A DNA stretch of 64,000 nt, taken from IMG/VR virus record IMGVR_UViG_3300036770_007283. The stretch is one strand, 5' to 3'. This document shows positions 1 through 64,000 of the stretch, one piece after another; the stretch's first letter is position 1, and each line of letters opens with the position of its first letter. This DNA comes from a virus (Duplodnaviria > Caudoviricetes). The translations under genes were made by a program, and so were the position numbers. The notes under the pieces are model-generated. The model had not been told where the DNA came from. It ran no database searches and saw only the letters and a list, made by a program, of their open reading frames with translations.

Positions 1-271
1 TACCCTGAGGCCCATCATTTCCCTGATTTCCTTGGTTACCTTGGGGTCCATCATTTCCCTGGTTTCCTTGGTTACCCTGAGGCCCATCATTTCCCTGATT
101 TCCTTGGTTACCTTGGGGTCCATCATTTCCCTGGTTTCCTTGGTTACCCTGAGGCCCATCATTTCCCTGATTTCCTTGGTTACCTTGGGGTCCATCATTT
201 CCCTGGTTTCCTTGGTTACCCTGAGGCCCATCATTTCCCTGATTTCCTTGGTTACCTTGGGGTCCATCATT
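1..271. repeat. Perfect 72-bp tandem repeat (~3.75 copies) within the collagen-like gene
   Basis: Units at 1-72, 73-144 and 145-216 are identical, and a partial fourth copy matches to 271. Degenerate 9-bp triplet repeats continue to ~499. Confidence 0.95.
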
Positions 272-733
272 ACCCTGATTTCCTTGGTTTCCTTGAGGTC
301 CATCGTTACCCTGGTTACCCTGGTTACCTTGGTTACCTTGGTTTCCTTGATTACCTTGGTTTCCTTGATTACCTTGGTTTCCTTGGTTTCCTTGAGATCC
401 ATCATTACCTTGGTTACCTTGGTTACCCTGATTTCCTTGATTACCTTGGTTACCTTGAGGTCCATCATTACCCTGATTTCCTTGCGGACCTTGACTTCCA
501 AAACCACCTTGCATCAAGTCATTTACAACATCTTCTAAATAATTAAGCCTTTCACTTACGGTATAGTAATCGCCACTTGGATTGACACCAAGTTCATTCT
601 CAATATTAATAATTGCCGATCTTAATCTATTTAAAGTAGTTGCAGTTATCCTTGTTACATTATCTATAACAATTGGTAACTGCGCATAACCATCAATTGC
701 ATTAGGATAGATACTGAATTCAATTTCAGCCAT
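1..733 (-). CDS. Collagen-like (Gly-X-Y) virion/fibre protein, 3' end truncated by window edge
   Basis: Not in the ORF track. ATG at 733 with GGAG upstream. Reads MAEIEFSIYPNAIDGYAQLPIVIDNVTRITATTLNRLRSAIINIENELG..., then about 55 Gly-X-Y triplets (GNQ, GND, GPQ, GSQ) from ~499 to the window edge with no stop. Confidence 0.92.
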   Translation of the reverse strand, partial: MAEIEFSIYPNAIDGYAQLPIVIDNVTRITATTLNRLRSAIINIENELGVNPSGDYYTVSERLNYLEDVVNDLMQGGFGSQGPQGNQGNDGPQGNQGNQGNQGNQGNQGNDGSQGNQGNQGNQGNQGNQGNQGNQGNQGNQGNDGPQGNQGNQGNDGPQGNQGNQGNDGPQGNQGNQGNDGPQGNQGNQGNDGPQGNQGNQGNDGPQGNQGNQGNDGPQGNQGNQGNDGPQGNQGNQGNDGPQG

Positions 734-745
734 AACTTCTCCGTA

Positions 746-889
746 TTATTTTTTAACTTTATCTTGATTATTAGAAGTCTTCTTCCTAATAGAAACTAAT
801 GGCAATTGTTTCTTTTCAATAACCTTCTTAGCCTTATTAATTAATTCCGCATTAGTTTTTTCTTTTTTCTTATTGCAACCACAGCCCAT
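746..889 (-). CDS. 47-aa basic microprotein starting MGCGC
   Basis: GGAG upstream of ATG 889. Reads MGCGCNKKKEKTNAELINKAKKVIEKKQLPLVSIRKKTSNNQDKVKK*. Its stop lies just before the RBS of the collagen-like gene. Below the ORF-track size cutoff. Confidence 0.75.
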   Translation of the reverse strand: MGCGCNKKKEKTNAELINKAKKVIEKKQLPLVSIRKKTSNNQDKVKK

Positions 890-970
890 TTTATCTCCAA
901 TAAAAATAAATTAAATATTAGCAGCTTAAAATAATGAATTTTATTAATAACTTTTAATTATTTAGCATTT

Positions 971-1825
971 ATGCGGTTAAAGCTCAAACTACTTTTCAGC
1001 GGGGCACGCATAATGAATGACTTTATTAAAAATATAGCCTTTTTAATTATTACTATTACCATTTCATTATTCCTATCTCTACCAAAAAATAGTAAGATTA
1101 TTTCCTATAATCAAAATTATAGTGAAGATGTTGATGTTGAATTTGTATCAAATTTTTATAATAAAAATAATTTTTCTAAAAACTTTATACAACCCGTAGT
1201 CAAAATAAATTTTGAAATAGAAACAAATCTAGGTAAGGCCGTAGTCAGTAGTGGAACTGGTTTTAGCATTCATTATGATAAAAAAGCCGATGCTAGTTTT
1301 TTAATAACCAATAATCATGTCTGCGAAAGTGCTTTCTTATTTCCTTTTTCATCCAGATTCTTCTATGAAGGAACTAATCAAACCTTTGGAAGTCAAATGG
1401 ATAAAGACTCCAATGTTCTGGAAATAATAAACTTTGATGAAGCAAAAGATCTTTGCTTGATGCGAGCTAGTGGATATATCAAACCCGCAAAAATTGCTGC
1501 AAATAATAAAAACATAATTCAAGGCATGCCTGTAATAATTGTTGGAGCACCCAATGGCATTTTTCCAATTATTACAAGAACCTATTTAAGCAATCTTTTT
1601 ACAAGAAGTGTCTTAGAGCCACACATGCAAGCTGGTCATGAATTATTATTACTATCAAGCCAAGCCTACGGAGGACATAGCGGCAGTCCAATCTATAATA
1701 TAAATGGCGAAGTGATTGGGGTCGTCTTTATAAGTCTAAATAATCAATCTGGACCCATACTAGGCACACTTGGCATCCACCTAAATGATCTTCAAACATT
1801 TATAAGCCAAAATCTTAGGATTTGA
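971..1825 (+). CDS. Trypsin-like serine protease (S1/HtrA-like catalytic domain, N-terminal membrane anchor, no PDZ)
   Basis: His motif ITNNHV, Asp in EAKDLCL, Ser motif GGHSGSPI, hydrophobic IAFLIITITISLFLSL. Probable start is ATG 1013. Confidence 0.88.
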   Translation: MRLKLKLLFSGARIMNDFIKNIAFLIITITISLFLSLPKNSKIISYNQNYSEDVDVEFVSNFYNKNNFSKNFIQPVVKINFEIETNLGKAVVSSGTGFSIHYDKKADASFLITNNHVCESAFLFPFSSRFFYEGTNQTFGSQMDKDSNVLEIINFDEAKDLCLMRASGYIKPAKIAANNKNIIQGMPVIIVGAPNGIFPIITRTYLSNLFTRSVLEPHMQAGHELLLLSSQAYGGHSGSPIYNINGEVIGVVFISLNNQSGPILGTLGIHLNDLQTFISQNLRI

Positions 1826-2081
1826 TTTTTAACTTTTTCTTTTTAAGAATCCTTTTTACCTCTAGCTTTTCTACCGCTATATTTTTATTAATATCATCAA
1901 CCATCTTTTTGAAAAAGACAGGATCAATTTGGTTGCCTAGCATAATAGTGTTCATAACCTTGCTAGCCAAGTCCAAAGCATTTAAAGCCACCCTAGCTTC
2001 CTCAGGAAGGCTCTCTTGATTTTTTCTAATAGAATCAAGAGAGCCCAAGAGTTCAGAATCTAAATTATTTTTTTTGTTCAT
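1815..2081 (-). CDS. Hypothetical protein (88 aa)
   Basis: Co-oriented and overlapping with the upstream gene; no motif recognised. Confidence 0.7.
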   Translation of the reverse strand: MNKKNNLDSELLGSLDSIRKNQESLPEEARVALNALDLASKVMNTIMLGNQIDPVFFKKMVDDINKNIAVEKLEVKRILKKKKLKIKS

Positions 2082-2271
2082 TAGTCATTTTGGTTTTAAG
2101 CAAGATTAAATTTGCAATGATTTTATCAACAGCATCAAAATCTAACTTGGCGGTAATTATTAAAGATTTTCTTTCTGCATTAGTAGTTCTAATTGAAAGA
2201 TCTAATTTACCACCATTATCTTGTTTTATTTCTAAATAATCAGATTCTTTTCTGTCTAACATTATTTTCAT
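2065..2271 (-). CDS. Hypothetical protein (68 aa)
   Basis: Starts 2 nt after the phoH stop; no motif recognised. Confidence 0.7.
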   Translation of the reverse strand: MKIMLDRKESDYLEIKQDNGGKLDLSIRTTNAERKSLIITAKLDFDAVDKIIANLILLKTKMTNEQKK

Positions 2272-2272
2272 A

Positions 2273-3583
2273 CTACATTACCTTTGCTGCAAATGTTGCT
2301 AGCTTACTCCTTTCGCCCTTTCTGAGTCTAATATGACCAGCATGTTCGAATTCTTTGAAAAGTGAAACTACTGAAGATAATCCAGAGGTCTTTTCGTCTA
2401 CGGATGGTGAGTCAATTTGCTCTAAGTCACCAATCAGTACAATCTTAGAATTTTCACCCATTCTGGTTAGGAGTGCCTTGGCTTCATGATGCGTAATATT
2501 TTGTGCTTCATCTATAATAAATATAGTGTCTGGAAGCGTTCTACCTCGGATATAAGTTAGGGCTTCCATTTGTATAATACCATTTTTCATTAGCATATCA
2601 ATATAAGCCTTACCGCGTGTATCAAAAATAACTTCTAAGTTATCAAAAAATGGTTGCAACCAAGGTGCCAGCTTTTCTTCTTTAGTACCTGGCAAGAAAC
2701 CAATATCCTTACTCGTACTTTGAACCGGGCGGGATAGAATTAATTTCTTAAACTTCTTTTGATGAATTAAACTTATCGCAGAAGCTATAGCTAGCAAGGT
2801 CTTACCACAACCAGCCATACCACTTAAAGAAACCATGTGAATGTTTGGATCCAATAGTAATTCTAATGCAAAAACTTGCTCTGCACTTCTAGACTTAATT
2901 CCTTCTACAGAAAAGTCCTTTCCTGTTGCATATCGAAGCTTTCTTAGTCTATTGGTATTATCTGCCATCGCCAAGGCACTAGATTGACCGCACTTCAACA
3001 AAACACCTTGGTTTGGATAAAAACTTGAATATGGAAGGACTATAGATTCATCTCTATAAAAATCATCAATTTGTTCTTTGCTTATTTCTAATGTTTCAAT
3101 TCCGTCATAGAAATAATCTAGAACTTCTTTGCCATTTTTCTCATAAGAGATTGCTGGAATTTGTAAGGAGTCGCAACGAACTCTAAGCGAAATATCTCTA
3201 CTTACTACAGTAGCTGGAACCCCGGACCCAATAAAAGCCGCCGCTACAGAAATAATTCTATTATCATTAGTTTCTGACATGCCTGACGGAAGTAAGGATA
3301 GGTCAGATTTGGAGGTAACGTAAATAACCTGCTCGTTCTCAATTTCAACACCATGAAATAAATTGCCATCTTCTCTAACCTTGTCAAGATAGCGATTAAC
3401 ATACCTACAAGCCGCACCGGTTTGATCTTGCCTAGTTTTTAAATTATCTAATTCTTCTAAAACTTCTATTGGTAAATAAATATTATGTCCAGGAAAATTG
3501 TGAATTGCTTCGCCATGATAAGCTAAGACAGAAGTATCAATAATATAGTTTTTTCTTTCAGAGGGCGGAGAGTTAAGTTGCAT
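2273..3583 (-). CDS. phoH: PIN-domain PhoH-family protein (PhoH2/YlaK-like)
   Basis: N-terminal PIN motifs YIIDTSVL, EELD, NDNRI, SRD. PhoH ATPase motifs GMAGCGKT, RGRTL, IIDEAQN, GDLEQID. Confidence 0.93.
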   Translation of the reverse strand: MQLNSPPSERKNYIIDTSVLAYHGEAIHNFPGHNIYLPIEVLEELDNLKTRQDQTGAACRYVNRYLDKVREDGNLFHGVEIENEQVIYVTSKSDLSLLPSGMSETNDNRIISVAAAFIGSGVPATVVSRDISLRVRCDSLQIPAISYEKNGKEVLDYFYDGIETLEISKEQIDDFYRDESIVLPYSSFYPNQGVLLKCGQSSALAMADNTNRLRKLRYATGKDFSVEGIKSRSAEQVFALELLLDPNIHMVSLSGMAGCGKTLLAIASAISLIHQKKFKKLILSRPVQSTSKDIGFLPGTKEEKLAPWLQPFFDNLEVIFDTRGKAYIDMLMKNGIIQMEALTYIRGRTLPDTIFIIDEAQNITHHEAKALLTRMGENSKIVLIGDLEQIDSPSVDEKTSGLSSVVSLFKEFEHAGHIRLRKGERSKLATFAAKVM

Positions 3584-3610
3584 GAAGTCTCCAAAGGTTG
3601 AGAGTTACAT

Positions 3611-3952
3611 TTAACTGGATAAGTTAATATCCTCCTCTTTTATTGACCAGCACTCTATAGTTATTTCATAATACAGCCCTCCTTTTTCTTTATCTTGCTT
3701 AAGCTTCATTTCAGGACCGGCCCACTCACCTACAACTTCGCCTTCATAAGATACACGAATAGCACCAAGGCTAGGAAAGTCTACAATATCCACCTTGTTG
3801 TCTAAAAGATATTTGATAAATTCTGGAGCAGAATCTTGCATCTTCTCTATATCCAGACCGAGAAAAAGCAAAAGATCCTCTAACCATTCTTCACGAACTT
3901 CTTTAATAGCATTCTGATATCCATAACGATCTGCCATTAAAGTTATTATCAT
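3611..3952 (-). CDS. Hypothetical protein (113 aa)
   Basis: Co-oriented ORF downstream of the terminator; no motif recognised. Confidence 0.75.
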   Translation of the reverse strand: MIITLMADRYGYQNAIKEVREEWLEDLLLFLGLDIEKMQDSAPEFIKYLLDNKVDIVDFPSLGAIRVSYEGEVVGEWAGPEMKLKQDKEKGGLYYEITIECWSIKEEDINLSS

Positions 3953-4010
3953 GCCGCAGTTATCTCACTTTATGTATGACGAATCATACAACTGATTGTT
4001 TATTGTTAGT

Positions 4011-4048
4011 AGAAAGAAAAAGAAAAGGCGGCATAATAAATGCCGCCT
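4011..4048 (-). terminator. Rho-independent terminator
   Basis: 9-bp stem AGGCGGCAT/ATGCCGCCT with a 5-nt loop, followed on the minus strand by a T-rich tract; ~35 nt after the stop of 4085..5599. Confidence 0.85.
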
Positions 4049-4084
4049 CTAACTAGAATATAAAATTGTTTATGATTACCAACA

Positions 4085-5599
4085 TTAAGGATTTAAAACC
4101 CAAAGCCTCTGGCCAGCATCCCAAATCTTAACCCAACCCAGCTCTTTTGCATATTCCTCCTGTGATAGATTACGATCATCCATATTGGCTCTACACCTTA
4201 ATCTGTTAAAGGTATCATTATGATTAGTCCAATCAAAATCAATAATATCCTCGGATTTTTTAAATCCTAATTTTTCTAAAAAATCTCCAGTTTCATACCT
4301 TAAATCAATTCTATAGTGAATGGGTAAACCTGGATAATTTTTTCTAATATTAGATATGATATTCGAAACACCATCAGCTACAAATGTATTATTTTTTGAA
4401 CAAAGTCTTTCTATATTTATCTTATCTGGATAAATCGAATAAGATACAGCCATAACCAGTTCATCATTTAGAATTAAACCAAAGAATTCCCCATCAGAAA
4501 ATCCTGATAAATTATTGGCCTCAAAGAATAACTGAGCAGATGAAACATTCAAAGGAACTAAAGTTGCTTCACTGGCAGAAATATTTTTACTATTTCCTAA
4601 GTAATTATTGAGGATTGACCTAACTATATCAGTTTTTTGGAAAACTTCATTTTCCCTAAATTGAAATATTCTTAGTCCAAAATCCTCAAAGCTCTTCCTC
4701 AGGTCAAAGTGATAATTATTATTTTTCTGGCTTGATTCAGAATGCCAATATATTCCATCTACATTTACTGCAGTTTTGTTATTGATTTTAAAGTCTGGCT
4801 TATATTTTAATTTTGGATATAATTCGGAATCAAACATTTTATTATAAAATTTAACATTGAAGTTTTCAGAAAAGAATATTTCTAGACGACTTAGCGGAGA
4901 TTTACGATCAGCGACATATTTATTAACATATTCATAGACTTTATCCAAAGAAACTTCTTCTGGCGTCGCGAAAAGCCTATAAACGTTAAGTGGCGGAACT
5001 CTATATCTAACACAGATGCTGTTTATGGTATCATCTCCATCAACAAACTTAACCATTCCAGACTTTTCCTTTGTCTTCATTGCTTTAAAATTAATTTTCT
5101 TTGATTGTGCCGGATGCTTCACCCCAAATCTTTTTAAGTTTGTCTTGTAAGTTTTTTCCCGAATCTTTTTACTTTTCATAGGGTTATCTACCCCATGACG
5201 ATCAATCATAGACTTTTTTATCTTTTCTTTCACAGCTTCAGATTGAAATGCATGTTCTGTGTTAAATCTTTCAAGATTTGTTTGGACTACTTTCTCCATT
5301 CTAGTTTTTTGCAAAACTTCATGATCTTTTTTAATACCAAAGACCCTAAGAGCCGTGGCTATTGTAGGATCTGTAACTCCGCATAGTTCAGCAATCTGCG
5401 TAGTTGTTAAGTTTTCCATAATATATTTATTATGCAACCATTCTTTGTCCATATATACTTTGGATTTAGATAGTTCATATTTTTCTACACGCTTCTTTAC
5501 ATAGTTATAAGTTCGACCAATTTGTTTTGCGATTTGGTTGATGCTCAAATCTTCTTCTATATATAGGCGTTCTAATTCATCTTTCGTTAAATTCATCAT
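4085..5599 (-). CDS. Multi-domain homing-endonuclease-like protein (2 HTH, TNLxRFG-type repeats, Vsr/DUF559-like nuclease, C-terminal Hef/Mom-like GNAT-type region)
   Basis: Two HTH-like units (LSINQIAKQIG, LTTTQIAELCGV), repeats TNLERFNTEHAFQS / TNLKRFGVKHPAQS, KPDF...AVNVDGIYWHS, C-terminal GLILNDELVMAVS...ERLCSK...LEKLGF...IWDAGQRLW. Sits directly after nrdB. Confidence 0.7.
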   Translation of the reverse strand: MMNLTKDELERLYIEEDLSINQIAKQIGRTYNYVKKRVEKYELSKSKVYMDKEWLHNKYIMENLTTTQIAELCGVTDPTIATALRVFGIKKDHEVLQKTRMEKVVQTNLERFNTEHAFQSEAVKEKIKKSMIDRHGVDNPMKSKKIREKTYKTNLKRFGVKHPAQSKKINFKAMKTKEKSGMVKFVDGDDTINSICVRYRVPPLNVYRLFATPEEVSLDKVYEYVNKYVADRKSPLSRLEIFFSENFNVKFYNKMFDSELYPKLKYKPDFKINNKTAVNVDGIYWHSESSQKNNNYHFDLRKSFEDFGLRIFQFRENEVFQKTDIVRSILNNYLGNSKNISASEATLVPLNVSSAQLFFEANNLSGFSDGEFFGLILNDELVMAVSYSIYPDKINIERLCSKNNTFVADGVSNIISNIRKNYPGLPIHYRIDLRYETGDFLEKLGFKKSEDIIDFDWTNHNDTFNRLRCRANMDDRNLSQEEYAKELGWVKIWDAGQRLWVLNP

Positions 5600-5628
5600 G
5601 TTCGGCTCCTAAAATAAAAATGCGTTAT

Positions 5629-6597
5629 TTACCAGTTCCAATCGCCATTTAATCCAGATTTTGAGTAATCTGTTACCCTTTTCTCAAAGAAGTTGCTCAT
5701 AGAATCCCCATTTAACAGCCAATCGAGCCATGGAAGTGGATTATCTTTTACGCCATAATTTGGTTTTAGTCCTAGCTGAATTAGTCTTCGGTCTGCAATG
5801 AATCTAATGTATTGTTTCATCTCTGCTTTTGTTAGTCCTTCAATTTCACCCATTTTATAAGCCAAATCAATAATCTTATCTTCTAAATCTACTGCAGTTC
5901 TATACATATCGTAGATTTCTTTTTTAAATTCATCATTTACAATCTTAGGGTGTTCTTCACAGAATGTACGGAACAAGTGGGACATATACTGTACGTGAAT
6001 AGATTCATCACGAATTGACCATTCTACGATGGTACACATGCCTTTCATTTTTCCGAATCTTTGATAATTAAGAAGCATGACGAAGGCAGAAAATAAGCTC
6101 ATACCTTCATTGCAGACGCTTTGGGCTAGTGAGAGTCCGATACCTTTCTTAGTAGATACATTGTTTTTTTGCATGAAGGCAATTTTATCAGCCATCTGGT
6201 GATATTCCATGAAGGCCCAATATTCTTTTTCAGCTAGGCCAAGGGTATCATTTAGTAGTGCATAGGCTCTTTGGTGAGTGCCTTCACGATTAGCGAAAGA
6301 AAGGAGCATGTTACGAATTTCATTATTTTTGAAGACTGGAATAAATAATTCGCAATAGTTTCCACCAACTTGGACATCTGATTGGGTGAAGAGTCTTAGG
6401 ATTTGGGTGATGTGTTCTTTTTCGACCGGTGTGAGGGCTTGGCTTTTCCATTGATTAATATCTTCTTGCAGTTCTGCTTCCCAAGTACCCCAGTGAATTT
6501 TTTCATGTTCTTCTGCGGCCAACATAGCCCAAGGGTATTGAAAAGGTTTATAAGCTGTACTTGGTTGTAGTAATCCACCATTATTTATCCCTGACAT
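5629..6597 (-). CDS. nrdB: Ribonucleotide reductase class Ia beta subunit
   Basis: FTQSD, REGTHQRAY (radical Tyr), NEGMSLF, RDESIH, NFFE. The start at 6597 has GGAGG 10 nt upstream; the ORF-track start at 6606 is too close to the SD. Confidence 0.95.
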   Translation of the reverse strand: MSGINNGGLLQPSTAYKPFQYPWAMLAAEEHEKIHWGTWEAELQEDINQWKSQALTPVEKEHITQILRLFTQSDVQVGGNYCELFIPVFKNNEIRNMLLSFANREGTHQRAYALLNDTLGLAEKEYWAFMEYHQMADKIAFMQKNNVSTKKGIGLSLAQSVCNEGMSLFSAFVMLLNYQRFGKMKGMCTIVEWSIRDESIHVQYMSHLFRTFCEEHPKIVNDEFKKEIYDMYRTAVDLEDKIIDLAYKMGEIEGLTKAEMKQYIRFIADRRLIQLGLKPNYGVKDNPLPWLDWLLNGDSMSNFFEKRVTDYSKSGLNGDWNW

Positions 6598-9308
6598 GAT
6601 AAGCATTCCTCCTCTTTTCCTGCAACATAATCTGCTAGAGCAACTCTTTCAACTTTGGTTGATACTTTTTCTGGATCAACACCTGCACTGGTTCTTAAAT
6701 AGTATAGTCCCTTTAGTCCATCCTTCCATGCTTTTAGGTGAGTCATTAGAACATAATTTCTATCACCACCTGCTGGGAAGAATAGGTTAACGCTTTGTCC
6801 TTGGCAAATGAATTCTTGTCTTGATGCGGCGTGATCAACAACCCATCGCTGATCTAATTCAAATGCGGTTTTGAATACTGACTTCTCCCATTCACTTAAG
6901 AATTGGAGATGCTGAACAGATCCTTGGGCCAAGATGATGGATTGCCAGGTAGAATCTTTTTGATCTTCTGGAATATACTTTGATAGAACTTTGTCTAGTT
7001 CGGGATTCTTTACTAGGAATGATCCTGTTCTAGTTCTATGAGTATAGGCATTTGATTTCCATGGCTCAATAGAGGCTGAAGTATTTGCAATAATGGAAGA
7101 GTTTGCATTAGGAGCGATAGCTAAAATATGAGAATTTCTTCTGCCAGATCCGATTCCATCCAGATATTCTCCGCGTTCCTTTGCTAATTCTTCAGTAGCC
7201 TCAACTGCTTGAGACTTAATATGAGAGAAAACTTCCATGTTTAGAACTTTTGCTATTACGCTTTCCCAAGGTATATTTTTACTTTGAAGAAGATCATGGA
7301 AGCCCATAGCACCTAGACCAAGTGATCTTTCTCTGGTTGCGCTATAGATAGCCTTATGTAAAACAGGTGGAGCTTGATCAATAAATACTTGCAGAACATT
7401 GTCTAAAAATCTAACAAGATCTTTTACAATAGTCGTATCCTTCCACTCATCATAGTGTCGAAGATTTAGTGAGCTTAGGCAACATACAGCTGTTCTTTCA
7501 GGTCCTGTTGGAAGATGAATCTCATTGCAAAGGTTTGAACCGTGTATTTTGAGACCCAGATCTTTTAATGGCTGTGGTAGATTACGATTTGCTGTATCAA
7601 TAAAGTTTAGATAAGGCTCACCGGTTTGGTATCTGACTTCAATAATTGTTTCTAAAAGCTCTCTAGCGGGAATTGTATCTCTTACTGTTCCATCTGCTGG
7701 ATCTTTAAGCTCCCAGACTTTATTTTCGATGCAAGCCTGCATGAAATCATCAGTAATATTTACAGCGTTATGAAGATTAAAGCATTTACGATTTGGGTCG
7801 CCACCGGTTGGTACACGCATATTCAAAAACTCTAGAATATCGGGATGGCTAATATCTAAGTATGCAGCGTAACTACCCTTCCTGGTATTTCCACAGATAG
7901 TTACAACACCAGAACGTCTAACAAGAAGCATTCCCGTTGAAACCGTTGCGCAATATACCTTTCCAGAATATGGAACTTCTGCAACATTAACCTTCTGAAG
8001 TGTTAGATGCTGATAGGGCCTAATATAGATAGTATAAATATTTTTTCTTGGTTCTGCCCTAACTCGTTCCATCATTCTGGATGTCATATTTGAGATGGCC
8101 ACAATGGCTTGAACAATGTTTGCATTTTCCTTTACAGTGGTGCTGTAGGTAAATCCTTCATAGCCTTCCCCTCGGCTACCAGAATCCCAATGTGATAATT
8201 CCTCAATAAATTGCTGACCCCATGAAGCAGTAATTTCATTTAGATTTACCCATGAGAAACTCTTATTCCCAATGATTGGGGCATGTACATAGAATTTGGT
8301 TGTGCCATAATTTGTCTTTACTTTTGTGAAAGAATATCCACAATCATTTAGGATTTCTTCGATACGTACAATTTTTCTTTCTTTCTTTAAGTGAAAGACG
8401 CAGCCAGAGTCACTTTTATTATTTGAGCCATCAGCCTGGAATGCAATTAAGAATCTTTCATGAGGTGTTAGGCTTTGCTTTGTTCCCTCTACCTTTAAAG
8501 CTGCGGTATGGAATCGCACATCTGCATTTCTTGGAAGTTGATCGGCACGGATCTTTACAAGCCTTCCATCCCATTCCTTCTTTCCATTTACTTTGTTTTT
8601 TCTTTCAATAACCATGGAGTGATTTGGGGTAACTTGTAAATCTACAGAATTATTGCCAGTGCGTACATTAAGAATCTGGCCGACATGTTCTTCCACAACC
8701 AACTCGATCGGTTTGGCAAAGAAGATTTCTCTATTAGAATTTACGTGACCAACCTCAACATCTTCTGGTAATTGGTCAAACCTAACCCATCCAGCAGAGG
8801 TAAGAACTTCTGTATCTGGTGTATAGCAAGTACCCTGCCTGTAGGCATTCATATCTGCATCTACAGTTTTTAAGAATGGAATAGGCCCAGGTGCCTTGTT
8901 TGAAACAGACCTAACAGAAGACCAGTGACCACCGACGCCGCCACCCTTAATGGACAACCAGCGCAATTCTGCTGTATGATCAATTAAACCTTCTAGTGTA
9001 TCATCCACATAAGTTAAGAAGCAAGAAATAGGCAAAGCCTTCCATGGCTTACCTGGGGTTGGTGCATTGCTTAAAACGGGAGAAGCATAAACGAACCAAG
9101 ACTTGCTGGCATAGTCATAAATTCTTTGAGCAAATTCCAAGTCACCACCTGAATAAGCAAGGGCGGCTCGAGCAAAGGATTGTTGTGGTGAAGTTTCTCC
9201 ATCTACTAAGTAGTACTGTTCTAAAAGTTTGTAAGCAAACTCTGTAAAGTCTTTATCCTTATCCAAGTCTAGCTTAATACCAAAATAATTATCCATCTTT
9301 TTCTCCAT
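6585..9308 (-). CDS. nrdA: Ribonucleotide reductase class Ia alpha subunit (no ATP cone) containing an intein
   Basis: PISCF, GGGVG, YRQGT/TRKGSYAAY, GSNLCNEI, APNANSS, GLKGLYY, C-terminal CLSCQG. About 593 aa after splicing. Confidence 0.95.
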   Translation of the reverse strand: MEKKMDNYFGIKLDLDKDKDFTEFAYKLLEQYYLVDGETSPQQSFARAALAYSGGDLEFAQRIYDYASKSWFVYASPVLSNAPTPGKPWKALPISCFLTYVDDTLEGLIDHTAELRWLSIKGGGVGGHWSSVRSVSNKAPGPIPFLKTVDADMNAYRQGTCYTPDTEVLTSAGWVRFDQLPEDVEVGHVNSNREIFFAKPIELVVEEHVGQILNVRTGNNSVDLQVTPNHSMVIERKNKVNGKKEWDGRLVKIRADQLPRNADVRFHTAALKVEGTKQSLTPHERFLIAFQADGSNNKSDSGCVFHLKKERKIVRIEEILNDCGYSFTKVKTNYGTTKFYVHAPIIGNKSFSWVNLNEITASWGQQFIEELSHWDSGSRGEGYEGFTYSTTVKENANIVQAIVAISNMTSRMMERVRAEPRKNIYTIYIRPYQHLTLQKVNVAEVPYSGKVYCATVSTGMLLVRRSGVVTICGNTRKGSYAAYLDISHPDILEFLNMRVPTGGDPNRKCFNLHNAVNITDDFMQACIENKVWELKDPADGTVRDTIPARELLETIIEVRYQTGEPYLNFIDTANRNLPQPLKDLGLKIHGSNLCNEIHLPTGPERTAVCCLSSLNLRHYDEWKDTTIVKDLVRFLDNVLQVFIDQAPPVLHKAIYSATRERSLGLGAMGFHDLLQSKNIPWESVIAKVLNMEVFSHIKSQAVEATEELAKERGEYLDGIGSGRRNSHILAIAPNANSSIIANTSASIEPWKSNAYTHRTRTGSFLVKNPELDKVLSKYIPEDQKDSTWQSIILAQGSVQHLQFLSEWEKSVFKTAFELDQRWVVDHAASRQEFICQGQSVNLFFPAGGDRNYVLMTHLKAWKDGLKGLYYLRTSAGVDPEKVSTKVERVALADYVAGKEEECLSCQG
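7887..8828 (-). mobile_element. Intein in NrdA (314 aa, degenerate LAGLIDADG-type)
   Basis: Begins CYTPDTEVLTSAGW and ends YCATVSTGMLLVRRSGVVTICGN, followed by +1 Thr. Internal FLIAFQADGS and FIEELSHWDSG blocks. Confidence 0.92.
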
Positions 9309-9560
9309 AAAACAAAGATATCACTGTTTCAGCCGATTGATGTCTGAATCTAGTATAAGTCCTTCAAAAATTAATAGTGTTTTTTTACCCTAAAACTAAT
9401 TTAAAAAATATAATTATGTAAATCATTAGAATAATTTTTTTAAATTAATTTTATTTGTTTCTATTAATGAAATATTGTGCATGATAAACAATAGCATTTC
9501 CCCAGTTTTTATATAGTACCGGGGTCTATTTATGGCGACTAATAAATAACAAACCTGGTT

Positions 9561-10976
9561 TTACTTTTTAGGTTTTGCGCTCTCTGGATCGTGGGAAAAG
9601 CCTTCTTCGTCGTAGGTATAATGTAAAACCTCGCCTTTATCATCTACCGTTTGCAAGTTAATAATTCCGCCCCAAACTTCTTGCAGATATCCCATTACCT
9701 TTGAGATATGCTTTGGATCAAGTGTGCCTATTTCTGTACTATCATGGACCAACTCTAATCCGCCTGGTGATGCAGAATCAATATAAATTAGTGGTGACTG
9801 ATAATTATATATTTTACTGGTTAGACTTTCCACTACATCTTTGGCATCCGTACTTTTAATTTCAATATACTGGTCTCTGCCTTTGTCATAATGTGTTTTA
9901 TAAGTAAACATTTGAAGTTCATCAACCAACTCTTGGGTTAGGTAAGAACGCAAAAAAGAAATATCATCTTCTTCTTCTACAACTTCAAGCATCTTTTGGA
10001 AGCCATTTATTTTTGATTCACCTTTTTCAAATTTAAGATCCCATCTTTTCTTGATATCATTAAAGATAGTAAAGCCTAAAAAGTAAGGATTGATATTAAG
10101 CTTACTTCCACCGGGCTGGACTACCTTCTCATGAATTTTAACGAATTCAAGATATTCTGAAGTACTTAAAATATCATCATTCATTAAGTACATGAGTTCC
10201 GCATGAACATAGCTGGCAAAGCCTTCGTTCATAATCTTGGTGCAATATTGTGGATAGAAATAAAAAGATTCCTCGCGAGTGATTTCGAAGATATCCTTTT
10301 CCCAACCTTCTAGGTCAGCATGATTAGATATAAACCAAAGTAGATCATATTCTTTCTCTGGTGGGAATTTTTCATTGATAACTTCTTCTTTATATCCTGC
10401 CCTTTGAATTCCGTAGATATCATCAAATTCTCCAGATTTAAGTTTTCTTAGAATCTTCTTCTTTTTTCCATAGGGTTTCCTATGGATTCCTTTATGCCAG
10501 TCTATATTCTTATCCATGGAGAAAGCAATATCCATCAGATGCTCTACTTTCTCTATGCCATACTGTGCAATATAATCTTCTACTCTTTGGGCCCGTTCTG
10601 CAGCATGATAAACCATCTTTCTATCTGTAAGCTTAAATAGATAATTATTCTTGAAAAAGTGAACGTGACCAATTACGTGAGCAATAACCATGGTATTTGC
10701 AATATCTGAATTGGTTTCCAGAAGAAAAGCATAAGAAGGATTATTATTAAGGACCAACTCATAAACCTTTGATAAGCCCATCTCTCCTTGAATCTTTTGA
10801 TAAGTATAACTTTGGCCATAACTCCAGTGTCTTGCTCGGGTAGGTAATCCGTAACTCATAATTTCTAGCAAAACTTCTTCTGGAACTACTTCCCAATTGA
10901 TTGGGAAAAAATCTAGTCCCATTTCTTTAGATTTTTTTTCGAACCAAAGGGTTCTTTTTTCTAATAGCTCTTTCAA
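9561..10976 (-). CDS. spoVR: SpoVR/YcgB family protein
   Basis: YGLPTRARHWSYG, YELVLNNNPSYAFL, AHVIGHVHFFKNN, YFYPQYCTKIMNEGFASYVH, INPYFLG. Confidence 0.95.
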   Translation of the reverse strand: MKELLEKRTLWFEKKSKEMGLDFFPINWEVVPEEVLLEIMSYGLPTRARHWSYGQSYTYQKIQGEMGLSKVYELVLNNNPSYAFLLETNSDIANTMVIAHVIGHVHFFKNNYLFKLTDRKMVYHAAERAQRVEDYIAQYGIEKVEHLMDIAFSMDKNIDWHKGIHRKPYGKKKKILRKLKSGEFDDIYGIQRAGYKEEVINEKFPPEKEYDLLWFISNHADLEGWEKDIFEITREESFYFYPQYCTKIMNEGFASYVHAELMYLMNDDILSTSEYLEFVKIHEKVVQPGGSKLNINPYFLGFTIFNDIKKRWDLKFEKGESKINGFQKMLEVVEEEDDISFLRSYLTQELVDELQMFTYKTHYDKGRDQYIEIKSTDAKDVVESLTSKIYNYQSPLIYIDSASPGGLELVHDSTEIGTLDPKHISKVMGYLQEVWGGIINLQTVDDKGEVLHYTYDEEGFSHDPESAKPKK

Positions 10977-11284
10977 AGTACCGCCTTATTTTGAAAATTT
11001 TTTTCGCACTTAAAAATATCTAAATTAAAAATTATTTTTGTTACAACATCTTCTGGTGCTAAATCTAGAACCTCTTCAAATGTTAAAAGTTTAGGTTCGC
11101 CATTTGTTGGATAGACCACCCAAAAAAAACTAGAAAAAGTTAAGTATATGTATAAATCAGTATCTGGAACACTAAATCTAAAGTGGTCATTCATATCAAT
11201 TAAGAAATCTAAAGGTTTTAAAATACTATAATACCTTGGTTCACTCATCACCCTAAAATCATAGTCATAAACTGTTAATGGCAT
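10973..11284 (-). CDS. Hypothetical protein (103 aa) inserted between yhbH and spoVR
   Basis: Starts 3 nt after the yhbH stop and overlaps the spoVR start by 4 nt. Confidence 0.75.
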   Translation of the reverse strand: MPLTVYDYDFRVMSEPRYYSILKPLDFLIDMNDHFRFSVPDTDLYIYLTFSSFFWVVYPTNGEPKLLTFEEVLDLAPEDVVTKIIFNLDIFKCEKNFQNKAVL

Positions 11285-11287
11285 AGC

Positions 11288-12469
11288 CTATCTTTTTCTT
11301 TTATCAGAGATTCCATCTACATTAAAAAATTTCTTTAAGCCAACGAACACATCATCTCTAGACCTAAATTGCATGGATAGAAATCTTGTTCTTTTAATAT
11401 TTTTATTAAAATGATTAGATAATAACGTCTCTTCGCGCATCCAAGGTGAATTATACATTTCACCCAGGACAACTTCGCCATATCCAATTGCCCTAACCAT
11501 AGGCAATAATTTTTCTACATATTCGACGCAAATTTCATTATCATTAGACCAGTTATCTCCATCGCTAAACTCAAAAACATAATTATTCCAAAGATCTGGT
11601 GGGTGATGAATCTTTATGTGCTCATAGGCCAACTTAAAAGAAGTGCTACAAACGGTACCACCATTAGGACTGATATTAAAGAATTCTTTTTCATCCACAA
11701 CAAATGCGGTGGCATCGTGGGCAATAAAAACAAGATCAATCTTTTTATATCTTCTCTTTAAAAACTGCACCATCCAAAAGTAAAAGGATTTTGCAATGTA
11801 AGTTTTTTCTTTATCCATAGAAGCGCTTCTATCCATCATAAGATAGATTGCAGCATTAGAATGGTATTCCTTTTCGGTTTCCCAAACTTTATACCTTAAG
11901 TCTTCTTTGGCAAAAGAACCAACTTTTGCATCACCTTTGGCTGCATTTCTTTTTATGTTCTCAATTAAAGTCTTTTTAAGATCTAAGTTTGGGTAGATGC
12001 CTTTTTTATCAATCGAACCAATTTCGTCGTGTTCAATTTCTATTTGGGATGTATTTTTAGGATCGATCCAAGGCAAGTTAAGCTCTTCCATCAGAATATT
12101 AACTAGTTCATCAATAGTTATTTCTGCTTCAAATAGTCTTTCGCCTTCTTCATTCCCGGCTGGTCCAACTTCACCATCTTTGTCACCTGACTTAACCTTA
12201 AACTTATCGCCAGGCTTGGTGCCGATACCCTGGCCGGTGCCTTGGTTGTTGTTTAACTTACCATACTTGAAACGATACATATCTAAAAATTTGATAGGAA
12301 TCTTTATCTTTTTATCCCCATCAGATTTGATAATATTGTATTCAGTAATAAGGTCTTTACCATTTTTTCTAATGGCTCTTTCAACCAGCTCCTTCTGCCT
12401 TTCAGAGTCTCTCTTGCCCCGTTTCTTGAGCTTCCAGATATCTGAAAGGCTGTCATAATTGTCAGCCAT
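11288..12469 (-). CDS. yhbH: YhbH/YeaH (DUF444) vWA-domain protein
   Basis: G-rich GQGIGTKPGD, MIDAS DRSASM, NGGT, FSDGDNW, ELNLPWI. Confidence 0.93.
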   Translation of the reverse strand: MADNYDSLSDIWKLKKRGKRDSERQKELVERAIRKNGKDLITEYNIIKSDGDKKIKIPIKFLDMYRFKYGKLNNNQGTGQGIGTKPGDKFKVKSGDKDGEVGPAGNEEGERLFEAEITIDELVNILMEELNLPWIDPKNTSQIEIEHDEIGSIDKKGIYPNLDLKKTLIENIKRNAAKGDAKVGSFAKEDLRYKVWETEKEYHSNAAIYLMMDRSASMDKEKTYIAKSFYFWMVQFLKRRYKKIDLVFIAHDATAFVVDEKEFFNISPNGGTVCSTSFKLAYEHIKIHHPPDLWNNYVFEFSDGDNWSNDNEICVEYVEKLLPMVRAIGYGEVVLGEMYNSPWMREETLLSNHFNKNIKRTRFLSMQFRSRDDVFVGLKKFFNVDGISDKRKR

Positions 12470-12479
12470 ATAGACCTCC

Positions 12480-14375
12480 TTACTTTCTAGCCATTAAGGA
12501 ATTAACATACCTGAGCAATTGATTGGCACTATCGGCTGTATAACCATACTTGTCACAAAGTGTTTTAACAACAACATTGATCTTCTTGAGTTCTTCCTCA
12601 TCAGGATTTCTAGCAGATACCGTAAGGCGAATAACGTCCTGTCTTTCGTCAAAGAGTTGCTTCTCTAGGGCTTGCTTTAGGGCGGGATGGTCTTCATACC
12701 TACAACCATTCTTAAGCATCTTTCTTAGAATTTCTTGACGGAAGGATTTCTTGCCAGATTCTGTGATGCCTACCTTTTCCTCAATGCTTCTCATGAGCCT
12801 TTCATCTGGCTGTGTCTTAACACCCCATTCGTTTTCTACCATACTTCCATCCAGAAATGCTTCTACCTGGTCCATATAGTTTTTGAGTAGGTTTTTAATT
12901 TCACCTTCAAAGTTAACGAAGAAAGCTTTTTGTACATCATTTTTGGCTAGTTTTTCATATTCTTCTACAACAGTCATTAAGATTACTTCTAGCCTTTCGC
13001 CTTCTTTTTTATCAATCTTTGGATTGCTCTTCATACCATCACGAAGTGATCTTACGATATCTAGTGGCGTAACTGAAGTTACTTCTTGTTCTGCTAGCTT
13101 AGATGCAATACGATTGATTACATACCTTGGAGATATACCAATCATGCCTTCGTCATCATGCTCTTTCTTAAACTTAGGTGCTTCAGATAGTGTAAAGCCA
13201 TTAACCTCTTCACCATTATACATTTTCATTTTATTAATTAAAGAAAGTGATTGGTTACTAGATTCTTTTAGCCTGGATAGAATAGAAAACATAGCGGCGC
13301 ACTTTAAGGTGTGTGGTGCAATATGCTTTCCTTTGAAGTTGGCTTGTTCAATTAGCTTTTCATAAATTTTAATCTCACTATCTAAGGTGAGGTTGTATGG
13401 AAATCTAACTACAATAGTTCTATCATGCAATGCTTCCATCTCTTCTTTTCCAAGGAATCTTTTGTATTCAGATTCGTTGGTATGGCTTAAGATAAATTCA
13501 TCAGCCCAGATTAAAGGGAATCTGCCAGTTTTAATATTTTTTTCTTGTGCTAAGGTTAGTAGAACATAAAGGAACTTTTGGTCTACCTTTAACATTTCTA
13601 CGAATTCCATTAAACCTCTGTTTGCCACGTTAAGCTCACCATCAAATCGGTAGGCTCTGGGGTCTGACTCAGCACCGTATTCACCAATGGTGCTTAGATC
13701 AATAGAACCAACTAATTCAGAAATATCTTGGCTTTTCTTGTCTGATGGTACGAAGGTTCCAATACCTACGCGGGCCTTTTCAGAATAGAAGATTCTTTTA
13801 ACTGGTAAATTCATAAAGTTACCTGCATACTTTTCTTTCAAGATAACTTCCATGATTGGGCTTAGTGTTCCATCAATTTTAATTCCATATTCTTTTAAGA
13901 ACTTAGATCTAAGGTCTTCTGGAATTGCACAGAGTGGATCTTCGTGCATTGGGGAGTCAGATAGGGCATAGATTGCACCCTCATCTGTTTTAGCAAACTG
14001 TTCCATACCACGCTTTAATAGGATGGCTAATTGTGACTTACCAGAAGAGGTTGGTCCGTATAGCAATAAGATTCTTCGGCCTACTTCAGAGCCTGCGGCA
14101 GCAGCCCTAAGATATGCCATAATTTCTTCAATTGGCTCTTGAACACCGAACAGATCCTTGGAGAAGAATCCATAACTGACTACCTTACCATCAGCATCCT
14201 TTTCAACACCGGCTGACTCAATCATTTTAAGAACTCTGGCATGGGCACCCATATGAATCTCTGGATTCTCAATGACCATCTTAATATAATCTCTTAAAGT
14301 TCCAGACCACTCCTGTTTGGTTCTTGACTCGAGATGGGTGTCAATCATATCTAAAAATGTATCTGTAGCCGCCAT
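12480..14375 (-). CDS. prkA: PrkA/YeaG family AAA+ protein
   Basis: RRILLLYGPTSSGKS (Walker A), SPMHEDPL, DISELVG, DPRAYRFDGELNVANRGLMEFVEMLK, PYNL; 631 aa. Confidence 0.96.
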   Translation of the reverse strand: MAATDTFLDMIDTHLESRTKQEWSGTLRDYIKMVIENPEIHMGAHARVLKMIESAGVEKDADGKVVSYGFFSKDLFGVQEPIEEIMAYLRAAAAGSEVGRRILLLYGPTSSGKSQLAILLKRGMEQFAKTDEGAIYALSDSPMHEDPLCAIPEDLRSKFLKEYGIKIDGTLSPIMEVILKEKYAGNFMNLPVKRIFYSEKARVGIGTFVPSDKKSQDISELVGSIDLSTIGEYGAESDPRAYRFDGELNVANRGLMEFVEMLKVDQKFLYVLLTLAQEKNIKTGRFPLIWADEFILSHTNESEYKRFLGKEEMEALHDRTIVVRFPYNLTLDSEIKIYEKLIEQANFKGKHIAPHTLKCAAMFSILSRLKESSNQSLSLINKMKMYNGEEVNGFTLSEAPKFKKEHDDEGMIGISPRYVINRIASKLAEQEVTSVTPLDIVRSLRDGMKSNPKIDKKEGERLEVILMTVVEEYEKLAKNDVQKAFFVNFEGEIKNLLKNYMDQVEAFLDGSMVENEWGVKTQPDERLMRSIEEKVGITESGKKSFRQEILRKMLKNGCRYEDHPALKQALEKQLFDERQDVIRLTVSARNPDEEELKKINVVVKTLCDKYGYTADSANQLLRYVNSLMARK

Positions 14376-14377
14376 TA

Positions 14378-14680
14378 TTACACTCCTCCGGTATTTTTAT
14401 AAGGATTAGTCCTATCACCATATACATCTTCAATCGCTCGATGGTCACCTTTACCTATTTTATTAACAGTTTTACGCACTTCATCTTGAATCTCTAAAAT
14501 TAACTGATCGGTTGATTTTTCAACGGTGGCTGCAATGCTAACAATTTTTTGTGATATAAAACCAGTATCACATACTTTACATTTAACCTTACCTTTCTTA
14601 AGCTCTAAATATTCTGGAATAGATAAAAATAATTCTAGATTCTCATTACAATGTAAGCAAACAAAACTATAACTTGGCAT
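14378..14680 (-). CDS. FmdB-family zinc-ribbon protein
   Basis: MPSYSFVCLHC...KCKVC with GAGGA upstream of ATG 14680. The ORF track over-extends it to 14779. Confidence 0.8.
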   Translation of the reverse strand: MPSYSFVCLHCNENLELFLSIPEYLELKKGKVKCKVCDTGFISQKIVSIAATVEKSTDQLILEIQDEVRKTVNKIGKGDHRAIEDVYGDRTNPYKNTGGV

Positions 14681-14861
14681 TAGATTCCTCCGTGGGAATA
14701 AAAATAATCTGGTCGCCCTCAAATTCCAAGTTGCCAGACAAAGAAAGATCACGAAGGATTTTCTTCTTAAACTTTGCATCAGTAATCTGAATAGTCAACT
14801 CTAATTCATTACTATCTGATAACTTTATATTTTTAATTTTTCCTACTGTTTCTTTTTTCAT
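14667..14861 (-). CDS. Hypothetical protein (~64 aa)
   Basis: Co-oriented, with overlaps on both sides; start uncertain (14861 or 14879). Confidence 0.6.
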   Translation of the reverse strand: MKKETVGKIKNIKLSDSNELELTIQITDAKFKKKILRDLSLSGNLEFEGDQIIFIPTEESNAKL

Positions 14862-15141
14862 TTCTTCTTTCATTTTCAAAAAAACTATTTAAGACTTCTT
14901 TTACCAAGGGACTCTTTTGGTTTAATAAATAAAATAGTTCATAATTATCAACCACTTCATGGTTTTTTAGTTTACAAACTTCTGCTCTTATCTTAGGGAT
15001 AAAATCTAAGGGATGGTCCGACTCTAGCATTGGATTCATAGGTAGAAGATCTATGTTGCCTTTAGAAATCTTGTAAACAATATATTTATACCTTCCGATT
15101 TTTAGAACATCATTTTTTTTCAAAGAAATTTTTTCAGACAA
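14833..15141 (-). CDS. Hypothetical protein (102 aa)
   Basis: Overlaps the dnaB stop; no motif recognised. Confidence 0.65.
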   Translation of the reverse strand: MSEKISLKKNDVLKIGRYKYIVYKISKGNIDLLPMNPMLESDHPLDFIPKIRAEVCKLKNHEVVDNYELFYLLNQKSPLVKEVLNSFFENERRNEKRNSRKN

Positions 15142-16492
15142 GACGATTCTCCTCCCCTAAATCACCCACCCAATTATCCGGCATACTTGTAACTTTTGAT
15201 TTCTCAAATTCTTTATACAGCTTGATCTCACCCTTAGCACCATCACGATTCTTAACAATATGGATTACCATATCGTCACGTAACAACTCATCATCCCTTT
15301 GTTCAATAAGCAATACAATGTTAGCGTTGTCACCAATCATCTTTGAACGACCTAATTCTTCTAGATCGTTAGACTGACCCTTGGTAGCCTTATTCCTCGC
15401 CTTTCTTTGTGCTGCGGTTAATACAGCAATGTTTTTATTACGACAGAATTCGTGTAAGTCTTCTGCAACGTGACCAACTTCTAGCCAGTCTTGTCCGAAA
15501 TCTTTGTTAGGCTTCATAATGCCAAGATAGTCTACCACAACCAGGTCGGGTTGAAATTCAGAAAGAATAGAATCATACCTAGCCTCAATATCAAGGGTTC
15601 TTGAGCCACGAGGCATGTCTACAATATAAAACTTTTTATCATACTTCTTCTGAAAGTCTAATGAGCTTTTCCATCTTTGCTTTTCTTCTGGCGTAAGTTG
15701 TCCACGCATAATTGCTTTGTGTCGAACATTAGCCATGTTAGCATCAATTCTTTGTTCTAATTGTCGTTTACTCATTTCTAGTGTAAAGTAAACTACATTC
15801 TTACCACCTTCCAACATCTCATTGTATAGATCGCCTGGCTTGTTAGGACCTAGCCAAGCATTAATAGCATAGTTCATCATCAGCAAGCTTTTACCGCTAG
15901 AAGAAGCACCAGAAATAATCATTAACTCTGATTGCTTGATGCCATAAGTATAATCATCAATCTCTGAAAAGCCTGACATTACACCAGTAGTAAGATTGGG
16001 GTTTTGCTCTGTAAACAAATAATCATTATATCTGTCCTCTACCGAATTGCTGAAATTTCCTTCCGCAAAGACCGATGCCCTCTTCAACCTTTCGATTTTG
16101 GCTGCTACGCTAATAATGTTGGAATTAAATTCTTCGATGTCTACACTTTCTTCTGAAATTGATTTTGCCAAGTTAGTTGCGATTTTGGCATTATATCTTT
16201 GCTTAACCTGATCAACATAAAAAAGTATTTCAGATTCTTCGCAAGACTCTTCTTCAATTAAAGAAATAAGCTGTACAGTATCAATATCATCTGCTAAGTT
16301 TTCTAACAAAACCTTATATGATGGTGGTGACTTATATCTGGAATAATACTTTTCAATCAGATCGAACACCGCCTTGAAATCATAATCCAAAGCTTCATAG
16401 AGGATTTTTAAGTCTACATCTCGACTTACCTTGTTATATTCTACGGGCCCTTTCATCATCCAGGATAAAATCTTTTGATCGGCTAGAGACAT
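15134..16492 (-). CDS. dnaB: DnaB-like SF4 replicative helicase
   Basis: SGASSSGKS, YFTLEMS, VVVDYLGIM, VLTAAQ, IVKNRDG. Confidence 0.93.
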   Translation of the reverse strand: MSLADQKILSWMMKGPVEYNKVSRDVDLKILYEALDYDFKAVFDLIEKYYSRYKSPPSYKVLLENLADDIDTVQLISLIEEESCEESEILFYVDQVKQRYNAKIATNLAKSISEESVDIEEFNSNIISVAAKIERLKRASVFAEGNFSNSVEDRYNDYLFTEQNPNLTTGVMSGFSEIDDYTYGIKQSELMIISGASSSGKSLLMMNYAINAWLGPNKPGDLYNEMLEGGKNVVYFTLEMSKRQLEQRIDANMANVRHKAIMRGQLTPEEKQRWKSSLDFQKKYDKKFYIVDMPRGSRTLDIEARYDSILSEFQPDLVVVDYLGIMKPNKDFGQDWLEVGHVAEDLHEFCRNKNIAVLTAAQRKARNKATKGQSNDLEELGRSKMIGDNANIVLLIEQRDDELLRDDMVIHIVKNRDGAKGEIKLYKEFEKSKVTSMPDNWVGDLGEENRLV

Positions 16493-16502
16493 TTACACTC
16501 CA

Positions 16503-17171
16503 TTATTTAGCTTGTGATTTTCTAAAATCACGACCAGATACATAGACAGTTTTTACATATTTTGAAAATAAAGAATCAACAGAACGGGAAAAATCCCCAG
16601 CCAAAACTTCCTTTAGGTCTGCGGTATTAGAGCAGATAATGGTGGGCATCTTGTTCTGAAATCTATGTCGAAAGACTCGCTCCATTGTTTGACCAAAAAG
16701 TTGTTCTGACTTTTCGGAAGGAAAGACCCATCTTGTATCATATTCATCAATAACGACAAAGTCTGTTCCAGTCATTTCGTCAAAAATGCTGGAATTATTA
16801 TCCAAAGATTTCTGGATAATATCACTCATATTGATGTATTTAGTACTGAAACCTGACATTGCTGCTGTCTTTAATAAACAAGAAGCCGCATAGGTTTTAC
16901 CAGTGCCAAAGTTTCCTACAAATGCCAGCGAGGTTCCACTTTCATAAGCTGTGCCAATGCTTTCCATTAAGGAGATAACATATTCTTTAAAGTTTGGATC
17001 ACCCTTAAAATCCTTCATGGAAAGCATCCAATAATCCATGGGAATCTCTGATTTTGCATAGGCCCTAATTCTGGCAATTTTATTTCTACAAAGCGAGCAA
17101 CTTTCGCCATTACATTCACAATCTTTCTTAATCTTCTCCTCTATTAGCGTCATCTTTTTCGGTGGGACCAT
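16503..17171 (-). CDS. DnaC/IstB-like AAA+ helicase loader
   Basis: N-terminal CEC..SCSLC zinc motif, GNFGTGKT, VVIDE, PTIICSN, SGRDFRK; adjacent to dnaB. Confidence 0.85.
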   Translation of the reverse strand: MVPPKKMTLIEEKIKKDCECNGESCSLCRNKIARIRAYAKSEIPMDYWMLSMKDFKGDPNFKEYVISLMESIGTAYESGTSLAFVGNFGTGKTYAASCLLKTAAMSGFSTKYINMSDIIQKSLDNNSSIFDEMTGTDFVVIDEYDTRWVFPSEKSEQLFGQTMERVFRHRFQNKMPTIICSNTADLKEVLAGDFSRSVDSLFSKYVKTVYVSGRDFRKSQAK

Positions 17172-17574
17172 TCTGTTTCTCCATTGTTTTTGGATTTTTT
17201 AATTGTGACATTGAAAGCGAAAACGTGGTATTCGGTTCCTCAGATTTTCCCTCTAACATATCTTCTGGAATAACGGAACCGTAAAAATCCATTTCTTCTA
17301 AATACTCCGGCTTGCCGAGCCGGGGGCGCTGGGCCACGACCCTCGCATTATTGTTGTACGAGGGGGCAGATTCGGGGTCAACCTCAGCGGGTTTTTTTCT
17401 TTCATCAATTATCATAGCGGCAACAATGTTTTCTTTGTAAATAACCAAAGAACCCATATCGCTAATTAAGACCACCTTTTCTTTGGATGAAAATTCCACC
17501 ATACCTGTGAATTCCCAACCGCCACGTAAAAATACAGAAACTAATCTGCCTTCTAGAGAGTATTTATCTTCCAT
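17128..17574 (-). CDS. Hfq/Sm-fold protein with a long acidic/low-complexity C-terminal tail
   Basis: VSVFLRGGWEFTGMVE...VVL...VIYKENI aligns by eye with Hfq VSIYLVNGIKLQGQIE...ILL...MVYKHAI. Confidence 0.72.
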   Translation of the reverse strand: MEDKYSLEGRLVSVFLRGGWEFTGMVEFSSKEKVVLISDMGSLVIYKENIVAAMIIDERKKPAEVDPESAPSYNNNARVVAQRPRLGKPEYLEEMDFYGSVIPEDMLEGKSEEPNTTFSLSMSQLKNPKTMEKQNGPTEKDDANRGED

Positions 17575-18176
17575 TATAAAATGCCCATTTCCTTTGCTTT
17601 GTTCAGAAGTTTATTCTCCACGGCTTCACTCTTAAGAGAATACATTTCTGAATAGTTTTTAATCATCTTAATGTCTTCTTCCCGCTCTAACTGATGGCGC
17701 TGAAAAATATCTGGAATGTTATCTTGACACCACTTAACCAAACTTTGAAACTTACTTTCGTTGCCTTTCTTGGCAAGGAATGCTAGATACATTCTTTCAA
17801 ACTCCACAATAATAGATGGTATTAAGAATAATCTAGTTCCATTTACAGATTGTTCACCACGACGAAATTTGTAATCAAACATCCAATTGATATAGTTATA
17901 AATTTTCTTATTTATTTCGCCACGAACCTTATCCTTCTTATCTTTAGGCAAGTCTTTATAATCTTCTGGTGCCAAAGTTCTAAAAAGCTTAGCAAAGTCT
18001 GCTGCTTCTTTACCCATCGTCGGACCCTTTCTGGCTCTTACCAATCTAAATCTTACCCCATTCTTCTTTTGATACTTGTGGCAAAAATAAGCAAGCAAGG
18101 TAATGTGCGTCCATTCAGAAAGGTCAGCCTTGATCCATTCCTCAATATTGTTAAAAAATTCTTCTTCATTAAGCAT
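17574..18176 (-). CDS. Hypothetical protein (200 aa), possible replication initiator
   Basis: All-helical-looking ORF between ung and the Hfq-like/dnaC/dnaB genes; function inferred from position only. Confidence 0.8.
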   Translation of the reverse strand: MLNEEEFFNNIEEWIKADLSEWTHITLLAYFCHKYQKKNGVRFRLVRARKGPTMGKEAADFAKLFRTLAPEDYKDLPKDKKDKVRGEINKKIYNYINWMFDYKFRRGEQSVNGTRLFLIPSIIVEFERMYLAFLAKKGNESKFQSLVKWCQDNIPDIFQRHQLEREEDIKMIKNYSEMYSLKSEAVENKLLNKAKEMGIL

Positions 18177-18837
18177 TTTTTAAACTCCTTGAATTGGTCC
18201 AATTAATTTTTTCTTCCAGAAAATTGTTAGCTTTAGAAAAGTGTTTACAGCCAAAAAATCCTTTATGGGCAGCAAGTGGTGAAGGATGTGCAGATTCCAA
18301 AACAATATGTTTAGAATCTTTAATCCAGCCCCTTTTGCCTCGGGCTGGATTACCCCATAGCATAAATATTACCCTCTCTTCCCTTTCGTTTAAGGCCTGA
18401 ATGATTTGGTCTGTAAAAATAACCCATCCAGAATCTTTATGACTATTAGGCAAGCCATTGCGAACTGTTAAAACTGTATTTAAAAGCAAAACTCCCTGCT
18501 CCGCCCATCCAACTAGGGTTGTGCTGTTGGGTGTTTCACCACAATCATTTTTAACTTCTTTAAAAATATTAAGCAAAGATGGTGGCGGCCTCTGCCCTTC
18601 GTTAACTGCAAAAGCTAAACCGTTTGCTTGTAAAGGGCCATGATAGGGGTCTTGACCTAAGATACAAACCTTAACCTTGTTATAATCTGTTAACTCTAAG
18701 GCTCTAAATATATTTTCTCTAGGTGGATAGATTGTATTTTCGCTATATTCTTGTGACAAGAATTTTTTAAGATTTGTCATATATGGCTTATCAAACTGCG
18801 GACCCAACTTATGAAGCCATCCATCGCCTATTTTCAT
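18169..18837 (-). CDS. ung: Uracil-DNA glycosylase, family 1
   Basis: ILGQDPYHG, GLAF, GVLLLNTVLTV, HPSPL. Confidence 0.97.
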   Translation of the reverse strand: MKIGDGWLHKLGPQFDKPYMTNLKKFLSQEYSENTIYPPRENIFRALELTDYNKVKVCILGQDPYHGPLQANGLAFAVNEGQRPPPSLLNIFKEVKNDCGETPNSTTLVGWAEQGVLLLNTVLTVRNGLPNSHKDSGWVIFTDQIIQALNEREERVIFMLWGNPARGKRGWIKDSKHIVLESAHPSPLAAHKGFFGCKHFSKANNFLEEKINWTNSRSLKNA

Positions 18838-18852
18838 CTACTCTCCTGGTTA

Positions 18853-21312
18853 TCATCTTTTTTGAACTATGATTTTAAAAGCGGGTTCGTTCTCATAGAT
18901 TTTCTTTCTGATTAAGGAGTGATCCCGTAAATATCTACAGTTATCTAGAAAATCAACAACCACCGCATCTTTTTTATCTTTACCTTTGCGAATTACACGA
19001 CCAATTCTTTGTAGGGCGCGTGCAGAAGATTTACCAGAACCGGCCAAAACCAAGGCATCAAGATTGGGAATATCAATACCCTGATCAAAGATTTTAGAAG
19101 CAATTAAAACATCTAATTCGCCATTCTTCATGGCTTGGATGGCGGCTAGTCGATCCCCGGTCTTGTTACTACCATCGAGGCTGGATACCCTCAAAGTGTC
19201 TTTTAATAAGGATAAGAGATGTTTGCCATGCGAAACCTTAGTCACCAAGATTAGAACCTTTCGACCCTGAGCTACTAACTTTGTGGTTGATTTTAAAATC
19301 AAGTCATTTCTTTCTTCATTTTCCACAATAAAATTTTTATAAACTTCTTGATAAGTTTTGCCGATACCCCTTTGCATAGGAACGTCAACAAAATAAATCT
19401 TAGGGGGAACTAACCATCCTTGTTCAATAAGTGAAGAAGCGTTAAGATCAAAAAACTTTGGTCCACCTACTGATTCTATCAGGATATCATCTCCTGAATC
19501 TCGCCATGGCGTCCCTGATAATAAAAACCTATGCCTGGCCTTTACAGAATTTTTATGTAAAAATTGAATAGTTTCTGATGCAGCATATTGACATTCATCA
19601 ACAATAATCATTTCTGCATTCATAACCATATCTCTAACCATTTCTTTGTTGAGGTTTTTATCTTCTTTGTCTGGGGTTAGGTCACTATCCAAGATTTCTG
19701 CCTTACTACCAAAGGCTGAAGCGGCGCTCCAAATGGTTGCGATTGTAACTTGCTGTACATCACAATGACCATCGCCAACAAGTCCAACTTTAAGATTTGG
19801 ATAAGCTCTTTCTACCGTTTCTTTCATTTGATAAAGAAGCTCTATGCCGATAACATAGATAACAGTCCTAATATTAAACTTACCAGTAATTAGAGATATA
19901 ATAAGGGTCTTTCCAGAATTATGTGTTACGGTAAAATCTCCAAGTAAATACCTATTATCACCATCTAGTTGGAAGCCATAATAATCTCCCAAGCCCATTT
20001 CTTCAAATGTAAAACCTGTAACAAGAACGTCCTTAATTTGATTTCTTTCTGGTGCTCTTTTTCTAGATATTTTGCATGGAATTCTTGTGCAATCTCCAGA
20101 TATATGAACTCTATAATAAAGTCCAGATTTTCCATTATTGGTACAGGTACAAATTTTTTCTTTTAGATAAGCCGACATACCAAGACTTCTTGCAAGGAAA
20201 ATGACATCTTCTGCTAGTTGTTTTGATTTTGAAATATAATCATATCCATTTTTTGATAAAGAGCCATCTGTATCCAGTAATCCGGCCAGCACTTCCAGCC
20301 TCTGTTCCTCATCTCCAGTCTTGAAATCAAGTGGAATGAACTTATCTCCAGAACCTTTTCCAAATAACCCCAAAGATCTCATAATATTTACAAGTGGATT
20401 TTTGCCTATAGTCTTTTCCTGGGATCTGAAATAGTAGGTAATTCTAGATTTTCTAATAGATAAGTTATATTTTTTTGCTATATCATAAACGTATGCAATA
20501 ATTTCTGGATCCGTATTTGTCACGCCCAATTGACCTTTCACTGTACCATCGCCAAGCATTAATCCCAATAGATATGGCTCCAGTGGTAGTTCTTTTTTTG
20601 GAAAGTTAATTGGGACTCTAAAAAGTTTGTGAATGTGCTTGAAGGTTTTATTTTGTTTTTCCCAATCTGAAAACTTAATATCAATAATTTCTCCACCACG
20701 CGGATCATATTTCTCTGTTCTTGTTCTCTTCAGAGATAGGACGTGTTCTTGATTTATAATAAAAGGCGCACCCTTTGTTGGAATTATTTTAACCATTCTA
20801 TCTTGACCACGAAAAAGTTTTAGAACTTTTCTTTCTTTTGAGTCTGGACCCATTAAAATATCACCAACAACAATATCCTCTACAGATTTTGTTGAACCAT
20901 CAAACATCAAAATCTTAGTGCCCTTGGAATGACAGCCCGTTGGAGACTTTATGATTCCGCCACCATGCTTCCAGGCTTTTTTAACAATAGCTGCCTGGTA
21001 GTCTCTAACCTCAAATCCACTGTTTGGATCTAAGGTTAGGCTTTCACCATAAGTAAGAACATCCCTATTATCTTGAATCTGATAAGAGGCATCATTCTTC
21101 TTTAAGATTTTTTCAATGGCAGGCAACAAACCAATCGGGAAATAATGATTCTTGGTAAAAAGCCTTTGCCTACCATCCCAGTTACTTGCCTTATTCATAA
21201 ACTGAAATCCTTGAACAGAATAGCTTAGCTGTTCATCGATCTCATCAATAATCTTTGGATCCCGAAGTCCGATTATTTTGCACTTAACATTTCCAACAAT
21301 TATAGTTAGCAT
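18853..21312 (-). CDS. SF2 DExD/H helicase (UvsW/ResIII-like) containing an intein
   Basis: RDYQ, SPTG/SGKT, IIVDECQ, LSGTP, FDQGIDIP, QRIGRVIR. About 480 aa after splicing. Confidence 0.92.
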   Translation of the reverse strand: MLTIIVGNVKCKIIGLRDPKIIDEIDEQLSYSVQGFQFMNKASNWDGRQRLFTKNHYFPIGLLPAIEKILKKNDASYQIQDNRDVLTYGESLTLDPNSGFEVRDYQAAIVKKAWKHGGGIIKSPTGCHSKGTKILMFDGSTKSVEDIVVGDILMGPDSKERKVLKLFRGQDRMVKIIPTKGAPFIINQEHVLSLKRTRTEKYDPRGGEIIDIKFSDWEKQNKTFKHIHKLFRVPINFPKKELPLEPYLLGLMLGDGTVKGQLGVTNTDPEIIAYVYDIAKKYNLSIRKSRITYYFRSQEKTIGKNPLVNIMRSLGLFGKGSGDKFIPLDFKTGDEEQRLEVLAGLLDTDGSLSKNGYDYISKSKQLAEDVIFLARSLGMSAYLKEKICTCTNNGKSGLYYRVHISGDCTRIPCKISRKRAPERNQIKDVLVTGFTFEEMGLGDYYGFQLDGDNRYLLGDFTVTHNSGKTLIISLITGKFNIRTVIYVIGIELLYQMKETVERAYPNLKVGLVGDGHCDVQQVTIATIWSAASAFGSKAEILDSDLTPDKEDKNLNKEMVRDMVMNAEMIIVDECQYAASETIQFLHKNSVKARHRFLLSGTPWRDSGDDILIESVGGPKFFDLNASSLIEQGWLVPPKIYFVDVPMQRGIGKTYQEVYKNFIVENEERNDLILKSTTKLVAQGRKVLILVTKVSHGKHLLSLLKDTLRVSSLDGSNKTGDRLAAIQAMKNGELDVLIASKIFDQGIDIPNLDALVLAGSGKSSARALQRIGRVIRKGKDKKDAVVVDFLDNCRYLRDHSLIRKKIYENEPAFKIIVQKR
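19918..20934 (-). mobile_element. Intein with LAGLIDADG homing endonuclease (339 aa) in helicase Walker A
   Basis: Begins CHSKGTKILMFDGS and ends YYGFQLDGDNRYLLGDFTVTHN, followed by +1 Ser. Endonuclease motifs YLLGLMLGDG and LAGLLDTDG. Confidence 0.95.
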
Positions 21313-21340
21313 AATACACCATTCCAGTGTATTATACTAA
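21306..21340 (-). promoter_or_regulatory. 14-bp stem-loop covering the helicase start codon and overlapping a TATAAT box
   Basis: Minus strand TTAGTATAATACAC-TGGAATG-GTGTATTATGCTAA, with one G-U pair. The ATG at 21312 lies in the 3' arm. Confidence 0.6.
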
Positions 21341-21401
21341 ACTATTATTAATTAAGCACCTGCAATTTTATAAAATCTGCTTCCTTTTTTCGGCTTAGAA
21401 T

Positions 21402-22814
21402 CTAGCGTCTTCGCTTATCAATAATCGAAGTTCTAGCGGTAGTGCCTTGAAGTTTATTAAAGCCAGAATTCTTGTTTTTAATCTTTCTCTCAATCTCGTC
21501 TTTAACAGAGCTAACCTTATCTTCACCAAGGTCGAGAGTCATTGCATTAGCCCTTCCCTTTTCCTTGTCAGCAAGCACTGCAGCTTGTGCTTTACTTTCT
21601 TTCTTTAGATTTTCAATACGATCTTGTGGCAGACCCAATCCCGCAAACCAACTATAAATTTTAATGCTATCATTATCCATATCATCTATAGCATAGATAC
21701 CCTGGAAGATGTTGGCACCATTAGTGGATTCTGAAATCATGGAAAAGCAATAATCAATATTGATGGCTGGAAGTTTGCTTAGTGCCTCCTGAGAACCTAA
21801 GATGATTACGCCACCAGTTCTTGTCTGTGTTAGATCAAAACCTTCTGCAAGCATATTGCTGCTTAGACTCTTCATTACAGATTCTGCTAGTGCTGTTTCT
21901 TCTAGATAATCCTCTACCTCTACCATGCCGTAAACTGAGCAATCACCACAAGAAATAATCTTTCCAAAGTCACTTGGGTCTAATGAAGTAAATTGTGATG
22001 GCTGTGAAGTTAGGGTATTAAAAATATTGATTGGTTCCACAATTGCGGAGTTGGCTGTAGACCAAAACTGGGCTTGACTTAAACCACCATAAATTTGCTC
22101 AATTCTAGCATTATCTACCACAACTAGTGATGATATTACATTTGTAGAAGTTAGTTTGGCTAATCTAGCTAGGGTTTCAATAGAATTTTTCTTGGACTGA
22201 GCATCTTCTGTGGCTTTAGGAAGAACATAAATAACGCCAATAGGCATACCTAGGCTAAATAGTAGTGGAACCATAGTATCAACAGAAGAAGAACCAGTTC
22301 CGCCACCACCTGAGATGGCTAGGTACATCATATCATTACCATCTGCGATGGCTTCAACAAACTCCGTTAGTTGTTCTGTACTTTGTTCAAAAATTTGTCT
22401 TCCTAAATCTAGATCCTTTCCAGTTCCGCCAAGACTTCCTTCCAGAAGCAGCTTTTGATTTGGGGCAACATTAATGTAAGCTAAGTCTTGAGCCGAGGTA
22501 TTAACCACGCCTGCGTCATAGCCTAGCCTATGAAATTCTTCTGCAATTCTAGAGCCGGCCTGACCTACACCAATAACACCCATATTAATGCTAACTGTTC
22601 TTTTGGAAACTACTTCTGGCATAACATCACCTTCCACTTTGTTTTTTTCAGCAAGTTTAGCTTTAAGAGCTGCTAGTTTTTCTGGATCCACTTTCCTCTC
22701 CACTTTTTGTTCTGAAAATGCTGCTAAAAGTTTGTCGTTTTCTTCTGATATTTCTTCTGAAGATTTATTTTTAAATGCTGCATCATTTTCTTTAACTATT
22801 ACTTTTTCTGACAT
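21402..22814 (-). CDS. Tubulin/FtsZ-superfamily GTPase (TubZ/PhuZ/CetZ-like)
   Basis: GVIGVGQAGSRIAE, VNTSAQD, GGTGKD, signature GGGGTGS, VVDN, T7-like LDPSDF; basic C-terminus IIDKRRR. Confidence 0.9.
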   Translation of the reverse strand: MSEKVIVKENDAAFKNKSSEEISEENDKLLAAFSEQKVERKVDPEKLAALKAKLAEKNKVEGDVMPEVVSKRTVSINMGVIGVGQAGSRIAEEFHRLGYDAGVVNTSAQDLAYINVAPNQKLLLEGSLGGTGKDLDLGRQIFEQSTEQLTEFVEAIADGNDMMYLAISGGGGTGSSSVDTMVPLLFSLGMPIGVIYVLPKATEDAQSKKNSIETLARLAKLTSTNVISSLVVVDNARIEQIYGGLSQAQFWSTANSAIVEPINIFNTLTSQPSQFTSLDPSDFGKIISCGDCSVYGMVEVEDYLEETALAESVMKSLSSNMLAEGFDLTQTRTGGVIILGSQEALSKLPAINIDYCFSMISESTNGANIFQGIYAIDDMDNDSIKIYSWFAGLGLPQDRIENLKKESKAQAAVLADKEKGRANAMTLDLGEDKVSSVKDEIERKIKNKNSGFNKLQGTTARTSIIDKRRR

Positions 22815-23814
22815 AATGCTCCTCGTATACTTTTTTCATTTGTTCATAGATTGTTTCACTTGAAACCTTTGCAATAGGGACTAGGGAACCATCCCATTCG
22901 TAATTAGATACCTTACACAAGTATTTAGTATTAACTGAATTCATGGGGGGATAATCCGTGGTTATAATGTCGCAACCGCTAGCTGCCGCCTCGTAAAGAC
23001 TTAAGCCCAAGCCTTCACGGCTAGAAGGTGCTACTACGCAATTAACCATTTTATAAATGGCAGCAATTTCATTTCTATCTAGTATTTGATTAGAAACTTT
23101 TATGTTATCTACTTTGTTATCAGGATAGTTGCCTGTAATAATTAAATTTACAGGATATTGGTCCTTTGACTCTTGTGAAAGCTTTAAAAAGGCCTGAACT
23201 ACTGCTTGTGTATTTTTACTAGAGTAATTATTATTTAAAGAAGCTTGGTGGTAAAAGTAAAATTGATTGGGGTATCCTCGATTATTGCTATTAAAAAGAT
23301 CTTCATCTACGTAATTCCAGTTTATCCGTTCTAAGTTTTTATATCCGGCACGATTAAATGTATGCCAAGTATATTCCGTCAAGCACCAAACTTTATCAAA
23401 GACATTATAACTCATTTTATTGAAATGATGTAGTGGTACCCATTCTAGCATAGGAACATCTACCACTTTAACCTTATTTCTTTTGGCTTCGTTAATCCAC
23501 CCAAGATCTGTCATAGATGTTTCCAAAGAAACAATAAGATTGGTTTTTTGTTTCTCTACCGCATCTTGAACCACCTCATTTTTCTTTAATCCATCTCTTT
23601 TAAATTTAAAAAGGTGTGGTACTGGACCTTTTACCTCTGGATATTCTAGATAATATCTTCCCTGTTTTTTTTCAAAGATTGGCTTAGGGATTAGGGATAC
23701 ATTATGTCCTGCCGCCAATAATGTTTTATAGAGGCTTAGACCAAGGTATAATAATCCAGAATCATGACTGTAAGTTTTAATCAGGATATTCTCATAATCC
23801 TTTAGTTCTAGCAT
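22792..23814 (-). CDS. GT-B (GT4-like) glycosyltransferase
   Basis: VVAPSSREGLGLSLYEAAASGCDIITTD. Confidence 0.88.
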   Translation of the reverse strand: MLELKDYENILIKTYSHDSGLLYLGLSLYKTLLAAGHNVSLIPKPIFEKKQGRYYLEYPEVKGPVPHLFKFKRDGLKKNEVVQDAVEKQKTNLIVSLETSMTDLGWINEAKRNKVKVVDVPMLEWVPLHHFNKMSYNVFDKVWCLTEYTWHTFNRAGYKNLERINWNYVDEDLFNSNNRGYPNQFYFYHQASLNNNYSSKNTQAVVQAFLKLSQESKDQYPVNLIITGNYPDNKVDNIKVSNQILDRNEIAAIYKMVNCVVAPSSREGLGLSLYEAAASGCDIITTDYPPMNSVNTKYLCKVSNYEWDGSLVPIAKVSSETIYEQMKKVYEEHYVRKSNS

Positions 23815-24502
23815 TTATTCTCTCCATAGAATCTTTTTTGATTTCTTCTATATTTGAAAGATGATTTTTTTGTATATCTTCCCGTTGCGTCAGCCTATTA
23901 CTACCACGCACTATTCTGTAAAAATATAAGACTTTATGAATATATTTAATTGGATATAATTCAGATATATGTAGCCAAGTTGCATAATCTTCACCGATCC
24001 AATACTTTTCATTAAAGCCGCCAATTTCTTTTAAAACATCCCTTCTTACCGTGGTGGAACCTGATGCAACCAAATTAATCTTCATCAAAGATTGGTGATT
24101 AACTTTAATACTCATAGGATAAAATGGTTTCATTAATCTACCGTTGGCAAAAATTTGGTAATTGCCACAGGTCATGCCTATGTCCTTATTCTGTTTGAAC
24201 TCTTCAACAGAATAAAAAATTTTATCCTGGTTCATAATGTCATCATCATCTAAGAAGCTTACTAGATCCCCACTCGTATTTTTGATGCCAAAATTTCTGG
24301 CAGCCGCTGGCCCAGAGTTTTGTTCTAGCCTAAGATAGTTAAGTTTTGGGTATTTCTTTTTGACAAAATCTATCTTATTTTCAGAAGCATCATCCACAAT
24401 ATTGATGGTGATATTTTTATAACTTTGTGCCAAGCAACTATCTATAGCTTCAAAGATATAAGCGTTTGGATTATGTGTTGGAATAACAATATCTACTTTC
24501 AT
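23792..24502 (-). CDS. GT2 family glycosyltransferase
   Basis: VDIVIPTHN, IVDDAS, NSGPAAARNFG, FLDDDD, IGGFNE...EDY. Confidence 0.93.
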   Translation of the reverse strand: MKVDIVIPTHNPNAYIFEAIDSCLAQSYKNITINIVDDASENKIDFVKKKYPKLNYLRLEQNSGPAAARNFGIKNTSGDLVSFLDDDDIMNQDKIFYSVEEFKQNKDIGMTCGNYQIFANGRLMKPFYPMSIKVNHQSLMKINLVASGSTTVRRDVLKEIGGFNEKYWIGEDYATWLHISELYPIKYIHKVLYFYRIVRGSNRLTQREDIQKNHLSNIEEIKKDSMERINARTKGL

Positions 24503-25420
24503 TTAATTCTCTAGGTATTTCTTTATATAATTTTTTGCCGTATCTGTAAAGTTATTTTTAATAAAGTTAATTGCGCCATTCTTAAGTTGTGTATAAAGCA
24601 AATTATTTTCCATAATTTCAGTGATTGCTTCACAATAGGAACCTATATCACGATTTGTAATAATTCCGGTTTTATAATTCTCACCCAGCAGATAAATTTT
24701 AGGATGTGTAACAGATGGGAGGCCGCTACACCAGCTTTCGCATAATGCTAATCCCATAGTCTCACTTAAAGAAGTTGAAAAGTATAAGTGACAGTCTTTT
24801 GCTTTACTTACATGTTCTAAATAGTGATATGGTTGTGGATATCCAATAAATTCAAACTCATATCTTTTTAAAATTTTAGAAACTTCTAGTCCAAAGTTTA
24901 TATCTTTTACTAAATGATAACTATTACCCTTCCATAAAATTCTTCCATTATCTCTGCCGGATGGTGCCCATAATTCTTGATCTGGTCCTACCATTAGAAC
25001 ATCGAACTTAGAAATATCTATATTATACTTCTTGGAAAGCAAAAACTTAAGTCTTTCGTTGACAACTAAAATTTTATCATATTTAGCATATTCAAGAAAG
25101 GTTCGCTCTTCGGAAGAGACGCCATCGATCACATTAGGACCAATAATTTTTTGGCCTTGAGCCATATTAATCAGCCTAATAAAATCATTATCTAGCCCAC
25201 TCCATTGATGAACTATTTTAGATTTTTTTATACTGTTTGGTGCCTTTTCAGAACTTAGGGGGTTAACACTTTGATCCCAAGATTTTAACTTAGAAAAAAC
25301 TTCGACAGTTACTCCTAATGCTCTTAAATCTTTTACAAAGTTAGATAGACAGATGCCGGGGCCATTTGCATAGCGCCCGGCATTACCATAATTAAAGGTA
25401 AGGAAAGTTACATCTGGCAT
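24503..25420 (-). CDS. GT4-like glycosyltransferase
   Basis: FSTSLSETMGLALCESWCSGLPSV. Confidence 0.85.
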   Translation of the reverse strand: MPDVTFLTFNYGNAGRYANGPGICLSNFVKDLRALGVTVEVFSKLKSWDQSVNPLSSEKAPNSIKKSKIVHQWSGLDNDFIRLINMAQGQKIIGPNVIDGVSSEERTFLEYAKYDKILVVNERLKFLLSKKYNIDISKFDVLMVGPDQELWAPSGRDNGRILWKGNSYHLVKDINFGLEVSKILKRYEFEFIGYPQPYHYLEHVSKAKDCHLYFSTSLSETMGLALCESWCSGLPSVTHPKIYLLGENYKTGIITNRDIGSYCEAITEIMENNLLYTQLKNGAINFIKNNFTDTAKNYIKKYLEN

Positions 25421-25424
25421 GTGT

Positions 25425-25754
25425 CTAGAATGTTACACCTGTGTTTTTAATAATAAACTGGTCCAAGCTTTCTTTGTTTTTGAAGCCAGTCATATAATCT
25501 ACTTGTTTTCCATTTCTAAAAGCAATTAGGTGTGGTACGCTAATAATATTATATTTTGCAGCAATCTCTGGGTAGTTTTGAATATTTAATTTGGCAATAT
25601 GAATATCGCCTTCTGATTTTTGTGAAATAAAGTCTAAGTGGTTTGCAAGTGCCTTGCATGGCATACAGAATGTGGCCCAAAAATCTATAATAGAAACTTC
25701 TTTTGATTTAATAAAGTCTTCAATGGTTTCGGCAGTTAATTCTGTGATGTACAT
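25425..25754 (-). CDS. Thioredoxin
   Basis: IIDFWATFCMPCK, KLNI, ISVPHL, FRNGK. Confidence 0.9.
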   Translation of the reverse strand: MYITELTAETIEDFIKSKEVSIIDFWATFCMPCKALANHLDFISQKSEGDIHIAKLNIQNYPEIAAKYNIISVPHLIAFRNGKQVDYMTGFKNKESLDQFIIKNTGVTF

Positions 25755-25762
25755 TCTCCCTC

Positions 25763-25975
25763 CTAATTTAGGGCGTAATTATCGATAGACATATCTTCTA
25801 TGATCATACTCAAGATATCAGCCTTTTCTTCGGCAGATAACTTGTCAAAGTTGTCAAACATTTCTCTTGCCAATTTATTGGCAACTATAATTTTGACTTG
25901 CTCTTCAGTTTTTACATTTTCATAAGCTTTTAATACAGTTAAACAATCCTCAATCTCTTGTTTTGTCAGGAACAT
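25763..25975 (-). CDS. Hypothetical protein (70 aa)
   Basis: Co-oriented small ORF; no motif recognised. Confidence 0.6.
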   Translation of the reverse strand: MFLTKQEIEDCLTVLKAYENVKTEEQVKIIVANKLAREMFDNFDKLSAEEKADILSMIIEDMSIDNYALN

Positions 25976-26138
25976 TATATTCTCCCGATTCTACCAAACC
26001 CTCTGAGTCTTCGGTTTCACTAACTAGGTCATCTACGGTATATCTTACCTTTTCTTTATTGGATGCCTGCTTATTATTTAAATCTTTAACAATTTTATCT
26101 TTAAACACTTTGGTTTCACCATCTTTAATAAAAGCCAT
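25950..26138 (-). CDS. Hypothetical protein (62 aa)
   Basis: AAGGAG SD upstream of the ATG; no motif recognised. Confidence 0.65.
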   Translation of the reverse strand: MAFIKDGETKVFKDKIVKDLNNKQASNKEKVRYTVDDLVSETEDSEGLVESGEYNVPDKTRD

Positions 26139-26229
26139 CGTAACTCCTTAGTAGACTTTTGATACTATAACTATTTTTATTGAAATAACGTATAAAAATT
26201 GTATTACCAAGACTTTTGCAAAGGTTATT

Positions 26230-27198
26230 TTACGCAGTATGGTAGTCAAACAAATACATCTCTTTTAATAGATCTTTCCAATTATATTCCGGCTCCCATC
26301 CCAAAGCATTCTTAGCTAAGGATGGGTTACCTAGTAAGTAAGGTACATCTGATGGCCTCATATATCTGGGGTCTTGTTCGTAAACCTGATTGAAATCTAA
26401 ATCGGCTAACTGACAGACATACTCCAGCATTTCCCTAATCGTTGCTCCATCACCTGTTGCAACAACAAAATCCCTTGGGTTCTCCTGTTGCAGCATTAAA
26501 TACATTGCCCTAACAAAATCTTTGCTATGACCCTCATCCCTAAATGGCTCTAAGTTTCCCATTTTAAGTTTGTTTTTTAAGCCCAGTTTAATGGCAGCAA
26601 CACCGTGTGTAATTTTTCTAGTTGCAAAATCAAGGCCTCTTCTAGGGCTGCTGTGATTATGCAGGATCCCATTACAAGCATAAAGCCCATATGATTCCCT
26701 GTAGTTTCTAACGGCCCAGTACGCTGCCAATTTGGCCACTGCATAAGGCGACCTAGGGTTAAGGCTGGAAGATTCACTATAACCTTCCTTGGGGCAGCTT
26801 AGACCACCAAACAACTCGCTAGTACTTGCTTGATAGTACCTGGTTGATGGTGAAACTTGCCTAATTGCATCAAGTTGTGTGATTACAGCAGTAGCATTAG
26901 TTGTAAAAGTTTTAACAGGATTTATAAATGATTGACCTACGTGTGATTCCGCTGCTAAGTTATAAAATTCATGTGGTCGATAATCATAAATAACTCTGTA
27001 TATAAAGGTTGGATCGCAAATATCACCATAGATTAATTTAAAGTTTTTATCTTGAAGGCACTTTTTAATATTTGCTGATTCTTGATTGGTGCTACTCCTG
27101 CGTGTTACACCTATAACATTATAGCCTTTGGATAAAAGCAATTCAGCAAGATAAGAACCATCCTGACCACAAACACCGGTAATAATAACATTAAGCAT
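26230..27198 (-). CDS. gmd: GDP-mannose 4,6-dehydratase
   Basis: ITGVCGQDGSYLAE, NLAAESHV, YQASTSELFG, PRSPYAVAK, GILHNHSSPRRG, LGWEP. Confidence 0.95.
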   Translation of the reverse strand: MLNVIITGVCGQDGSYLAELLLSKGYNVIGVTRRSSTNQESANIKKCLQDKNFKLIYGDICDPTFIYRVIYDYRPHEFYNLAAESHVGQSFINPVKTFTTNATAVITQLDAIRQVSPSTRYYQASTSELFGGLSCPKEGYSESSSLNPRSPYAVAKLAAYWAVRNYRESYGLYACNGILHNHSSPRRGLDFATRKITHGVAAIKLGLKNKLKMGNLEPFRDEGHSKDFVRAMYLMLQQENPRDFVVATGDGATIREMLEYVCQLADLDFNQVYEQDPRYMRPSDVPYLLGNPSLAKNALGWEPEYNWKDLLKEMYLFDYHTA

Positions 27199-27517
27199 TC
27201 TTAGTACGCTCCTTAAATCTTAGGACTTCATTTTTAAAATCTAAATATCTAAGCTTAGATAGCTCTTCCAAGCTATTGATATTAAACAAGATATAATCTT
27301 TGTCATCCTGGGTGAAGTCTTCAGAAGATAGAAACCACTCTAATCCGTCTGGCTCTTTTAAATATCTAAGCCTTGAGGATATTATGGAAAACTTTATCAT
27401 ATCCCGTCTTTCTGTGGGAGATTTTTCTTTTAATTCTGGGAGACTAGATTTTTTAACTATATGCATGGAACAACACCCTGGCAAACTTACCATACCGGGT
27501 GTTGTAAAATAGAACAA
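27191..27517 (-). CDS. Hypothetical protein (108 aa)
   Basis: Fills the gap between the epimerase and gmd; start uncertain. Confidence 0.6.
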   Translation of the reverse strand: MFYFTTPGMVSLPGCCSMHIVKKSSLPELKEKSPTERRDMIKFSIISSRLRYLKEPDGLEWFLSSEDFTQDDKDYILFNINSLEELSKLRYLDFKNEVLRFKERTKNA

Positions 27518-27521
27518 TAGG

Positions 27522-28457
27522 TTAATCAGTATTTTTAATATACCAGTTAATAGTTTCTTTTAAGCCATCCTCAATATCAACTAGGGGTGTATATCCAAGT
27601 ATTTCTTTTGCTTTAGATATATCAGCCTGTGAGCAGGGTACATCGCCTACTCTTTCTTCAAAATGTTTGGGTGGCAAAGCATTCATCATTTTTACTAGAT
27701 CATTAATGCTAGTTTTTTTACCGCATCCTACATTGAAAACTTCACCGTTTAATGGTTTGCTATGGTTAGATGCTTTTACAATAAAATCAACAACGTTGTC
27801 TATATAAGTAAAGTCTCTGAAGAAACTTCCATCACCATAAATAATTGGGCTTTTGGAATCTTTTATTGACTGACAGAAGGCTGATATGACGGATGCGTAA
27901 GGTGAATCGCCATATTGATTTGGACCAAATATATTGAAAAATCTCATGCTTACAGTGTCTAAACCATAAAAGTAAGAATACATTTTACAATATTCTTCTC
28001 CAATCATTTTTTGTAAGGCATAAGGACTCTTGGGCGCTAAGGTTATACTTTCTGGTGTTGGCAGTATTTTTGATCCGCCATAAACTGAGCTGGAAGATGC
28101 AAAAATAACTTTTTTTATATAATACTTTCTTGCAAGATCTAGGATTTTGAGCGTTCCCGTAACGTTTGTATCATTAGTTTCTAGTGGATTCTCTACAGAA
28201 TACGATACTCTTGGGATTGCTGCCAAATGTATAATTTGCTCTATATTTGAATGATTCTTAAAAATTTCATTCATCTTATTATCATCTAAGATGTTTGCAT
28301 TATAAAATAAAAAATTATTTTTAATATTATCTATATTTGATTCCCGACCACTTCTAAGATTGTCAACACCAACAACATTCCAGCCAATACCTGCTAGATG
28401 TTTTGATAGATTGCTTCCTATAAATCCTGCCGCACCAGTAATCAAAACAGTTTTCAT
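27522..28457 (-). CDS. NAD-dependent nucleotide-sugar epimerase/dehydratase (extended SDR, WbpP/GalE-like)
   Basis: TGAAGFIGS, HLAA, ASSSSVYG, YALQK, RFFNIFGP, RDFTY. Confidence 0.93.
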   Translation of the reverse strand: MKTVLITGAAGFIGSNLSKHLAGIGWNVVGVDNLRSGRESNIDNIKNNFLFYNANILDDNKMNEIFKNHSNIEQIIHLAAIPRVSYSVENPLETNDTNVTGTLKILDLARKYYIKKVIFASSSSVYGGSKILPTPESITLAPKSPYALQKMIGEEYCKMYSYFYGLDTVSMRFFNIFGPNQYGDSPYASVISAFCQSIKDSKSPIIYGDGSFFRDFTYIDNVVDFIVKASNHSKPLNGEVFNVGCGKKTSINDLVKMMNALPPKHFEERVGDVPCSQADISKAKEILGYTPLVDIEDGLKETINWYIKNTD

Positions 28458-28475
28458 AAATATTTTTCCTTTTAA

Positions 28476-29309
28476 TTAATCTTTTCTCATTTTATTTCTT
28501 TCAGAAATACAAGAATCTATGATAGAGTTTGGTGTACCCATTCTTTTCATGAAATGGTTTAAGGCATTAGTATCTTTTGGAAAGCAAGCTCCACCATAAC
28601 TCAACTGCCCATCTAAGCCTATTGTTGTATGCATAGGATTTATCCATCCATTTTTAAGCATCATAGACTTTACAGTAGGATAATCTGCACCAATTCTCTG
28701 GCAAAGTAAATAAAATTCATTAAATACTTGTACTTTAATTGCATAAAAATTATTACAGAATAATTTCATTGCCTCTGATTCTTCTGAATTACATATTGAT
28801 ATTTCTGCTTCGGGATATAAATCTTTATATAATTCTGATAAAATATCTGTACTTTGATACTGAGTACTAATCCCCTTTGAATCTTGTGTGGCCACAAGTC
28901 TATGGTGTCCAATTACAATATGCTTTTGACTATCAAAATCTTCAAATGCAGTTCTGGCGGTTAAAAATTCCGGATTGTGACAAATATTTAAGTGGTAACT
29001 TTCTGAAAGTAATTTTGTGGTTCCTGGCTCAACTGTGCTTTTTATAACTACTAAGCCCTGATACCTTCTGTAAGGGTCTCTGGAGTTGGATAAGAAGCTT
29101 AAGTTTTCTTGTAATGCGGATATATTAAAACCATGGCCTTCCACGTATGGTGTTGGTAAGCATAAGAATACAACATCAGTATTTAAAATGGATTCAATAT
29201 TCCCAATACCTTTAAATTTGTCATATACTAAAACTTTTTGACCTTTTAATTCAAAACTTTTTTTAAGTGCGCCGCCGACAAAACCTGCCCCTATTAGACC
29301 AACCTTCAT
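28476..29309 (-). CDS. UDP-glucose/GDP-mannose dehydrogenase family, short form lacking the C-terminal domain
   Basis: GAGFVGG, CLPTP, KSTVEPGT, NPEFL, YGGACFPKD; only 277 aa. Confidence 0.9.
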   Translation of the reverse strand: MKVGLIGAGFVGGALKKSFELKGQKVLVYDKFKGIGNIESILNTDVVFLCLPTPYVEGHGFNISALQENLSFLSNSRDPYRRYQGLVVIKSTVEPGTTKLLSESYHLNICHNPEFLTARTAFEDFDSQKHIVIGHHRLVATQDSKGISTQYQSTDILSELYKDLYPEAEISICNSEESEAMKLFCNNFYAIKVQVFNEFYLLCQRIGADYPTVKSMMLKNGWINPMHTTIGLDGQLSYGGACFPKDTNALNHFMKRMGTPNSIIDSCISERNKMRKD

Positions 29310-29398
29310 TAAGCACCTCTAATAATTTCTCGTAATATTTATTACATAAAATTAATTATACTATAAACATATTATATCTTATTATTTTAAACTTAGCC

Positions 29399-30310
29399 TT
29401 AACTTTGTTTTTTTATTTTATTAAAAATTTCAAAGTACTCTTTCCATATAGTACTCCAACAGTGATTTTTGTGTATAGTTTCTTGTATGTTATTTGATGT
29501 AATATTTAACAATTCTTTGTTTTTATATATTTCTAATATTTTTTTATTTAAGCTATCTGATGTTCTATCAATTTTGAATCCATTAAAATTATCTACTAGT
29601 ATTTCACCAAATGCTGATCTTTCACAAGATGATATCGTAGTAACACCACAGGCTCCCCCTTCAAATGGGGGAAGCGGCCCCCCTTCATCTGTACTCATAC
29701 ATATTATTAAGTCTAATTTGTTATAAAAATCCGGCATTTCATTAGGCTTAACCCTATCTTCTTTATCATAAGATGCTACGTAAAAATTAACATACTTATC
29801 CAGGTTTTGAACGGCTTGTTTTATCAGGGCATATCCCTTGGAATCATTTGGCCTATTTTTATTTCCAATAAAACCTATATTTAACTTATTTGCGTTGGTT
29901 TTATTTTTATTTTTACAAAAAAAATTAGTATCTACGGCTACTGGTATATGCTTAATTATATTAAACTTATCACTAATTTCTAATTTCGCCTTTTTCTCTA
30001 TTTGCTTGTTCATACATATAAAATATCCAAAATTTTTTGTGTTTATTTCAGACTGCTTTTTGTAATCACCAAAAGATGAAAATCTAACGGCAGTATTTTC
30101 ACTGCTATATGTTATGTTTTTTGCTTGACGTGGATAAAGAAGTACAGAGTCATAAGAATTTCTTATTTCTGAAGATAATTTTTCATAAAAAAATGGATAA
30201 GAGTATGTATCTACAATGCATTTTGTATTTTTATTTATATATTTTTTTAAACCAACCGCCTCAGAATAGTAAGCCCAACCAATCACATCATATAATATGG
30301 CAACCTTCAT
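29399..30310 (-). CDS. GT4-like glycosyltransferase (paralog group A)
   Basis: YDVIGWAYY, IGFIGN, MSTDEGGPLPPFEGGACG. Confidence 0.85.
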   Translation of the reverse strand: MKVAILYDVIGWAYYSEAVGLKKYINKNTKCIVDTYSYPFFYEKLSSEIRNSYDSVLLYPRQAKNITYSSENTAVRFSSFGDYKKQSEINTKNFGYFICMNKQIEKKAKLEISDKFNIIKHIPVAVDTNFFCKNKNKTNANKLNIGFIGNKNRPNDSKGYALIKQAVQNLDKYVNFYVASYDKEDRVKPNEMPDFYNKLDLIICMSTDEGGPLPPFEGGACGVTTISSCERSAFGEILVDNFNGFKIDRTSDSLNKKILEIYKNKELLNITSNNIQETIHKNHCWSTIWKEYFEIFNKIKKQS

Positions 30311-30312
30311 GA

Positions 30313-31212
30313 TTATCCAGCCCTTATTTTATTTTTAATAATTGTACTTTTTTGTATTAAATCATTTACTATATCATTTATTTTTTTATCTGAAATTATT
30401 TTTTTATCATTTATTTTCATGCTTATTTTTTCATAATCTATATCTTTTATATCCAATGGATTTTCATCATTAATTGATTTTGCAAACCCATCTATTTTAT
30501 AATCTTTTGATATTGCCAGAACTTTTTTACCTAGGGCTGTTGCTATTATATAACCATGTAACCTTGTAGATACTACAAGGCTTGCTTTGTTATATTCATC
30601 TATTGTTGATTCAACTTGTGAAGAATCTCTTGCTATATTATTAACCTGAGAATATTTTAAATTATTCACTTCAGAATATTTTTTTAATATTTCAATTATC
30701 TTTAAGTCATTACTTTTTCCAACTAATGACTCATGACTAACATACAAAAGTTTTTTTTCTACATTTTCTTGTTTTTTATAATTTTTAAATATATGATATA
30801 TGCTTGGACAAAAGGTTTCTTTTACCTTATCATTATGAAATGGTAGAGGTGCTCTAAAGTATGTAGCCTCTGAACTATTAATTATATTTTCAACAAGGCT
30901 TTGTTTTAAAACAGTATTTTTATCAACATTTTTGTGTTGGCACACACCTACACCAAATATATATAATTTAAAATTATTCATTTTTTTATATTTTAATATT
31001 TCTAACCAATATTTTTCAAAATAATCTTTTAATAAACCACCACCACCTATTATAATTGAGTCGTTTGAGTTAATATTTTTTAATTCTAAGTCTAGTGCCT
31101 TATTTCTTTCTAAAAATAATTCTTTACCTGATATATTAATAAGTTCTTTAATGCCAAGCATAGATATGTAATCACCAATATTTATATTGTTTGCACAGCA
31201 ATAATATATCAT
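30313..31212 (-). CDS. Polysaccharide pyruvyltransferase family protein
   Basis: NIGDY, IGGGGLL, FGVGV, VSTRLHG. Confidence 0.85.
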   Translation of the reverse strand: MIYYCCANNINIGDYISMLGIKELINISGKELFLERNKALDLELKNINSNDSIIIGGGGLLKDYFEKYWLEILKYKKMNNFKLYIFGVGVCQHKNVDKNTVLKQSLVENIINSSEATYFRAPLPFHNDKVKETFCPSIYHIFKNYKKQENVEKKLLYVSHESLVGKSNDLKIIEILKKYSEVNNLKYSQVNNIARDSSQVESTIDEYNKASLVVSTRLHGYIIATALGKKVLAISKDYKIDGFAKSINDENPLDIKDIDYEKISMKINDKKIISDKKINDIVNDLIQKSTIIKNKIRAG

Positions 31213-31802
31213 TTTTTACCCCATCTGTATATACTTCCATTTTTATATAAAAGATTAAAATCTGGATGAGACCAATTTTCTATATATTTTTTTCCAGAAT
31301 CATATATCTCACCAACATTTACTCCTAAAAGAAATCCTTCTTTTGATATTCTGGAAAATTCATTCAATACATTCGGCCAAATGCTAATAGGCTTAAAGAA
31401 TGTTATTGCACCATAACAAATTAAAAAGTCAAATTGTTTATTTTTAAAAGGATAAGGCAAAATAGAACCATCATGAACTGTGCATTTTAAATTTTGAGAT
31501 TCTATCATTGGTCTATATATCCAATCACCATCCTTAAAACCTGGTGAATAATCCATTCCTACAGCAGCATGACCATAGAAATTTAATACTTCCAAAGTGG
31601 CTCCATTACCACATGCTACGTCTAGAATCTTTTTTTTATTCTCTGAAAATAAAACATCTGGTATGTGGTGTTCTAATCTAGCTATATTTATTTTTAAAGT
31701 CCTATCCCTACCTAAAAACTTATGTTCTTTAGAACCCTTAAACTTATCTTTAATGCTTCTATCCTTCCACTCTCCAAATAGCTTGCTGGTGTCTTTTTCC
31801 AT
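31209..31802 (-). CDS. Class I SAM-dependent methyltransferase
   Basis: ILDVACGNG, GMDY, LPYPF..KQFDFLIC. Confidence 0.88.
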   Translation of the reverse strand: MEKDTSKLFGEWKDRSIKDKFKGSKEHKFLGRDRTLKINIARLEHHIPDVLFSENKKKILDVACGNGATLEVLNFYGHAAVGMDYSPGFKDGDWIYRPMIESQNLKCTVHDGSILPYPFKNKQFDFLICYGAITFFKPISIWPNVLNEFSRISKEGFLLGVNVGEIYDSGKKYIENWSHPDFNLLYKNGSIYRWGKK

Positions 31803-31824
31803 ATTAAATACTCCTACCTTATAT

Positions 31825-32976
31825 TTATTTAATTCTCATATTTTTAAGCATATCTTGAGCTCTAAGATTCCAAGAATTATTTTTAATTGTAATTTTTGAT
31901 ATATTTTCTTTGTCAAATTGTCTTTTTGAAATAACCTTGATTGCATCAGTATATTCCCTTATATTGCATATATTTTCAACTATAATTCCGGCATTAGCTT
32001 TTTTTATTAAATCTGTATTACCAGTGCTAATTTCTGTAATGACGGGAAGTCCTACTGTTAAATATTCTAAAAGTTTAGCATTGCCTGCCGAACTTTTATT
32101 TTTAGACCATGATGGTGATAAATCTATTCCCAAGTCTGAATTAATTAAATAGTTCCAATGCTCACCCCATGATACTGGCTTATGAACTGTAATATTTTTT
32201 GATTTTGAAAAATATTTTTTTAACCACTGAAGATTATCAGAAACCTCTGGCCCAAATTTATTTTTTCCATTTAGATTTAATTTATCCAGCATTTCGGGCG
32301 GCTTTGCAAAACTACCTGGTAATATATTTAAATGATACTCTTCTGAAAAATTATTCATTACATCAATTAAAAAAGGCATTTTAGATGGAGAATGCATCAT
32401 TCTGCCCATATAAATTAAGTTATGCTTTCTTTTTAAGAATGGCGCATCTTTTAAATTATCTTTTACATATTCTGTGCCCATTTCTGAATAAAAAACCTTT
32501 TGCTGTGGATCACCATTAACTTTTTTCATAGAATTCATAAAACCTATTTCTTGACAAAAAAAGAAGTCAGCTGCTTTATATATATAATCAAAAGAAAACT
32601 TTGATTTACTAATCCAATTATGTGTCGCGTGTTTAATTACCAGCAAAGTCTTTGTTTTTATACCTGCTGCTTTCTTATCCATTAGATTCTTAAGCGGCTT
32701 TATCGAATCAATAACTTTTTCTATTGCTAGGTCTAGTCCTAATATTATTATATCAAAACTTTCTAATAATTCAAAATCTATTTTGGAATAAGGCATCATC
32801 TGTATATTATGTATTTTATCTAGTTGCAATCTTGAAACATAAAAAACTTCATGGCCTAAATTAGAAAATCCTTTTGCCAATCCAAAAGATTTATATATAC
32901 TATAATGTATTTTGAATTCATTTTCAAAAGGTGAGGCTGTATTTCCTGCAATTAATATTTTCATTTTTTTACACAA
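31825..32976 (-). CDS. GT-B (GT4-like) glycosyltransferase
   Basis: LIYMGR, NAKLLEYLTVGLPVI. Confidence 0.8.
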   Translation of the reverse strand: MCKKMKILIAGNTASPFENEFKIHYSIYKSFGLAKGFSNLGHEVFYVSRLQLDKIHNIQMMPYSKIDFELLESFDIIILGLDLAIEKVIDSIKPLKNLMDKKAAGIKTKTLLVIKHATHNWISKSKFSFDYIYKAADFFFCQEIGFMNSMKKVNGDPQQKVFYSEMGTEYVKDNLKDAPFLKRKHNLIYMGRMMHSPSKMPFLIDVMNNFSEEYHLNILPGSFAKPPEMLDKLNLNGKNKFGPEVSDNLQWLKKYFSKSKNITVHKPVSWGEHWNYLINSDLGIDLSPSWSKNKSSAGNAKLLEYLTVGLPVITEISTGNTDLIKKANAGIIVENICNIREYTDAIKVISKRQFDKENISKITIKNNSWNLRAQDMLKNMRIK

Positions 32977-33449
32977 TAATAGATTGACTGTTGTGGTGGT
33001 AAAACCAAATCTTTCTTAAGAACTTCTATTTTATAATCATTTATAAATAATTTTTCAAATGAATCAAAACTTTTATTTAGACATGAAAAAATGAAATGAT
33101 TGAAATTTTTTTGTATATATAAGTTGAAACTTTTTTTATCATCTATGTATTCTAATAGTCCAAGAAAAAGTCCTAACCCTGGATCTTCAATATTAGGCCT
33201 ATCTATATTTAAATCAACTAAAATTGTTAAATCTGTATGTTTAATACTATCAAACCCAAAATATTTTATATCTTTATTTATAAAGTTAACAATGTTTGAG
33301 TCACCACAACCAAAATCATATAGATATTCTGGATTTACTTCGTTTATTTTTTTTGCTGCCGTCATCATTCTTTCTGACCAATCTAAACCTTTGTTAGCTG
33401 GATAATCCTTAAGTAATTTGCAGCCTTTTTCCGCCCATCTATTTGCCAT
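32961..33449 (-). CDS. Small SAM-dependent methyltransferase-like protein
   Basis: LYDFGCGD, YFGFD, FLGLLEYI. Confidence 0.7.
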   Translation of the reverse strand: MANRWAEKGCKLLKDYPANKGLDWSERMMTAAKKINEVNPEYLYDFGCGDSNIVNFINKDIKYFGFDSIKHTDLTILVDLNIDRPNIEDPGLGLFLGLLEYIDDKKSFNLYIQKNFNHFIFSCLNKSFDSFEKLFINDYKIEVLKKDLVLPPQQSIYYCVKK

Positions 33450-33466
33450 TAGACCTCCCTTCTAAA

Positions 33467-34456
33467 TTATGCATCACATATATTTTCAAAAAATAATATA
33501 ACTTCTTCAATTCTTTTTTCATAGGTCCAATTATTAATAATTTCTTTATATAGATTTTCCGAAATATCTTTTCTTAAACTTTTATCATCTTTAATTTGTA
33601 TTATTTTTTTTGAAATATTAAAAATATTATCATCAACGATTAATCCATTGAATTTATCAACAACAATATCTCTAGACAAACCAACATGCGTAGTAATAAC
33701 TGGAATAGCGCAGGCTCCAGACTCTAACATCATCATTGGACCACCTTCAGATTTGCTTAGGCAAATAACAGCATCCAGTTTATTATACCATTTATTTAGT
33801 TCTATTCTATCCAGGTCTTTTGCAGCCTTAAGGATAACCCCAGCCATCGTGGCAGATTTACTAACCAATTCAAAATTCTTTATAGGATTATTAAAGTTTC
33901 CAGACCATCCCAGCGTAAATTTTTTATTTTCTACTAAGATATTATTTCTTTTTATACAAAAAATTTCATTATTAATTGCTTGTGATACACGAAATATATT
34001 TGGATGTAATCCTTTAAAATTTTTAATAATAAAAGAATTACAACAAGCTAATGCTTTTGTACCTTCAAAATATTTTTTGTAGGTAGTTTGCGCACCTTCA
34101 TTTACCCATTTTTCATTATTTATACACACACCAACTTTATCTAGAGGAAAATCTGTAGATAATAGCCTACCGTCCCAAATTGCTCTGTGATATAAGAAAA
34201 CAATTCCATCATATTTAGAATGATCAAAGATATTTTTTTTTCCATTTTTAGATATAAAATTTTTTTTATATTCTAAAAAGCTTTCCATATTGCTATAAAC
34301 ATTTGCATTATTTACTTCTTCATTTTTTACACTACTATATTCTTTAAGATAAAGTATCTCTATATTATACTTTTTAAAGAGAAGTTTTTTCCAATTTTGA
34401 ACGGCATCATCATATGCCCACCCCCTTACATCTACAATCAAAAGAATATTTTTCAT
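33467..34456 (-). CDS. GT4-like glycosyltransferase (paralog group A)
   Basis: VDVRGWAYD, LGWSGN, LSKSEGGPMMMLESGACAIPVITT. Confidence 0.88.
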   Translation of the reverse strand: MKNILLIVDVRGWAYDDAVQNWKKLLFKKYNIEILYLKEYSSVKNEEVNNANVYSNMESFLEYKKNFISKNGKKNIFDHSKYDGIVFLYHRAIWDGRLLSTDFPLDKVGVCINNEKWVNEGAQTTYKKYFEGTKALACCNSFIIKNFKGLHPNIFRVSQAINNEIFCIKRNNILVENKKFTLGWSGNFNNPIKNFELVSKSATMAGVILKAAKDLDRIELNKWYNKLDAVICLSKSEGGPMMMLESGACAIPVITTHVGLSRDIVVDKFNGLIVDDNIFNISKKIIQIKDDKSLRKDISENLYKEIINNWTYEKRIEEVILFFENICDA

Positions 34457-35490
34457 TAGATAATCTCTTTCATCTTTTCAATAAGCGAATTTTTATTTAA
34501 AACATTAAAAGCAACCTTATTTTTTAACAAATAAGATATTTTATTTATCCATTCTTTTTTATCATAAACATCATCACATATAAACTCAGATGGGTATGAT
34601 TCATACCACCCGCAATTTCTACTCATTAATATATTTGATCCACATAAAATTGCTTCTTTTATTGTGTTAGGTGAAGCATCATAATAGGAAGTGCATAAAA
34701 TAACTTTTGTATTTTTCATTATCTCAAGAACTTCTCTCTGCGAAGATAGGTCCCTACATTCCATATTTTTAATACCATTAAAAATTGAAGAATTCTTACC
34801 AACCACAATTTTTTTGTTCATATCAAACTTTTTTTCTGACATAATATTTATTGCTAATTCAGAATTTTTAACCTTCCTAGAAAGGTTGGAGCAAATAAAG
34901 GCCAAATCCCATTTTCTATCTGTGAAATTTTCACCCAGACAAATATCGTTGTTAAATGCCAAAGAAGTGTCTATGGGGTTTGAAAACTTCTTATTTTCAC
35001 CATAATTTTTAATTAATAATTTTTTACCTAACCAACTATTTGGAACCACCAAATCAGAAGCCCTGATACAAGCCTCTTCCTGCTTGAATCTAATGATATT
35101 AAAACCAGATAGATATTTTTGCGCAGAAATTCCATTTTCTGAAGCAGATGACATTTGAGGTGACCCAGTTACCAAATACACTATTTTTACATTAGGAAAT
35201 AATTCTTTAGAAATAACAGGTGCTGCATAATTTTTTCCAAAAATGACATCTGGTAATCCGCCCAACTGCCTAGTTATTAGCCTATTTAAAATACTCTTCT
35301 TATCCTTACCTGGATCAAACTTCCAGACACCACCAATTTTATCAGGATCTACATTTACCCTGCTAGATTCAAAAAATACTCCTGCAACCATATGGCCAAA
35401 ACTTCTAAGATATTTTATTAAGGCATAGCTGTTGGTTGCTGCACCGCCATAATAAGGATATTGTGTACTTGTTATAAGAATTCTAGCCAT
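34456..35490 (-). CDS. GT4-like glycosyltransferase
   Basis: YYGGAATN, RKVKN, TSYYDASPNTIKEAILCG. Confidence 0.85.
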   Translation of the reverse strand: MARILITSTQYPYYGGAATNSYALIKYLRSFGHMVAGVFFESSRVNVDPDKIGGVWKFDPGKDKKSILNRLITRQLGGLPDVIFGKNYAAPVISKELFPNVKIVYLVTGSPQMSSASENGISAQKYLSGFNIIRFKQEEACIRASDLVVPNSWLGKKLLIKNYGENKKFSNPIDTSLAFNNDICLGENFTDRKWDLAFICSNLSRKVKNSELAINIMSEKKFDMNKKIVVGKNSSIFNGIKNMECRDLSSQREVLEIMKNTKVILCTSYYDASPNTIKEAILCGSNILMSRNCGWYESYPSEFICDDVYDKKEWINKISYLLKNKVAFNVLNKNSLIEKMKEII

Positions 35491-36361
35491 AACTAATACC
35501 TAAAAATGGTTGAAATCCTTTTGATCTAGTCTTCCAAGACCACTCTTTATATATATGTTCTTTAATAATTTTTCCATACTTAGATATCAAGGCAGGATTA
35601 TTTTTATGAAATTGAATGGACTTTTTAAGTTCTTCCTTTTTAGATGCAGATGTAATTGCTCCACATTTTTTAATCTGAATTACATTCCCTACGTTGGTAG
35701 ATATAATAGACCTTCCACAAGCACCTGCTTCCAAAATAGGGTTAGGCGTACCCTCTGATTCGCTAAAACAAATTAAGGTACCAATAGAATTATAAAAGTC
35801 TAACATCTGCTTAGCGTTTAAATTATCAGACTGAAAAGCAGTTTTAAGTTGATAATCTGGACCTAAGGTTTTGAAGATATCATTTATTATATCGAATCTT
35901 TTCACTGCCCTCTTGTGATTGCCTACCCAACCAAAAACACTGCTATATTTAGAAGGTTCCGTTGTACTGTAAAAATTTTCTGTGTTGACACCGAAAGGAG
36001 TATTGTAAACCTTCTTAGGATAAGCAGGCCTAAACTCACTAAACAACAAATTACTAGAGGTACTAATAGCATCGTAATTATTTAAAACACTAGATATGCT
36101 TAGCGGTCCATTACGACCAACATGGCTAGATATTGTTGTTACCAAACGATAGTTACGCCTAGCAGATATTTTTTCACGAATATAAGTATGGATAGGCCAA
36201 TTCAAAGAATAAACTAGATCAAAATTATTAAAGTTTAAATCATTAACATCTCTAAAGTGCTTTATCAAAATATCATGTTTTGAGAAGTATTGTTTAAGAT
36301 TAGCTGCCCTATTAGCCAACGCCCAGGTATAACTATCCACAATAAACAATGCTCTAGCCAT
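35483..36361 (-). CDS. GT4-like glycosyltransferase (paralog group A)
   Basis: VDSYTWALA, FGWVGN, SESEGTPNPILEAGACG. The start at 36361 overlaps the upstream stop (TAATG). Confidence 0.88.
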   Translation of the reverse strand: MARALFIVDSYTWALANRAANLKQYFSKHDILIKHFRDVNDLNFNNFDLVYSLNWPIHTYIREKISARRNYRLVTTISSHVGRNGPLSISSVLNNYDAISTSSNLLFSEFRPAYPKKVYNTPFGVNTENFYSTTEPSKYSSVFGWVGNHKRAVKRFDIINDIFKTLGPDYQLKTAFQSDNLNAKQMLDFYNSIGTLICFSESEGTPNPILEAGACGRSIISTNVGNVIQIKKCGAITSASKKEELKKSIQFHKNNPALISKYGKIIKEHIYKEWSWKTRSKGFQPFLGISYG

Positions 36362-37278
36362 TAAATCATTCCAAAGATCTGATTCCATTTTAAAAGATAA
36401 TCTTTTATATGAAATTTTTCAATAGCAATTTGACGTGATGATAAGCTGTAATCTTTTTGCATATTTTCATTATTAATCAGCATTTTTAACCCAGTCAACA
36501 GCTCATCTTTATTATTTGATAGAATGGCAGTCTTACCATTTTTAAAGTACAAGTCTATATCAAAATTATTAGTTGATACCAATGGCATTCCGCACATCAC
36601 TGCTTCGGCACGACTTCTAGGCATTGCAGATGATTGTGTTGGGTTAAAATAAACATTGTATTTATTATATATTCTTACAAGAGCTTCCAAACTTTCTGCC
36701 ACATTATCATTTCTGTTGATGTCCGTATTTCCATGGCCCACCAAATCTATAAGCCCTAATTCATCGCTGATGCCTTTCCATAAATTATATCCCATAATTT
36801 GGGAACGCTTCTTGAAAACATTGGCAACAGTTAGGATACGATTATTTTTTTCTAAGTCTATCTTTTTAAATTCTTCAGGATCAAAACCATGAACAATATG
36901 ATAGTGATTCATTTTAGGATAGCGATGCCTGTTAGAATTTAAAACCGACAAGCAGTTCCAAACTACATGCCTACATTCTCTTGGAAATGGAAATGCATTA
37001 GTGGTTTGTACTACTGCAATAGGTTTCGCACCACGCCTAATAACATTTGTATATTTTATAGGTAGAATCGGGGAACGAATTATCACCGCATCAAAATTAA
37101 TCTTGCTAATTTCTTTTTCATAAATTAAATTAACATTACTATTTAATGGCCTGTGCATCCCATTCCAGTTTGGCTTACCACCATCAATACCCACTAGATA
37201 AAAATCATGACCAGTTTTAAAAAACTCATATTGATGACCTTGGTGACAATACCAGTCTAAAATCTTTAGTTTTTTCAT
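36361..37278 (-). CDS. GT4-like glycosyltransferase
   Basis: VHGFDP, YFNPTQSSAMPRSRAEAVMCGMPLVST. Confidence 0.85.
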   Translation of the reverse strand: MKKLKILDWYCHQGHQYEFFKTGHDFYLVGIDGGKPNWNGMHRPLNSNVNLIYEKEISKINFDAVIIRSPILPIKYTNVIRRGAKPIAVVQTTNAFPFPRECRHVVWNCLSVLNSNRHRYPKMNHYHIVHGFDPEEFKKIDLEKNNRILTVANVFKKRSQIMGYNLWKGISDELGLIDLVGHGNTDINRNDNVAESLEALVRIYNKYNVYFNPTQSSAMPRSRAEAVMCGMPLVSTNNFDIDLYFKNGKTAILSNNKDELLTGLKMLINNENMQKDYSLSSRQIAIEKFHIKDYLLKWNQIFGMI

Positions 37279-38366
37279 TTGAAATCCGAAAGCTCTCTAG
37301 AGATAATTTTAGATACAGATTCAATATCAAAGCTTTTTCCAATCTCCCTAGCTTTTTCAGCTTTATGTCCATACTTATCATGATTCTCGTAAACATCTCT
37401 AAATAACTTCATAAGATGGTTAACATCTGGATAGGCCCAATTTTGATAAGAACCATAAAGCTGGCACCAATCCATATCCACCACTGGCCCAAGAGAATGA
37501 TTTATAATGTGTGCAGACTGATCAGATAGCCATTCTGTAACACCACCATACCTTGTAACAATTATTTGCTTCTTGCTTAGCATTGCATCATGAATTGGCA
37601 TTCCCCAACCTTCACCATGATGTGAGCTAACAAAGCAGTCACCTATATTATGGAGGGCTCTAATTTCTTCTGTTTTTATAATATCTCTCATCAAATAAAT
37701 TGGAGGATAATATTTTTGATTAAGCTTTCTTTTTATCTCTAAAATATCTTGCTTAATTCCCTCATAATTGGAGCCTTTTATATTAAGTGGGTTTACTTTT
37801 AAAAGTAGAATAACCTTGTCACCCTCTTTGAAGGTCTTGTAATAAGCATTGAGTAAGGTTTTGTATCCCTTTCTATTCTGCCACTGAAAAATAGAATAAA
37901 ATTTATAAACATCATTACTAACGGTATATCCGTCTGATAAGTTTGATGGGATTACAGCTCTTTTTTCTGTATAGAAATCTTCTGATGGCGTTGGAACGAC
38001 TTTTATTTTTCCCCTAAAGCCAGCACGTTGGCAAGCCTCTTTGGTTAGATTACATGGTGCCCAAATTTCATTTAAATAACCTAAACTGCTAGCCCAAAAC
38101 CTTGGTAATCTATCTGCTTCCCAATAAAAATAACCAATTTTATAACTTTTGGACTTGTGACGATTGTAAGGTGGGCAGTGTAAGTAAAAATCTACATTTG
38201 TTATAGAGTCATAGTTATTTAAAGAATCTAATAACCCAGAGGTTCCACTTCCATTTAAAACAAACTTAGTTCTAATTCCTGACATAGAAAATGCTTTAGT
38301 AAAATTAATTACTGCATTTCCATATCCAGTATGTGTATTGGCAGGACCAAAAAACCTAACTGGCAT
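37275..38366 (-). CDS. GT4-like glycosyltransferase (paralog group B)
   Basis: TGYGNA, YFYWE, NRKGYKTLLNAYY, SHHGEGWGMPIHDAM. Confidence 0.9.
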   Translation of the reverse strand: MPVRFFGPANTHTGYGNAVINFTKAFSMSGIRTKFVLNGSGTSGLLDSLNNYDSITNVDFYLHCPPYNRHKSKSYKIGYFYWEADRLPRFWASSLGYLNEIWAPCNLTKEACQRAGFRGKIKVVPTPSEDFYTEKRAVIPSNLSDGYTVSNDVYKFYSIFQWQNRKGYKTLLNAYYKTFKEGDKVILLLKVNPLNIKGSNYEGIKQDILEIKRKLNQKYYPPIYLMRDIIKTEEIRALHNIGDCFVSSHHGEGWGMPIHDAMLSKKQIIVTRYGGVTEWLSDQSAHIINHSLGPVVDMDWCQLYGSYQNWAYPDVNHLMKLFRDVYENHDKYGHKAEKAREIGKSFDIESVSKIISRELSDFK

Positions 38367-39974
38367 TTAGATATACTCACCCTTTAAAACAACAACATTT
38401 CTTTCCGCCTCTTGTTTTTTAAAGAAGCTCTGTACTTCAAAAACTGTATTAACAAATTTTTGGCTATTAACAACAGCATTATGATTATCACTTACAAATT
38501 GCATTGCTGCGCCAATCACTTCTAAATTACCTATATTTTCTTTGATAACATTAGATGCTGCTTCTACATCTGAATCAATCTTAAAACCAGTAACACCATC
38601 CTCTATTAGGGATGGAATCGATCCGACCATATTAGAAAAGACTGGGACACCGGAAGACATTGCTTCTATAATTGAAATGGGTGTCCCCTCCATATTGGAA
38701 GCCAAGACAAATCCATCAAAAATATTATAATATTCCTCTGGATTATTTACATGTCCTGCAAAAATAACATTTTTAATATTGTCGTTATTAACTGCCGAAA
38801 TTAAATTATGTTTTTCTGGCCCATCACCCACTATGACAAAATAGCAGTCCTTCATTACTTTGGCTAAAGATATAATATAGTTAAGGTTCTTTTCTTTGGA
38901 TAATCTGGCTACAGTTCCTAGCACTGTAGCATACTTTGGGATACCCAATTTTTCTCTAAGCTGAAAATTTTCCTTAGGCATAAATCTATCTAGATCTATA
39001 CCAACCGGAACTACTTCCCTTAGAAAAGTGCCAGAAATATCGTGGCCTAATAATTTAGAGACAAAGATTACTTTATCTATGTTTTTTCTTTCCTTCTTTA
39101 AGGATAGAGCGCCAGGCCAAGTAAAATCACTATGATAGATTTCTATCAGCGAGCTAGCCATCTCATTATCTTCTTTCATCTTAACTAAGGTTTCATAAAT
39201 ATCTAGTCTGTTATAGTAAACTATAAAATCATAATAATTACTTCTAAGTACACCAGGTAATTGGTCCAGACTTTTTACAACTTTATGTACAACGCTGGGC
39301 CTGGTTATTTTTTTCTGTAATATATTTTCATTTAAATAAAGAATTGTGATTTGATATTGTTCTGGAATTCTATTGATAATACTCTCTAAATAGACTTCTG
39401 CACCGCCATAAATATGATAGGGAATAATAAATGCAATCTTGTTAAACATCCCATTTTCAGGGGTAGGGATAAAAATCTTTTTTATATCCTTGTAGTTTAC
39501 TCTGACTGGTTTAAACACTTTTTCAAGGCCTATACTTCTTACTTCTATATTCTTTTCTGTTGGATGTGCAGCTTTAATTATTCCTGTATCTAAGGTTTTT
39601 TCTTGCTGTTCTACATCCACAATTATCCTGCTTAATTCTAGACTCCCGTAAACATTGTTTTCTCTAGATATCTTAATGCTAGACAATCCAAAATTAAAAT
39701 TAGATTCGTAAGTGTAAGTTTTTTCGGTTAAGGAATTCCCTTCAAATTGAATTAACTCTTTGAATAAGGATTCTCCTTTTCCTCCGATGATTTCTAAAAA
39801 CATTTTCCCATCGCCAGTTCTTTTTTTGCCAATTATTTTAATATTATGCTTACCCTGCCTAATATTAATTGGCTGCATAAAGTTGGCTGATTTAAGAACT
39901 AGGATTGAATCACTTTTGATATCTAAACCTCTACCTGACCAGCTTTTATTTTTAATAGTATCAAAAATTCTCAT
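38367..39974 (-). CDS. GT4 glycosyltransferase with N-terminal beta-sandwich (CBM-like) domain
   Basis: GGAEVY, GTVARLSKEKN, VGDG, SNMEGTPISIIEAMSSGVPV; ~120-aa beta-rich N-terminus. Confidence 0.9.
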   Translation of the reverse strand: MRIFDTIKNKSWSGRGLDIKSDSILVLKSANFMQPINIRQGKHNIKIIGKKRTGDGKMFLEIIGGKGESLFKELIQFEGNSLTEKTYTYESNFNFGLSSIKISRENNVYGSLELSRIIVDVEQQEKTLDTGIIKAAHPTEKNIEVRSIGLEKVFKPVRVNYKDIKKIFIPTPENGMFNKIAFIIPYHIYGGAEVYLESIINRIPEQYQITILYLNENILQKKITRPSVVHKVVKSLDQLPGVLRSNYYDFIVYYNRLDIYETLVKMKEDNEMASSLIEIYHSDFTWPGALSLKKERKNIDKVIFVSKLLGHDISGTFLREVVPVGIDLDRFMPKENFQLREKLGIPKYATVLGTVARLSKEKNLNYIISLAKVMKDCYFVIVGDGPEKHNLISAVNNDNIKNVIFAGHVNNPEEYYNIFDGFVLASNMEGTPISIIEAMSSGVPVFSNMVGSIPSLIEDGVTGFKIDSDVEAASNVIKENIGNLEVIGAAMQFVSDNHNAVVNSQKFVNTVFEVQSFFKKQEAERNVVVLKGEYI

Positions 39975-39982
39975 CTTTAAAC

Positions 39983-41089
39983 CTATTTGTAAAGATCTGT
40001 AATTTTAGTGGCTGCACTTTCCCAAGTGAATTTTTGACAAGTATTTTTGGCTTCTTCTGCAAACTTTTGCTTAAGCAAAAGACTATTTCTATAAGCCATC
40101 AACATAGACTCAATAATCAACTCTTTCTTGGGGATAAATGTTTTTGCACCAGGAGACGCAATCCAATATTGGTATTTGGAACCAGCATCAATAGACTCTA
40201 CATCCATTAGTAATGAATTTTGATTATTTAAAAAGTCTAACTGCCCAGAGCATCTTGGCGCTATGACTAAATTACCTGCAGCCAACCCCTCTAATAGAGG
40301 CAATCCAAACCCTTCAGATGATGACGTGCTAATTAATGCATCGCAGGCCTTATAAAGTGGAATCATACTGGGAAGGTTTTGCTGTATGATTTCAATTCTA
40401 GGTAAACCTCCTGGACGGTCTTTATGCTTAGCTTGCAGAAGCTTTATAGCATTTCTAACGTCTATTTCAAAGTTATATGGCTTTCTATCCTTTGGCATAT
40501 CTAAGCTTGTTTTTAATACCAGGCATACATCATCCTTATCAGAGAAGGTGGTGTAGTATGCATCAATTAAAAGGTCTATATTTTTTCTGTAATGTGGGAT
40601 AGATATATTTAAAAACTTGAATTTTCTATCAGTTTTAAGCTTAAAGGTTTCTTCCGTAGAAAAATCATCTAAGTTGATGCCGTGAGGAACTACCACACAT
40701 TTAGATTCTGGCCACCCAGAGTTAACAAAAACCTCTTTTGAGAAATTGCTAGATGGCAAAACAAAATCAACATGCTTAATTGAATCTAACCACATCTTTG
40801 GCATGATTTCTGTTTCGTAATTATAAATTGCCATTTTTAGTTTAGATTTCTTTTTAAATCTAGAATAAAAATTTCTAGGCAACGTGTAGCAAATATCAAT
40901 ATCTGGAATTGCAATATCTCGATCAATCCTGGAAAGTAAATCTGGTGGGATAAAGTCTTTGCCATTGATACTTTTCAAGTATAGCTTATGGCCCTTGCTT
41001 TTAAATTGTAATAGTAAATTTCTCATAGTAATGGCCCAACTGTGATGGGTTCCCAACATAGATTCGCTTCTAATATTTAATGTAGACAA
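39983..41089 (-). CDS. GT4-like glycosyltransferase (paralog group B)
   Basis: IYNYE, VPHGI, YRKNIDLLIDAYY, SSSEGFGLPLLEGLAAG; TTG start. Confidence 0.9.
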   Translation of the reverse strand: MSTLNIRSESMLGTHHSWAITMRNLLLQFKSKGHKLYLKSINGKDFIPPDLLSRIDRDIAIPDIDICYTLPRNFYSRFKKKSKLKMAIYNYETEIMPKMWLDSIKHVDFVLPSSNFSKEVFVNSGWPESKCVVVPHGINLDDFSTEETFKLKTDRKFKFLNISIPHYRKNIDLLIDAYYTTFSDKDDVCLVLKTSLDMPKDRKPYNFEIDVRNAIKLLQAKHKDRPGGLPRIEIIQQNLPSMIPLYKACDALISTSSSEGFGLPLLEGLAAGNLVIAPRCSGQLDFLNNQNSLLMDVESIDAGSKYQYWIASPGAKTFIPKKELIIESMLMAYRNSLLLKQKFAEEAKNTCQKFTWESAATKITDLYK

Positions 41090-41104
41090 AGTACACCACC
41101 CGCG

Positions 41105-41132
41105 ATTATATTACGTGCTATATATTTAACAA
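41105..41132 (-). promoter_or_regulatory. Candidate sigma70-like promoter at the head of the glycosylation island
   Basis: TTGTTA-16 nt-TATAAT, ~15 nt upstream of the first GT start. Confidence 0.45.
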
Positions 41133-41154
41133 TCTATCTAGTTTATTATTTATT

Positions 41155-44100
41155 TTATAAAGTACATGGGAAAGGGCCTTCTACGAAGACTCCTACTTCC
41201 GTGCTTCCGGTGATGAAATAACATTGATCATCTATAACAACTGGTGATTCAAAACAGGAGCCAATTCCAATTCGGCTTAAATCATCAACGCTTAATTCGA
41301 TATCCTTATTCTTAAATCCTGCTTTCTTAAGGTAAACACCAAAATTTAAAACAGTCCTATTGGTCTTGGTCATAGCATCGAATAGAATATTCCTTGTGTT
41401 AAAAGTAGCAATACCAGTATTTGGATTCAAATCTATGCCAACCTTAAAGATCATTCCGGTGCTATCATCTAGATATTCCACTACAAGTTTTATATTGGAA
41501 GATATTGTGAAAGAAGTTGTAGTGTCTGCATCTGGCTCAATTACAAGACCCTTTATAAATCCAGGAAGATGACCTAGCTTTATTTGCAAAGAAGTATATA
41601 AAGATGTAATATCTATACTGATTTCGCTACCAGAGACTATAGACCCAGGGCTAAAGCTTTTCATTAATGAAAGATCTTGTTCTAGTGGTATATTAGACCA
41701 CTTTCCAATATTATCTGCATTTAAAAGCACCAAAGGTATTATATTAAAGAAGTCTGTTAAAAAGTCGGTGGTTTCTGATGTAAATACCAAAGTGGCAGAC
41801 ACTATATTTGTTTTTCTTGGCAGACTAAATGGCAAAGTAATTATTGCTCTATCAACTACACTTGTTAAAGAATCTCTACCTAATGTTAATGAACTTGGTG
41901 AGCTGTCTGTTGTGTAACTTGAATTGAAAATTACTTCACTCAATCTAACAAAGAAAGATAGGCCTGCTGTAGGTGCGTTCTCTTGATTAATTTCAAAGCT
42001 CATCGTAGCTGGGCCTGTTCCAGGGTGCATCTCTGGGTTGGTTCCTATTTTAATATACTGCCCGAATGAATCGACAGTAGATTCGAACAACTTATCTGGA
42101 ATTACATAGTAAGCTGATATAACATCATTTATTCTTCTAAACCTAAAGAGTACATCATCACCTACAACATCTGGTGCATCTACCTCAAAGTTAAAAGTGC
42201 TAATTATAGTGTTTAAATTATTTTTAATAACACCACCATAGAAAAGCTTGGTTGTATAGCCTGCTATAATTTTCCATCCTAAATTAAGGGTTGCGGTTGT
42301 GTTTGCATTAACAACTTCCAAGGTTGCAAAAGAATAAACCGCACCATTTATTAAGGAACTAGAAGGCCAAGTGGTTCTTGTTGCCTTAAAGTCAACAACG
42401 AAATCACCAGTAAAATTTTGAACAGAAGCTGGTGAATTTAAACGCCCAAACCTTTTTCCTGTGTTAGAAGATGTAGTTAGTTCAAAAATCGCTGGTGTAT
42501 TTATTATAGCAGGATTGCTGATACTCACAATAGGATCATTTAAACCATCCAAGGTCCAATTATTAAAAGCATTGTAAGAAGCATCTATAAAGTTTTCTGT
42601 AATGACCTCTATTGCACTTGATGTATCAGTGGCTTGACTTAAATCCGTATACCCATCAATATATCCATCAACCAACGCATCGACGCAAATAGAAGCCACT
42701 GCTGTAGAAAACTTAACTCTTCCCTTTGTAATGTCCGTATTAGACCCAATATCTTCACAGCCAACCAAAGTTCCATCTGAATATCTCATAGCAGGAAAAC
42801 CGGCTGCAGTTAGGCAACTACCATCTTTTGACTTAAGGAAGCTGGAATATAAATCTACAGAACAGTTAGTAATGCTTCCTGGTGGAAGTGGTATTTTAAT
42901 ATTGGTATATTCAAAATCGCCATGATGTGGAACACCTGGGGCAGACAAGATATTTCCATCTGGAATGTATAGATCACCAGGTATGTAAGTTTGGTTTTTA
43001 TATATTGGACTTGCTTCATTGGTTGGGAGACAATCCGTCTCTACGCACTGGCAACTACCGTCTTTTTCTTCGATAAAAGAAGAACCCACGAATCTTCTTA
43101 AATCATAAATCTCAACAAAAGAAGATTGATAAGGTGCATCTATAAAGTCAATTTCAAACTCGAAAGATGAAAATGGTATAGATAGAAGCTTAGGATTATC
43201 TGCAAATAAATTAACTTCAGAACGACTAGTAATTTCAAAATTAAGACCAGTGCTACCATTAAAAGTAGTTTCTTCACCAAATAAATCTGTTACGCTTAAA
43301 GTAACTGTATAACCATCGGGTGCTATTTCTTTGCTAGCAATTAGGTATTGACTTCCAGCCCCTGGATCATCTAAAGTTAAAACATCACCAACGCTTATGG
43401 CTAAGGCAATCTCTTTGCTTGGTGAAGTGAAAGTTGCTGTGGAAGCGCCGACAGCTGTAGAACCTGTAAATAGATCATCCAAGAAAACTCTTGGGTAGTT
43501 ATTTTCTTCCAAGATGTTTTCTAGATATAAGGTTAAGGTTTTGAATTCTTCTGGAATAGAGAAATTTATGTAACCATCTATGGCATTTTCCAAAATCTCT
43601 ATATCAGTTCCATCCACACTTCCATCTAGATTTAGATCCGCCTTAATAAAATCAACAACGTCTATCTCACGATTTAAAATTTTTCTTTCTGTTTCTTCAG
43701 AATTTATGGTGTTGCCAACTAGATTTAGCATCTCGCCTAGATCTGTAGTTGTTAGCTCCTTATCATCATTTAGATCACCTGCTTTAACAACCTTACATTC
43801 TACCTTTACGATTCTATATCTATAATTACAATTACAGTTTATATCTGGTGTAACTACTCTGTTTATTAGATTTGAATTTAATAAATCCTGGCTTGGATTT
43901 ACAATAGTAATTGTATTTAGTCCAATCAACCCTGGCTTGTCAAGTAAGCCGCTGATTCTGTAGGCACTCCTTACGTTATTATCATTGATTTTTGCCAAAA
44001 GTAAAGGAATACTTTCTGATGTAATTTTTTGAAGTTCTTCACTATTAACAACAGAAAAGGATGGTGCATCTAGAACTCTGGTAAATACAAAGTTATTAGT

Positions 44101-45690
44101 TCTTGGATGAACATTGGGGTCGGAAAAGGCTTCTTGTTGTGAAAGTACTAGGTAATTATCACTACCTTCTGCTACAGTTCTTAAATTTAAATATCTTTCA
44201 AAATAAGAAATTTGTGTGCTTCCAACGAAATCTGTTGTTTTTGGAACGGTGACTGCAATACCGCTATCTGTATAAGCGGTTCCATCTGTAACTTCAATTG
44301 CGTCAGTATGAATTACATACCATAGTGAAGAATTTGAATCATTTATAAATCTTTTAGTGATGGGGTCATATTCTATATACTTAGATTGTTGCTTTCCAAA
44401 TCTTTCTAATACAGTAAGTGGTACGCCTAAATCAGACTTTTTATAAACCTTATCAAATCCTTTTTCTACGATAACCGTACCGACCTGGTTATTACCCCTT
44501 CTTGATATCAATATCGCATAGTATTTATCTTTCTTGATGCTTGGATCAATATTGGGGTCTGCAATTAAAGTTCCTGCAAAGTTAAAACTTACAACCTGTG
44601 GTGTATCATTTAGTTTATAGCCTAAGGTTTCTAAGTCTTCTTGGCTAAAAGAAACCTCTGCTAATGGTGTAACTTCTGGATCAAAGTCTATAAGATCATC
44701 TGGTACTGCATCTGAGCTGCAAACTACGCTTGTAACTAACTCATGAATGCTTACTACTAAGTCGCCAGAGAAGTCAAATTTATTTTCCAGCGGAAGCGTG
44801 GTATCGCCCTCTACTGAAAGTAATAAATCTACTCTTTGTATGTTGTTAACTTTAGATAAAAACTTTTGACCATAAGAAATGGATACTAAGCCAGACTTTT
44901 CAAACTTAAGTTTTTCGCTACCTTCCAATTCAATATAAAGATCATTAATATTGTTATTTGGACCCAAAGCTATTTCAATTTCTTCTTCCATAGATTTTCC
45001 AACGGAGGAAGAAATATAATTGTTGATATCAAAGTTTGGTGATTCAATTTGGTAGCTTGCCTTTTCTGATGGATATGCAGATAGTGGTGGTGCCACTCTA
45101 ACAATCATATACCCATTATTTTTAGAAATAAGGTTAAGGCTTTCTACTTCTGGGTCTTCATAAGTTTTACCTATGCCACCAGAAAAATTGTTAAAGAATA
45201 CGGCTATAATTGATGTGTAGAATTTTTTAGTTACAAGCTTAGTATTTTTATAAAATTCTAAAAATTCTGCAACTAACTCACCTTGTGAGTTTTCGCCATC
45301 AAAAGCTCGTCCCAGGATTAAAATCTTGGTTCTTTTCTTTCCCATCACTTCTGTATTAACTAATTCAAATTCTACCCTAGAACCTTTTACTGGGTCCGTT
45401 GGCTGACGGTCTAATGTAATTCCGCGACCATCATAGGAACCAGATTCTAGATAGAATTGGGATGGGTTTTCACCTGACAAGCAGTACTTAGAAGGAAACC
45501 TTGTGTCTAGTAAGATAACTTCTTCAAATGGGGAACCCCTAACAATGCCACTTCCATGAAAATCAGATGCCAAATTAGATACAATAGCATTATTATTAAT
45601 TTGCTCTGAATCTAAATCCTGCTCTGTGATTCTATGGCCATCATAAAAATTGACTCTTTTGGTAACAAGCCTTTCCTTCTTAGACATCAA
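41155..45690 (-). CDS. Large baseplate/tail-associated structural protein (1511 aa) with a dockerin-like motif
   Basis: N-terminal RVNFYDGHRITEQDLDSEQ motif of the type seen at the start of baseplate-attached fibre proteins, paired DLNxD motifs, IVSATLVF beta-domain; position after the wedge genes. Confidence 0.65.
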   Translation of the reverse strand: MMSKKERLVTKRVNFYDGHRITEQDLDSEQINNNAIVSNLASDFHGSGIVRGSPFEEVILLDTRFPSKYCLSGENPSQFYLESGSYDGRGITLDRQPTDPVKGSRVEFELVNTEVMGKKRTKILILGRAFDGENSQGELVAEFLEFYKNTKLVTKKFYTSIIAVFFNNFSGGIGKTYEDPEVESLNLISKNNGYMIVRVAPPLSAYPSEKASYQIESPNFDINNYISSSVGKSMEEEIEIALGPNNNINDLYIELEGSEKLKFEKSGLVSISYGQKFLSKVNNIQRVDLLLSVEGDTTLPLENKFDFSGDLVVSIHELVTSVVCSSDAVPDDLIDFDPEVTPLAEVSFSQEDLETLGYKLNDTPQVVSFNFAGTLIADPNIDPSIKKDKYYAILISRRGNNQVGTVIVEKGFDKVYKKSDLGVPLTVLERFGKQQSKYIEYDPITKRFINDSNSSLWYVIHTDAIEVTDGTAYTDSGIAVTVPKTTDFVGSTQISYFERYLNLRTVAEGSDNYLVLSQQEAFSDPNVHPRTNNFVFTRVLDAPSFSVVNSEELQKITSESIPLLLAKINDNNVRSAYRISGLLDKPGLIGLNTITIVNPSQDLLNSNLINRVVTPDINCNCNYRYRIVKVECKVVKAGDLNDDKELTTTDLGEMLNLVGNTINSEETERKILNREIDVVDFIKADLNLDGSVDGTDIEILENAIDGYINFSIPEEFKTLTLYLENILEENNYPRVFLDDLFTGSTAVGASTATFTSPSKEIALAISVGDVLTLDDPGAGSQYLIASKEIAPDGYTVTLSVTDLFGEETTFNGSTGLNFEITSRSEVNLFADNPKLLSIPFSSFEFEIDFIDAPYQSSFVEIYDLRRFVGSSFIEEKDGSCQCVETDCLPTNEASPIYKNQTYIPGDLYIPDGNILSAPGVPHHGDFEYTNIKIPLPPGSITNCSVDLYSSFLKSKDGSCLTAAGFPAMRYSDGTLVGCEDIGSNTDITKGRVKFSTAVASICVDALVDGYIDGYTDLSQATDTSSAIEVITENFIDASYNAFNNWTLDGLNDPIVSISNPAIINTPAIFELTTSSNTGKRFGRLNSPASVQNFTGDFVVDFKATRTTWPSSSLINGAVYSFATLEVVNANTTATLNLGWKIIAGYTTKLFYGGVIKNNLNTIISTFNFEVDAPDVVGDDVLFRFRRINDVISAYYVIPDKLFESTVDSFGQYIKIGTNPEMHPGTGPATMSFEINQENAPTAGLSFFVRLSEVIFNSSYTTDSSPSSLTLGRDSLTSVVDRAIITLPFSLPRKTNIVSATLVFTSETTDFLTDFFNIIPLVLLNADNIGKWSNIPLEQDLSLMKSFSPGSIVSGSEISIDITSLYTSLQIKLGHLPGFIKGLVIEPDADTTTSFTISSNIKLVVEYLDDSTGMIFKVGIDLNPNTGIATFNTRNILFDAMTKTNRTVLNFGVYLKKAGFKNKDIELSVDDLSRIGIGSCFESPVVIDDQCYFITGSTEVGVFVEGPFPCTL

Positions 45691-45726
45691 AAACTCCGTA
45701 CTTTTTCCTAGAAAATTAATAGAGGT

Positions 45727-48700
45727 TTAGCACCTTAATTTTTTAAATTTAACTAATGCATTAGTATGAGCAGGTTTTAACCTATTTACCAAGTCAATAA
45801 TTAAATCTTCTACTTCTCCGTTATTTATACCAATAACTTTATTAAAATTATCTAAAACCTCAATATCAAAATTATATATTCCTCTGACTGGATCAATTAC
45901 AGTAGCAAACTTATCTATTTTATTAAGATCTGCATCAAAATCTATAAGTAACGTTGTTGCATCATCTTTTATTACTGGCATAACTGTATTTAAGTTACTT
46001 GAGTAATTTAAGTCTACTGCATTGCCACCGGAATCTCTAATGACAGTTCTCATAACTCTACTAAATCTAATATTATCCATTCTAGCATTACAGCTTAATT
46101 GACCAAAAACATCTGAACCAATAGAAACAAGCTTGAATTCATCAAATAGATTTATATTATATTCTTTGTTTCTTATCTGACCTTCTTTTTGTGCAAACTG
46201 GCCGTAGACATATTCAGTTCCGTAGATTAGTCCAGTACCATACGTTACGAAGCCACCTTCTTTGCCATCACAGAATATTCTCATTGTATCATAAAAAGAA
46301 TTAGTCTTATACATACAAACTACACGATGCCAAGTATTCTTCTTCCAATCAATATCAATCTTAACAACGTTATCTATTCCTTCTGCGGTGATTCCAAAAA
46401 CTAGTTGATTAAATTCATTTTTAAATATAGAAAATCTATCGCCATTAGAACCAAAGGGCACATAAGTAACTACAACGTCCACATTATGTCCTGGCAAAGA
46501 CTCTGCCAAATATACCTTCTTACCATCTGGTGATAATCTACATCCAATAGAGAAATTCTTGTCCGACCCAGTTCCGCCCTCTAATCTTCCAGAAATAGGA
46601 CTCCTAGATATTTCATCGAATAAAATTGTATCTGCTTCGCTAGATATATATAAATCTTTAAACTCTTGTGTTTTCTTAAGCAACTTAATAGATAGTATCT
46701 TTCTGGCAGGGTTAGGCAATTCAATGATTGTGGATGTCATTGACTTGACACGTTCTTGCTTTCCAGAGAATATATCAACATAATATTTTATTTCTTTGTC
46801 AATTGCCGTATCTATAACTGGGCTAATCCAAAGCTCTATAGTCCCTTCATCTTTTCTAAACTTCCCATCATTGTTTAAAAGTAGAAGACCTTTACCACTT
46901 GTAAAGTTTCCTGACCTCATAAACATATCATTTACACTGTTATTGCTCTTTGGAAATTCTTCTACGTTTCTATAAAATTCCGCTTCATTAAATAATGGAC
47001 CACCTTCTGCACGATGAACCTCATAGAATGTCTTTGTGGCATCATCTAAACTAAATCCCCAGTTTATCATCTTAGAAATAAATCTGGCAGAATCATTGAC
47101 GATTTCTAATAACTGTTCTTGCTGCGTCCTGCTGAGATTGTAAGTTATATTATTGTATGTATCTAAGAATTTAGTTCTTCTAAGTCTTCTTGCCTGCAAT
47201 TCAATTGGATTATCAAATCTTAGCAGGGTTAGGGTTTGACTATCGGCACAAGATGGATTAGATTTATTATAACCATCCGTTACACTTCTAGTTCCAGAAG
47301 TGTAAGCTTCTGTTACCCTAGTGTCACTTGACATTTCAGAAATAATTTTAAAGTCATCTATAATACCACCAAACTGCTCTTTCTCATTAAAATTAGAACC
47401 AATATAAAGATCATGGCCAATTTCTGGAAGATTTAAGGTTAGGTAAGCAGGATATTCTAAATTATAAAAGCCTGGGAAAATTTCAAATGGATAAGTTCCA
47501 AATGAGCCTACTGCACTTAAAATAAGATGGCCGTTTCTATATTCAAATACTTCAGCCCTTACACCACCATTATCAGAAACGGAAATTGGATTGGTTTCCA
47601 AAATAGAGATAATTGCTGCTTCTAAATAATCAGGATCAATCACTAGCAAGCTTCCAGCAATCTTAGTTACAGTTTTAAAATACTTCTTGCCGTCTATAGT
47701 TCCATTTTTACTTACAAAGTAAGTTTCTTCATTGATACCATCGGTAGTTTTTCCATAAATAGTTACTGTATTAATTTGACCATCTAGATAGCCATCCTGA
47801 TAACCATCCTCATATCCATCAAAGTTGCAATAGTTTATATTATCAGAATCAAAATATAAAGATAACAACCTTCCTAGATTTTGTTTGAAAACCAAACCAG
47901 ACTCAGAAGTTAAACTATGAAATTTTTCTGAGTTATCTATATTAATAACGAAGTCTACACGATAACCAAGACCGGTATAGGGTGTAGGGTCAACAGTACT
48001 TACGATAGTCTTATCTAAAACTATCCTTGTAATCTTTATATCTTGAAGTGATACGGGCTCTGTGCCATGACTTCTAATGACGCTCTTACCGCTGAATAAA
48101 GTATCGTTGTCATCATTCTTGTAAGAAGAAGATGATAGTAACAACTTTTGCTTGCAGTTTTCTAAGTTAAGCCCATAAGTCTCTATATGAACATCAATAT
48201 CTGTTGGTTTTACTGTCTCAACAAAATTACAATCACTATCCTCACCAATAAATTCTATAATTTTCTTATCTAAATCTGCCCTAAATTGTGGCTTAATAAC
48301 ATTCCTTCCTCTAATAACATTTATTTCGCCCATATTTACTGTATAAAAAATTCCTGACATTTCTTTTTTAGTGCCATCATTTTCAGTTCTAAATATAGAA
48401 ATTCTTGAATTCCTAATGTCAGTTAAAATATTTGACTTAATACCGGCAGTTGCTGGGAACTTAAAGTTAATATCGCTTGCAGAAACTTGGAAAGCAACTA
48501 TATCTATATTGTCACCACTACCCAAGGTAACCTGTGTAGAATCAATTACTGACTTAATAACATATTCTTTTCCAATTAAAGTTGGGGCCATAGTTGAAGA
48601 AACAAAGATGAGGCTTCTTCCAACCATACTTGGTGTAAAGTTTGCTTGATTTGACTTAAAGATTGCACCACCAGCGGAAATTGTACCATCTGTAAATGGG

Positions 48701-51700
48701 TTAAAAAACTGAATGTCATTAACCAAAAAGTCATAAAGAATTTCTTTGCTAACATCTCTAAATTTATCATTAACCCTGACCGGTACTTTTCCGCCAAACT
48801 TATAAATATTTGGTGCCTCTTGACCATCCACAAATAAGTGCATCTCATCTCTTTCTTCGATAGTGTTAAGCCTCCAACTTGCTGCAATATGATGAACTTC
48901 GCCTGGCTTAAAATGCTTAATGCTGGTAGCCAAATTAAACATAGCAACCTGATTATCTCTTGCTAAACTATCATCAAATATTCTAAAATTAAGGAAACCC
49001 TTTCCATCTTTAAAGATAGAGAATCTGCGATCTGCCTCACCAACACCAGTATCCAATAGATAGCGTTTTTTATCGGAAATCATAAAGATTTCATCTACAC
49101 CAATAAAGTCTTTATATCCATCATATCCATCTGGCTGAGCGTATCCATCAAAGTTATCTATGTTAAATTCAAACTCAACCTTAGAATCTGTACTTATCAA
49201 AATATCATTTGATTCTAGATTAGGTTTGCCAAGTACTTCCATTCCAGAGAAGAATAGTAAGTCAATATCTAGAATGTTTGGTAGCAAAGTATCATGATAT
49301 TCTTCTACGTCCATAAAACTATGGTCAATTAAATAAACAGCAATTACTGGCTCTATGAATTGTGAATTTTCAGAATAAGTTGGGGTAGTAAAATCCCTGA
49401 TCAATACTTGGCTAACCATGTAGTTATCTATATAAAAATAGACCTTTTTATCTTCCTCGTCTTTTACTATTCTATATTGATGAAATAGCTGGTCATTCCA
49501 AACATAAGGTATTGTATCCAAGATTTGATTGATTTCTGCATCAACAATTAGGACTAGTGGCTGACTAGCAGTGCTAAATGCTAAACAAACTTTTACATTT
49601 AGACTATGATCGCTAATATGGATGGAGTTTATGCCTGTAATATTTCCTGATGTGGCACCTGAAAATTTTCCAAAATTAGTACTTACTATATTTGGATCCA
49701 CCTGTATTACTTTCAAAGAAGATATTGCTTCAAATTTACCATTAGGACAAGAGTTTCTAGTATAAACAAGATTTCCTAATCCTTTATCTACATCAAGAAC
49801 ATTTGCTGAGGAGGGACCCATTCTATAGATGCCTTTTGAATTGGAGGTATTATAACTACCAACCTTTCTCCATTGAGATCTTTGAGTTTCACGTCCTCCA
49901 ACTATTACGTTTATAAAGTCGGAGTCTGAATCTTCAATCTTTGCCCATCCTGCATCTTCCAACAATTGATTGCCACAATATCTAAATGTAGCATTACATA
50001 GAACACCAACATCACATCCTGAACTTGACTCGCTACGATAGGATCTTGTTACAGAAGAAAATTCTCCATCAGTAGTGATGTTTCCGGAAAAAGTATGTTT
50101 TGGAAATAGATATCCATAGATATTCTTATATCCATCATTATTTACAACAACATCTACTGGGTAAAGCAAGTTTCTATCAGACCTCACCCTAAAGATCCAC
50201 TGGCCTGATTCTTCATCTATTGGTGATCTGCACAATTCATCGAACCAAATAAAAATTCCTTCATCTTTGTCAGCATTGGGTGGTTCGCCTACTGGTGACT
50301 TTGGAAAATCTTTTCTATTTAGGGAGAAGATACTTCTATTAGGATTAAAGCCTTCGGTTCCAATATAAACATTATTTACATCATATCTATTATAAACAGT
50401 TCCGTATGATTTAAGAATTTCTAAGTTCGATATAGAATTATAACCAAATGTACCAATCAAATGTCCTTGTAACTCATCAGGATCTATATTAAGTCCAATA
50501 TCTAAATTACAGATAGGCAAAGTATCAGTATAGAACATTCTAAATTGATTGTTATTAATTTTAATATCAACTATGTTTTCTTTTGGATCACGCTCAATAG
50601 TAAACTCATTAAACTTAGACCAATCAAGAATGTAGCTTTTCTCAAAATTAAAGGCCTGAATAGAGTTACTATAATCAAACTTAGTTAAAATGTCAGCAGA
50701 CTTATACAACAACCTTATGGTTCCATCTGGTATTGTTGCGTTTATATCGTCTGTACTTTTTGAAGAAAGTGCGGGGTTGTTAACGCCAAACTTTTTGATG
50801 ATAAACTTTTTAGATGTATTTGGGATAGTCTTTGTATTTAACTCATCAGCTTCGTCATAGAACCCAATTATTTGATAAAATATACCATTAGTATCAACCA
50901 AGAAAAACATTCCGGGGTCATCTGTTAGAATATTAACAGATGATTTAAAGCTTAGAAAGTCAAATGCCTCTACCAATTCTACTGTAATTGTAAGATCATT
51001 AAACCCGGATAATTCTTTAATATTATTGTTTATATGGCAGGTACAGCCCCTAAGTGGAAATGGTTTGTTATAATTTTGTAAAGTATCGGTAGTTATGCTT
51101 TCAATATTTGATGGGGTAACTTGTGGGTCAATTTCAAATATAAAACCAGGTACCTGGTTAAGTTGCAATGAAATTCCAGTTACAGTATTTCCATCTGCAA
51201 TCATAAAAGAACCAAGAGCATAATTAGTTGCTGGTGCAGATATTCCGCTTGGCCAACCTCCACCTATTAATGAGCCAGCACCGTAAGTTCCTATAGTAAA
51301 TCCTGCTTCAACATTTGCATCGCAATTTTCCAAAGGCACGGGTGATTCTGTAATTATTTTTCTTAAATCATTAAAGTGAAAGCCAACCATGCTTACGGCC
51401 ATAACTATCGTTGACTTAGTTTTAACCAATCTATCAAGATTTTTTTGTTCCTTGTAAATACCATATGCGCCATAGTCTAAGCCGAATTCTTGACTGGCAT
51501 CTGATTTATAATTGTAAATGGTAATGCTGGAACCAGTAAGATCGGTACTACCAACTAGCCTTGTGGTTGGAACTAACTTCCAATTATTTTTAGAATCAAA
51601 GGGATTAGTTCTTTCTTGCAGCAAGAACTTCTCTGGCCCTAGATTGTTAATATTGAAGGTCAGGGTTGCATCGTTATTAATACCTGCCCACTCTGGCCTA

Positions 51701-54700
51701 ACCCAAGTTTCTATTGTACCTTCATCAAGCGATAATCCAGATAAGGCTGGTACTTTTACAACAACATCATCATTGAAAATTAATCCTTGATTAAACTTAC
51801 CTTCACCAAACTTTAATACACCTTTGTAATCTACCTTGCCAGGGTTTAAATAATCACGACCTAAGATCCAGTTTCCAAAGACCAACTCATTAATATTGGG
51901 ATTTATCTTGGTAAAAGATTTTACTAACTCTTTATAGGAGCTGATCGTTGGTCCCTTTGGGAAAGATTGTAAAGTAGCCTTTATGGCATCACGATATAAC
52001 TCTCTATCTGTATTTACACCAAAAGATTGGAAAAATGGTATGTTAGTTAGGCTTCCAAAATTGACCCGTAAGGCTTCTCTCAACGCGCCGTACTTGTATG
52101 TAACATAGTACTGCTCCCCTTCCTGTAGGGCATCGCTAACGCTCCAATCCAGGGTATTATCACCATACTCATACCAAACCACTATTTCATCTGCCAGGTA
52201 AGAATAATCAACGAAGATAAACCCAAACCTATAATCAATAGCCAACGGAGTACCAATTGCTGGTATCAAATTTGTTAAGTAAGTTACATCAACTAGGTCA
52301 CCAGCAGTAATACCTACATCTGTTGGGAATCTTAAAATCATCTGATTGTTAGAAAAAGTAACGGTGGCTTTGACTACAATCTTTGTTGAACCAGAAGGAT
52401 CTACAGCCGGCAAAATAATTGTAGGATTGTTATCGGCTGGGGTTTGAACTGTGATAATAGAAAGAAGTGTATCTACTGCTAGAATTTCAAATCTATTCCC
52501 ATTTACATCCAATAAATAATCGCCGTCCGTATCCACAAAGGTTAAATCTATACCAGAACCAATATGAACTTCTGCAGTTCCGGTCTGCTGGTAAACTGCA
52601 GCTACTTCTAATCCGGATAGCTTGGTTATATTTAAATTCTGATCAAAAATGATTCGGTCTTGAACTAGCTGCTTTGCACTAACAAATGTGGTGGCATATT
52701 CATCATAAACAGTAATTGATAAAAGTGAACTATCATCTTTATCAACAGACACCCTTCTTCTTTGCTTCTTTTTGAAATCAATAACATTATCTTCGTAAGT
52801 TACCGAAGTTACATCGTATAAATTTCTTCCACCTTGTTTCACGGGCGTTAAAAGATCATCTTTAGAATATTCTTCTTTTCTATCCAGAGGGCTTGAAGAC
52901 TTGAGATTCTTTCCTTTTAAATCAGAAAGGTTGTAGATACTGTTTATAGAATTTATGTTATATGGAACTACGGCAGTATAGTCATCCAAAACCACACAGG
53001 TAGTTACCATTTCACCATCTTTGTTGTTAGCCTTGGTAACTCCGTCATATATAGATAAGGAATTTTCTAAATCTATAATCTCAATTTTTTCAGAAGCATT
53101 ATTTACTTTATCATAGATGATATTAGACTGGATTGCGCTTTCTGGACTATTATTCTTTTTGTAAGCACCAGATGCAGTTAATATGTTTTTATTCCTAGTC
53201 TCTACATCACCATAGTAATACTTAGCATTTCCTACTCTAATATCTTGACCTACTTTAATGGCAACATAGATGATTCCATTATAATAGTCAACTGCAAAAT
53301 CACCAACCTTTCTTAATCTTGATAGATTTTCTTCGAACTTAGTACCCTTGGTTTCTAAGAATGCACGTGAAATACCACCCAGACTGGTTTGTGATGGTGT
53401 AGTACCCGTGCTTATTGTTTCAAACCATTTTTCATTAGTAAAAATAGAGTCTTCACTCAACTCTAGTGATGAGTTAACTACTGTACCAATGCTATCTAAA
53501 TTCTGATTTAAAATTCTTTCATTCTGTAAATTTATTATAAAACCCTTGGTGCCTATTAGAACTTGACTTCCGACAGATGGTTTATTAGCCGTTGCGCTAA
53601 TTCCAGCAGTAGTGATCAGATTATTGGCATCAGGACTTCCAAAAAATTTAATATTAATATCTTGAACATTATCTTCTGACATCTCTCTAAAGAAGTAATC
53701 AGTAGAGTTTTGAGATATTAATTCTGCTGGAATTCCTGGATAAAATATAATACTATTATTAGAGGCATTTGAAACAATTCTAGTTCTAAAAGCTGGAATA
53801 ACAAACTCACCAACTACAACAAGTTCTTCATCCTGAATTCTTGAAAAGCTTGCTTCTTCAGAAAGGACTGTTTTAACTTCTGGTGATCTATTTCCAGAAA
53901 AGGCCACCTCGGTTTTTGTATGATATAATAAATTGTAAACTTCACCAGTGGTTTGGTTAAAGATCCTAAATACATCTGTTATTGGTGAATTTTTCGTGGT
54001 CAACCTAAATGACTGACTTAACCTATTCTCAACAAACTCGGGCATAACTTCAATATGACTTTTGGCAATATAGTCAACACCTTCTGTAAAGACCTGATCG
54101 TATCTAATGAAAATTTGCGCTTCATCGTTGGCTAGTTCACGATTAGGAATTGCTACGATATTTTGCTCATGTATAGAATAATCTATGTCTTTTGTAAATT
54201 CTTTTCTATAAAAATATGTAGCGATAAAGTTATTACGCCCAGTTCCCTCACCAATCTTTGATTCTCCAACAACAAAGACTTCGCCTGTGTTATAATTAAC
54301 GGAATATTCTCCAAGCTTAGATGGAAGCTTGCTAGAATCAAAAATTAATTCCTTAGAGAATGTTTTTGGAACCAACTCTGAATTTTCAGATAACTTAAAC
54401 TGTACTCCACGTAGTGTAACGATCTCATTTTCTTCATTTACTATGGGAGCATTGCTTAAAAAGAATTTGGTGATGTTGGAAGGAATAGGCTCATTATTTT
54501 TCTTTTCAACCCTAGAAACCTCTACCTGATCTTCTAAAATATATTTTCCAACATTCTTATAAAGATAGGATACAACCAAGGTATCTAGAGTAGATGGTTT
54601 GGGCAAATTTCCAAACTCTGATATTAAAACTTGATTACTTTCTAATTGATAAAATTTAAAAGCATAATCTGGATCATATTGATTGTCTTGAATAGAATAC

Positions 54701-55548
54701 TTAAATGTTTCTACATCATATTCAACACCCAAATCACCATTACAATCTACTTGTTCATTGTTTTTTATATATTTAACTGATAGTAATTTTATTACATTTT
54801 TATTTTTTAAGTTAATCAAAAAACCATCAAAACTATTTCCAGTTGTCTCGGAGCTAATTACTTCATTTAAGACTGCTACTTCTTGTAGCGAAACTGGGTG
54901 ATATGGAAATAAGCTACTTCTAGGTGCTTCATTAGATGCGGTGTAATTTAAAATTTCAAAAGTTGGTGTATCACCAGACTGATTTCTAGAAACTCTAATG
55001 ATATCATAAGCATTTTCGTTAGCCAATCTGTCTGTTGCACCAGCAGTTCTGGTTCTTAATTCATCCACTACATCTACTGACAGGTAGTTATTGCTTAAAA
55101 CTTCCCCGATTGTCTTTTGTGCCGTATAAAATTCTTCTGCATGTGCGGAAAGTATATTCTTTAAGTTTGTATTTTCTATTTGAAAAAGGTCTGGAACTGA
55201 TGCGAACATCCTATCTCTAAATGGATTTACATCATCAATGCCAACGAAAAATAACTCTCTGGAAGAGGTATCATAGGGAATTAACTCACCCTTAACTGAT
55301 TTAAAGACTGTGCTTTGAGTATCTATAAATTTTAAAAGATAATAGTTGCCAGAAACCTGTGGCCTGGTTTTAATAATAGCTGTAATACCTTCAATCGTAA
55401 CACCAACCACTTCCAAATCATCAACCGAACCATTCAAAGAAGTGACAGTAAAATTATCCTTGGATAATCCTAAATATAGTTCAGAGCTAAAGGTTACCTT
55501 TAACTCTGTTGTTGATGGAATTGAAAAAGCAATAGGTCTAAGTGACAT
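45727..55548 (-). CDS. Giant baseplate wedge protein (P2 gpI / T4 gp7-like position) with Ig-like and LamG/ConA domains (3273 aa)
   Basis: Follows the J-like gene. N-terminal TELKVTFS Ig-like start, KGPT motif, C-terminal LKPAHT, two LamG sets (GTIETWV...HHIAASW...LFVDG and GTIELWI...WHRVV...IFCDG...MDNIRFS). Confidence 0.72.
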   Translation of the reverse strand: MSLRPIAFSIPSTTELKVTFSSELYLGLSKDNFTVTSLNGSVDDLEVVGVTIEGITAIIKTRPQVSGNYYLLKFIDTQSTVFKSVKGELIPYDTSSRELFFVGIDDVNPFRDRMFASVPDLFQIENTNLKNILSAHAEEFYTAQKTIGEVLSNNYLSVDVVDELRTRTAGATDRLANENAYDIIRVSRNQSGDTPTFEILNYTASNEAPRSSLFPYHPVSLQEVAVLNEVISSETTGNSFDGFLINLKNKNVIKLLSVKYIKNNEQVDCNGDLGVEYDVETFKYSIQDNQYDPDYAFKFYQLESNQVLISEFGNLPKPSTLDTLVVSYLYKNVGKYILEDQVEVSRVEKKNNEPIPSNITKFFLSNAPIVNEENEIVTLRGVQFKLSENSELVPKTFSKELIFDSSKLPSKLGEYSVNYNTGEVFVVGESKIGEGTGRNNFIATYFYRKEFTKDIDYSIHEQNIVAIPNRELANDEAQIFIRYDQVFTEGVDYIAKSHIEVMPEFVENRLSQSFRLTTKNSPITDVFRIFNQTTGEVYNLLYHTKTEVAFSGNRSPEVKTVLSEEASFSRIQDEELVVVGEFVIPAFRTRIVSNASNNSIIFYPGIPAELISQNSTDYFFREMSEDNVQDINIKFFGSPDANNLITTAGISATANKPSVGSQVLIGTKGFIINLQNERILNQNLDSIGTVVNSSLELSEDSIFTNEKWFETISTGTTPSQTSLGGISRAFLETKGTKFEENLSRLRKVGDFAVDYYNGIIYVAIKVGQDIRVGNAKYYYGDVETRNKNILTASGAYKKNNSPESAIQSNIIYDKVNNASEKIEIIDLENSLSIYDGVTKANNKDGEMVTTCVVLDDYTAVVPYNINSINSIYNLSDLKGKNLKSSSPLDRKEEYSKDDLLTPVKQGGRNLYDVTSVTYEDNVIDFKKKQRRRVSVDKDDSSLLSITVYDEYATTFVSAKQLVQDRIIFDQNLNITKLSGLEVAAVYQQTGTAEVHIGSGIDLTFVDTDGDYLLDVNGNRFEILAVDTLLSIITVQTPADNNPTIILPAVDPSGSTKIVVKATVTFSNNQMILRFPTDVGITAGDLVDVTYLTNLIPAIGTPLAIDYRFGFIFVDYSYLADEIVVWYEYGDNTLDWSVSDALQEGEQYYVTYKYGALREALRVNFGSLTNIPFFQSFGVNTDRELYRDAIKATLQSFPKGPTISSYKELVKSFTKINPNINELVFGNWILGRDYLNPGKVDYKGVLKFGEGKFNQGLIFNDDVVVKVPALSGLSLDEGTIETWVRPEWAGINNDATLTFNINNLGPEKFLLQERTNPFDSKNNWKLVPTTRLVGSTDLTGSSITIYNYKSDASQEFGLDYGAYGIYKEQKNLDRLVKTKSTIVMAVSMVGFHFNDLRKIITESPVPLENCDANVEAGFTIGTYGAGSLIGGGWPSGISAPATNYALGSFMIADGNTVTGISLQLNQVPGFIFEIDPQVTPSNIESITTDTLQNYNKPFPLRGCTCHINNNIKELSGFNDLTITVELVEAFDFLSFKSSVNILTDDPGMFFLVDTNGIFYQIIGFYDEADELNTKTIPNTSKKFIIKKFGVNNPALSSKSTDDINATIPDGTIRLLYKSADILTKFDYSNSIQAFNFEKSYILDWSKFNEFTIERDPKENIVDIKINNNQFRMFYTDTLPICNLDIGLNIDPDELQGHLIGTFGYNSISNLEILKSYGTVYNRYDVNNVYIGTEGFNPNRSIFSLNRKDFPKSPVGEPPNADKDEGIFIWFDELCRSPIDEESGQWIFRVRSDRNLLYPVDVVVNNDGYKNIYGYLFPKHTFSGNITTDGEFSSVTRSYRSESSSGCDVGVLCNATFRYCGNQLLEDAGWAKIEDSDSDFINVIVGGRETQRSQWRKVGSYNTSNSKGIYRMGPSSANVLDVDKGLGNLVYTRNSCPNGKFEAISSLKVIQVDPNIVSTNFGKFSGATSGNITGINSIHISDHSLNVKVCLAFSTASQPLVLIVDAEINQILDTIPYVWNDQLFHQYRIVKDEEDKKVYFYIDNYMVSQVLIRDFTTPTYSENSQFIEPVIAVYLIDHSFMDVEEYHDTLLPNILDIDLLFFSGMEVLGKPNLESNDILISTDSKVEFEFNIDNFDGYAQPDGYDGYKDFIGVDEIFMISDKKRYLLDTGVGEADRRFSIFKDGKGFLNFRIFDDSLARDNQVAMFNLATSIKHFKPGEVHHIAASWRLNTIEERDEMHLFVDGQEAPNIYKFGGKVPVRVNDKFRDVSKEILYDFLVNDIQFFNPFTDGTISAGGAIFKSNQANFTPSMVGRSLIFVSSTMAPTLIGKEYVIKSVIDSTQVTLGSGDNIDIVAFQVSASDINFKFPATAGIKSNILTDIRNSRISIFRTENDGTKKEMSGIFYTVNMGEINVIRGRNVIKPQFRADLDKKIIEFIGEDSDCNFVETVKPTDIDVHIETYGLNLENCKQKLLLSSSSYKNDDNDTLFSGKSVIRSHGTEPVSLQDIKITRIVLDKTIVSTVDPTPYTGLGYRVDFVINIDNSEKFHSLTSESGLVFKQNLGRLLSLYFDSDNINYCNFDGYEDGYQDGYLDGQINTVTIYGKTTDGINEETYFVSKNGTIDGKKYFKTVTKIAGSLLVIDPDYLEAAIISILETNPISVSDNGGVRAEVFEYRNGHLILSAVGSFGTYPFEIFPGFYNLEYPAYLTLNLPEIGHDLYIGSNFNEKEQFGGIIDDFKIISEMSSDTRVTEAYTSGTRSVTDGYNKSNPSCADSQTLTLLRFDNPIELQARRLRRTKFLDTYNNITYNLSRTQQEQLLEIVNDSARFISKMINWGFSLDDATKTFYEVHRAEGGPLFNEAEFYRNVEEFPKSNNSVNDMFMRSGNFTSGKGLLLLNNDGKFRKDEGTIELWISPVIDTAIDKEIKYYVDIFSGKQERVKSMTSTIIELPNPARKILSIKLLKKTQEFKDLYISSEADTILFDEISRSPISGRLEGGTGSDKNFSIGCRLSPDGKKVYLAESLPGHNVDVVVTYVPFGSNGDRFSIFKNEFNQLVFGITAEGIDNVVKIDIDWKKNTWHRVVCMYKTNSFYDTMRIFCDGKEGGFVTYGTGLIYGTEYVYGQFAQKEGQIRNKEYNINLFDEFKLVSIGSDVFGQLSCNARMDNIRFSRVMRTVIRDSGGNAVDLNYSSNLNTVMPVIKDDATTLLIDFDADLNKIDKFATVIDPVRGIYNFDIEVLDNFNKVIGINNGEVEDLIIDLVNRLKPAHTNALVKFKKLRC

Positions 55549-55556
55549 GATTTACC

Positions 55557-58500
55557 TTATGTAATTTTAAAATCTTTGCGTGAAACGGCAGTAATTCTTA
55601 CATCTCCGGCCGCAATTGATTGATTATTAAGTGCTTTTATATAAGTCCTTCTTCCAACCGACCCAGACTCATTAAAGAGTGAAATGTTGACGGAATCAAC
55701 ACCAGAGATGGATGTAACCGAATTTATGATATCTGAATAGTCTATTGTAGAACCAAGGGTGGAACTATTTAAAAGATTAACTACGGAATTTAAAGAATTT
55801 TCTATAACAGTATTTGACTCTGAAGTAAAATCATTATTTACTATAATTTCACCTCTTACATCTACATATAAAATTGGGGCTTCTTTTACAAGCACATCTG
55901 CGGTAATACATCTTACATTTTCTAAGTTTACTGTAACATCTGAAATAAGTCTATTTAAATTATATCTTACTGTAAGTCTTTCACCTTCAATTGGTGCAGT
56001 AAATTTATAATCTGAAGAATAAGATAATCCAACTGATGGCTGACTTGTTGGGTCAATTCTAATTGTGCCAATTAAAGAACCTGCTGGGCTTCTAAAACCA
56101 GAGGAAACGGAAACCCTATTGACCCTAGAAAAAACCTTATTTGTAATAACCTTAGAGTTACCAGGAAAATATAACTCTTCTACATCATTAGAATTATATA
56201 CCAATAGGTCTACAACAACTTTTTCACCGCTAGAAAAAGATAAGGCATTATTATTGGCTGTTGCTGGCAATTTAAACTTTGTAGGACTTAACGTTGTATC
56301 TAATTCAACAACACCTAATCCATAAGTATTGTTAGATAGCACATGCCCCATCAAATCAAACTTTTTGCTGGAATCATCTATTGATTCAATATTGTCTACT
56401 CTTGCAATTCCAAACGTGGCAGGAAAAGTAGTTAAAGATAGTGCAAATTTAATTGCAGAAGTTAAATCAAACTGTAATCCACTAATAGAGGTTCCGGCTA
56501 CTACTTCTAACTGAAGCCTAGTTAAAGTCTCACCGTTTACTTTGATTTTGCCTGCTCGTGTCACTGAGGAAATAGTTATAGATAATCTTGTGGGGCCAAA
56601 TCTTTGTGTGCCTAAGATAGTTCCTGCGTTGGAAATATTATAAAATACTGGCTGATTACTTCCAGAAAGTTCTGACAAGGTATTATTAAATAACCTATTA
56701 GACAATGAAGTTCCGTTAATTGGTAATAAAGTTAAAGAATTAGAAGGTAATAATTCTGATATTTGTGCAATATAATCTACATAAATTGGCTCGCCAGTTA
56801 AATAAAGGCTATCTACTTCGTCTAATATAGCATTGGTTGTTAAAATATCAGATGATGGTAAGGTTATTATATTATTAGAAAACGCACCATCACCATTGCT
56901 AATGGTATAGAGCTCTAATTTGTTGTAGAAAACTGTAGCGTTAATAGAGCTACCAACTGGGGAATCAGATGGAAGATATATAGTTTTTCCAGAAAAACTA
57001 CCGTCATTTTTAATTGTATTATATAATTCTACGCCAGTTTCATTCTTGACAGAGATTATATTAGTTATATTGACTTCTGTGCTGGGAAGAACCACGCCAT
57101 TAACCAGCATCCCGCCAATCCCTTGTACTAATTGCACCGTTCCAGTTGCTGTAATGGCAGAATATAGAGAGGTTATTCTGCTTATATCATTAGAAACAGA
57201 AACCTGATATTCTAAACCATCATTTGTTTTTTCAATTACAGAAACCTCAGCCTTGATTCCATTGCTGGTTCCCCAATCAATAGAATCATTTACAAATTGA
57301 TCTACGAATTGAGCCCCAGTATATTTTCCATTATAATCAATATATTTATCGAAATATAATCTCCATATATAGTTAACACTCAAAATATCAGATGGTGATG
57401 GCAAGGTTTTTCCGGAAATAACAATTTCACCAGTTAGATTAATTGCCGCATCTGGATCTAGATTTTGATCTTCTACTACATATACCTCACCAGTGGTTTT
57501 GTTTAAAACACGACTAACAGTGACTACTGGTGAATGATTTAGTTTTATTATGGTACGATCTACTGAATTTACCTTGGAATTTTCTGCATTAACAGAGATA
57601 TCTTGATATACGTTATTAACTATTTTAATACTGGAAAATCTTAATGGGTCTACGCTATTGAGAGATTGTTTAATGATTGATTCATTAACTACTTGCTTTT
57701 CACTAGAAATAAATCTAATCTTATCAAAACCAAAGGGGCTTCCACCAGTTTCTGGATTTGTATCTTTGATTAATTCATAGTTGCCAGATACGATACCATT
57801 TTGGTCAACTAATTTTTCTGCCAGTACGCCTGATTCGCTTCCAATTACAGAAATAACGGCAGTTGCTGGTTGTTGTGGTAAGATGCCATTGTTAAATGCT
57901 AAAACTCTTCTTTCTTCTGAAGTTAAAGTGGTATCTAAAGTTGATTGACCTAAAATATAATCATTTCTTTCGTCAGAAGCATTACCTGTGCCAGAACGGT
58001 CTGTAAAGATATAAGATTCAACGATCTCTTCTAGTTGTTGTCCCAGAATATATAAATCTACTTTTCCACCAGTTCCAGAATTTAAGATTCTAAAACTTCC
58101 ATCATTTACTTGTATCGTCTCTGTGCCATCCCTAAGCATCAAGGTGTTTCCTGGCTCTATTATAATGGCGTCATTAACACCCGTTACACCTAGTGCCGCA
58201 TTTCTATATCCAAATGCGGTACCTGTATTAGCACCGCTGAAGACAGAAAAAACTCTGGCTCTAAAAACTGAATCACTCTCTGTATTGGTACCACCATTAA
58301 AAGAAGTAAGATTGGTAACCCTAACGCTATCTCTTAAGTTATGCTCTATCACTTGTAAGCTAGAAATATTGCCTGTGGTTCCAGAATTAATAGCCCTAAC
58401 GGGTATTTCAATAGCAAAGCTATCATTAATTCCTGCTAGGTCTAAGGAACTTCTTAATCTAGTTGCTGTTGCTGCAAATCTATTTTTTTCTGCAACAGAC

Positions 58501-58874
58501 ATTACGAAGTTTCCAATAGTTTTATATTGAAGATTGCCCCTGGTAGTTACAACCGTATTGGCAGGTATGGAAATATCTGTATTTAGATTATTTACTGTAA
58601 AGACTACTATTCCGTTAGCAGGCGCACCAGTTCTTCTTGTAATTCCAAAGTTATTTGCCCAACGATCTAAATCTTTACCAGTTGCCAATTCGGGAGATTG
58701 CTTTTGTGAAACAGTTAACATAGAACTATGAAGTCTTTGTAACTGATCGGCCTGTACATCAATAAATAGATCCCTAGCCACAGTACCTGGCTTTGTATCC
58801 AGGTTTGGCTGTGTTAATCTTAATCTTTCAATGATAGAATTAACTATCTCGCTAAAAGTTCTAAATATTGCCAC
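55557..58874 (-). CDS. Baseplate J-like wedge protein, extended (1105 aa)
   Basis: RTFSEI, PGTVARDLFID, GKDLD..A..FGITR, ANGIVVF, GTTGNI, NGGTNTESDSVFRAR; C-terminal IDYSDII...ISGVDSV. Confidence 0.88.
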   Translation of the reverse strand: MAIFRTFSEIVNSIIERLRLTQPNLDTKPGTVARDLFIDVQADQLQRLHSSMLTVSQKQSPELATGKDLDRWANNFGITRRTGAPANGIVVFTVNNLNTDISIPANTVVTTRGNLQYKTIGNFVMSVAEKNRFAATATRLRSSLDLAGINDSFAIEIPVRAINSGTTGNISSLQVIEHNLRDSVRVTNLTSFNGGTNTESDSVFRARVFSVFSGANTGTAFGYRNAALGVTGVNDAIIIEPGNTLMLRDGTETIQVNDGSFRILNSGTGGKVDLYILGQQLEEIVESYIFTDRSGTGNASDERNDYILGQSTLDTTLTSEERRVLAFNNGILPQQPATAVISVIGSESGVLAEKLVDQNGIVSGNYELIKDTNPETGGSPFGFDKIRFISSEKQVVNESIIKQSLNSVDPLRFSSIKIVNNVYQDISVNAENSKVNSVDRTIIKLNHSPVVTVSRVLNKTTGEVYVVEDQNLDPDAAINLTGEIVISGKTLPSPSDILSVNYIWRLYFDKYIDYNGKYTGAQFVDQFVNDSIDWGTSNGIKAEVSVIEKTNDGLEYQVSVSNDISRITSLYSAITATGTVQLVQGIGGMLVNGVVLPSTEVNITNIISVKNETGVELYNTIKNDGSFSGKTIYLPSDSPVGSSINATVFYNKLELYTISNGDGAFSNNIITLPSSDILTTNAILDEVDSLYLTGEPIYVDYIAQISELLPSNSLTLLPINGTSLSNRLFNNTLSELSGSNQPVFYNISNAGTILGTQRFGPTRLSITISSVTRAGKIKVNGETLTRLQLEVVAGTSISGLQFDLTSAIKFALSLTTFPATFGIARVDNIESIDDSSKKFDLMGHVLSNNTYGLGVVELDTTLSPTKFKLPATANNNALSFSSGEKVVVDLLVYNSNDVEELYFPGNSKVITNKVFSRVNRVSVSSGFRSPAGSLIGTIRIDPTSQPSVGLSYSSDYKFTAPIEGERLTVRYNLNRLISDVTVNLENVRCITADVLVKEAPILYVDVRGEIIVNNDFTSESNTVIENSLNSVVNLLNSSTLGSTIDYSDIINSVTSISGVDSVNISLFNESGSVGRRTYIKALNNQSIAAGDVRITAVSRKDFKIT

Positions 58875-58883
58875 AGTTTTTCC

Positions 58884-59315
58884 TTATGCTATTCTGATTG
58901 TAACAGATTCTGTAATAGTAGTAAGTGCGCCAGTTTGCACACCAATAAATATATTGTATAGTCTAGGATCAATAGTATCTCTTTCCACCGAAACTTTGGA
59001 TATTCCAATTAACCTTTCACCAGGCGTTAAAAACTGACTTCTGGACTGTCCCTTTTGTAAAGCTATAATTTTTTGAATAGAGTTTTCTACCGAAGCCTTG
59101 AGGTCAGTCTCTAAGAACTCTAGATCTGGAATATTACCAATTTGGATACTCCCAATCTCGCTTCCATATGTAGGATGGTATTTATTTTCACCTAATTTAG
59201 TTAGCAATATTTTAACTATATCTTGCCTAAGCTTATAATTATCAAATACAGTAGATACAGTTCCATCTGCATCAATTTTAATATCGCCACCCTCTATTTT
59301 TAAATCAAACGACAT
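58884..59315 (-). CDS. gp25/gpW-like baseplate wedge subunit
   Basis: LRQDIVKILLTKLGENKYHPTYGSEI. AGGAG upstream of ATG 59315; immediately precedes the J-like gene. Confidence 0.88.
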   Translation of the reverse strand: MSFDLKIEGGDIKIDADGTVSTVFDNYKLRQDIVKILLTKLGENKYHPTYGSEIGSIQIGNIPDLEFLETDLKASVENSIQKIIALQKGQSRSQFLTPGERLIGISKVSVERDTIDPRLYNIFIGVQTGALTTITESVTIRIA

Positions 59316-59420
59316 TAACTTTAACAATCTCCTTACTATTTTATTAAAAATAATAGAAAGAAAATTGTTGAAGGATGTAATCATCAACTTTCAAAGATAA
59401 ATATTTTATCTAGTATTTTT

Positions 59421-61379
59421 TTAGAAAATATCTAAACCTTCATTACCCTCATCATCAAATAATTCTTCATATTCTGTGCTTAGCGGTTCAGTATCGTCAG
59501 GTGTCGAATCTGGTCTAGAGTCTGATTGAATTTCTTTTAAAAATAAACTATAGCCCTCATGAATAAGCTTTGTTAATTCGTTTATAGATGCAACAGAATC
59601 ATTTCTTTCCGTATTAGTTAACAACTTCTTAAATTCACCATTTTTAATTCTGTCATACTGTGCCTTTGAAAGTAATCCAAGTAAGCTTTCCTCTGATATT
59701 GTAAATAAAGCCAAAGAAAAAACCGCCAAATCAATTGTTCCAATCCCAATATCTGTTCCCATGCAAGTGTTGATTTCTTGCATCTTTGGCTCAACCGCCT
59801 CACTAAAATGTTGTTCACGCGCATCATTTATTTCAACCAGCCTTTGTGAGATGCCTTTTCTTGGAACATCTATAACATCTATCAGTCCACTCATCATGTG
59901 AGAGTCATAAATGCTAGAAGTTCTTTGTGTTTGGGCCTGCAAATCCAAAGCCTCTGAATTATCACCTAGCAAGAACATGATAGAATCTTCAACTAGTTTT
60001 TGTTGGTTCAATAAATCTATATCGTAACCATAGAATGACTGAGGATTTGCCGGCTGATCTACGTCTGTAGATGGAGAGCCAGCCTCTGCAGAAGTCCTTT
60101 CTGTACCCTGTAGATCATCATCCGAATTTGTAGATGGCCGTGTGTTTGATTTCTCCATCTCGCTTATAATAACATCAATATCTGCAACCAATTTTTTTGC
60201 CAATCCAGAAATAGCACTCCTTAGGCGCAAAATAAATAAAGACTCCAAAATACCATAATCGTCAGATCTGACATCTGTTCCGTCTAATTTAAATAAAGCA
60301 TCATCCTCTTCCAGTACGCCTTTTTTAGTAAAAGTATTAGTACCACTAGCCTTATCCAACCTGATTCTAATTACACTTTCTAAGAGTGCAGGCCTTGTTT
60401 TTACATTATTAATTTTTTTAACTTTAGATGTTGTAAAAAGCGGAGCAACAATTTTTTCTGGTTCATTTATATAATTTGCTATTCCGTAATCTTGAATTGG
60501 CGGAACTAACAAGTAGCAAAATTTCCATATATCTTGGCTAATTTTTGCTATATTAACACTTCTATCTTCATCACTGGCAGTTACGACTAATCGACTAACT
60601 TTTTCATCAGGTATTGGTTCATCTCTAACTGGATTTATAAACGAAGAAAATTGGTCCTCCCTACTTATGGTTGTTGGGAAGGGAATAATAGGCCCACCAT
60701 TGTCGTTTACAATATTACCGCTTTCATCTATGCCCAAATCTAAAAGATCAGCCTTATCTTCGGTGCTAAGCTGGCTAATGTTAATCTCATTGTAAGAAAT
60801 GTTGTTTAAAACACCTGTTGAAATATTATATATTGAATTATCAATAAGATAAGAACGCTCTGTTTTTGTTTTTTTTCTTTGTTCCAATATATCTCTAACT
60901 GCAGCGAATGGTTTGAGCTTTAGCTCACCACTTGCTGGATCAATAACATAAATACTATCAGAAGTTCTAATTTCAATATCTTCAATTGAAACCCCAAGCT
61001 CGGCTGTGCTAACCGATGGCATTCCCAACATCCTCAAGAAAGTATTCTCATAGGATTCTAGATTGTTGGTGGTATCCGCCAAGTCTTCTACTTCCTCTTC
61101 TTCATTAGGTGAGTCTGGCTTAAAAAATTCTGTATTTAAATAACTTGAACGCATTTTTCTAATTGATTTAGCAACAGATAAAAACTGACGTGCAATATCT
61201 TTTCTGTTAGCCTCATCTTTATATAAATCTGACAGCACACCTATATCTAGATAGTCTCCTTCCGTCTGCCTGGTTCTACCGTAAGATCGGTCCAAGGAGT
61301 CTGCCGTGTTGCCAAAAGACCCCTTTAAAGTAACTTCTGCAGATTTAATTCTCTGTTCTAGCGTTTTTTCATTTGCCAT
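59421..61379 (-). CDS. Hypothetical acidic protein (652 aa), probable virion component
   Basis: Long co-oriented ORF upstream of the gp25-like gene; no motif recognised. Confidence 0.85.
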   Translation of the reverse strand: MANEKTLEQRIKSAEVTLKGSFGNTADSLDRSYGRTRQTEGDYLDIGVLSDLYKDEANRKDIARQFLSVAKSIRKMRSSYLNTEFFKPDSPNEEEEVEDLADTTNNLESYENTFLRMLGMPSVSTAELGVSIEDIEIRTSDSIYVIDPASGELKLKPFAAVRDILEQRKKTKTERSYLIDNSIYNISTGVLNNISYNEINISQLSTEDKADLLDLGIDESGNIVNDNGGPIIPFPTTISREDQFSSFINPVRDEPIPDEKVSRLVVTASDEDRSVNIAKISQDIWKFCYLLVPPIQDYGIANYINEPEKIVAPLFTTSKVKKINNVKTRPALLESVIRIRLDKASGTNTFTKKGVLEEDDALFKLDGTDVRSDDYGILESLFILRLRSAISGLAKKLVADIDVIISEMEKSNTRPSTNSDDDLQGTERTSAEAGSPSTDVDQPANPQSFYGYDIDLLNQQKLVEDSIMFLLGDNSEALDLQAQTQRTSSIYDSHMMSGLIDVIDVPRKGISQRLVEINDAREQHFSEAVEPKMQEINTCMGTDIGIGTIDLAVFSLALFTISEESLLGLLSKAQYDRIKNGEFKKLLTNTERNDSVASINELTKLIHEGYSLFLKEIQSDSRPDSTPDDTEPLSTEYEELFDDEGNEGLDIF

Positions 61380-61381
61380 AA

Positions 61382-64000
61382 TTAATTCTCCAGCCTAGTT
61401 CCAAACTCTTGAGGATTTGTATTATTGGTAATATCGCCACTGACCATGGGTATAAATTGATTTGGAGTATCTATAAAGTAAACGCTCAAAATTCTATCAA
61501 CCTTTGTTAAGGCACCTAGTGGTGGTGAGTTTGTAGATATAATACTCTGATTGTCTGGAATACAATCCACTGTAGCTTCCTGCTCTTCACTGATTGTAAT
61601 TCCGCTGTATGTTATAGCCTGTATAGTTCTATCACAAATCTTGGCTCTAATCTTAACTTCACCAACACCTTCCGAGGTGACTTTTGCTAAATATTTGCCG
61701 CCATTTTTGGTAACTAAATTATTGTCTGGACCCTTAATTACTTTGGCGGAATTAGTTTGATCACTAATAATCTCAACTAAGATTCTGCTAGAAAAATCAC
61801 CACCTAGTTCGTTATCGTACGCATCCCTTGGAATAATCTCTATGTTGGCTACAGATCCTGTCTTAATTTTAACTGAATCACCAATCCCTGCTGCATACTC
61901 TCTGGCACCTGTAAATGCAGCACCCGATCCAACAAAGTTTTCTAATATTTCATCAGTAACTGTGCCATCAACATAACCAGCCAACGGTGTTTGATCCTGA
62001 TCTTCCAATATTTTTAGACTAGTGTTCAGGCTGCTAACAGCATACTTACAGATATCATTTGCTGCTTTTTCTAAGCACCTATTTACATCACTATTTAATC
62101 CTTCAAAAGTATCAATCTCAATTCCGCCCAAGGGTAGAATTCCTAATTGACGTTGCTCTGATAGTTTGTTTACCATGCCCAAAAGACCACTCTTCCAATC
62201 AGTAACGCAACCTTGTGCCTGACTAACTATATTCTTAATGTCTTCTACGTTATTATCTTCAAATGGAAAGTTATTTATAGAGGCTGTAGAACAGAACTGC
62301 TCCAACTGTTCTGCGGCCTGTCTCATATCAAAAAAGTAAAGTTGTGGGAAATCAAATAAATTTACAACACCATCATCAGTACTTGGATCACCATCTGTAT
62401 CTAACTCTACTTCTTCTTTTTGAAATTTTTGTTTTGGTGCAGATGAGGCGTTAATAATAGTTGCTTCAATGGATTCTACAAAACCATCGTCATTAAACTT
62501 AATCCCATCCTTATTTATAAAATAAACATTTAAACCATCATCTAAGATCACCAATTTAGGTATGTTATCAAAGGTTCTAGTAACAATATCTACTCCAGTC
62601 TGAGTGGGAACACCAGTTTGTGGATCGGTAGTTAAGATTGGAATTTCTAAATTTAAAATCAAAGGTTTTACAGTTGCAGTCTTTGTATCTAAATTGATAT
62701 CCAAAAAGTCTTCACCATCTACTGGGCTAAAAATATTTCCATTTTGTGCAATCAATAAGTTGTCATTAGACTTTGTAAATAAAGCGATTGGCGAATCTAC
62801 TGTTTGATTTAAATCAATGCTTTTACTATTCAAAGTGGTTGACAAGCCTCTAGACTTAAAAGTAAAGTTAACTTCTGTAGCCAAGCCACCCTTCTTTGAA
62901 CTCTTAGTAAAAGTTGGTGCCATCGTTGGGTTAAAATCTAAATTGCTATTTGCTCTTAGTGAGTCTTGCTCTATATTTAAAGATTCTAAATAGGTTTGTC
63001 CAGAATTATTGGCGACAACATTACCGACATTTGGCTCCACAATATTACCGGCAGATGTACTTCCTGATGTAGTATCGGTAGAATAAGTTTGTGCCACAGG
63101 AAGTAACTTATCTGGAATTATTTCTAACTCTGGGGCCACAATCCCTGCTACAATTCCCGCAATCATGGTTCCATCTACACCGCAATTTTGTTGAGCACCA
63201 TTTGGATTTATGTTACAAGGAAATCTAAATGTTAATTGCAATAGCTCTAAAAATAAAGAAAATATAGACAATACTGGCTCTAAGATACTGATGTCTGCCT
63301 TGATCTCAAATAAGTACTCTGAAAGGGTTTCTTCTAAGGATTTGATTGCTGTAAAATTAATCGGTGTTTTTGCGGCATCACTAATAGCCTTACAAATTTC
63401 ATTTATAGCGGTAATTGTTAAATTAACCTTATCAACCAAGCACTTAAATAATTCTAGCAAGTGTAAGACTAACCTTAAGAACATTACAGGTACTGAGAAT
63501 TGTGGTAAAATTAATATCAGATCCCAGAGAGATTCAAATAACCTTATTACTGCTTTTGCTATTTTAACCGGATTAAGCAAAGAACAAATGACATCAATAA
63601 TACAGAAAATAACTTTAACAGGTACCATCAAGGTTTTAAAACCATTTAGTGATACTTTTAATTCTACAGCCAAATGAAAAGAAAAATCACAGAATGATTT
63701 AATAAAATTCCTTGGGGTTAATGATTTATCTAAAACCTCCTGAACAAATTGCAAAGGATAGGAAGAAGCCTTATCTGCCAGATCTTCTATGTCTGGCGCA
63801 CTACCCTCACCATCATATAACTCTGCTATATCTACAGTGAATGGTCCACCCAGGTTAATTTTGGCACCTTCCCTGGTGGTATTGGTAGTTGAAGCACAAA
63901 CATCAAAGCAGTCTTTTGCAATAATAAATCCTGTTACTTCTGGTGGCATTTGAACTAAGGCTATATAGCTACCAGGTGTGTCATCCACTAAGATCGGCCT
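61382..64000 (-). CDS. Hypothetical structural protein, 5' end truncated; hydrophobic Cys-containing helical region and C-terminal Ig-like domain
   Basis: The frame stays open past the track's GTG at 63988 to the window end (AGG CCG ATC TTA GTG). Motifs IPRDAYDN and GKYLAKVTSEGVGEVKI resemble invasin/filamin-type Ig domains. Confidence 0.8.
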   Translation of the reverse strand, partial: RPILVDDTPGSYIALVQMPPEVTGFIIAKDCFDVCASTTNTTREGAKINLGGPFTVDIAELYDGEGSAPDIEDLADKASSYPLQFVQEVLDKSLTPRNFIKSFCDFSFHLAVELKVSLNGFKTLMVPVKVIFCIIDVICSLLNPVKIAKAVIRLFESLWDLILILPQFSVPVMFLRLVLHLLELFKCLVDKVNLTITAINEICKAISDAAKTPINFTAIKSLEETLSEYLFEIKADISILEPVLSIFSLFLELLQLTFRFPCNINPNGAQQNCGVDGTMIAGIVAGIVAPELEIIPDKLLPVAQTYSTDTTSGSTSAGNIVEPNVGNVVANNSGQTYLESLNIEQDSLRANSNLDFNPTMAPTFTKSSKKGGLATEVNFTFKSRGLSTTLNSKSIDLNQTVDSPIALFTKSNDNLLIAQNGNIFSPVDGEDFLDINLDTKTATVKPLILNLEIPILTTDPQTGVPTQTGVDIVTRTFDNIPKLVILDDGLNVYFINKDGIKFNDDGFVESIEATIINASSAPKQKFQKEEVELDTDGDPSTDDGVVNLFDFPQLYFFDMRQAAEQLEQFCSTASINNFPFEDNNVEDIKNIVSQAQGCVTDWKSGLLGMVNKLSEQRQLGILPLGGIEIDTFEGLNSDVNRCLEKAANDICKYAVSSLNTSLKILEDQDQTPLAGYVDGTVTDEILENFVGSGAAFTGAREYAAGIGDSVKIKTGSVANIEIIPRDAYDNELGGDFSSRILVEIISDQTNSAKVIKGPDNNLVTKNGGKYLAKVTSEGVGEVKIRAKICDRTIQAITYSGITISEEQEATVDCIPDNQSIISTNSPPLGALTKVDRILSVYFIDTPNQFIPMVSGDITNNTNPQEFGTRLEN

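Follow-up and report, generated by a model that had tools for sequence, protein, structure and literature searches.

The genes yeaG-yeaH-ycgB of Escherichia coli, known in Bacillus as prkA-yhbH-spoVR, form a bacterial trio linked to stress, starvation and sporulation, one of the most broadly conserved gene sets of poorly understood mechanism. [quoted passage not shown] More recently, E. coli YeaG (SpdA) was found to be required for a largely non-specific turnover of cytoplasmic proteins under starvation (PMC13684143, October 2026). For PrkA itself, a Lon-like, ATP-dependent and very slow degradation of casein was reported in B. subtilis (PMC9512850), while in vitro assays of the B. anthracis protein gave negligible activity as a protease or a kinase, and its interactome was defined (PMC13001217). 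The biochemistry of the PrkA family is disputed.

Among related machines, FtsH carries an AAA+ motor and a zincin-fold part fused in one chain, and in MoxR systems, for example RavA-ViaA, an AAA+ motor is paired with a vWA protein that bears a metal ion-dependent adhesion site (MIDAS). Here we analyzed a PrkA-YhbH-SpoVR module in a stretch of 64,000 nucleotides of viral DNA, referred to as the window. The module encodes the same three Pfam families as the bacterial trio, in the order found in most bacterial operons and in the nearest named cellular loci (Chloroflexota, Acidobacteriota), and like the bacterial trio it keeps the Walker A, MIDAS and SpoVR motifs. It differs in being phage-encoded, inside a run of replication and nucleotide-metabolism genes, and in having two added genes: an FmdB zinc ribbon, which is nearly absent from bacterial loci, and a 103-aa ORF. 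Regulation of the RpoS, sigma-54 or sigma-E type should not be assumed for it. The module resembles FtsH in combining an AAA+ motor with a partner of predicted zincin-like fold, although as separate polypeptides, and MoxR-vWA pairs in combining the AAA+ protein PrkA with the vWA/MIDAS protein YhbH; the likeness to Lon lies in the casein degradation reported for B. subtilis PrkA. It differs in having a kinase-like C-terminal domain on PrkA and a SpoVR without the glutamate of the HExxH motif.

Gene organization of the module

The genes of the module all lie on the minus strand, with prkA followed by yeaH and then spoVR, as judged by ORF coordinates (Table 1). The initial annotation had described PrkA, YhbH and SpoVR as intact; the ORF coordinates agree to the residue with the lengths it gave, and the Pfam matches with the identities. 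It had also placed the module between replication and dNTP-synthesis genes, which is correct, as DnaB lies on one side and the two RNR genes on the other. The operon order that it gave stands, but the three genes are not contiguous: the 103-aa ORF splits YhbH from SpoVR. The zinc-ribbon gene is located directly upstream of PrkA and ends 2 nt before its start. PrkA and YhbH are separated by 10 nt and YhbH and the 103-aa ORF by 3 nt, while the 103-aa ORF overlaps SpoVR by 4 nt. The block consists of five coupled genes: the FmdB zinc ribbon, PrkA, YhbH, a small lineage-specific ORF and SpoVR. It belongs to a wider run composed of tubulin (TubZ/PhuZ-like), UvsW, UDG, helicase loader, DnaB and the module. 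The intergenic gap closes the tightly packed stretch from DnaB to SpoVR, and the RNR genes lie beyond it. Promoter and terminator scans of the region gave no signal above the shuffled expectation, and a transcription unit was not definable. Searches for sequencing runs that contain the sequence listed no RNA run.

Table 1. Coordinates of the module and of neighboring features in the window
Feature	Position	Strand	Basis or location
PrkA/YeaG-family AAA+ ATPase with PrkA C-terminal (kinase-like) domain, 631 aa	12480..14375	-	Pfam, 9xip, motifs
YhbH/YeaH (DUF444) vWA protein, complete MIDAS, 393 aa	11288..12469	-	PF04285, invariant residues
SpoVR/YcgB-family protein, 471 aa, TTG start	9561..10976	-	PF04293, invariant residues, AlphaFold2 model
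ORF without assigned family, 103 aa, between YhbH and SpoVR	10973..11284	-	ORF coordinates
FmdB-family zinc-ribbon gene	14378..14779 (133-aa ORF); probable 14378-14680 (100 aa)	-	Weak Pfam, Atlas
AT-rich intergenic gap, 252 nt	9309..9560	-	ORF coordinates and sequence
DnaB	15134-16492		Flank of module
RNR alpha	6585-9308		Flank of module
RNR beta	5629-6606		Flank of module

Families and motifs of PrkA, YhbH and SpoVR

PrkA matches AAA_PrkA (PF08298) over profile positions 2-357 of 358 (E 1.5e-113, 380 bits, cut-off 25) and the PrkA C-terminal domain (PF06798) over positions 1-255 of 255 (E 4.4e-63, 213.8 bits, cut-off 25). In the PDB comparison, its residues 19-630 match the solved structure 9xip with an E of 8.8e-132. 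The Walker A motif GPTSSGKS occupies residues 107-114 with K113 as its lysine; G-P-x4-K-S is invariant in an alignment of 22 sequences from phages and bacteria, and the protein also retains the remaining residues that are invariant in the family. In B. subtilis PrkA the Walker A lysine, K108, is needed for ATPase activity, protease activity and sporulation (PMC9512850). YhbH matches DUF444 (PF04285; E 2.3e-82, 277.8 bits), and its MIDAS residues D213-R-S215-A-S217, T272 and D303 are all invariant in 21 phage and bacterial sequences. Sequence alignments confirmed every motif quoted in the initial annotation, namely Walker A GPTSSGKS, MIDAS DRSAS...T...D and SpoVR AHVIGH...NEG. Pfam scans of the three proteins returned no structural-protein domain and no maturation-protease signature.

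SpoVR matches PF04293 over profile positions 7-402 of 407 (E 7.6e-103, 344.8 bits). An alignment of 31 sequences has 70 invariant positions common to phage and cellular SpoVR, and A99-H100-V-I-G-H104 and N250-E251-G252 are invariant throughout. We compared the AlphaFold2 model of the protein (pLDDT 82.5) with known structures. The best 50 matches in VIA-align were all zincin metallopeptidases (among them DUF885, M1, M32, M3, M4 and ACE), with Z scores of 6.5-12.6 over approximately 160-200 residues, a range to be read with the caveat that helical arrangements alone can give Z 8-13. Foldseek found no match to the model in the PDB at E <= 0.001. At the sequence level, no relationship to any peptidase family was detectable by a profile search of PDB sequences or by a permissive Pfam scan to E 10. 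The catalytic glutamate of HExxH is absent, as the motif reads H100-V101-I-G-H104 with V101 invariant in the 31 sequences. Because V101 takes the place of this glutamate, we tentatively class SpoVR as zincin-like in fold only and not as a zincin peptidase. The predicted fold is zincin-like, with H100-x3-H104 and N250-E251-G252 as its motifs; H100, H104 and either E145 or E251 are the candidate zinc ligands. Together, the Pfam domains and the structural matches of the SpoVR model are consistent with the earlier reading of the trio as a putative AAA+/vWA/metallo-enzyme machine.

The zinc-ribbon gene and the 103-aa ORF

The zinc-ribbon protein has a weak match to Pfam Zn_ribbon_8, and the Atlas places it closest to clusters of viral FmdB zinc ribbons. 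Its Atlas record begins at residue 34, and the true start is probably Met34, which would give the shorter of the two forms in Table 1. In all 21 of 21 loci of the phage clade, and in huge phage LR756511, the gene immediately upstream of PrkA is a CxxC...CxxC ORF, compared with only 2 of 78 bacterial loci. It is the sole conserved candidate client or partner gene adjoining the module. For the 103-aa ORF, no family was detectable in Pfam scans, in a permissive scan to E 10 or in the Atlas. A 99-aa orthologue occupies the same position in the three closest relatives (L109, L110 and L111). The identity of 49-54%, measured for L109 and L111, marks a fast-evolving gene, and more distant members of the phage clade do not have it.

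A jumbo-phage family with a conserved module

The synteny DnaB / zinc ribbon / PrkA / YhbH / SpoVR was found in 17 IMG/VR loci, 16 of them with the whole trio, and in three closer contigs; in some of these loci RNR follows the block. Altogether, the module order is repeated in more than 20 jumbo-phage contigs from different samples. For three relatives the genome, of 316-395 kb, is 94-100% complete, and one of the three has terminal repeats. The clade comprises uncultured jumbo phages from groundwater, freshwater and ocean samples. The 4.8-kb block had no megablast match among 50,697 phage records, and relatives are therefore visible at the protein level only.

In the PrkA tree, the phage clade of the window is monophyletic with an SH-aLRT of 100. 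It is nested among metagenomic sequences, and the two of these that were looked up both have a phage context. The sister group consists of four metagenomic proteins, of which the one inspected lies in a cellular context. In a pattern-seeded search of GTDB species representatives, the best cellular PrkA matches, from Chloroflexota and Acidobacteriota, reach about 50% identity, compared with 68-91% among phage-type sequences. For YhbH and SpoVR, identity to the best cellular homologues found is 35-43%. A donor was not identifiable on the PrkA tree, in which these Chloroflexota and Acidobacteriota matches are not sister to the phage clade. The module is a vertically inherited accessory set of this large, uncultured jumbo-phage family, with a fixed position between DnaB and RNR.

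Across the IMG/VR jumbo-phage loci, identity is 68-75% for PrkA but 48-67% for DnaB, and for PrkA it rises to 88% with the closest relatives. Against these 88%-identical relatives, dN is 0.08-0.11 and dS is at least 2 or saturated. Since dS is saturated even at 88% amino acid identity, the resulting dN/dS of about 0.04 or less is an upper bound only, and several pairs gave no estimate. In relatives, inteins sit exactly at the SpoVR AHVIGH and NEGFA motifs and at the H-T-N motif of PrkA. From these sequence comparisons, we conclude that the module genes are under strong purifying selection, and no signature of pseudogenization, a concern of the initial annotation, was seen in the dN and dS values. 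The module is phage-borne, complete and, as judged by synteny and low dN, under selection.

The trio in other phages

Further carriers occur in several phage lineages. Public records contain the trio in the Thermus phages phiYS40, TMA, YS40_Isch, phiLo, Lalka8/27a/27b and MN1, in the Ralstonia jumbo phage RsoM2USA (ORF28-30), where it is already annotated (PMC8504454), and in the huge phages LR756511, LR745206 and LR756504. The genes are adjacent wherever the neighborhood was read (YS40_Isch, Lalka8, phiLo, RsoM2USA and the three huge phages). Annotations are made in passing, as serine kinase, SpoVR, vWA or hypothetical, and we found no functional study of any phage copy in the literature. A phage-borne trio is therefore not new in kind, and the novelty implied earlier was overstated, given its annotation in cultured phages such as phiYS40, TMA, phiLo, Lalka and RsoM2USA.

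The PrkA tree places phage copies in at least four separate clades. Besides that of the window these include one clade of Thermus phages, one that joins RsoM2USA to two huge phages, and one with LR756511, all 27-39% identical to the window PrkA. The family described here is different from these carriers, much larger and uncultured. The type carried by RsoM2USA and the two huge phages is that of proteobacterial YeaG. In the Thermus phages the order is permuted to vWA-SpoVR-(x)-PrkA and the neighbors are head and terminase genes instead of replication genes: the Lalka8 trio adjoins a minor head protein and TerL, and that of YS40_Isch is approximately 4 kb from the terminase. Timing or role may therefore differ between lineages. 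A sporulation-specific device is ruled out as a general reading, because the Thermus and Ralstonia hosts of these carriers do not sporulate.

Proposed function and alternatives

We propose, with about an even chance of being right, that the locus is a jumbo-phage accessory module encoding an ATP-driven unfolding and degradation (or remodeling) machine that turns over host cytoplasmic protein. During infection the module proteins would assemble, with PrkA as the motor, YhbH as a bridge via its metal-dependent adhesion site, and SpoVR, with its predicted zincin metallopeptidase fold, as a metal-binding partner or hydrolase. In nutrient-poor hosts, turnover of host cytoplasmic protein would yield the amino acids and energy needed to build a very large virion, in parallel to the neighboring nucleotide-supply genes. 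Since YeaG is needed for bulk turnover in starved E. coli, the phage copy would most likely turn over host protein as well. The rewiring of starved or dormant hosts put forward in the initial annotation is likewise hypothetical. With phage copies in at least four clades and a PrkA conserved above the replicative helicase, the machine would therefore be portable, have few host-specific partners and pay during infection. More tentatively, the module could be a split FtsH-like metalloprotease, in which PrkA is the motor, YhbH the adaptor, the glutamate-less SpoVR uses an unconventional general base and the zinc ribbon acts as specificity factor, so that jumbo phages would gain amino acids and ATP by cannibalizing the proteome of the host.

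If this last reading were true, it would be the protein-level counterpart of host-DNA recycling and a new auxiliary metabolic class, common among phages of ocean, freshwater and groundwater. It is a testable idea that large phages from nutrient-poor habitats reuse the protein of the host in addition to its DNA. The phage versions are compact, highly conserved and marked by inteins and, together with the cultured carriers RsoM2USA and phiYS40, offer handy material for reconstitution.

A doubtful alternative to bulk turnover is that PrkA and YhbH are a MoxR-type chaperone pair whose client, either SpoVR or one specific host complex, would be activated, metallated or remodeled; a dormancy, sporulation or stress program might thereby be blocked and the cell kept productive. 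The pairing of an AAA+ protein with a vWA protein whose MIDAS is invariant fits such a targeted role, and the glutamate-less H-V-I-G-H of SpoVR speaks against a classical peptidase. The negligible protease activity and defined interactome of B. anthracis PrkA (PMC13001217) point the same way, as do the species-dependent mutant phenotypes read as signalling (10.1101/072470). However, the YeaG-dependent degradation in E. coli is broad and largely non-specific (PMC13684143), and the spread of phage PrkA over at least four clades with very different known hosts (Thermus, Ralstonia) fits a generic function better. Moreover, the zinc-ribbon gene is the only conserved candidate client beside the module. 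We consider it unlikely that the module acts in phage development, where it would control the quality of phage proteins for replication, compartment or virion or help them mature. Its location in the run from tubulin to DnaB, fixed across the clade, and the head and terminase neighbors in Lalka8 and YS40_Isch would suit this role, but the cellular homologues function without phage proteins, the phage lineages that carry the trio include unrelated ones whose replication and structural modules differ, and none of the three proteins has a structural-protein domain or maturation-protease signature.

Phages often take host stress modules to subvert them, and the phage-specific zinc-ribbon partner could be a specificity factor; the module might then act on immune proteins of the host, degrading or disabling them, or forestall an abortive or dormancy response that uses the host PrkA system. 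Such counter-defence is improbable, as nothing seen here ties the trio to defence, the neighbors are replication and nucleotide-metabolism genes, and conservation above the replicative helicase would be unusual for genes that tend to evolve fast. The initial annotation had also asked whether the segment might be chimeric or host-derived. The genes are of cellular origin and their closest named cellular homologues keep the gene order; still, it is scarcely credible that the block arose by chimeric assembly or contamination from a host, or that it is decaying and has no role for the phage, and we rejected this reading. G+C is even across the window, the genes are coupled on the phage coding strand, and dN/dS is low. 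The best GTDB cellular PrkA falls well below the identity among phage-type sequences, and the synteny recurs in more than 20 independent phage contigs, which come from different samples and include complete genomes, one of them with terminal repeats.

Gene content and neighbourhood of the module

The initial annotation had described a complete phage-borne PrkA-YhbH(vWA)-SpoVR module, and both the ORF listing and the Pfam matches agree with it on the coordinates and lengths of three intact ORFs. The Walker A, MIDAS and SpoVR motifs that it quoted are all present and fall, in the alignments, at family-invariant positions: GPTSSGKS at PrkA residues 107-114; D213, S215, S217, T272 and D303 in YhbH; and A99-H100-V-I-G-H104 and N250-E251-G252 in SpoVR. 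The flanks were also as claimed: DnaB lies upstream of the module, and the two RNR genes, alpha and beta, follow it downstream. Two further ORFs had been missed, one separating YhbH from SpoVR and one, a zinc ribbon, before PrkA.

Features of the module and its surroundings in the window (E-values from Pfam)
Feature	Coordinates	Strand	Length (aa)	Remarks
Tubulin (TubZ/PhuZ-like)	21402-22814	minus		upstream of replication genes
UvsW-type helicase	18853-21312	minus	819	in-frame intein
Zinc ribbon	14378-14680	minus		probable extent
PrkA	12480-14375	minus	631	AAA_PrkA 1.5e-113 and PrkA C-terminal domain 4.4e-63, full profile lengths
YhbH	11288-12469	minus	393	DUF444 2.3e-82
ORF	10973-11284	minus	103	between YhbH and SpoVR
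SpoVR	9561-10976	minus	471	SpoVR family 7.6e-103; TTG start
RNR alpha	6585-9308	minus	907	in-frame insert
DUF7487-family gene	4085-5599	minus		after RNR beta

Every gene in this part of the window lies on the minus strand, and G+C is even (0.33-0.39). The order is tubulin, UvsW-type helicase, uracil-DNA glycosylase, two small ORFs, an IstB/DnaC-like loader, DnaB and a 102-aa ORF, then zinc ribbon, PrkA, YhbH, the 103-aa ORF and SpoVR, followed by an AT-rich gap of 252 nt, RNR alpha (with a probable intein), RNR beta, the DUF7487/HTH gene and PIN-PhoH. The window's PrkA is recorded on a contig of 252,699 bases, and the sequence was found in three runs of one subsurface-metagenome study, with small shares in freshwater and lake runs. 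A TubZ/PhuZ-like tubulin also precedes the replication genes in the relative L112 (L112:256-1644; PrkA identity 59%), and the tubulin is therefore a shared trait of the wider phage family.

Inheritance and selection in phages

Scanning IMG/VR with PrkA gave 17 loci, whose viral contigs range from 35 to 395 kb. DnaB is followed by PrkA, YhbH and SpoVR in the same order in 16 of them, and the 17th stops within PrkA; in three (L003, L015 and L017), RNR alpha and RNR beta clearly come next as a pair. Three of the contigs, 316-395 kb in size, were rated 94-100% complete; direct terminal repeats are present in one, and PrkA occurs exactly once in each. The three closest relatives share the window's layout exactly, down to the small ORF that separates YhbH from SpoVR; identities are 88% for PrkA, 84-85% for YhbH, 83-84% for SpoVR and 81% for DnaB. 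Identity to the window's proteins across the clade is 68-75% for PrkA and 48-67% for DnaB, the replicative helicase, which is the less conserved of the two. The closest-relative comparisons gave dN of 0.08-0.11 with dS of at least 2 or saturated, and dN/dS is therefore roughly 0.04 or lower. Chimera, host fragment and pseudogenisation were each tested as alternatives to an inherited, selected phage module, and rejected on the recurrent synteny in viral contigs and this low ratio.

Orthologues of the 103-aa ORF, 49-54% identical, are confined to the closest relatives, and it shows no recognisable family in Pfam or the Atlas. The zinc ribbon is more widespread: an ORF of 85-133 aa with CxxC...CxxC lies immediately upstream of PrkA (gap -13 to +68 nt) in 21/21 loci of the window's phage clade and in the huge phage LR756511, and in only 2 of 78 bacterial loci. 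The window's copy stops 2 nt short of the PrkA start; its Zn_ribbon_8 match in Pfam is weak, and the closest Atlas clusters are viral FmdB zinc-ribbon families. Since the Atlas record begins at residue 34, the gene probably has the shorter extent in the table. We read the protein as a phage-specific fourth subunit or regulator.

Phylogeny of PrkA

The best 120 clusters in a word-indexed protein search with PrkA were 67-100% identical. Many lie on contigs of 200-420 kb, and some stem from Tara ocean samples. An exhaustive search of 50%-identity representatives yielded 483 clusters at E <= 1e-30. A tree of 118 sequences was built with a quick method, with SH-aLRT as the only support measure. The window's clade (16 rows) is monophyletic (SH-aLRT 100) and nested in a group of 27 rows, all metagenomic (SH-aLRT 92). 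Many members of this group reach 1000-1573 aa and match in 2-4 separate stretches, a pattern that points to inteins. Both members examined have a phage-type context, one with tubulin, helicase loader, DnaB, zinc ribbon and PrkA, the other, on a 116-kb contig, with DHFR, dNMP kinase, the trio and clamp-loader genes.

Among named cellular sequences the best homologues come from Chloroflexota, Thermomicrobiales and Acidobacteriota; they are 47-50% identical and all have the same trio order. On the tree they are not the sister group. That group has four rows and includes a protein in a cellular context (V-type ATPase, ThiI, sigma-54 activator). Thermus phages form a clade of their own, RsoM2USA and two huge phages cluster with enterobacterial YeaG, and LR756511 clusters with other intein-rich metagenomic sequences. 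The tree thus places phage PrkA copies in at least four separate clades.

Phage copies in public records

Phage-borne PrkA trios are already deposited and uncharacterised. Entries for three Thermus phages (YS40_Isch, phiLo and Lalka8) list a serine kinase or AAA ATPase; taken together, they also list SpoVR and a protein described as vWA or conserved bacterial. TMA, phiYS40, Lalka27a/27b and MN1 were represented by their PrkA match only. In RsoM2USA, ORF28 (SpoVR) and ORF30 (PrkA) were filed under 'replication' and 'signal transduction' with no further comment (PMC8504454). Our full-text literature search found no treatment of the trio as a phage system. To these the present module adds a phage-specific zinc-ribbon partner and its place in a very large, conserved family of jumbo phages.

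The record of Enterobacter phage LAU1 (MN688132.1:1-3308) opens with a YeaG and a YeaH like those of ordinary enterobacteria beside tail-fibre genes, and contains no SpoVR. It resembles host DNA at the edge of a prophage rather than a phage-borne module.

Fold of SpoVR and possible function

The window's SpoVR was modelled with AlphaFold2 from 31 aligned sequences (pLDDT 82.5, pTM 0.79). Foldseek found no significant match for it and sequence profiles no peptidase match; the model was also compared with 48,161 PDB representatives using VIA-align. The 50 matches listed all belong to the zincin-fold metallopeptidases or their DUF885 relatives (Z 6.5-12.6, about 160-200 aligned residues, model region 1-394). 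In the model, helix 91-110 bears H100-x3-H104, and of the invariant acids, E145 is on helix 141-153 and E251 on helix 247-269. The predicted fold is zincin-like, but the protein falls outside the HExxH group, with an invariant Val where zincins have the catalytic Glu.

Mutants of yeaG, yeaH and ycgB show cofitness of r > 0.7 in six bacteria, and the three proteins therefore act together (10.1101/072470). B. subtilis PrkA binds and hydrolyses ATP via the Walker A lysine, has no kinase activity and slowly degrades casein in an ATP-dependent, PMSF-sensitive manner (PMC9512850); protease and kinase activities of B. anthracis PrkA were negligible in vitro (PMC13001217). E. coli YeaG, renamed SpdA, is needed for starvation-induced, largely non-specific degradation of cytoplasmic protein, a breakdown that yields amino acids and ATP (PMC13684143). 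Overall, the module is best read as an ATP-driven machine for unfolding and degrading or remodelling proteins, in which PrkA would be the motor, YhbH would act as a bridge via its MIDAS and SpoVR would be a partner that binds metal; with it the phage would turn over the cytoplasmic protein of its host. The initial interpretation, a phage machine acting on starved or dormant hosts or on protein targets, holds in part: the identity, inheritance and selection of the module are established, and we infer its assembly, substrates, timing and benefit. If proteome recycling were demonstrated, the interest of the finding would be considerably greater.

Inteins and mobile genes

The window's own SpoVR and PrkA are intein-free. 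In relatives, SpoVR inteins of 367-404 aa lie directly after AHVIGH or NEGFA (L004/L014/L017, L008/L011/L012), and one relative (L017) has a PrkA intein of 370 aa between ILSH and TN, within the invariant H-T-N motif. Inteins are typically found in functionally critical motifs, and their placement here supports the importance of these sites. Many metagenomic PrkA representatives (P0124-P0141 and others) are 1000-1573 aa long, their 2-4 matched stretches breaking near query residues 213, 260 and 294. This pattern suggests up to three inteins per gene and PrkA as a notable intein host.

In the window, the intein of the UvsW-type helicase lies between the UvsW_N and ResIII/Helicase_C domains (Hom_end-associated Hint, residues 127-224; LAGLIDADG_3, residues 336-409). 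RNR alpha has a 314-aa insert after residue 160, which begins CYTPDTEV and ends ...ICGN, with T as the next residue. It is missing from the 623-aa orthologue of L109, one of the closest relatives, and is therefore probably an intein; its G-N end is unusual. In L010, a relative, DUF7487 genes (9917-13781 and 14973-16996) interrupt the trio on either side of YhbH, separating it from PrkA and from SpoVR, and they occur also in L009; one of them also matches HTH_23. Together with the window's copy, they have the appearance of free-standing mobile genes interrupting conserved runs of genes.

What the first reader, a model, noticed from the sequence alone, without database searches (positions are those of the whole stretch)
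17128..17574. Phage-encoded Hfq/Sm-like protein inside the replication operon
Seen: the first ~55 aa match the Sm1/Sm2 pattern, including the Hfq-like YKxxI (YKENI vs YKHAI). It lacks most of the N-terminal helix, has His replaced by Glu on the proximal face, and carries a ~90-aa acidic/Pro-rich tail. Inference: an RNA chaperone, or a decoy that poisons host Hfq hexamers and sRNA regulation. Its position next to DnaC/DnaB also allows a replication role.
Basis: partly seen in the sequence, partly recalled or inferred. Interest (0 to 1): 0.7.

Follow-up and report, generated by a model that had tools for sequence, protein, structure and literature searches.

The report
Hfq-like protein in phage helicase-loading operon
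An uncultured giant phage and its many relatives encode a fast-evolving, acidic relative of the RNA-binding protein Hfq, always fused in reading order to the genes that load the replicative DNA helicase, so it more likely helps start DNA replication than acts as a classical RNA chaperone.

Summary
The ORF is real: window 17128-17574, minus strand, 148 aa. Its first ~57 residues are an Hfq-type Sm domain. This rests on a family profile against PDB sequences (Hfq, E 4.8e-6), an AlphaFold2 model (pLDDT ~89) and fold matches to Hfq (Z 9.5-9.9, rmsd 1.4-1.6 Å).

It is not a canonical Hfq:
- The N-terminal helix is missing.
- The rim arginine patch is missing.
- The proximal uridine-pocket positions (Hfq Q41, F42, H57) are mostly Asp/Glu.
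- The domain is acidic (median pI ~5, against 9.7 for the E. coli core).
- Retained features are the Sm1 Gly, the Sm2 aromatic-Lys/Arg pair and a distal aromatic pair.

The tail is not just low complexity. It holds two motifs under protein-level selection: YGSxIPxDML and (V)DFSxSM.

In every locus examined the gene overlaps the start of a DnaC-like loader gene, which is followed by a DnaB-like helicase. In two relatives the upstream 200-aa gene has moved 9-12 kb away, and the Sm-like gene stayed with the loader and helicase.

Best reading (0.45): a helicase-loading or replisome accessory built like an SSB, with a small barrel, an acidic linker and a partner-binding motif. A classical RNA chaperone is less likely and a host-Hfq decoy is unlikely. 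It is a new variant of a known kind. The scan has not noted this before on other DNA.

The parts
17128..17574 (-). Sm/Hfq-like protein gene, 148 aa (P0001)
   Evidence: ORF and translation. Conserved family: alignments A1 of 16 and A2 of 46 sequences.
17404..17574 (-). Residues 1-57: Hfq-type Sm domain with five beta strands and no N-terminal helix
   Evidence: AF2 pLDDT ~89. Foldseek and VIA-align matches to Hfq. Profile hit to Hfq at E 4.8e-6. Conserved across the family: G24 46/46, K/R47 44/46, Y/F15 41/46, W/H/F/Y20 43/46.
17287..17403 (-). Residues 58-96: variable acidic, Pro-containing linker, predicted disordered
   Evidence: Linker length is 24-63 residues across the family and its charge is mostly negative. 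pLDDT is 55-68.
17245..17286 (-). Residues 97-110: tail motif 1, [YF]G[SA]x[IL]PxD[ML]L-x-G
   Evidence: P103 46/46, L107 44/46, G99 42/46, D105 41/46. Third codon positions vary freely while the residues are kept. No other coding-frame copy of the motif was found in the window.
17194..17229 (-). Residues 116-127: tail motif 2, (V)DF[SA]x[ST]Mxx L(K)N
   Evidence: F/L118 46/46, S119 36/46, L125 31/46.
17128..17182 (-). Overlap zone: the last ~18 codons contain the GGAG ribosome-binding site (17179-17182) and the ATG (17169-17171) of the DnaC-like gene
   Evidence: Upstream sequence read. The overlap is 14-50 nt in eight relatives. The conserved C-terminal 'DDS/GPTEK' residues are explained by the overlapping M-I/V-P-x-K-K start of the loader, so they are not independent evidence of function.
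16503..17171 (-). DnaC/DnaI-like AAA+ helicase loader, 222 aa, with an N-terminal Cys cluster
   Evidence: PHROG 50, DnaC-like helicase loader, E 9e-23; Pfam IstB_IS21 and AAA.
15134..16492 (-). DnaB-like replicative helicase, 452 aa
   Evidence: Pfam DnaB_C E 1.3e-35; PHROG 19 E 4e-66.
17574..18176 (-). Upstream 200-aa all-alpha protein of unknown fold. Its TAA stop overlaps the ATG of the Sm-like gene (TAATG).
   Evidence: More than 307 homologues. AF2 pLDDT 83. No PDB fold match. The overlap is 1 or 4 nt in all eight compared loci.
18853..21312 (-). Context: UvsW-like helicase interrupted by an intein with a LAGLIDADG endonuclease, at the head of the same gene string
   Evidence: Pfam UvsW_N, ResIII, Helicase_C, Hom_end_hint, LAGLIDADG_3.

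Best explanation
This protein founds a distinct, phage-specific family of Hfq-type Sm-domain proteins. The family is a fixed component of the helicase-loading gene set (200-aa protein, Sm-like protein, DnaC-like loader, DnaB-like helicase) of a widespread clade of uncultured jumbo phages.

Proposed mechanism:
- The Sm domain assembles into a ring, as nearly all Sm proteins do.
- The ring offers a pore lined by the conserved Lys/Arg47 and a face carrying the conserved aromatic pair Phe/Tyr15 and Trp20. These hold single-stranded nucleic acid at an origin or fork (ssDNA, or an RNA primer or R-loop strand).
- The flexible acidic tails present two conserved motifs that tether the loader-helicase complex.

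This is the layout of SSB, T4 gp32 and T7 gp2.5: a small oligomeric barrel, an acidic disordered linker and a partner-binding motif. Here it is built on an Sm barrel instead of an OB barrel.

Shown here: the fold, homology to Hfq, loss of canonical Hfq sites, protein-level selection on the tail motifs, and invariant linkage to the loader and helicase.

Inferred: ring formation, nucleic-acid binding, and which partner the tail binds.
For: 1. The Hfq-type Sm fold and homology are established.
2. Linkage. In every locus with enough DNA, the Sm-like gene is followed directly by the DnaC-like and DnaB-like genes. This holds for the window, six relatives found through the protein itself, three found through the 200-aa neighbour and 13 of 15 IMG/VR loci.
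3. Coupling. Its stop lies 14-50 nt inside the loader gene, and its start overlaps the stop of the 200-aa gene by 1 or 4 nt. The Sm-like gene has no close Shine-Dalgarno motif of its own, although 21 of 43 genes in the window do.
4. A natural experiment. In the two IMG/VR records where the 200-aa gene lies 9-12 kb away, the Sm-like gene still overlaps the loader gene next to the helicase.
5. Motif 1 of the tail keeps its residues down to 23-30% overall identity while synonymous sites vary. That is typical of a short docking motif in a disordered region (pLDDT 53-61).
6. Canonical Hfq RNA-chaperone determinants are missing, yet one pore Lys/Arg and a distal aromatic pair are nearly invariant. 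This suggests a retained but altered ligand site.
7. Independent precedent: thermococcal and methanococcal plasmids encode Hfq-like proteins immediately downstream of their helicase genes in one transcription unit (PMC3543421). E. coli Hfq binds DNA and affects ColE1 plasmid replication (PMC4963395).
8. A weak lead only: no bacterial SSB, gp32 or Enc34/gp2.5-type SSB was found in five related IMG/VR records, two of them estimated 94-100% complete.
Against: - The Sm domain is acidic (median net charge -2, pI ~5) and the whole protein has pI ~4.6. That is unusual for a nucleic-acid binder and fits a pure protein adaptor or DNA mimic equally well.
- All the linked loci belong to one phage clade, so conserved gene order is partly shared ancestry.
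- T4 regA shows that an RNA-binding translational repressor can sit inside a replication gene cluster (established knowledge), so position alone does not prove a replication role.
- No binding partner, oligomeric state or nucleic-acid ligand has been demonstrated.
- Divergent phage SSBs often escape profile searches.
Confidence: 0.45

Rival explanations
1. It is an RNA-binding post-transcriptional regulator: an Hfq-like chaperone or a RegA/gp32-type translational repressor. It would act on phage transcripts, for example the overlapping loader mRNA, or on host transcripts.
For: - Homology to Hfq, with the Sm2 aromatic-Lys/Arg pair conserved in 44/46 members and the distal-face aromatic (Hfq Tyr25 equivalent) in 41/46.
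- JGI pipelines already name three homologues 'sRNA-binding regulator protein Hfq'.
- Its coding region contains the ribosome-binding site and start of the next gene, a convenient target for autoregulation.
- T4 regA lies within a replication gene cluster (established knowledge).
Against: - The N-terminal helix (which carries Hfq Gln8) is absent.
- The equivalents of Hfq Gln41, Phe42 and His57 are mostly Asp/Glu.
- There is no rim arginine patch, which is needed for RNA annealing in Hfq.
- The core is acidic.
- The conserved tail motifs are unexplained by this reading.
- The gene tracks the loader and helicase when the operon is rearranged.
Confidence: 0.25
2. It is an acidic protein adaptor or nucleic-acid mimic with no nucleic-acid ligand of its own. 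The Sm ring is only an oligomerisation platform. The acidic tails occupy DNA-binding clefts of the loader or helicase, chaperoning or timing their release. This resembles the way acidic tails of SSB-type proteins or phage DNA mimics work.
For: - pI is ~4.6 for the whole protein and ~5 for the domain, and acidic residues sit at former RNA-contact positions.
- The tail motifs are conserved and the linkage to loader and helicase is tight.
Against: The near-invariant pore Lys/Arg47 and the exposed aromatic pair Phe/Tyr15-Trp20 look like a retained ligand pocket. No mimicry has been shown.
Confidence: 0.2
3. It is a decoy that co-assembles with host Hfq and poisons sRNA regulation.
For: Only the shared fold, and strands 4-5 (the Sm interface strands) being the best-conserved part of the domain in close relatives.
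Against: - It is only ~21-29% identical to Hfq in the aligned core and lacks the N-terminal helix.
- It evolves twice as fast as its neighbours.
- Its invariant coupling to the loader and helicase has no rationale under this reading.
- The host is unknown, so there is no direct test.
Confidence: 0.04

Closest known systems
Bacterial Hfq (Pfam PF17209; e.g. E. coli, S. aureus; M. jannaschii Hfq-like MJ1435)
   Same: - Five-stranded Sm barrel, Z 9.5-9.9, rmsd 1.4-1.6 Å.
- Profile-level homology.
- Sm1 Gly, the Sm2 aromatic-Lys pair and the distal aromatic are kept.
- A disordered C-terminal extension with acidic character, as in E. coli Hfq.
   Different: - No N-terminal helix and no rim arginine patch.
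- Proximal pocket residues are replaced by acids, and the core is acidic.
- Below the Pfam gathering score.
- The tail carries two conserved motifs.
- The gene is embedded in a helicase-loading operon.
Pfam PF23874 Phage_Hfq (phage Hfq-like proteins)
   Same: Phage-encoded Sm/Hfq-like domain, so phage Hfq-like proteins as such are already catalogued.
   Different: None of the 46 family members matches that model even at E<=10. The language-model similarity to that cluster is low, at 0.76.
Zn-finger-Hfq-like proteins of Thermococcus and Methanocaldococcus plasmids (Krupovic et al. 2013, PMC3543421)
   Same: An Hfq-like gene of a mobile element lies directly beside, and is co-transcribed with, its replicative helicase gene. 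The authors also proposed a replication role.
   Different: These are archaeal plasmids. The Hfq-like domain is C-terminal to a zinc finger, the gene lies downstream of an unrelated helicase type, and there is no acidic tail with these motifs. No direct sequence relationship was tested here.
SSB-type proteins: E. coli SSB, T4 gp32, T7 gp2.5 (established knowledge)
   Same: Same architecture: a small oligomeric beta-barrel, a disordered acidic linker and a conserved hydrophobic/acidic motif that recruits replisome proteins. T4 gp32's tail binds the gp59 helicase loader. The whole protein is acidic.
   Different: The barrel is Sm, not OB. The motifs are internal rather than at the extreme C-terminus. 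ssDNA binding has not been shown.
Eukaryotic Edc3 and Scd6/LSm14 (divergent LSm domain plus FDF motif; established knowledge)
   Same: An N-terminal divergent Sm domain is followed by a disordered region carrying a short motif that docks onto a RecA-fold helicase (DDX6/Dhh1). The Edc3 LSm domain appears among the fold matches (rank 42).
   Different: They are eukaryotic and act in mRNA decay on an RNA helicase. There is no sequence relationship in the motifs. This is an analogy only.

Membership tests
Sm/Hfq superfamily | Five-stranded, strongly bent antiparallel beta-sheet (Sm fold) | tested here: met
   AF2 model strands 11-56, pLDDT ~89. Foldseek top hits are all Hfq. VIA-align Z 8.6-9.9 to Hfq, Lsm and SmAP.
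Sm/Hfq superfamily | Sequence-profile homology, with the Sm1 Gly and the Sm2 aromatic-basic pair | tested here: met
   Family profile against PDB: Hfq E 4.8e-6. hhalign 77% probability. G24 46/46 and K/R47 44/46.
Hfq proper (Pfam PF17209 / NCBIfam TIGR02383) | Score above the curated family cut-off | tested here: not met
   14.9 bits against 27 for Pfam. 12.5 bits against 61.7 for TIGR02383.
Hfq proper | N-terminal alpha-helix carrying Gln8 of the proximal site | tested here: not met
   No helix is predicted, and only ~10 residues precede strand 1. Alignments start at Hfq residue ~19-21.
Hfq proper | Proximal uridine pocket (Gln41, Phe42, Lys56, His57; Sm2 = YKHAI) | tested here: not met
   Only the Lys equivalent is conserved. 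Positions 31, 32 and 48 are mostly Asp/Glu across 46 members.
Hfq proper | Basic rim patch (Arg16, Arg17, Arg19) needed for RNA annealing | tested here: not met
   The equivalent positions 6, 7 and 9 are Ser/Asp/Glu, Leu and Gly/Asp. Only K/R10 is basic. The domain's median pI is ~5.
Hfq proper | Distal-face aromatic (Tyr25) with a Gly-containing loop | tested here: met
   Y/F15 41/46, G18 40/46, G19 35/46, plus an added aromatic at position 20 in 43/46.
Hfq proper | Homo-hexameric ring | tested here: inconclusive
   No usable computational result; see Tried and rejected. This needs SEC-MALS, native MS or a structure.
Hfq proper | Binds sRNA and mRNA and promotes annealing | not testable with these tools
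   Needs biochemistry.
Pfam PF23874 Phage_Hfq | Match to the family model | tested here: not met
   0 of 46 members match at E<=10. The model is present in the library.
SSB-type replisome hub (functional class) | OB-fold ssDNA-binding core | tested here: not met
   The core is an Sm fold. There is no SSB or gp32 family match.
SSB-type replisome hub (functional class) | Disordered acidic tail carrying a conserved partner-binding motif | tested here: met
   Tail pLDDT <70 and net negative charge. Two motifs are conserved, and selection on motif 1 acts at the protein level. Binding itself is untested.
Known helicase loaders and co-loaders (DnaC/DnaI, DnaD, T4 gp59, lambda P) | Homology to any such family | tested here: not met
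   No Pfam, PHROG or NCBIfam match for this protein other than weak Hfq hits.

The most novel reading that the evidence does not exclude
In this jumbo-phage clade an Hfq-family Sm ring has taken over the job normally done by an OB-fold SSB or a helicase co-loader. It would bind single-stranded DNA (or the RNA strand of an origin R-loop), and its six acidic tails would dock a DnaB6-DnaC6 complex. That would make it the first Sm/Hfq protein whose primary role is DNA replication.
Probability: 0.2. Interest if true: 0.8.

Novelty: new variant of a known kind. Interest (0 to 1): 0.55.

Why it matters
Sm/Hfq proteins are textbook RNA-metabolism factors. A family that has shed the canonical RNA-chaperone surfaces, gained a conserved docking tail and become locked to a helicase loader and helicase would point to a recurrent, unstudied link between Sm rings and helicase loading. 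Archaeal plasmids show a similar link independently.

It also gives a concrete candidate for the missing SSB or co-loader function in a large, environmentally widespread clade of huge phages. The hypothesis is easy to test with recombinant proteins.

Tried and rejected
- **Self-association.** Complex prediction with four copies of the Sm domain (residues 1-62, alignment A2) gave no verdict: score 0.33 against a mark of 0.42. It is not used as evidence either way.
- **Expression.** The look-up of sequencing runs listed no RNA holder, so nothing can be said about expression. The DNA holders are subsurface metagenome runs that may be the source sample.
- **Cultured relatives of the Sm-like protein.** tblastn of the protein against 50,697 phage records found no match at E<=1.
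- **IMG/VR.** A pattern scan with the close alignment found nothing, and the broad alignment was too divergent for that tool. The family was reached in IMG/VR through the 200-aa neighbour instead.
- **Cultured relatives of the neighbours.** The 200-aa neighbour also has none. The nearest cultured DnaB relative is Bacillus phage G at 29.5% identity, and its locus shows no equivalent small gene.
- **PDB.** The close 16-sequence profile gave no hit; only the 46-sequence profile did.
- **The 200-aa protein.**
  - Language-model leads to T4 gp59_N and Phg_2220_C (0.88) and a weak RepA hit (E 0.02) were not borne out.
  - Fold searches gave Foldseek best E 0.9 and VIA-align best Z 4.5. That is inconclusive, not an exclusion.
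- **The tail alone.** It gave no usable Atlas match, and no other coding-frame copy of motif 1 was found in the window or loci.
- **Operon signals.** Promoter and terminator scans were at chance level.
- **Whole genomes.** No genome is held for the window, and the ENA, NCBI and JGI contigs could not be searched whole.
- **C-terminal 'DDS/GPTEK' conservation.** This was rejected as a third functional motif. It coincides with the overlapping start (M-I/V-P-x-K-K) and GGAG of the loader gene.

Full report
**What is there.** The finding corresponds to an ORF on the minus strand, window 17128-17574, encoding 148 residues. It is a real, conserved gene:
- The identical protein occurs on four other metagenomic contigs.
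- A word-indexed search found 16 close relatives at 51-60% identity over the full length.
- An exhaustive search of 1.84 billion cluster representatives found 51 relatives. Apart from two spurious repeat proteins, they were 59-186 residues long, with no fused forms.
- The record is a 252.7-kb contig of an uncultured jumbo phage. The window also carries a tubulin, an intein-containing UvsW-like helicase, a uracil-DNA glycosylase and a PrkA module.
- The DNA is held by subsurface metagenome runs.

**Is it Hfq-like?** Yes, at the level of fold and superfamily homology.
- Pfam Hfq matches in register but below threshold (E 0.02, 14.9 bits against 27).
- 23 of 46 family members hit Pfam Hfq, best E 2.9e-6, and 16 hit the Sm-like DUF6897.
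- A profile of the 46 members finds Hfq chains in the PDB at E 4.8e-6, and nearly all of its 41 hits are Hfq.
- hhalign against E. coli Hfq gives 77% probability and aligns residues 11-54 with Hfq 21-63.
- The AlphaFold2 model has five strands between residues 11 and 56 at pLDDT ~89 and a low-confidence tail.
- Foldseek's top 30 PDB matches are all Hfq, rmsd 1.1-1.4 Å over 46-49 residues.
- VIA-align gives Z 9.9 to M. jannaschii Hfq (rmsd 1.6 Å over 55 residues) and Z 9.5 to E. coli Hfq (1.4 Å over 56 residues).

**How it differs from Hfq.** I mapped the 46-member alignment onto E. coli Hfq.
- Retained:
  - the Sm1 glycine (G24, 46/46);
  - the Sm2 aromatic-basic pair (Y/F46; K/R47, 44/46);
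  - the distal-face aromatic (Y/F15, 41/46) with its Gly-Gly loop;
  - a further aromatic at position 20 (Trp in 30, His/Phe/Tyr in 13).
- Not retained:
  - the helix that carries Gln8;
  - the rim arginine patch;
  - the equivalents of Gln41, Phe42 and His57, which are mostly Asp or Glu.
- Charge: the domain is acidic (median net charge -2, median pI ~5, against pI 9.7 for the E. coli core). The whole protein has a median pI of 4.6.
- Known phage family: none of the members matches Pfam's Phage_Hfq model PF23874 (the model is in the library).
- Conclusion: this is a separate family within the Sm/Hfq superfamily, and a classical sRNA-annealing activity is unlikely.

**The tail.** The tail is not merely acidic low complexity.
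- A variable linker of 24-63 residues is followed by two conserved motifs: [YF]G[SA]x[IL]PxD[ML]L (P103 46/46, L107 44/46, G99 42/46) and (V)DF[SA]x[ST]M (F/L118 46/46).
- Codons of motif 1 differ freely at synonymous sites between relatives, so selection acts on the protein.
- No other coding-frame copy of motif 1 was found in the 64-kb window.
- The apparent third conserved block at the C-terminus is an artefact. It overlaps the GGAG and the M-I/V-P-x-K-K start of the next gene.

**Context.**
- The gene order is: 200-aa protein, Sm-like protein, DnaC-like loader (PHROG 50, E 9e-23), DnaB-like helicase (DnaB_C, E 1.3e-35).
- The 200-aa gene's stop overlaps the Sm-like start by 1 or 4 nt, and the Sm-like gene runs 14-50 nt into the loader gene, in all eight loci compared.
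- This order holds in six relatives reached through the Sm-like protein and three reached independently through the 200-aa protein.
- It also holds in 13 of 15 IMG/VR loci, each with the loader and helicase following.
- The two exceptions are informative. There the 200-aa gene is followed by unrelated genes. The Sm-like gene lies 9-12 kb away, still overlapping the loader gene next to the helicase.
- So the Sm-like gene segregates with the loader and helicase.
- It evolves about twice as fast as its neighbours: 23-60% identity to the window protein, against 44-81% for the loader, helicase and 200-aa protein.

**Interpretation.**
- The best-supported reading is a replication accessory acting at helicase loading.
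- Its architecture is a small oligomeric barrel, an acidic disordered linker and a conserved hydrophobic/acidic motif. This is the architecture of E. coli SSB, T4 gp32 (whose tail binds the gp59 loader) and T7 gp2.5 (established knowledge), with an Sm barrel in place of an OB barrel.
- Independent precedent comes from archaeal plasmids, which place Hfq-like genes directly after their helicase genes (PMC3543421). E. coli Hfq itself binds DNA and influences ColE1 replication (PMC4963395).
- Five related IMG/VR genomes, two of them 94-100% complete by CheckV, show no bacterial SSB, gp32 or Enc34-type SSB. This is only a lead, because divergent phage SSBs escape such models.
- Ring formation, the ligand and the tail's partner are all inferred.
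- The acidity of the core is the main argument for a rival in which the protein is a pure adaptor or mimic.
- An RNA-binding regulator of the operon (RegA-like) remains possible.
- A decoy of host Hfq has no specific support.

**Novelty.**
- Phage Hfq-like proteins are catalogued (PF23874), and three homologues of this very family already carry an automatic 'Hfq' label at JGI. So 'a phage Hfq-like protein' is not new in itself.
- New points are the distinct family, its loss of canonical Hfq surfaces, the conserved tail motifs and the obligate coupling to a DnaC/DnaB pair across a large clade of huge phages.
- I found no paper describing this.
- I rate it a new variant of a known kind, of moderate interest. 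Interest would be high if the SSB or co-loader reading proves right.

Noticed in passing
window 17574-18176 (-): The 200-aa protein upstream is a core gene of this phage clade. It has more than 307 homologues at 53-79% identity, on contigs up to 422 kb including Tara samples. It is confidently all-alpha (pLDDT 83) but has no match to any solved fold. It may be a replisome organiser.
   Followed up: partly
IMG/VR records behind L024-L029 (G003-G007): No bacterial SSB, T4 gp32 or Enc34/gp2.5-type ssDNA-binding protein was detected in five related jumbo-phage records, two of them estimated 94-100% complete. The clade's SSB is unidentified.
   Followed up: partly
window 18853-21312 (-): The UvsW-like helicase is interrupted by an intein with a LAGLIDADG homing endonuclease. 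Relatives have intein-free versions of 443-506 aa (L006, L007, L009, L016-L018), and one other (L014) also carries a Hint domain.
   Followed up: no
window 16503-17171 (-): The DnaC-like loader starts with a conserved M-I/V-P-x-K-K and a Cys cluster (CxC...CxxC), reminiscent of the zinc-binding N-terminal domain of DnaI-type loaders.
   Followed up: no
L020:5713-7112: One IMG/VR relative has about 1.4 kb inserted between the loader and helicase genes, while the Sm-like/loader overlap is kept.
   Followed up: no
L022:4597-5439 and L027:4628-5923: In two relatives the 200-aa gene is followed by other genes instead. One has a small hydrophobic ORF plus a ClpP-like protease. The other has an aminotransferase-like gene. 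A 9-12 kb block has been inserted between the 200-aa gene and the Sm-like gene.
   Followed up: partly
window 14378-15141 (-): Three small ORFs (about 100, 65 and 100-130 aa) between the helicase and prkA are present at the same place in all relatives examined. They have no family match except a weak zinc-ribbon hit.
   Followed up: no
window, whole: About half of the minus-strand genes (21 of 43) have a GGAG/GAGG/AGGA motif 4-18 nt upstream, against 7% background. GC content is 34%. The unknown host therefore probably uses Shine-Dalgarno initiation.
   Followed up: partly

Follow-up and report, generated by a model that had tools for sequence, protein, structure and literature searches.

An island of approximately 18 kb for glycan synthesis lies at positions 22792-41089 of the window, meaning the whole 64,000-nucleotide stretch that was analyzed, which belongs to an uncultured giant phage. 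All of its genes are on the minus strand, directly after the tail-fiber gene. The reading we prefer, to which we give about an even chance, is that a cytoplasmic, phage-encoded pathway tied to the tail module attaches a complex acidic oligosaccharide to tail or baseplate proteins. Judging from the genes, the adjacent and conserved 1511-aa and 3273-aa proteins would be the most likely acceptors.

Gene content of the island

The island encodes 12 glycosyltransferases (GTs; Table 1). Pfam places 11 of these among GT4-like GT-B enzymes (Glycos_transf_1 or Glyco_trans_1_4; ORF starts 22792, 24503, 29399, 31825, 33467, 34456, 35483, 36361, 37275, 38367, and 39983) and one in GT2. The Pfam matches of GTs 24503, 31825, and 34456 fall slightly under the gathering score and that of 37275 is borderline; homologues of all four in relatives belong to the same Pfam families. 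The GTs are single-domain and mutually divergent, which points to a defined oligosaccharide since one enzyme per linkage fits better than a polymerase. All 12 are basic, and their N-terminal halves have a pI of 8.6-9.8.

An earlier note, made from the sequence alone, had listed about 12 GTs (11 GT-B and one GT2), Gmd, an SDR epimerase, a dehydrogenase, and a pyruvyltransferase, and Pfam and NCBIfam bear this inventory out. It had also counted two methyltransferases. MT 31209 is found by Pfam. The 162-aa ORF had no match in the Pfam search and is counted because its feature score (0.95) and structure TM (0.72-0.80) place it with class I SAM methyltransferase clusters. The thioredoxin and the two small ORFs probably have no part in the glycan pathway; in the relative G001, thioredoxin is separate from the glycan genes. 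As the note had described, there is no multi-TM protein in the island, and a Kyte-Doolittle scan predicted no TM segment in any island ORF.

Table 1. Features of the island and its flanks, by descending window position.
Feature	Position	Strand	Basis
Baseplate/wedge giant, 3273 aa	45727..55548	-	
Fiber-like protein, 1511 aa, candidate acceptor	41155..45690	-	
Promoter-like ACTAGATA ahead of first GT	41135-41142	-	
Promoter-like TTGTTA-16-TATAAT ahead of first GT	41105-41132	-	
Core GT 1, GT4, 368 aa, first gene past fiber gene	39983..41089	-	Pfam
Core GT 2, 535 aa	38367..39974	-	Pfam, AlphaFold, Foldseek/VIA
Core GT 3, GT4, 363 aa, core GT 1 paralogue (24% identity)	37275..38366	-	Pfam
Core GT 4, GT4-like, 305 aa	36361..37278	-	Pfam
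Further GT-B genes 35483, 34456, 33467, in some relatives only	33467..36388	-	Pfam
Variable low-GC cassette: 162-aa methyltransferase, GT 31825, MT 31209, pyruvyltransferase 30313, GT 29399	29399..33449	-	
162-aa ORF, motif DFGCGDS	32961-33449	-	Class I SAM methyltransferase clusters
SAM methyltransferase	31209-31802	-	Pfam
Pyruvyltransferase, PS_pyruv_trans	30313-31212	-	Pfam
Promoter-like -10 element TAGTATAAT ahead of mini-Ugd gene	29355..29363	-	
Nucleotide-sugar block: mini-Ugd, SDR 4-epimerase, 108-aa ORF, Gmd	26230..29309	-	
Mini-Ugd (UDP-glucose/GDP-mannose dehydrogenase family), 277 aa, truncated, without C-terminal domain	28476-29309	-	Pfam
SDR epimerase	27522-28457	-	Best NCBIfam matches TviC/GalE
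Gmd	26230-27198	-	Pfam, 352 bits
Thioredoxin and two small ORFs	25425..26138	-	
Thioredoxin	25425-25754	-	
Distal conserved trio: GT4-like 24503, GT2 23792, GT4 22792	22792..25420	-	
GT2	23792-24502	-	Pfam, 101 bits
Phage tubulin (TubZ/PhuZ-like), downstream slot boundary	21402..22814	-	

A conserved core beside an exchanged cassette

Synteny, a check that the earlier note had proposed, was examined on contigs picked by the fiber gene alone, of which 49 were evaluable (22 from the close clade and 27 from distant jumbo phages). Downstream of the fiber gene, 46 of the 49 carry a GT from the 39983 family. Homologues with 45-62% identity follow the gene immediately in 22/22 close-clade contigs, and homologues with 29-43% identity are found at most 10 kb downstream in 24/27 distant contigs. 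The fiber-island-tubulin order is preserved in the distant relatives, where a minimal slot of 4.5 kb consists of fiber, GT4, GT2, an unknown ORF, GT2, SDR, and tubulin. Together with the gene content, this synteny favors the tail or baseplate reading, though gene order in tail modules is conserved anyway and synteny alone is not proof of virion glycosylation.

The close clade includes contigs of up to 422 kb from marine, freshwater, and subsurface sources and keeps four core GTs. The giant, the fiber gene, and these GTs stand in the same order in Tara ocean, freshwater, and subsurface phages, at a GC content of 34% versus 44%, a constancy that speaks for a conserved acceptor and a core role and against an accessory, moron-like one. 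Among the IMG/VR clade loci, GT 38367 is kept in 17/18 and GT 36361 in 16/18; the latter is also present in the other contigs examined, and a count over all 80 related loci gave 18 loci with a match. GT 37275 has 332 homologues at E <= 1e-5, with 43-63% identity among the 120 matches listed, on contigs to 422 kb. At the other end of the island, the distal trio is syntenic in G001 (40-50% identical), and the other clade genomes all have GT 24503 (5/5). Gmd and the mini-Ugd/SDR pair turn up again in relatives.

The AlphaFold model of GT 38367 has an N-terminal, CBM-like beta-jelly-roll (residues 1-122), a disordered linker (124-175), and a GT4 GT-B catalytic part (179-515) similar to PimB'/BshA/HepE. 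Foldseek with VIA aligned the N-terminal domain to CBM4/6/16/22/36 over 117 aa (Z 12.4, rmsd 2.4), and a core GT with such a domain would suit docking on a glycoconjugate, a point in favor of the preferred reading. The structural neighbors of the GT domain (PimB', BshA, MshA, HepE, PglA, and WaaG) are generic fold matches that fail to separate acceptor types, and this counts against the tail or baseplate reading.

Relatives keep the core enzymes and swap the remainder in the manner of bacterial serotype loci. Across 10 non-redundant loci, the giant, fiber, and core GT families are present in 8-10; of the 100 ORFs past the core, 53 belong to families seen once, and no family among these ORFs occurs in more than four loci. 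The cassette behind the core holds NeuB/Kdo genes, aminotransferases, and acetyl- or sulfotransferases in relatives and pyruvyl/methyl genes here. Relatives also encode Kdo and nonulosonic acid pathways and GT25, GT8, GT10, and GT29-like enzymes. GTs 35483, 34456, and 33467 have homologues in 6/80, 3/80, and 6/80 related loci, respectively. None of these 80 loci holds a homologue of the pyruvyltransferase, MT 31209, GT 31825, or the 162-aa methyltransferase, and the pyruvyltransferase family is small (25 proteins). Variable cassettes are lower in GC, here 23-30%. Turnover of the outer part beside a fixed core is a further point in favor of tail or baseplate glycosylation.

Candidate acceptors and rival readings

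The earlier note had placed the island directly downstream of giant baseplate genes, and this stands: a gp25-like baseplate gene, a Baseplate_J protein (1105 aa), the 3273-aa giant, and the 1511-aa protein lie upstream, the giant always being upstream of the fiber gene. The 1511-aa protein contains DGY motifs (705-707; DGYxDGY at 1008-1014) and a dockerin-like segment, and the giant has Laminin_G_3-like domains and DGY clusters. The motifs are over-represented and near-invariant in both, which makes them candidate acceptor sites and supports glycosylation of these proteins. Ser/Thr-rich acceptor tracts were found neither in the structural proteins of the window nor anywhere in the complete relative; this counts against the preferred reading and sets the island apart from mycobacteriophage-type and mucin-like phage systems.

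The promoter-like elements point both ways. ACTAGATA is common to the first GT and the gp25-like baseplate gene, in support of a tail or baseplate target. In G001, the related motif TACTAGAT precedes the GT block and the fiber gene. TACTAGAT is also found ahead of the RNR gene. Exact copies of TAGTATAAT number just two in the window, each lying between genes on the coding strand; one is ahead of the helicase gene, and the one ahead of mini-Ugd is probably an internal transcription start. Downstream, GT 22792 overlaps the start of tubulin by 23 nt, the island is translationally coupled to tubulin, and replication genes follow. The position at the junction of structural and replication modules, the helicase-type TAGTATAAT and tubulin coupling of the distal half, and TACTAGAT ahead of RNR all count against the preferred reading.

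The main rival, which we consider unlikely though far from negligible, is remodeling of the host envelope. The GTs would work from the cytoplasmic side of the inner membrane. Their acceptor would be a lipid-linked molecule of the host: lipid A-core, as LOS assembly uses, or an Und-PP-sugar primed by the host. Display would use the host exporters MsbA/Lpt or a host Wzx/ABC transporter and ligase, and receptor masking would result in superinfection exclusion or prevent progeny from adsorbing to debris. GT4, GT2, Gmd, Ugd, 4-epimerase, pyruvyltransferase, and methyltransferases are a typical O-antigen/capsule/LOS gene set, the sugar-acid pathways and GT25, GT8, GT10, and GT29-like families of the relatives are typical of LOS outer cores, and a swapped center between conserved flanks is LOS/O-antigen architecture too. 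The basic pI of all GTs suits enzymes at a membrane surface, as in membrane-associated GT-B enzymes, and so weighs against the tail or baseplate reading; the helicase-type motif on part of the island also agrees with the envelope. The earlier note had taken the missing flippase as lipid independence, which does not follow because LPS-core/LOS assembly needs only peripheral GTs and host MsbA, and a phage could also make use of the Und-P machinery of its host. Missing TM genes are therefore no exclusion.

Against the envelope, priming transferases (Bac_transf, WecA-type), Wzx, Wzy, WaaA, and KpsC/S were all absent from four relatives at least 94% complete, and no protein of the complete 395-kb G001 reaches six TM segments. 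Genes for a flippase or polymerase outside the island, which the note had named as a sign of LPS or capsule modification, were thus not seen in relatives, and this absence favors tail or baseplate proteins. The core is universal and fixed after the fiber gene across phages with probably different hosts, whereas accessory exclusion genes are usually sporadic, and minimal relatives have only ~3 GTs and an SDR between fiber and tubulin. LPS turnover would probably be slow within a lytic cycle, and a lipid-linked acceptor gives no reason to expect a CBM-like domain joined by a flexible linker.

Another intracellular target is a more doubtful alternative: a phage or host protein outside the virion, a small molecule or glycolipid (BshA/MshA/PimB-like), or a polysaccharide that stays in the cytoplasm or is packaged. 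Among the closest solved structures are GT4 enzymes that act on small molecules and lipids (BshA, MshA, PimB'), though GT4 fold matches are generic. Weak GT4-conflict Pfam matches and the translational coupling to tubulin point the same way. So does a second, moraphage-like jumbo lineage (~20 IMG/VR contigs with DnaJ and PolA), in which a GT pair from the 39983/37275 family sits among DnaB, primase, RuvC, and PolA; this also counts against the preferred reading. The 'moraphages', jumbo phages of aquatic habitats, have four GT orthogroups in their core (Perez-Hernandez et al. 2025, PMC12619734); that study contains no analysis of GT target, synteny, or cassette variation. The present clade has a different fiber from that lineage and carries a tubulin. 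Conserved fiber-GT adjacency speaks against an internal target, and the 12 different GTs, the tailoring enzymes, and the fast evolution of the outer cassette imply a glycan that is large, exposed, and under selection.

The DNA glycans we know of are mono- to trisaccharides. G001 has no member of the thymidylate synthase/dCMP hydroxymethylase family, so no known handle for sugar attachment on DNA was found; a TET/JBP search of G001 also gave no match, as did all control genomes, so that search says little. Glycosylation of modified bases of phage DNA by some or all GTs is very improbable: GT-B glycosylation of phage DNA is established (T-even phages; Pyle et al., bioRxiv 10.1101/2023.12.21.572611) and the island adjoins replication genes, but 12 GTs with pyruvylation and methylation go far beyond such glycans and the GT4 family is unlike known DNA glycosyltransferases.

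The virion glycan proposed in the earlier note thus gained comparative support from fiber-GT synteny and the lack of lipid-carrier genes in relatives. The reasoning behind it needs correction because Ser/Thr-rich tags are absent, GT pairs occur in another lineage's replication block, and the distal half has a helicase-type motif and tubulin coupling. Antibody shielding, one purpose the note had suggested, is unlikely to drive selection in phages of subsurface or aquatic habitats.

Known systems and the proposed pathway

Chlorovirus (PBCV-1) capsid N-glycans and Megavirinae fibril glycans are made by cytoplasmic, virus-encoded glycosylation with viral Gmd, GTs, and methyltransferases, and they have a conserved core and clade-specific outer parts. 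The mimivirus fibril polysaccharide is pyruvylated and methylated, and the related giant virus CroV has a Kdo pathway. The island resembles these systems in Gmd, GTs, methyltransferases, and a conserved core with a variable outer part. GT 39983 has a weak sequence match to PBCV-1 B736L (PDB 3oy2; E 0.0099, just within the 0.01 limit), but these are eukaryotic giant viruses with unrelated virion proteins, and a shared GT4 fold is the extent of the orthology shown. Bacterial LOS/O-antigen/capsule loci (Campylobacter LOS classes, Wzx/Wzy clusters) share the enzyme families, low-GC variable center, conserved flanking GTs, swapped cassettes, acidic sugars (uronic acids, Kdo, and nonulosonic acids), and substitution with pyruvate and methyl groups. 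Unlike them, the island has no priming transferase, flippase, polymerase/ligase, WaaA, or KpsC/S, and it is fixed between fiber and tubulin genes in a lytic-type jumbo phage. The T4-like cyanophages P-SSM2 and S-SSM7, which are big phages from the sea, have large LPS/cell-envelope clusters of GT and sugar-nucleotide genes; we know of no tie between these and a fiber gene, and a phage collection search found no sequence relationship to the island.

Virion glycosylation is described for mycobacteriophages Che8, Corndog, and Myrna (Freeman et al. 2023, Cell Host Microbe, cited in PMC12619734). As far as that account goes, soluble phage GTs likewise adjoin structural genes, with methyltransferases in some, and act in the cytoplasm without lipid-carrier genes. 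The mycobacteriophages described there have few GTs, compared with 12 plus sugar-nucleotide enzymes here, and their targets are Ser/Thr-rich C-terminal extensions of capsid and tail-tube subunits, tracts of a kind absent from the structural proteins of the window. The island is instead tied to fiber/baseplate genes and pairs a conserved core with a swapped cassette.

From gene content and order we infer an acceptor, a sequence of steps, sugar identities, and a glycan on the virion. Gmd would supply a GDP-6-deoxyhexose precursor, and mini-Ugd with the TviC/GalE-like SDR a UDP-hexuronate of Glc/Gal configuration, possibly N-acetylated. The fiber-adjacent GT 39983 family enzyme would begin the glycan on the conserved acceptor. 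GT 38367 would bind the nascent glycan through its CBM-like domain and, with GTs 37275 and 36361, build a conserved inner core. The variable GTs (35483 to 29399) would add the outer part, which may be O-methylated by the two methyltransferases and carry a pyruvate ketal. The distal trio would lengthen the same glycan or make a second one. The core would stay the same in related phages and the outer cassette would be exchanged; the exposed glycan would therefore differ from phage to phage, like O-antigens between serotypes.

Gene content and setting of the island

The window comes from a 252,699-bp contig of a subsurface metagenome that represents an uncultured jumbo phage, and nearly all of the genes are on the minus strand. 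In transcription order, a gp25-like baseplate gene is followed by genes for a Baseplate_J protein, the 3273-aa giant protein, and the 1511-aa fibre-like protein. The glycosylation island comes next, after a gap of 66 bp. Beyond it lie a TubZ/PhuZ-like tubulin, helicases, DnaB and its loader, a PrkA-YhbH-SpoVR module, and ribonucleotide reductase (RNR).

Features of the window discussed in the text
Feature	Coordinates	Strand	Remark
gp25-like baseplate gene		-	
Baseplate_J protein		-	1105 aa
Giant baseplate/wedge protein	45727-55548	-	3273 aa
Fibre-like protein	41155-45690	-	1511 aa
Glycosylation island	22792-41089	-	41089 down to 22792
Class I methyltransferase	32961-33449	-	162 aa, motif DFGCGDS
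SAM methyltransferase	31209-31802	-	
Pyruvyltransferase	30313-31212	-	overlaps the SAM methyltransferase
Motif TAGTATAAT, copy 1	29355-29363	-	intergenic, before mini-Ugd
Mini-Ugd	28476-29309	-	nucleotide-sugar dehydrogenase
SDR epimerase	27522-28457	-	TviC/GalE-like
108-aa ORF	27191-27517	-	TTG start
Gmd	26230-27198	-	
Tubulin	21402-22814	-	TubZ/PhuZ-like
Motif TAGTATAAT, copy 2	21331-21339	-	intergenic, before helicase
PrkA-YhbH-SpoVR-like module	9561-14375	-	complete
HNH endonuclease	4085-5599	-	

An earlier note, made from the sequence only, had claimed a soluble 18-kb glycosylation island and a candidate virion glycan pathway. Its gene list is borne out by Pfam and NCBIfam: 11 GT4-like glycosyltransferases (GTs) of the GT-B type, one GT2, Gmd, an SDR epimerase, a nucleotide-sugar dehydrogenase, a pyruvyltransferase, and a SAM methyltransferase. 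The second methyltransferase that it listed is the 162-aa ORF. Hydrophobic segments are absent from all island ORFs, and the observation as a whole is confirmed. The 11 GT4-type ORFs match the families of the C-terminal Rossmann domain with the E-x7-E region (PF00534/PF13692); the gathering score of at least one family is reached or exceeded by 8 of them, and the other 3 fall just below it. The island GTs are at most 33% identical to one another and are thus not a recent tandem array; recent tandem duplication was rejected. The cassette at 29.4-34.5 kb has a GC content of 23-30%, compared to ~34% elsewhere.

The 108-aa ORF between the SDR and Gmd genes has no family match and no homologues in relatives, and it may not be a genuine gene. 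PrkA is 31-39% identical to homologues in the Thermus phages YS40 and TMA and in huge uncultured phages. The tubulin shares 66% identity with that of G001, a complete 395-kb relative, and 34-43% with those of distant relatives, and it is always downstream of the GT slot.

No terminator was found between the fibre gene and the first GT, and a scan for the sigma-70 consensus was near background (97 found, 82 expected). Motif analysis yielded two candidate promoter classes, TAGTATAAT and ACTAGATA/TACTA[AG]AT. ACTAGATA is located ahead of both GT 39983 (GTs are named by ORF start) and the gp25-like baseplate gene, and TAGTATAAT has only two exact copies in the window. In G001, which is read on the plus strand, the coding strand has 13 copies of the related motif TACTAATA; 10 of them are no more than 60 nt upstream of a start codon, among these the starts of the fibre gene and structural genes. 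TACTAGAT precedes the GT block of G001 and also the RNR gene of the window. The last GT overlaps the start of the tubulin gene by 23 nt. RNA runs searched for the sequence gave 0 matches. From the motif placement and the tubulin overlap, the island probably holds at least two transcription units.

A core tied to the fibre gene and a changing cassette

The position next to the tail genes, part of the original claim, was followed in related phages. The test was unbiased in that loci were picked by the 1511-aa protein only, and the tie of the island to the fibre gene holds. A 39983-type GT is directly downstream of the fibre in 22 of 22 evaluable close relatives. Distant jumbo phages, with 25-33% identity in the fibre and contigs reaching 472 kb, have it within 10 kb downstream in 24 of 27 cases, for a total of 46 of 49 evaluable contigs. 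In seven distant contigs the slot has a minimal form of ~4.5 kb, composed of fibre, GT4, GT2, an unknown ORF, GT2, SDR, tubulin, and helicase. The window slot is an expanded 18-kb version, and that of G001 spans 38 kb and is broken up by unrelated genes. Because distant relatives keep the ~4.5-kb form, the fibre-island-tubulin slot is old.

A second jumbo lineage of ~20 IMG/VR contigs of ~300 kb encodes DnaJ and PolA. Its members (L067, L083, L065, and L056, of ~296-298 kb, and fragments) have in their replication block a same-family GT pair accompanied by a GT2, an SDR, and DegT, and this set is flanked by DnaB, primase, RuvC, and a PD-(D/E)XK nuclease on one side and DNA polymerase A on the other. 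The tail-gene neighbourhood is thus particular to the present supergroup. No identity with the published moraphages (PMC12619734) was established; only the DnaJ/PolA lineage resembles them, unlike the clade of the window.

Relatives of the island come from uncultured phages. Megablast found 0 matches to the island among 50,697 phage records, an exact-word search of IMG/VR for the contig of the window also gave none, tblastn with the fibre and with the tubulin found nothing in cultured phages, and a protein atlas search with the fibre protein gave no usable match. The nearest GTs of cultured phages are those of Streptomyces phages (22-27% identity), which adjoin an RNR gene, and this context is uninformative. 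For GT 37275, 332 homologues pass E <= 1e-5. Those listed, 120 in number, have identities of 43-63% and come from uncultured contigs in JGI, Logan, ENA, and Tara Oceans data, the longest of them 422 kb.

Gene context was read from precomputed Pfam tables for 10 contexts and from the full sequence of G001. The order is constant in all of them: a giant protein of ~3270 aa, a protein of ~1511 aa, and then GTs of ~365, 500-536, ~365, and ~307 aa, which correspond to core GTs 39983, 38367, 37275, and 36361. Gene content diverges after the fourth core GT. G001 and marine contigs encode NeuB, a CMP-sugar synthetase, KdsA, KdsB, an SIS isomerase, FkbM methyltransferases, a sulfotransferase, and GT8-, GT29-, GT10-, and GT25-like enzymes. 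A 422-kb contig has GT2s, three hexapeptide acetyltransferases, and a DegT aminotransferase; a 405-kb contig has a 2-epimerase, a GFO oxidoreductase, DegT, and a sulfotransferase; and another contig has an AsnB-type amidotransferase and a PIG-L deacetylase. Across 10 non-redundant IMG/VR loci, 53 of 100 post-core ORFs belong to single-occurrence families and no family is found in more than 4 loci, while the giant, fibre, and core GT families are present in 8-10 of the same loci. The mini-Ugd/SDR pair, Gmd, and the distal GT trio (24503, 23792, and 22792) adjoining tubulin are also kept in relatives. For the pyruvyltransferase, methyltransferase 31209, GT 31825, and the 162-aa methyltransferase, homologues were found in 0 of 80 related loci.

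The conserved block of relatives has been invaded by homing endonucleases. The HNH endonuclease of the window has a homologue between core GTs 3 and 4 in G001 (L003:15767-17143), and another contig has LAGLIDADG genes (L029:819-1553 and 12041-12901) adjoining its fibre gene and core GTs.

Host inference from Gmd failed; its best cellular matches are ~50% identical and scattered over many phyla. Gmd at 64-67% identity is found on two short MAG contigs, L112 (NZCX01000036.1, 'Candidatus Pacearchaeota') and L113 (WLOB01000045.1, 'Actinomycetota'), and a core GT (P0092) at 48% identity to that of the window phage is also on a MAG contig. These short archaeal- and actinobacterial-labelled contigs are probably misbinned jumbo-phage contigs.

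Enzymes and candidate acceptors

Two of the enzymes are unusual, a GT4 fused to a carbohydrate-binding module (CBM) and a C-terminally truncated Ugd. In the predicted model, core GT 38367 has an N-terminal beta-jelly-roll (pLDDT 93) that resembles CBM families 4/6/16/22/36 (Z 12.4, rmsd 2.4 A, 117 residues). A disordered linker of ~50 residues is modelled between it and a retaining-type GT4 fold; this catalytic part is a GT-B fold with a TM by target of 0.72-0.78 to PimB'/BshA. The modelled architecture fits an enzyme that docks on a glycoconjugate. The mini-Ugd has the N-terminal and central domains, the Rossmann motif, NPEFL, and the catalytic GGACFPKD Cys. The C-terminal nucleotide-sugar-binding domain is absent from it and from its homologues of 264-283 aa (L004:16165-17016, L027:18656-19471, and L028:19927-20721), which share ~50-56% identity across the clade. 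The TviC/GalE-like SDR usually follows it there.

An anionic component is encoded in every cassette variant: uronic acid and pyruvate in the window, and Kdo, nonulosonic acid, or sulfate in the others. On a 1.67-Mb cellular contig, the 481-aa protein P0132 is a methyltransferase-pyruvyltransferase fusion that mirrors the two overlapping genes of the island. Its neighbours include multi-domain GTs of 996 aa and 1074 aa, one with a faint sub-threshold TPR match, and a flippase is absent within 20 kb.

Ser/Thr-rich tracts (windows of at least 45-50% Ser+Thr) are absent from the structural proteins of the window and from the real ORFs of G001, so the mucin-like or C-terminal-tag acceptor model of other phages is inapplicable. 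The two giant tail proteins are enriched ~tenfold in DGY motifs, with 4 observed and 0.3 expected in the 1511-aa protein and 8 observed and 0.7 expected in the 3273-aa protein. DGY705, followed by a conserved NF[ST], and DGYxxDGY (1008-1014) are near-invariant among 17 homologues of 38-56% overall identity. A dockerin-like match abutting one DGY is weak (E 0.0025, below the Pfam cut-off). The DGY motifs could be acceptor or modification sites and could equally be Ca-binding or structural turns.

Possible targets of the proposed glycan and their significance

In the best-supported reading, to which we give an even chance, the pathway would run in the cytoplasm, need no lipid carrier, and be tied to the tail module. 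Tail or baseplate proteins would receive an inner glycan that is conserved and an outer one that is specific to the phage.

The main rival, which we consider rather unlikely, is that the GTs modify a host lipid-linked acceptor that is then exported by host machinery. All 12 GTs have a basic computed pI (8.1-9.5); the values are neutral for the sugar-nucleotide enzymes and acidic for the virion proteins (4.4-4.9). The basic pI is compatible with this rival, for example with action on lipid A-core and export by host MsbA, though unspecific; it suits either action at a membrane surface or binding to acidic proteins or glycans. Speaking against a host acceptor are the negative searches for lipid-carrier enzymes; flippase or polymerase genes elsewhere had been named in the earlier note as the signs of LPS or capsule modification. 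Priming transferases of the Bac_transf or WecA/MraY type are absent from the window and were not found above threshold in six relatives, four of them at least 94% complete. In these four, Wzx and Wzy_C gave nothing above threshold, and proteins with at least six TM segments are absent from G001. Searches for the Kdo transferases WaaA (GT30) and KpsC/S in Kdo-pathway relatives gave only sub-threshold fragments (13.5 and 19.2 bits). The rival survives the missing flippase because LOS-type assembly requires none.

Less likely than a host acceptor are other intracellular targets, which we regard as improbable. PDB sequence and fold matches of the GTs do not discriminate the acceptor type. DNA glycosylation is very improbable and was rejected, since no enzyme that makes a hydroxymethyl-pyrimidine or another handle was found in G001. 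That genome has no member of the thymidylate synthase/hydroxymethylase family (Thymidylat_synt). Tet_JBP had no match there either, a result of little weight because the search came up empty in every control genome too.

Among known systems, virion glycosylation in mycobacteriophages and the glycosylation clusters of giant viruses come closest to the island. Like the mycobacteriophage type, it has GTs that the phage itself encodes beside its virion genes, but Ser/Thr-rich acceptor extensions on virion proteins were not found. Compared to both systems, its own features are 12 GTs, an O-antigen-like conserved core with a swapped cassette, a CBM-fused GT, no Ser/Thr tags, and a wide uncultured jumbo-phage group. 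Wzx/Wzy- or ABC-transporter polysaccharide loci differ in their priming transferase, flippase or permease, and polymerase or ligase; the first was not found in the window or the relatives searched, and the others were not found in the island or those relatives.

To our knowledge, virion glycosylation of this kind has been shown only in a few mycobacteriophages and eukaryotic giant viruses. Should the glycan sit on the virion, no larger or more modular system of phage self-glycosylation would be known to us, and the phenomenon would extend to a globally distributed jumbo-phage group. Surface sugars would be varied by cassette exchange, with implications for host recognition, for the stability of the particle, and for large-phage ecology. 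If the host envelope is modified instead, lytic phages would have in the island a new, transporter-free means of rewriting LPS-like glycolipids. Under either reading, the four-GT core and the fibre-adjacent GT are concrete proteins for biochemistry.

More tentatively, and at less than even odds, the island may be a phage 'serotype locus' in a wide, wholly uncultured jumbo-phage supergroup. An ancient GT module linked to the tail-fibre gene would have grown into islands of 5-38 kb that place bacterial-type acidic glycans (uronic acids, Kdo, nonulosonic acids, and pyruvylated or methylated sugars) on the tail apparatus, with outer cassettes exchanged between phages. If so, diversifying selection would act on the virion glycan, which could be bound by host lectins or glycan-uptake receptors, or could shield the particle from factors of the host or the environment. 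Phage particles, and not just their hosts, would then show sugar-based antigenic variation.
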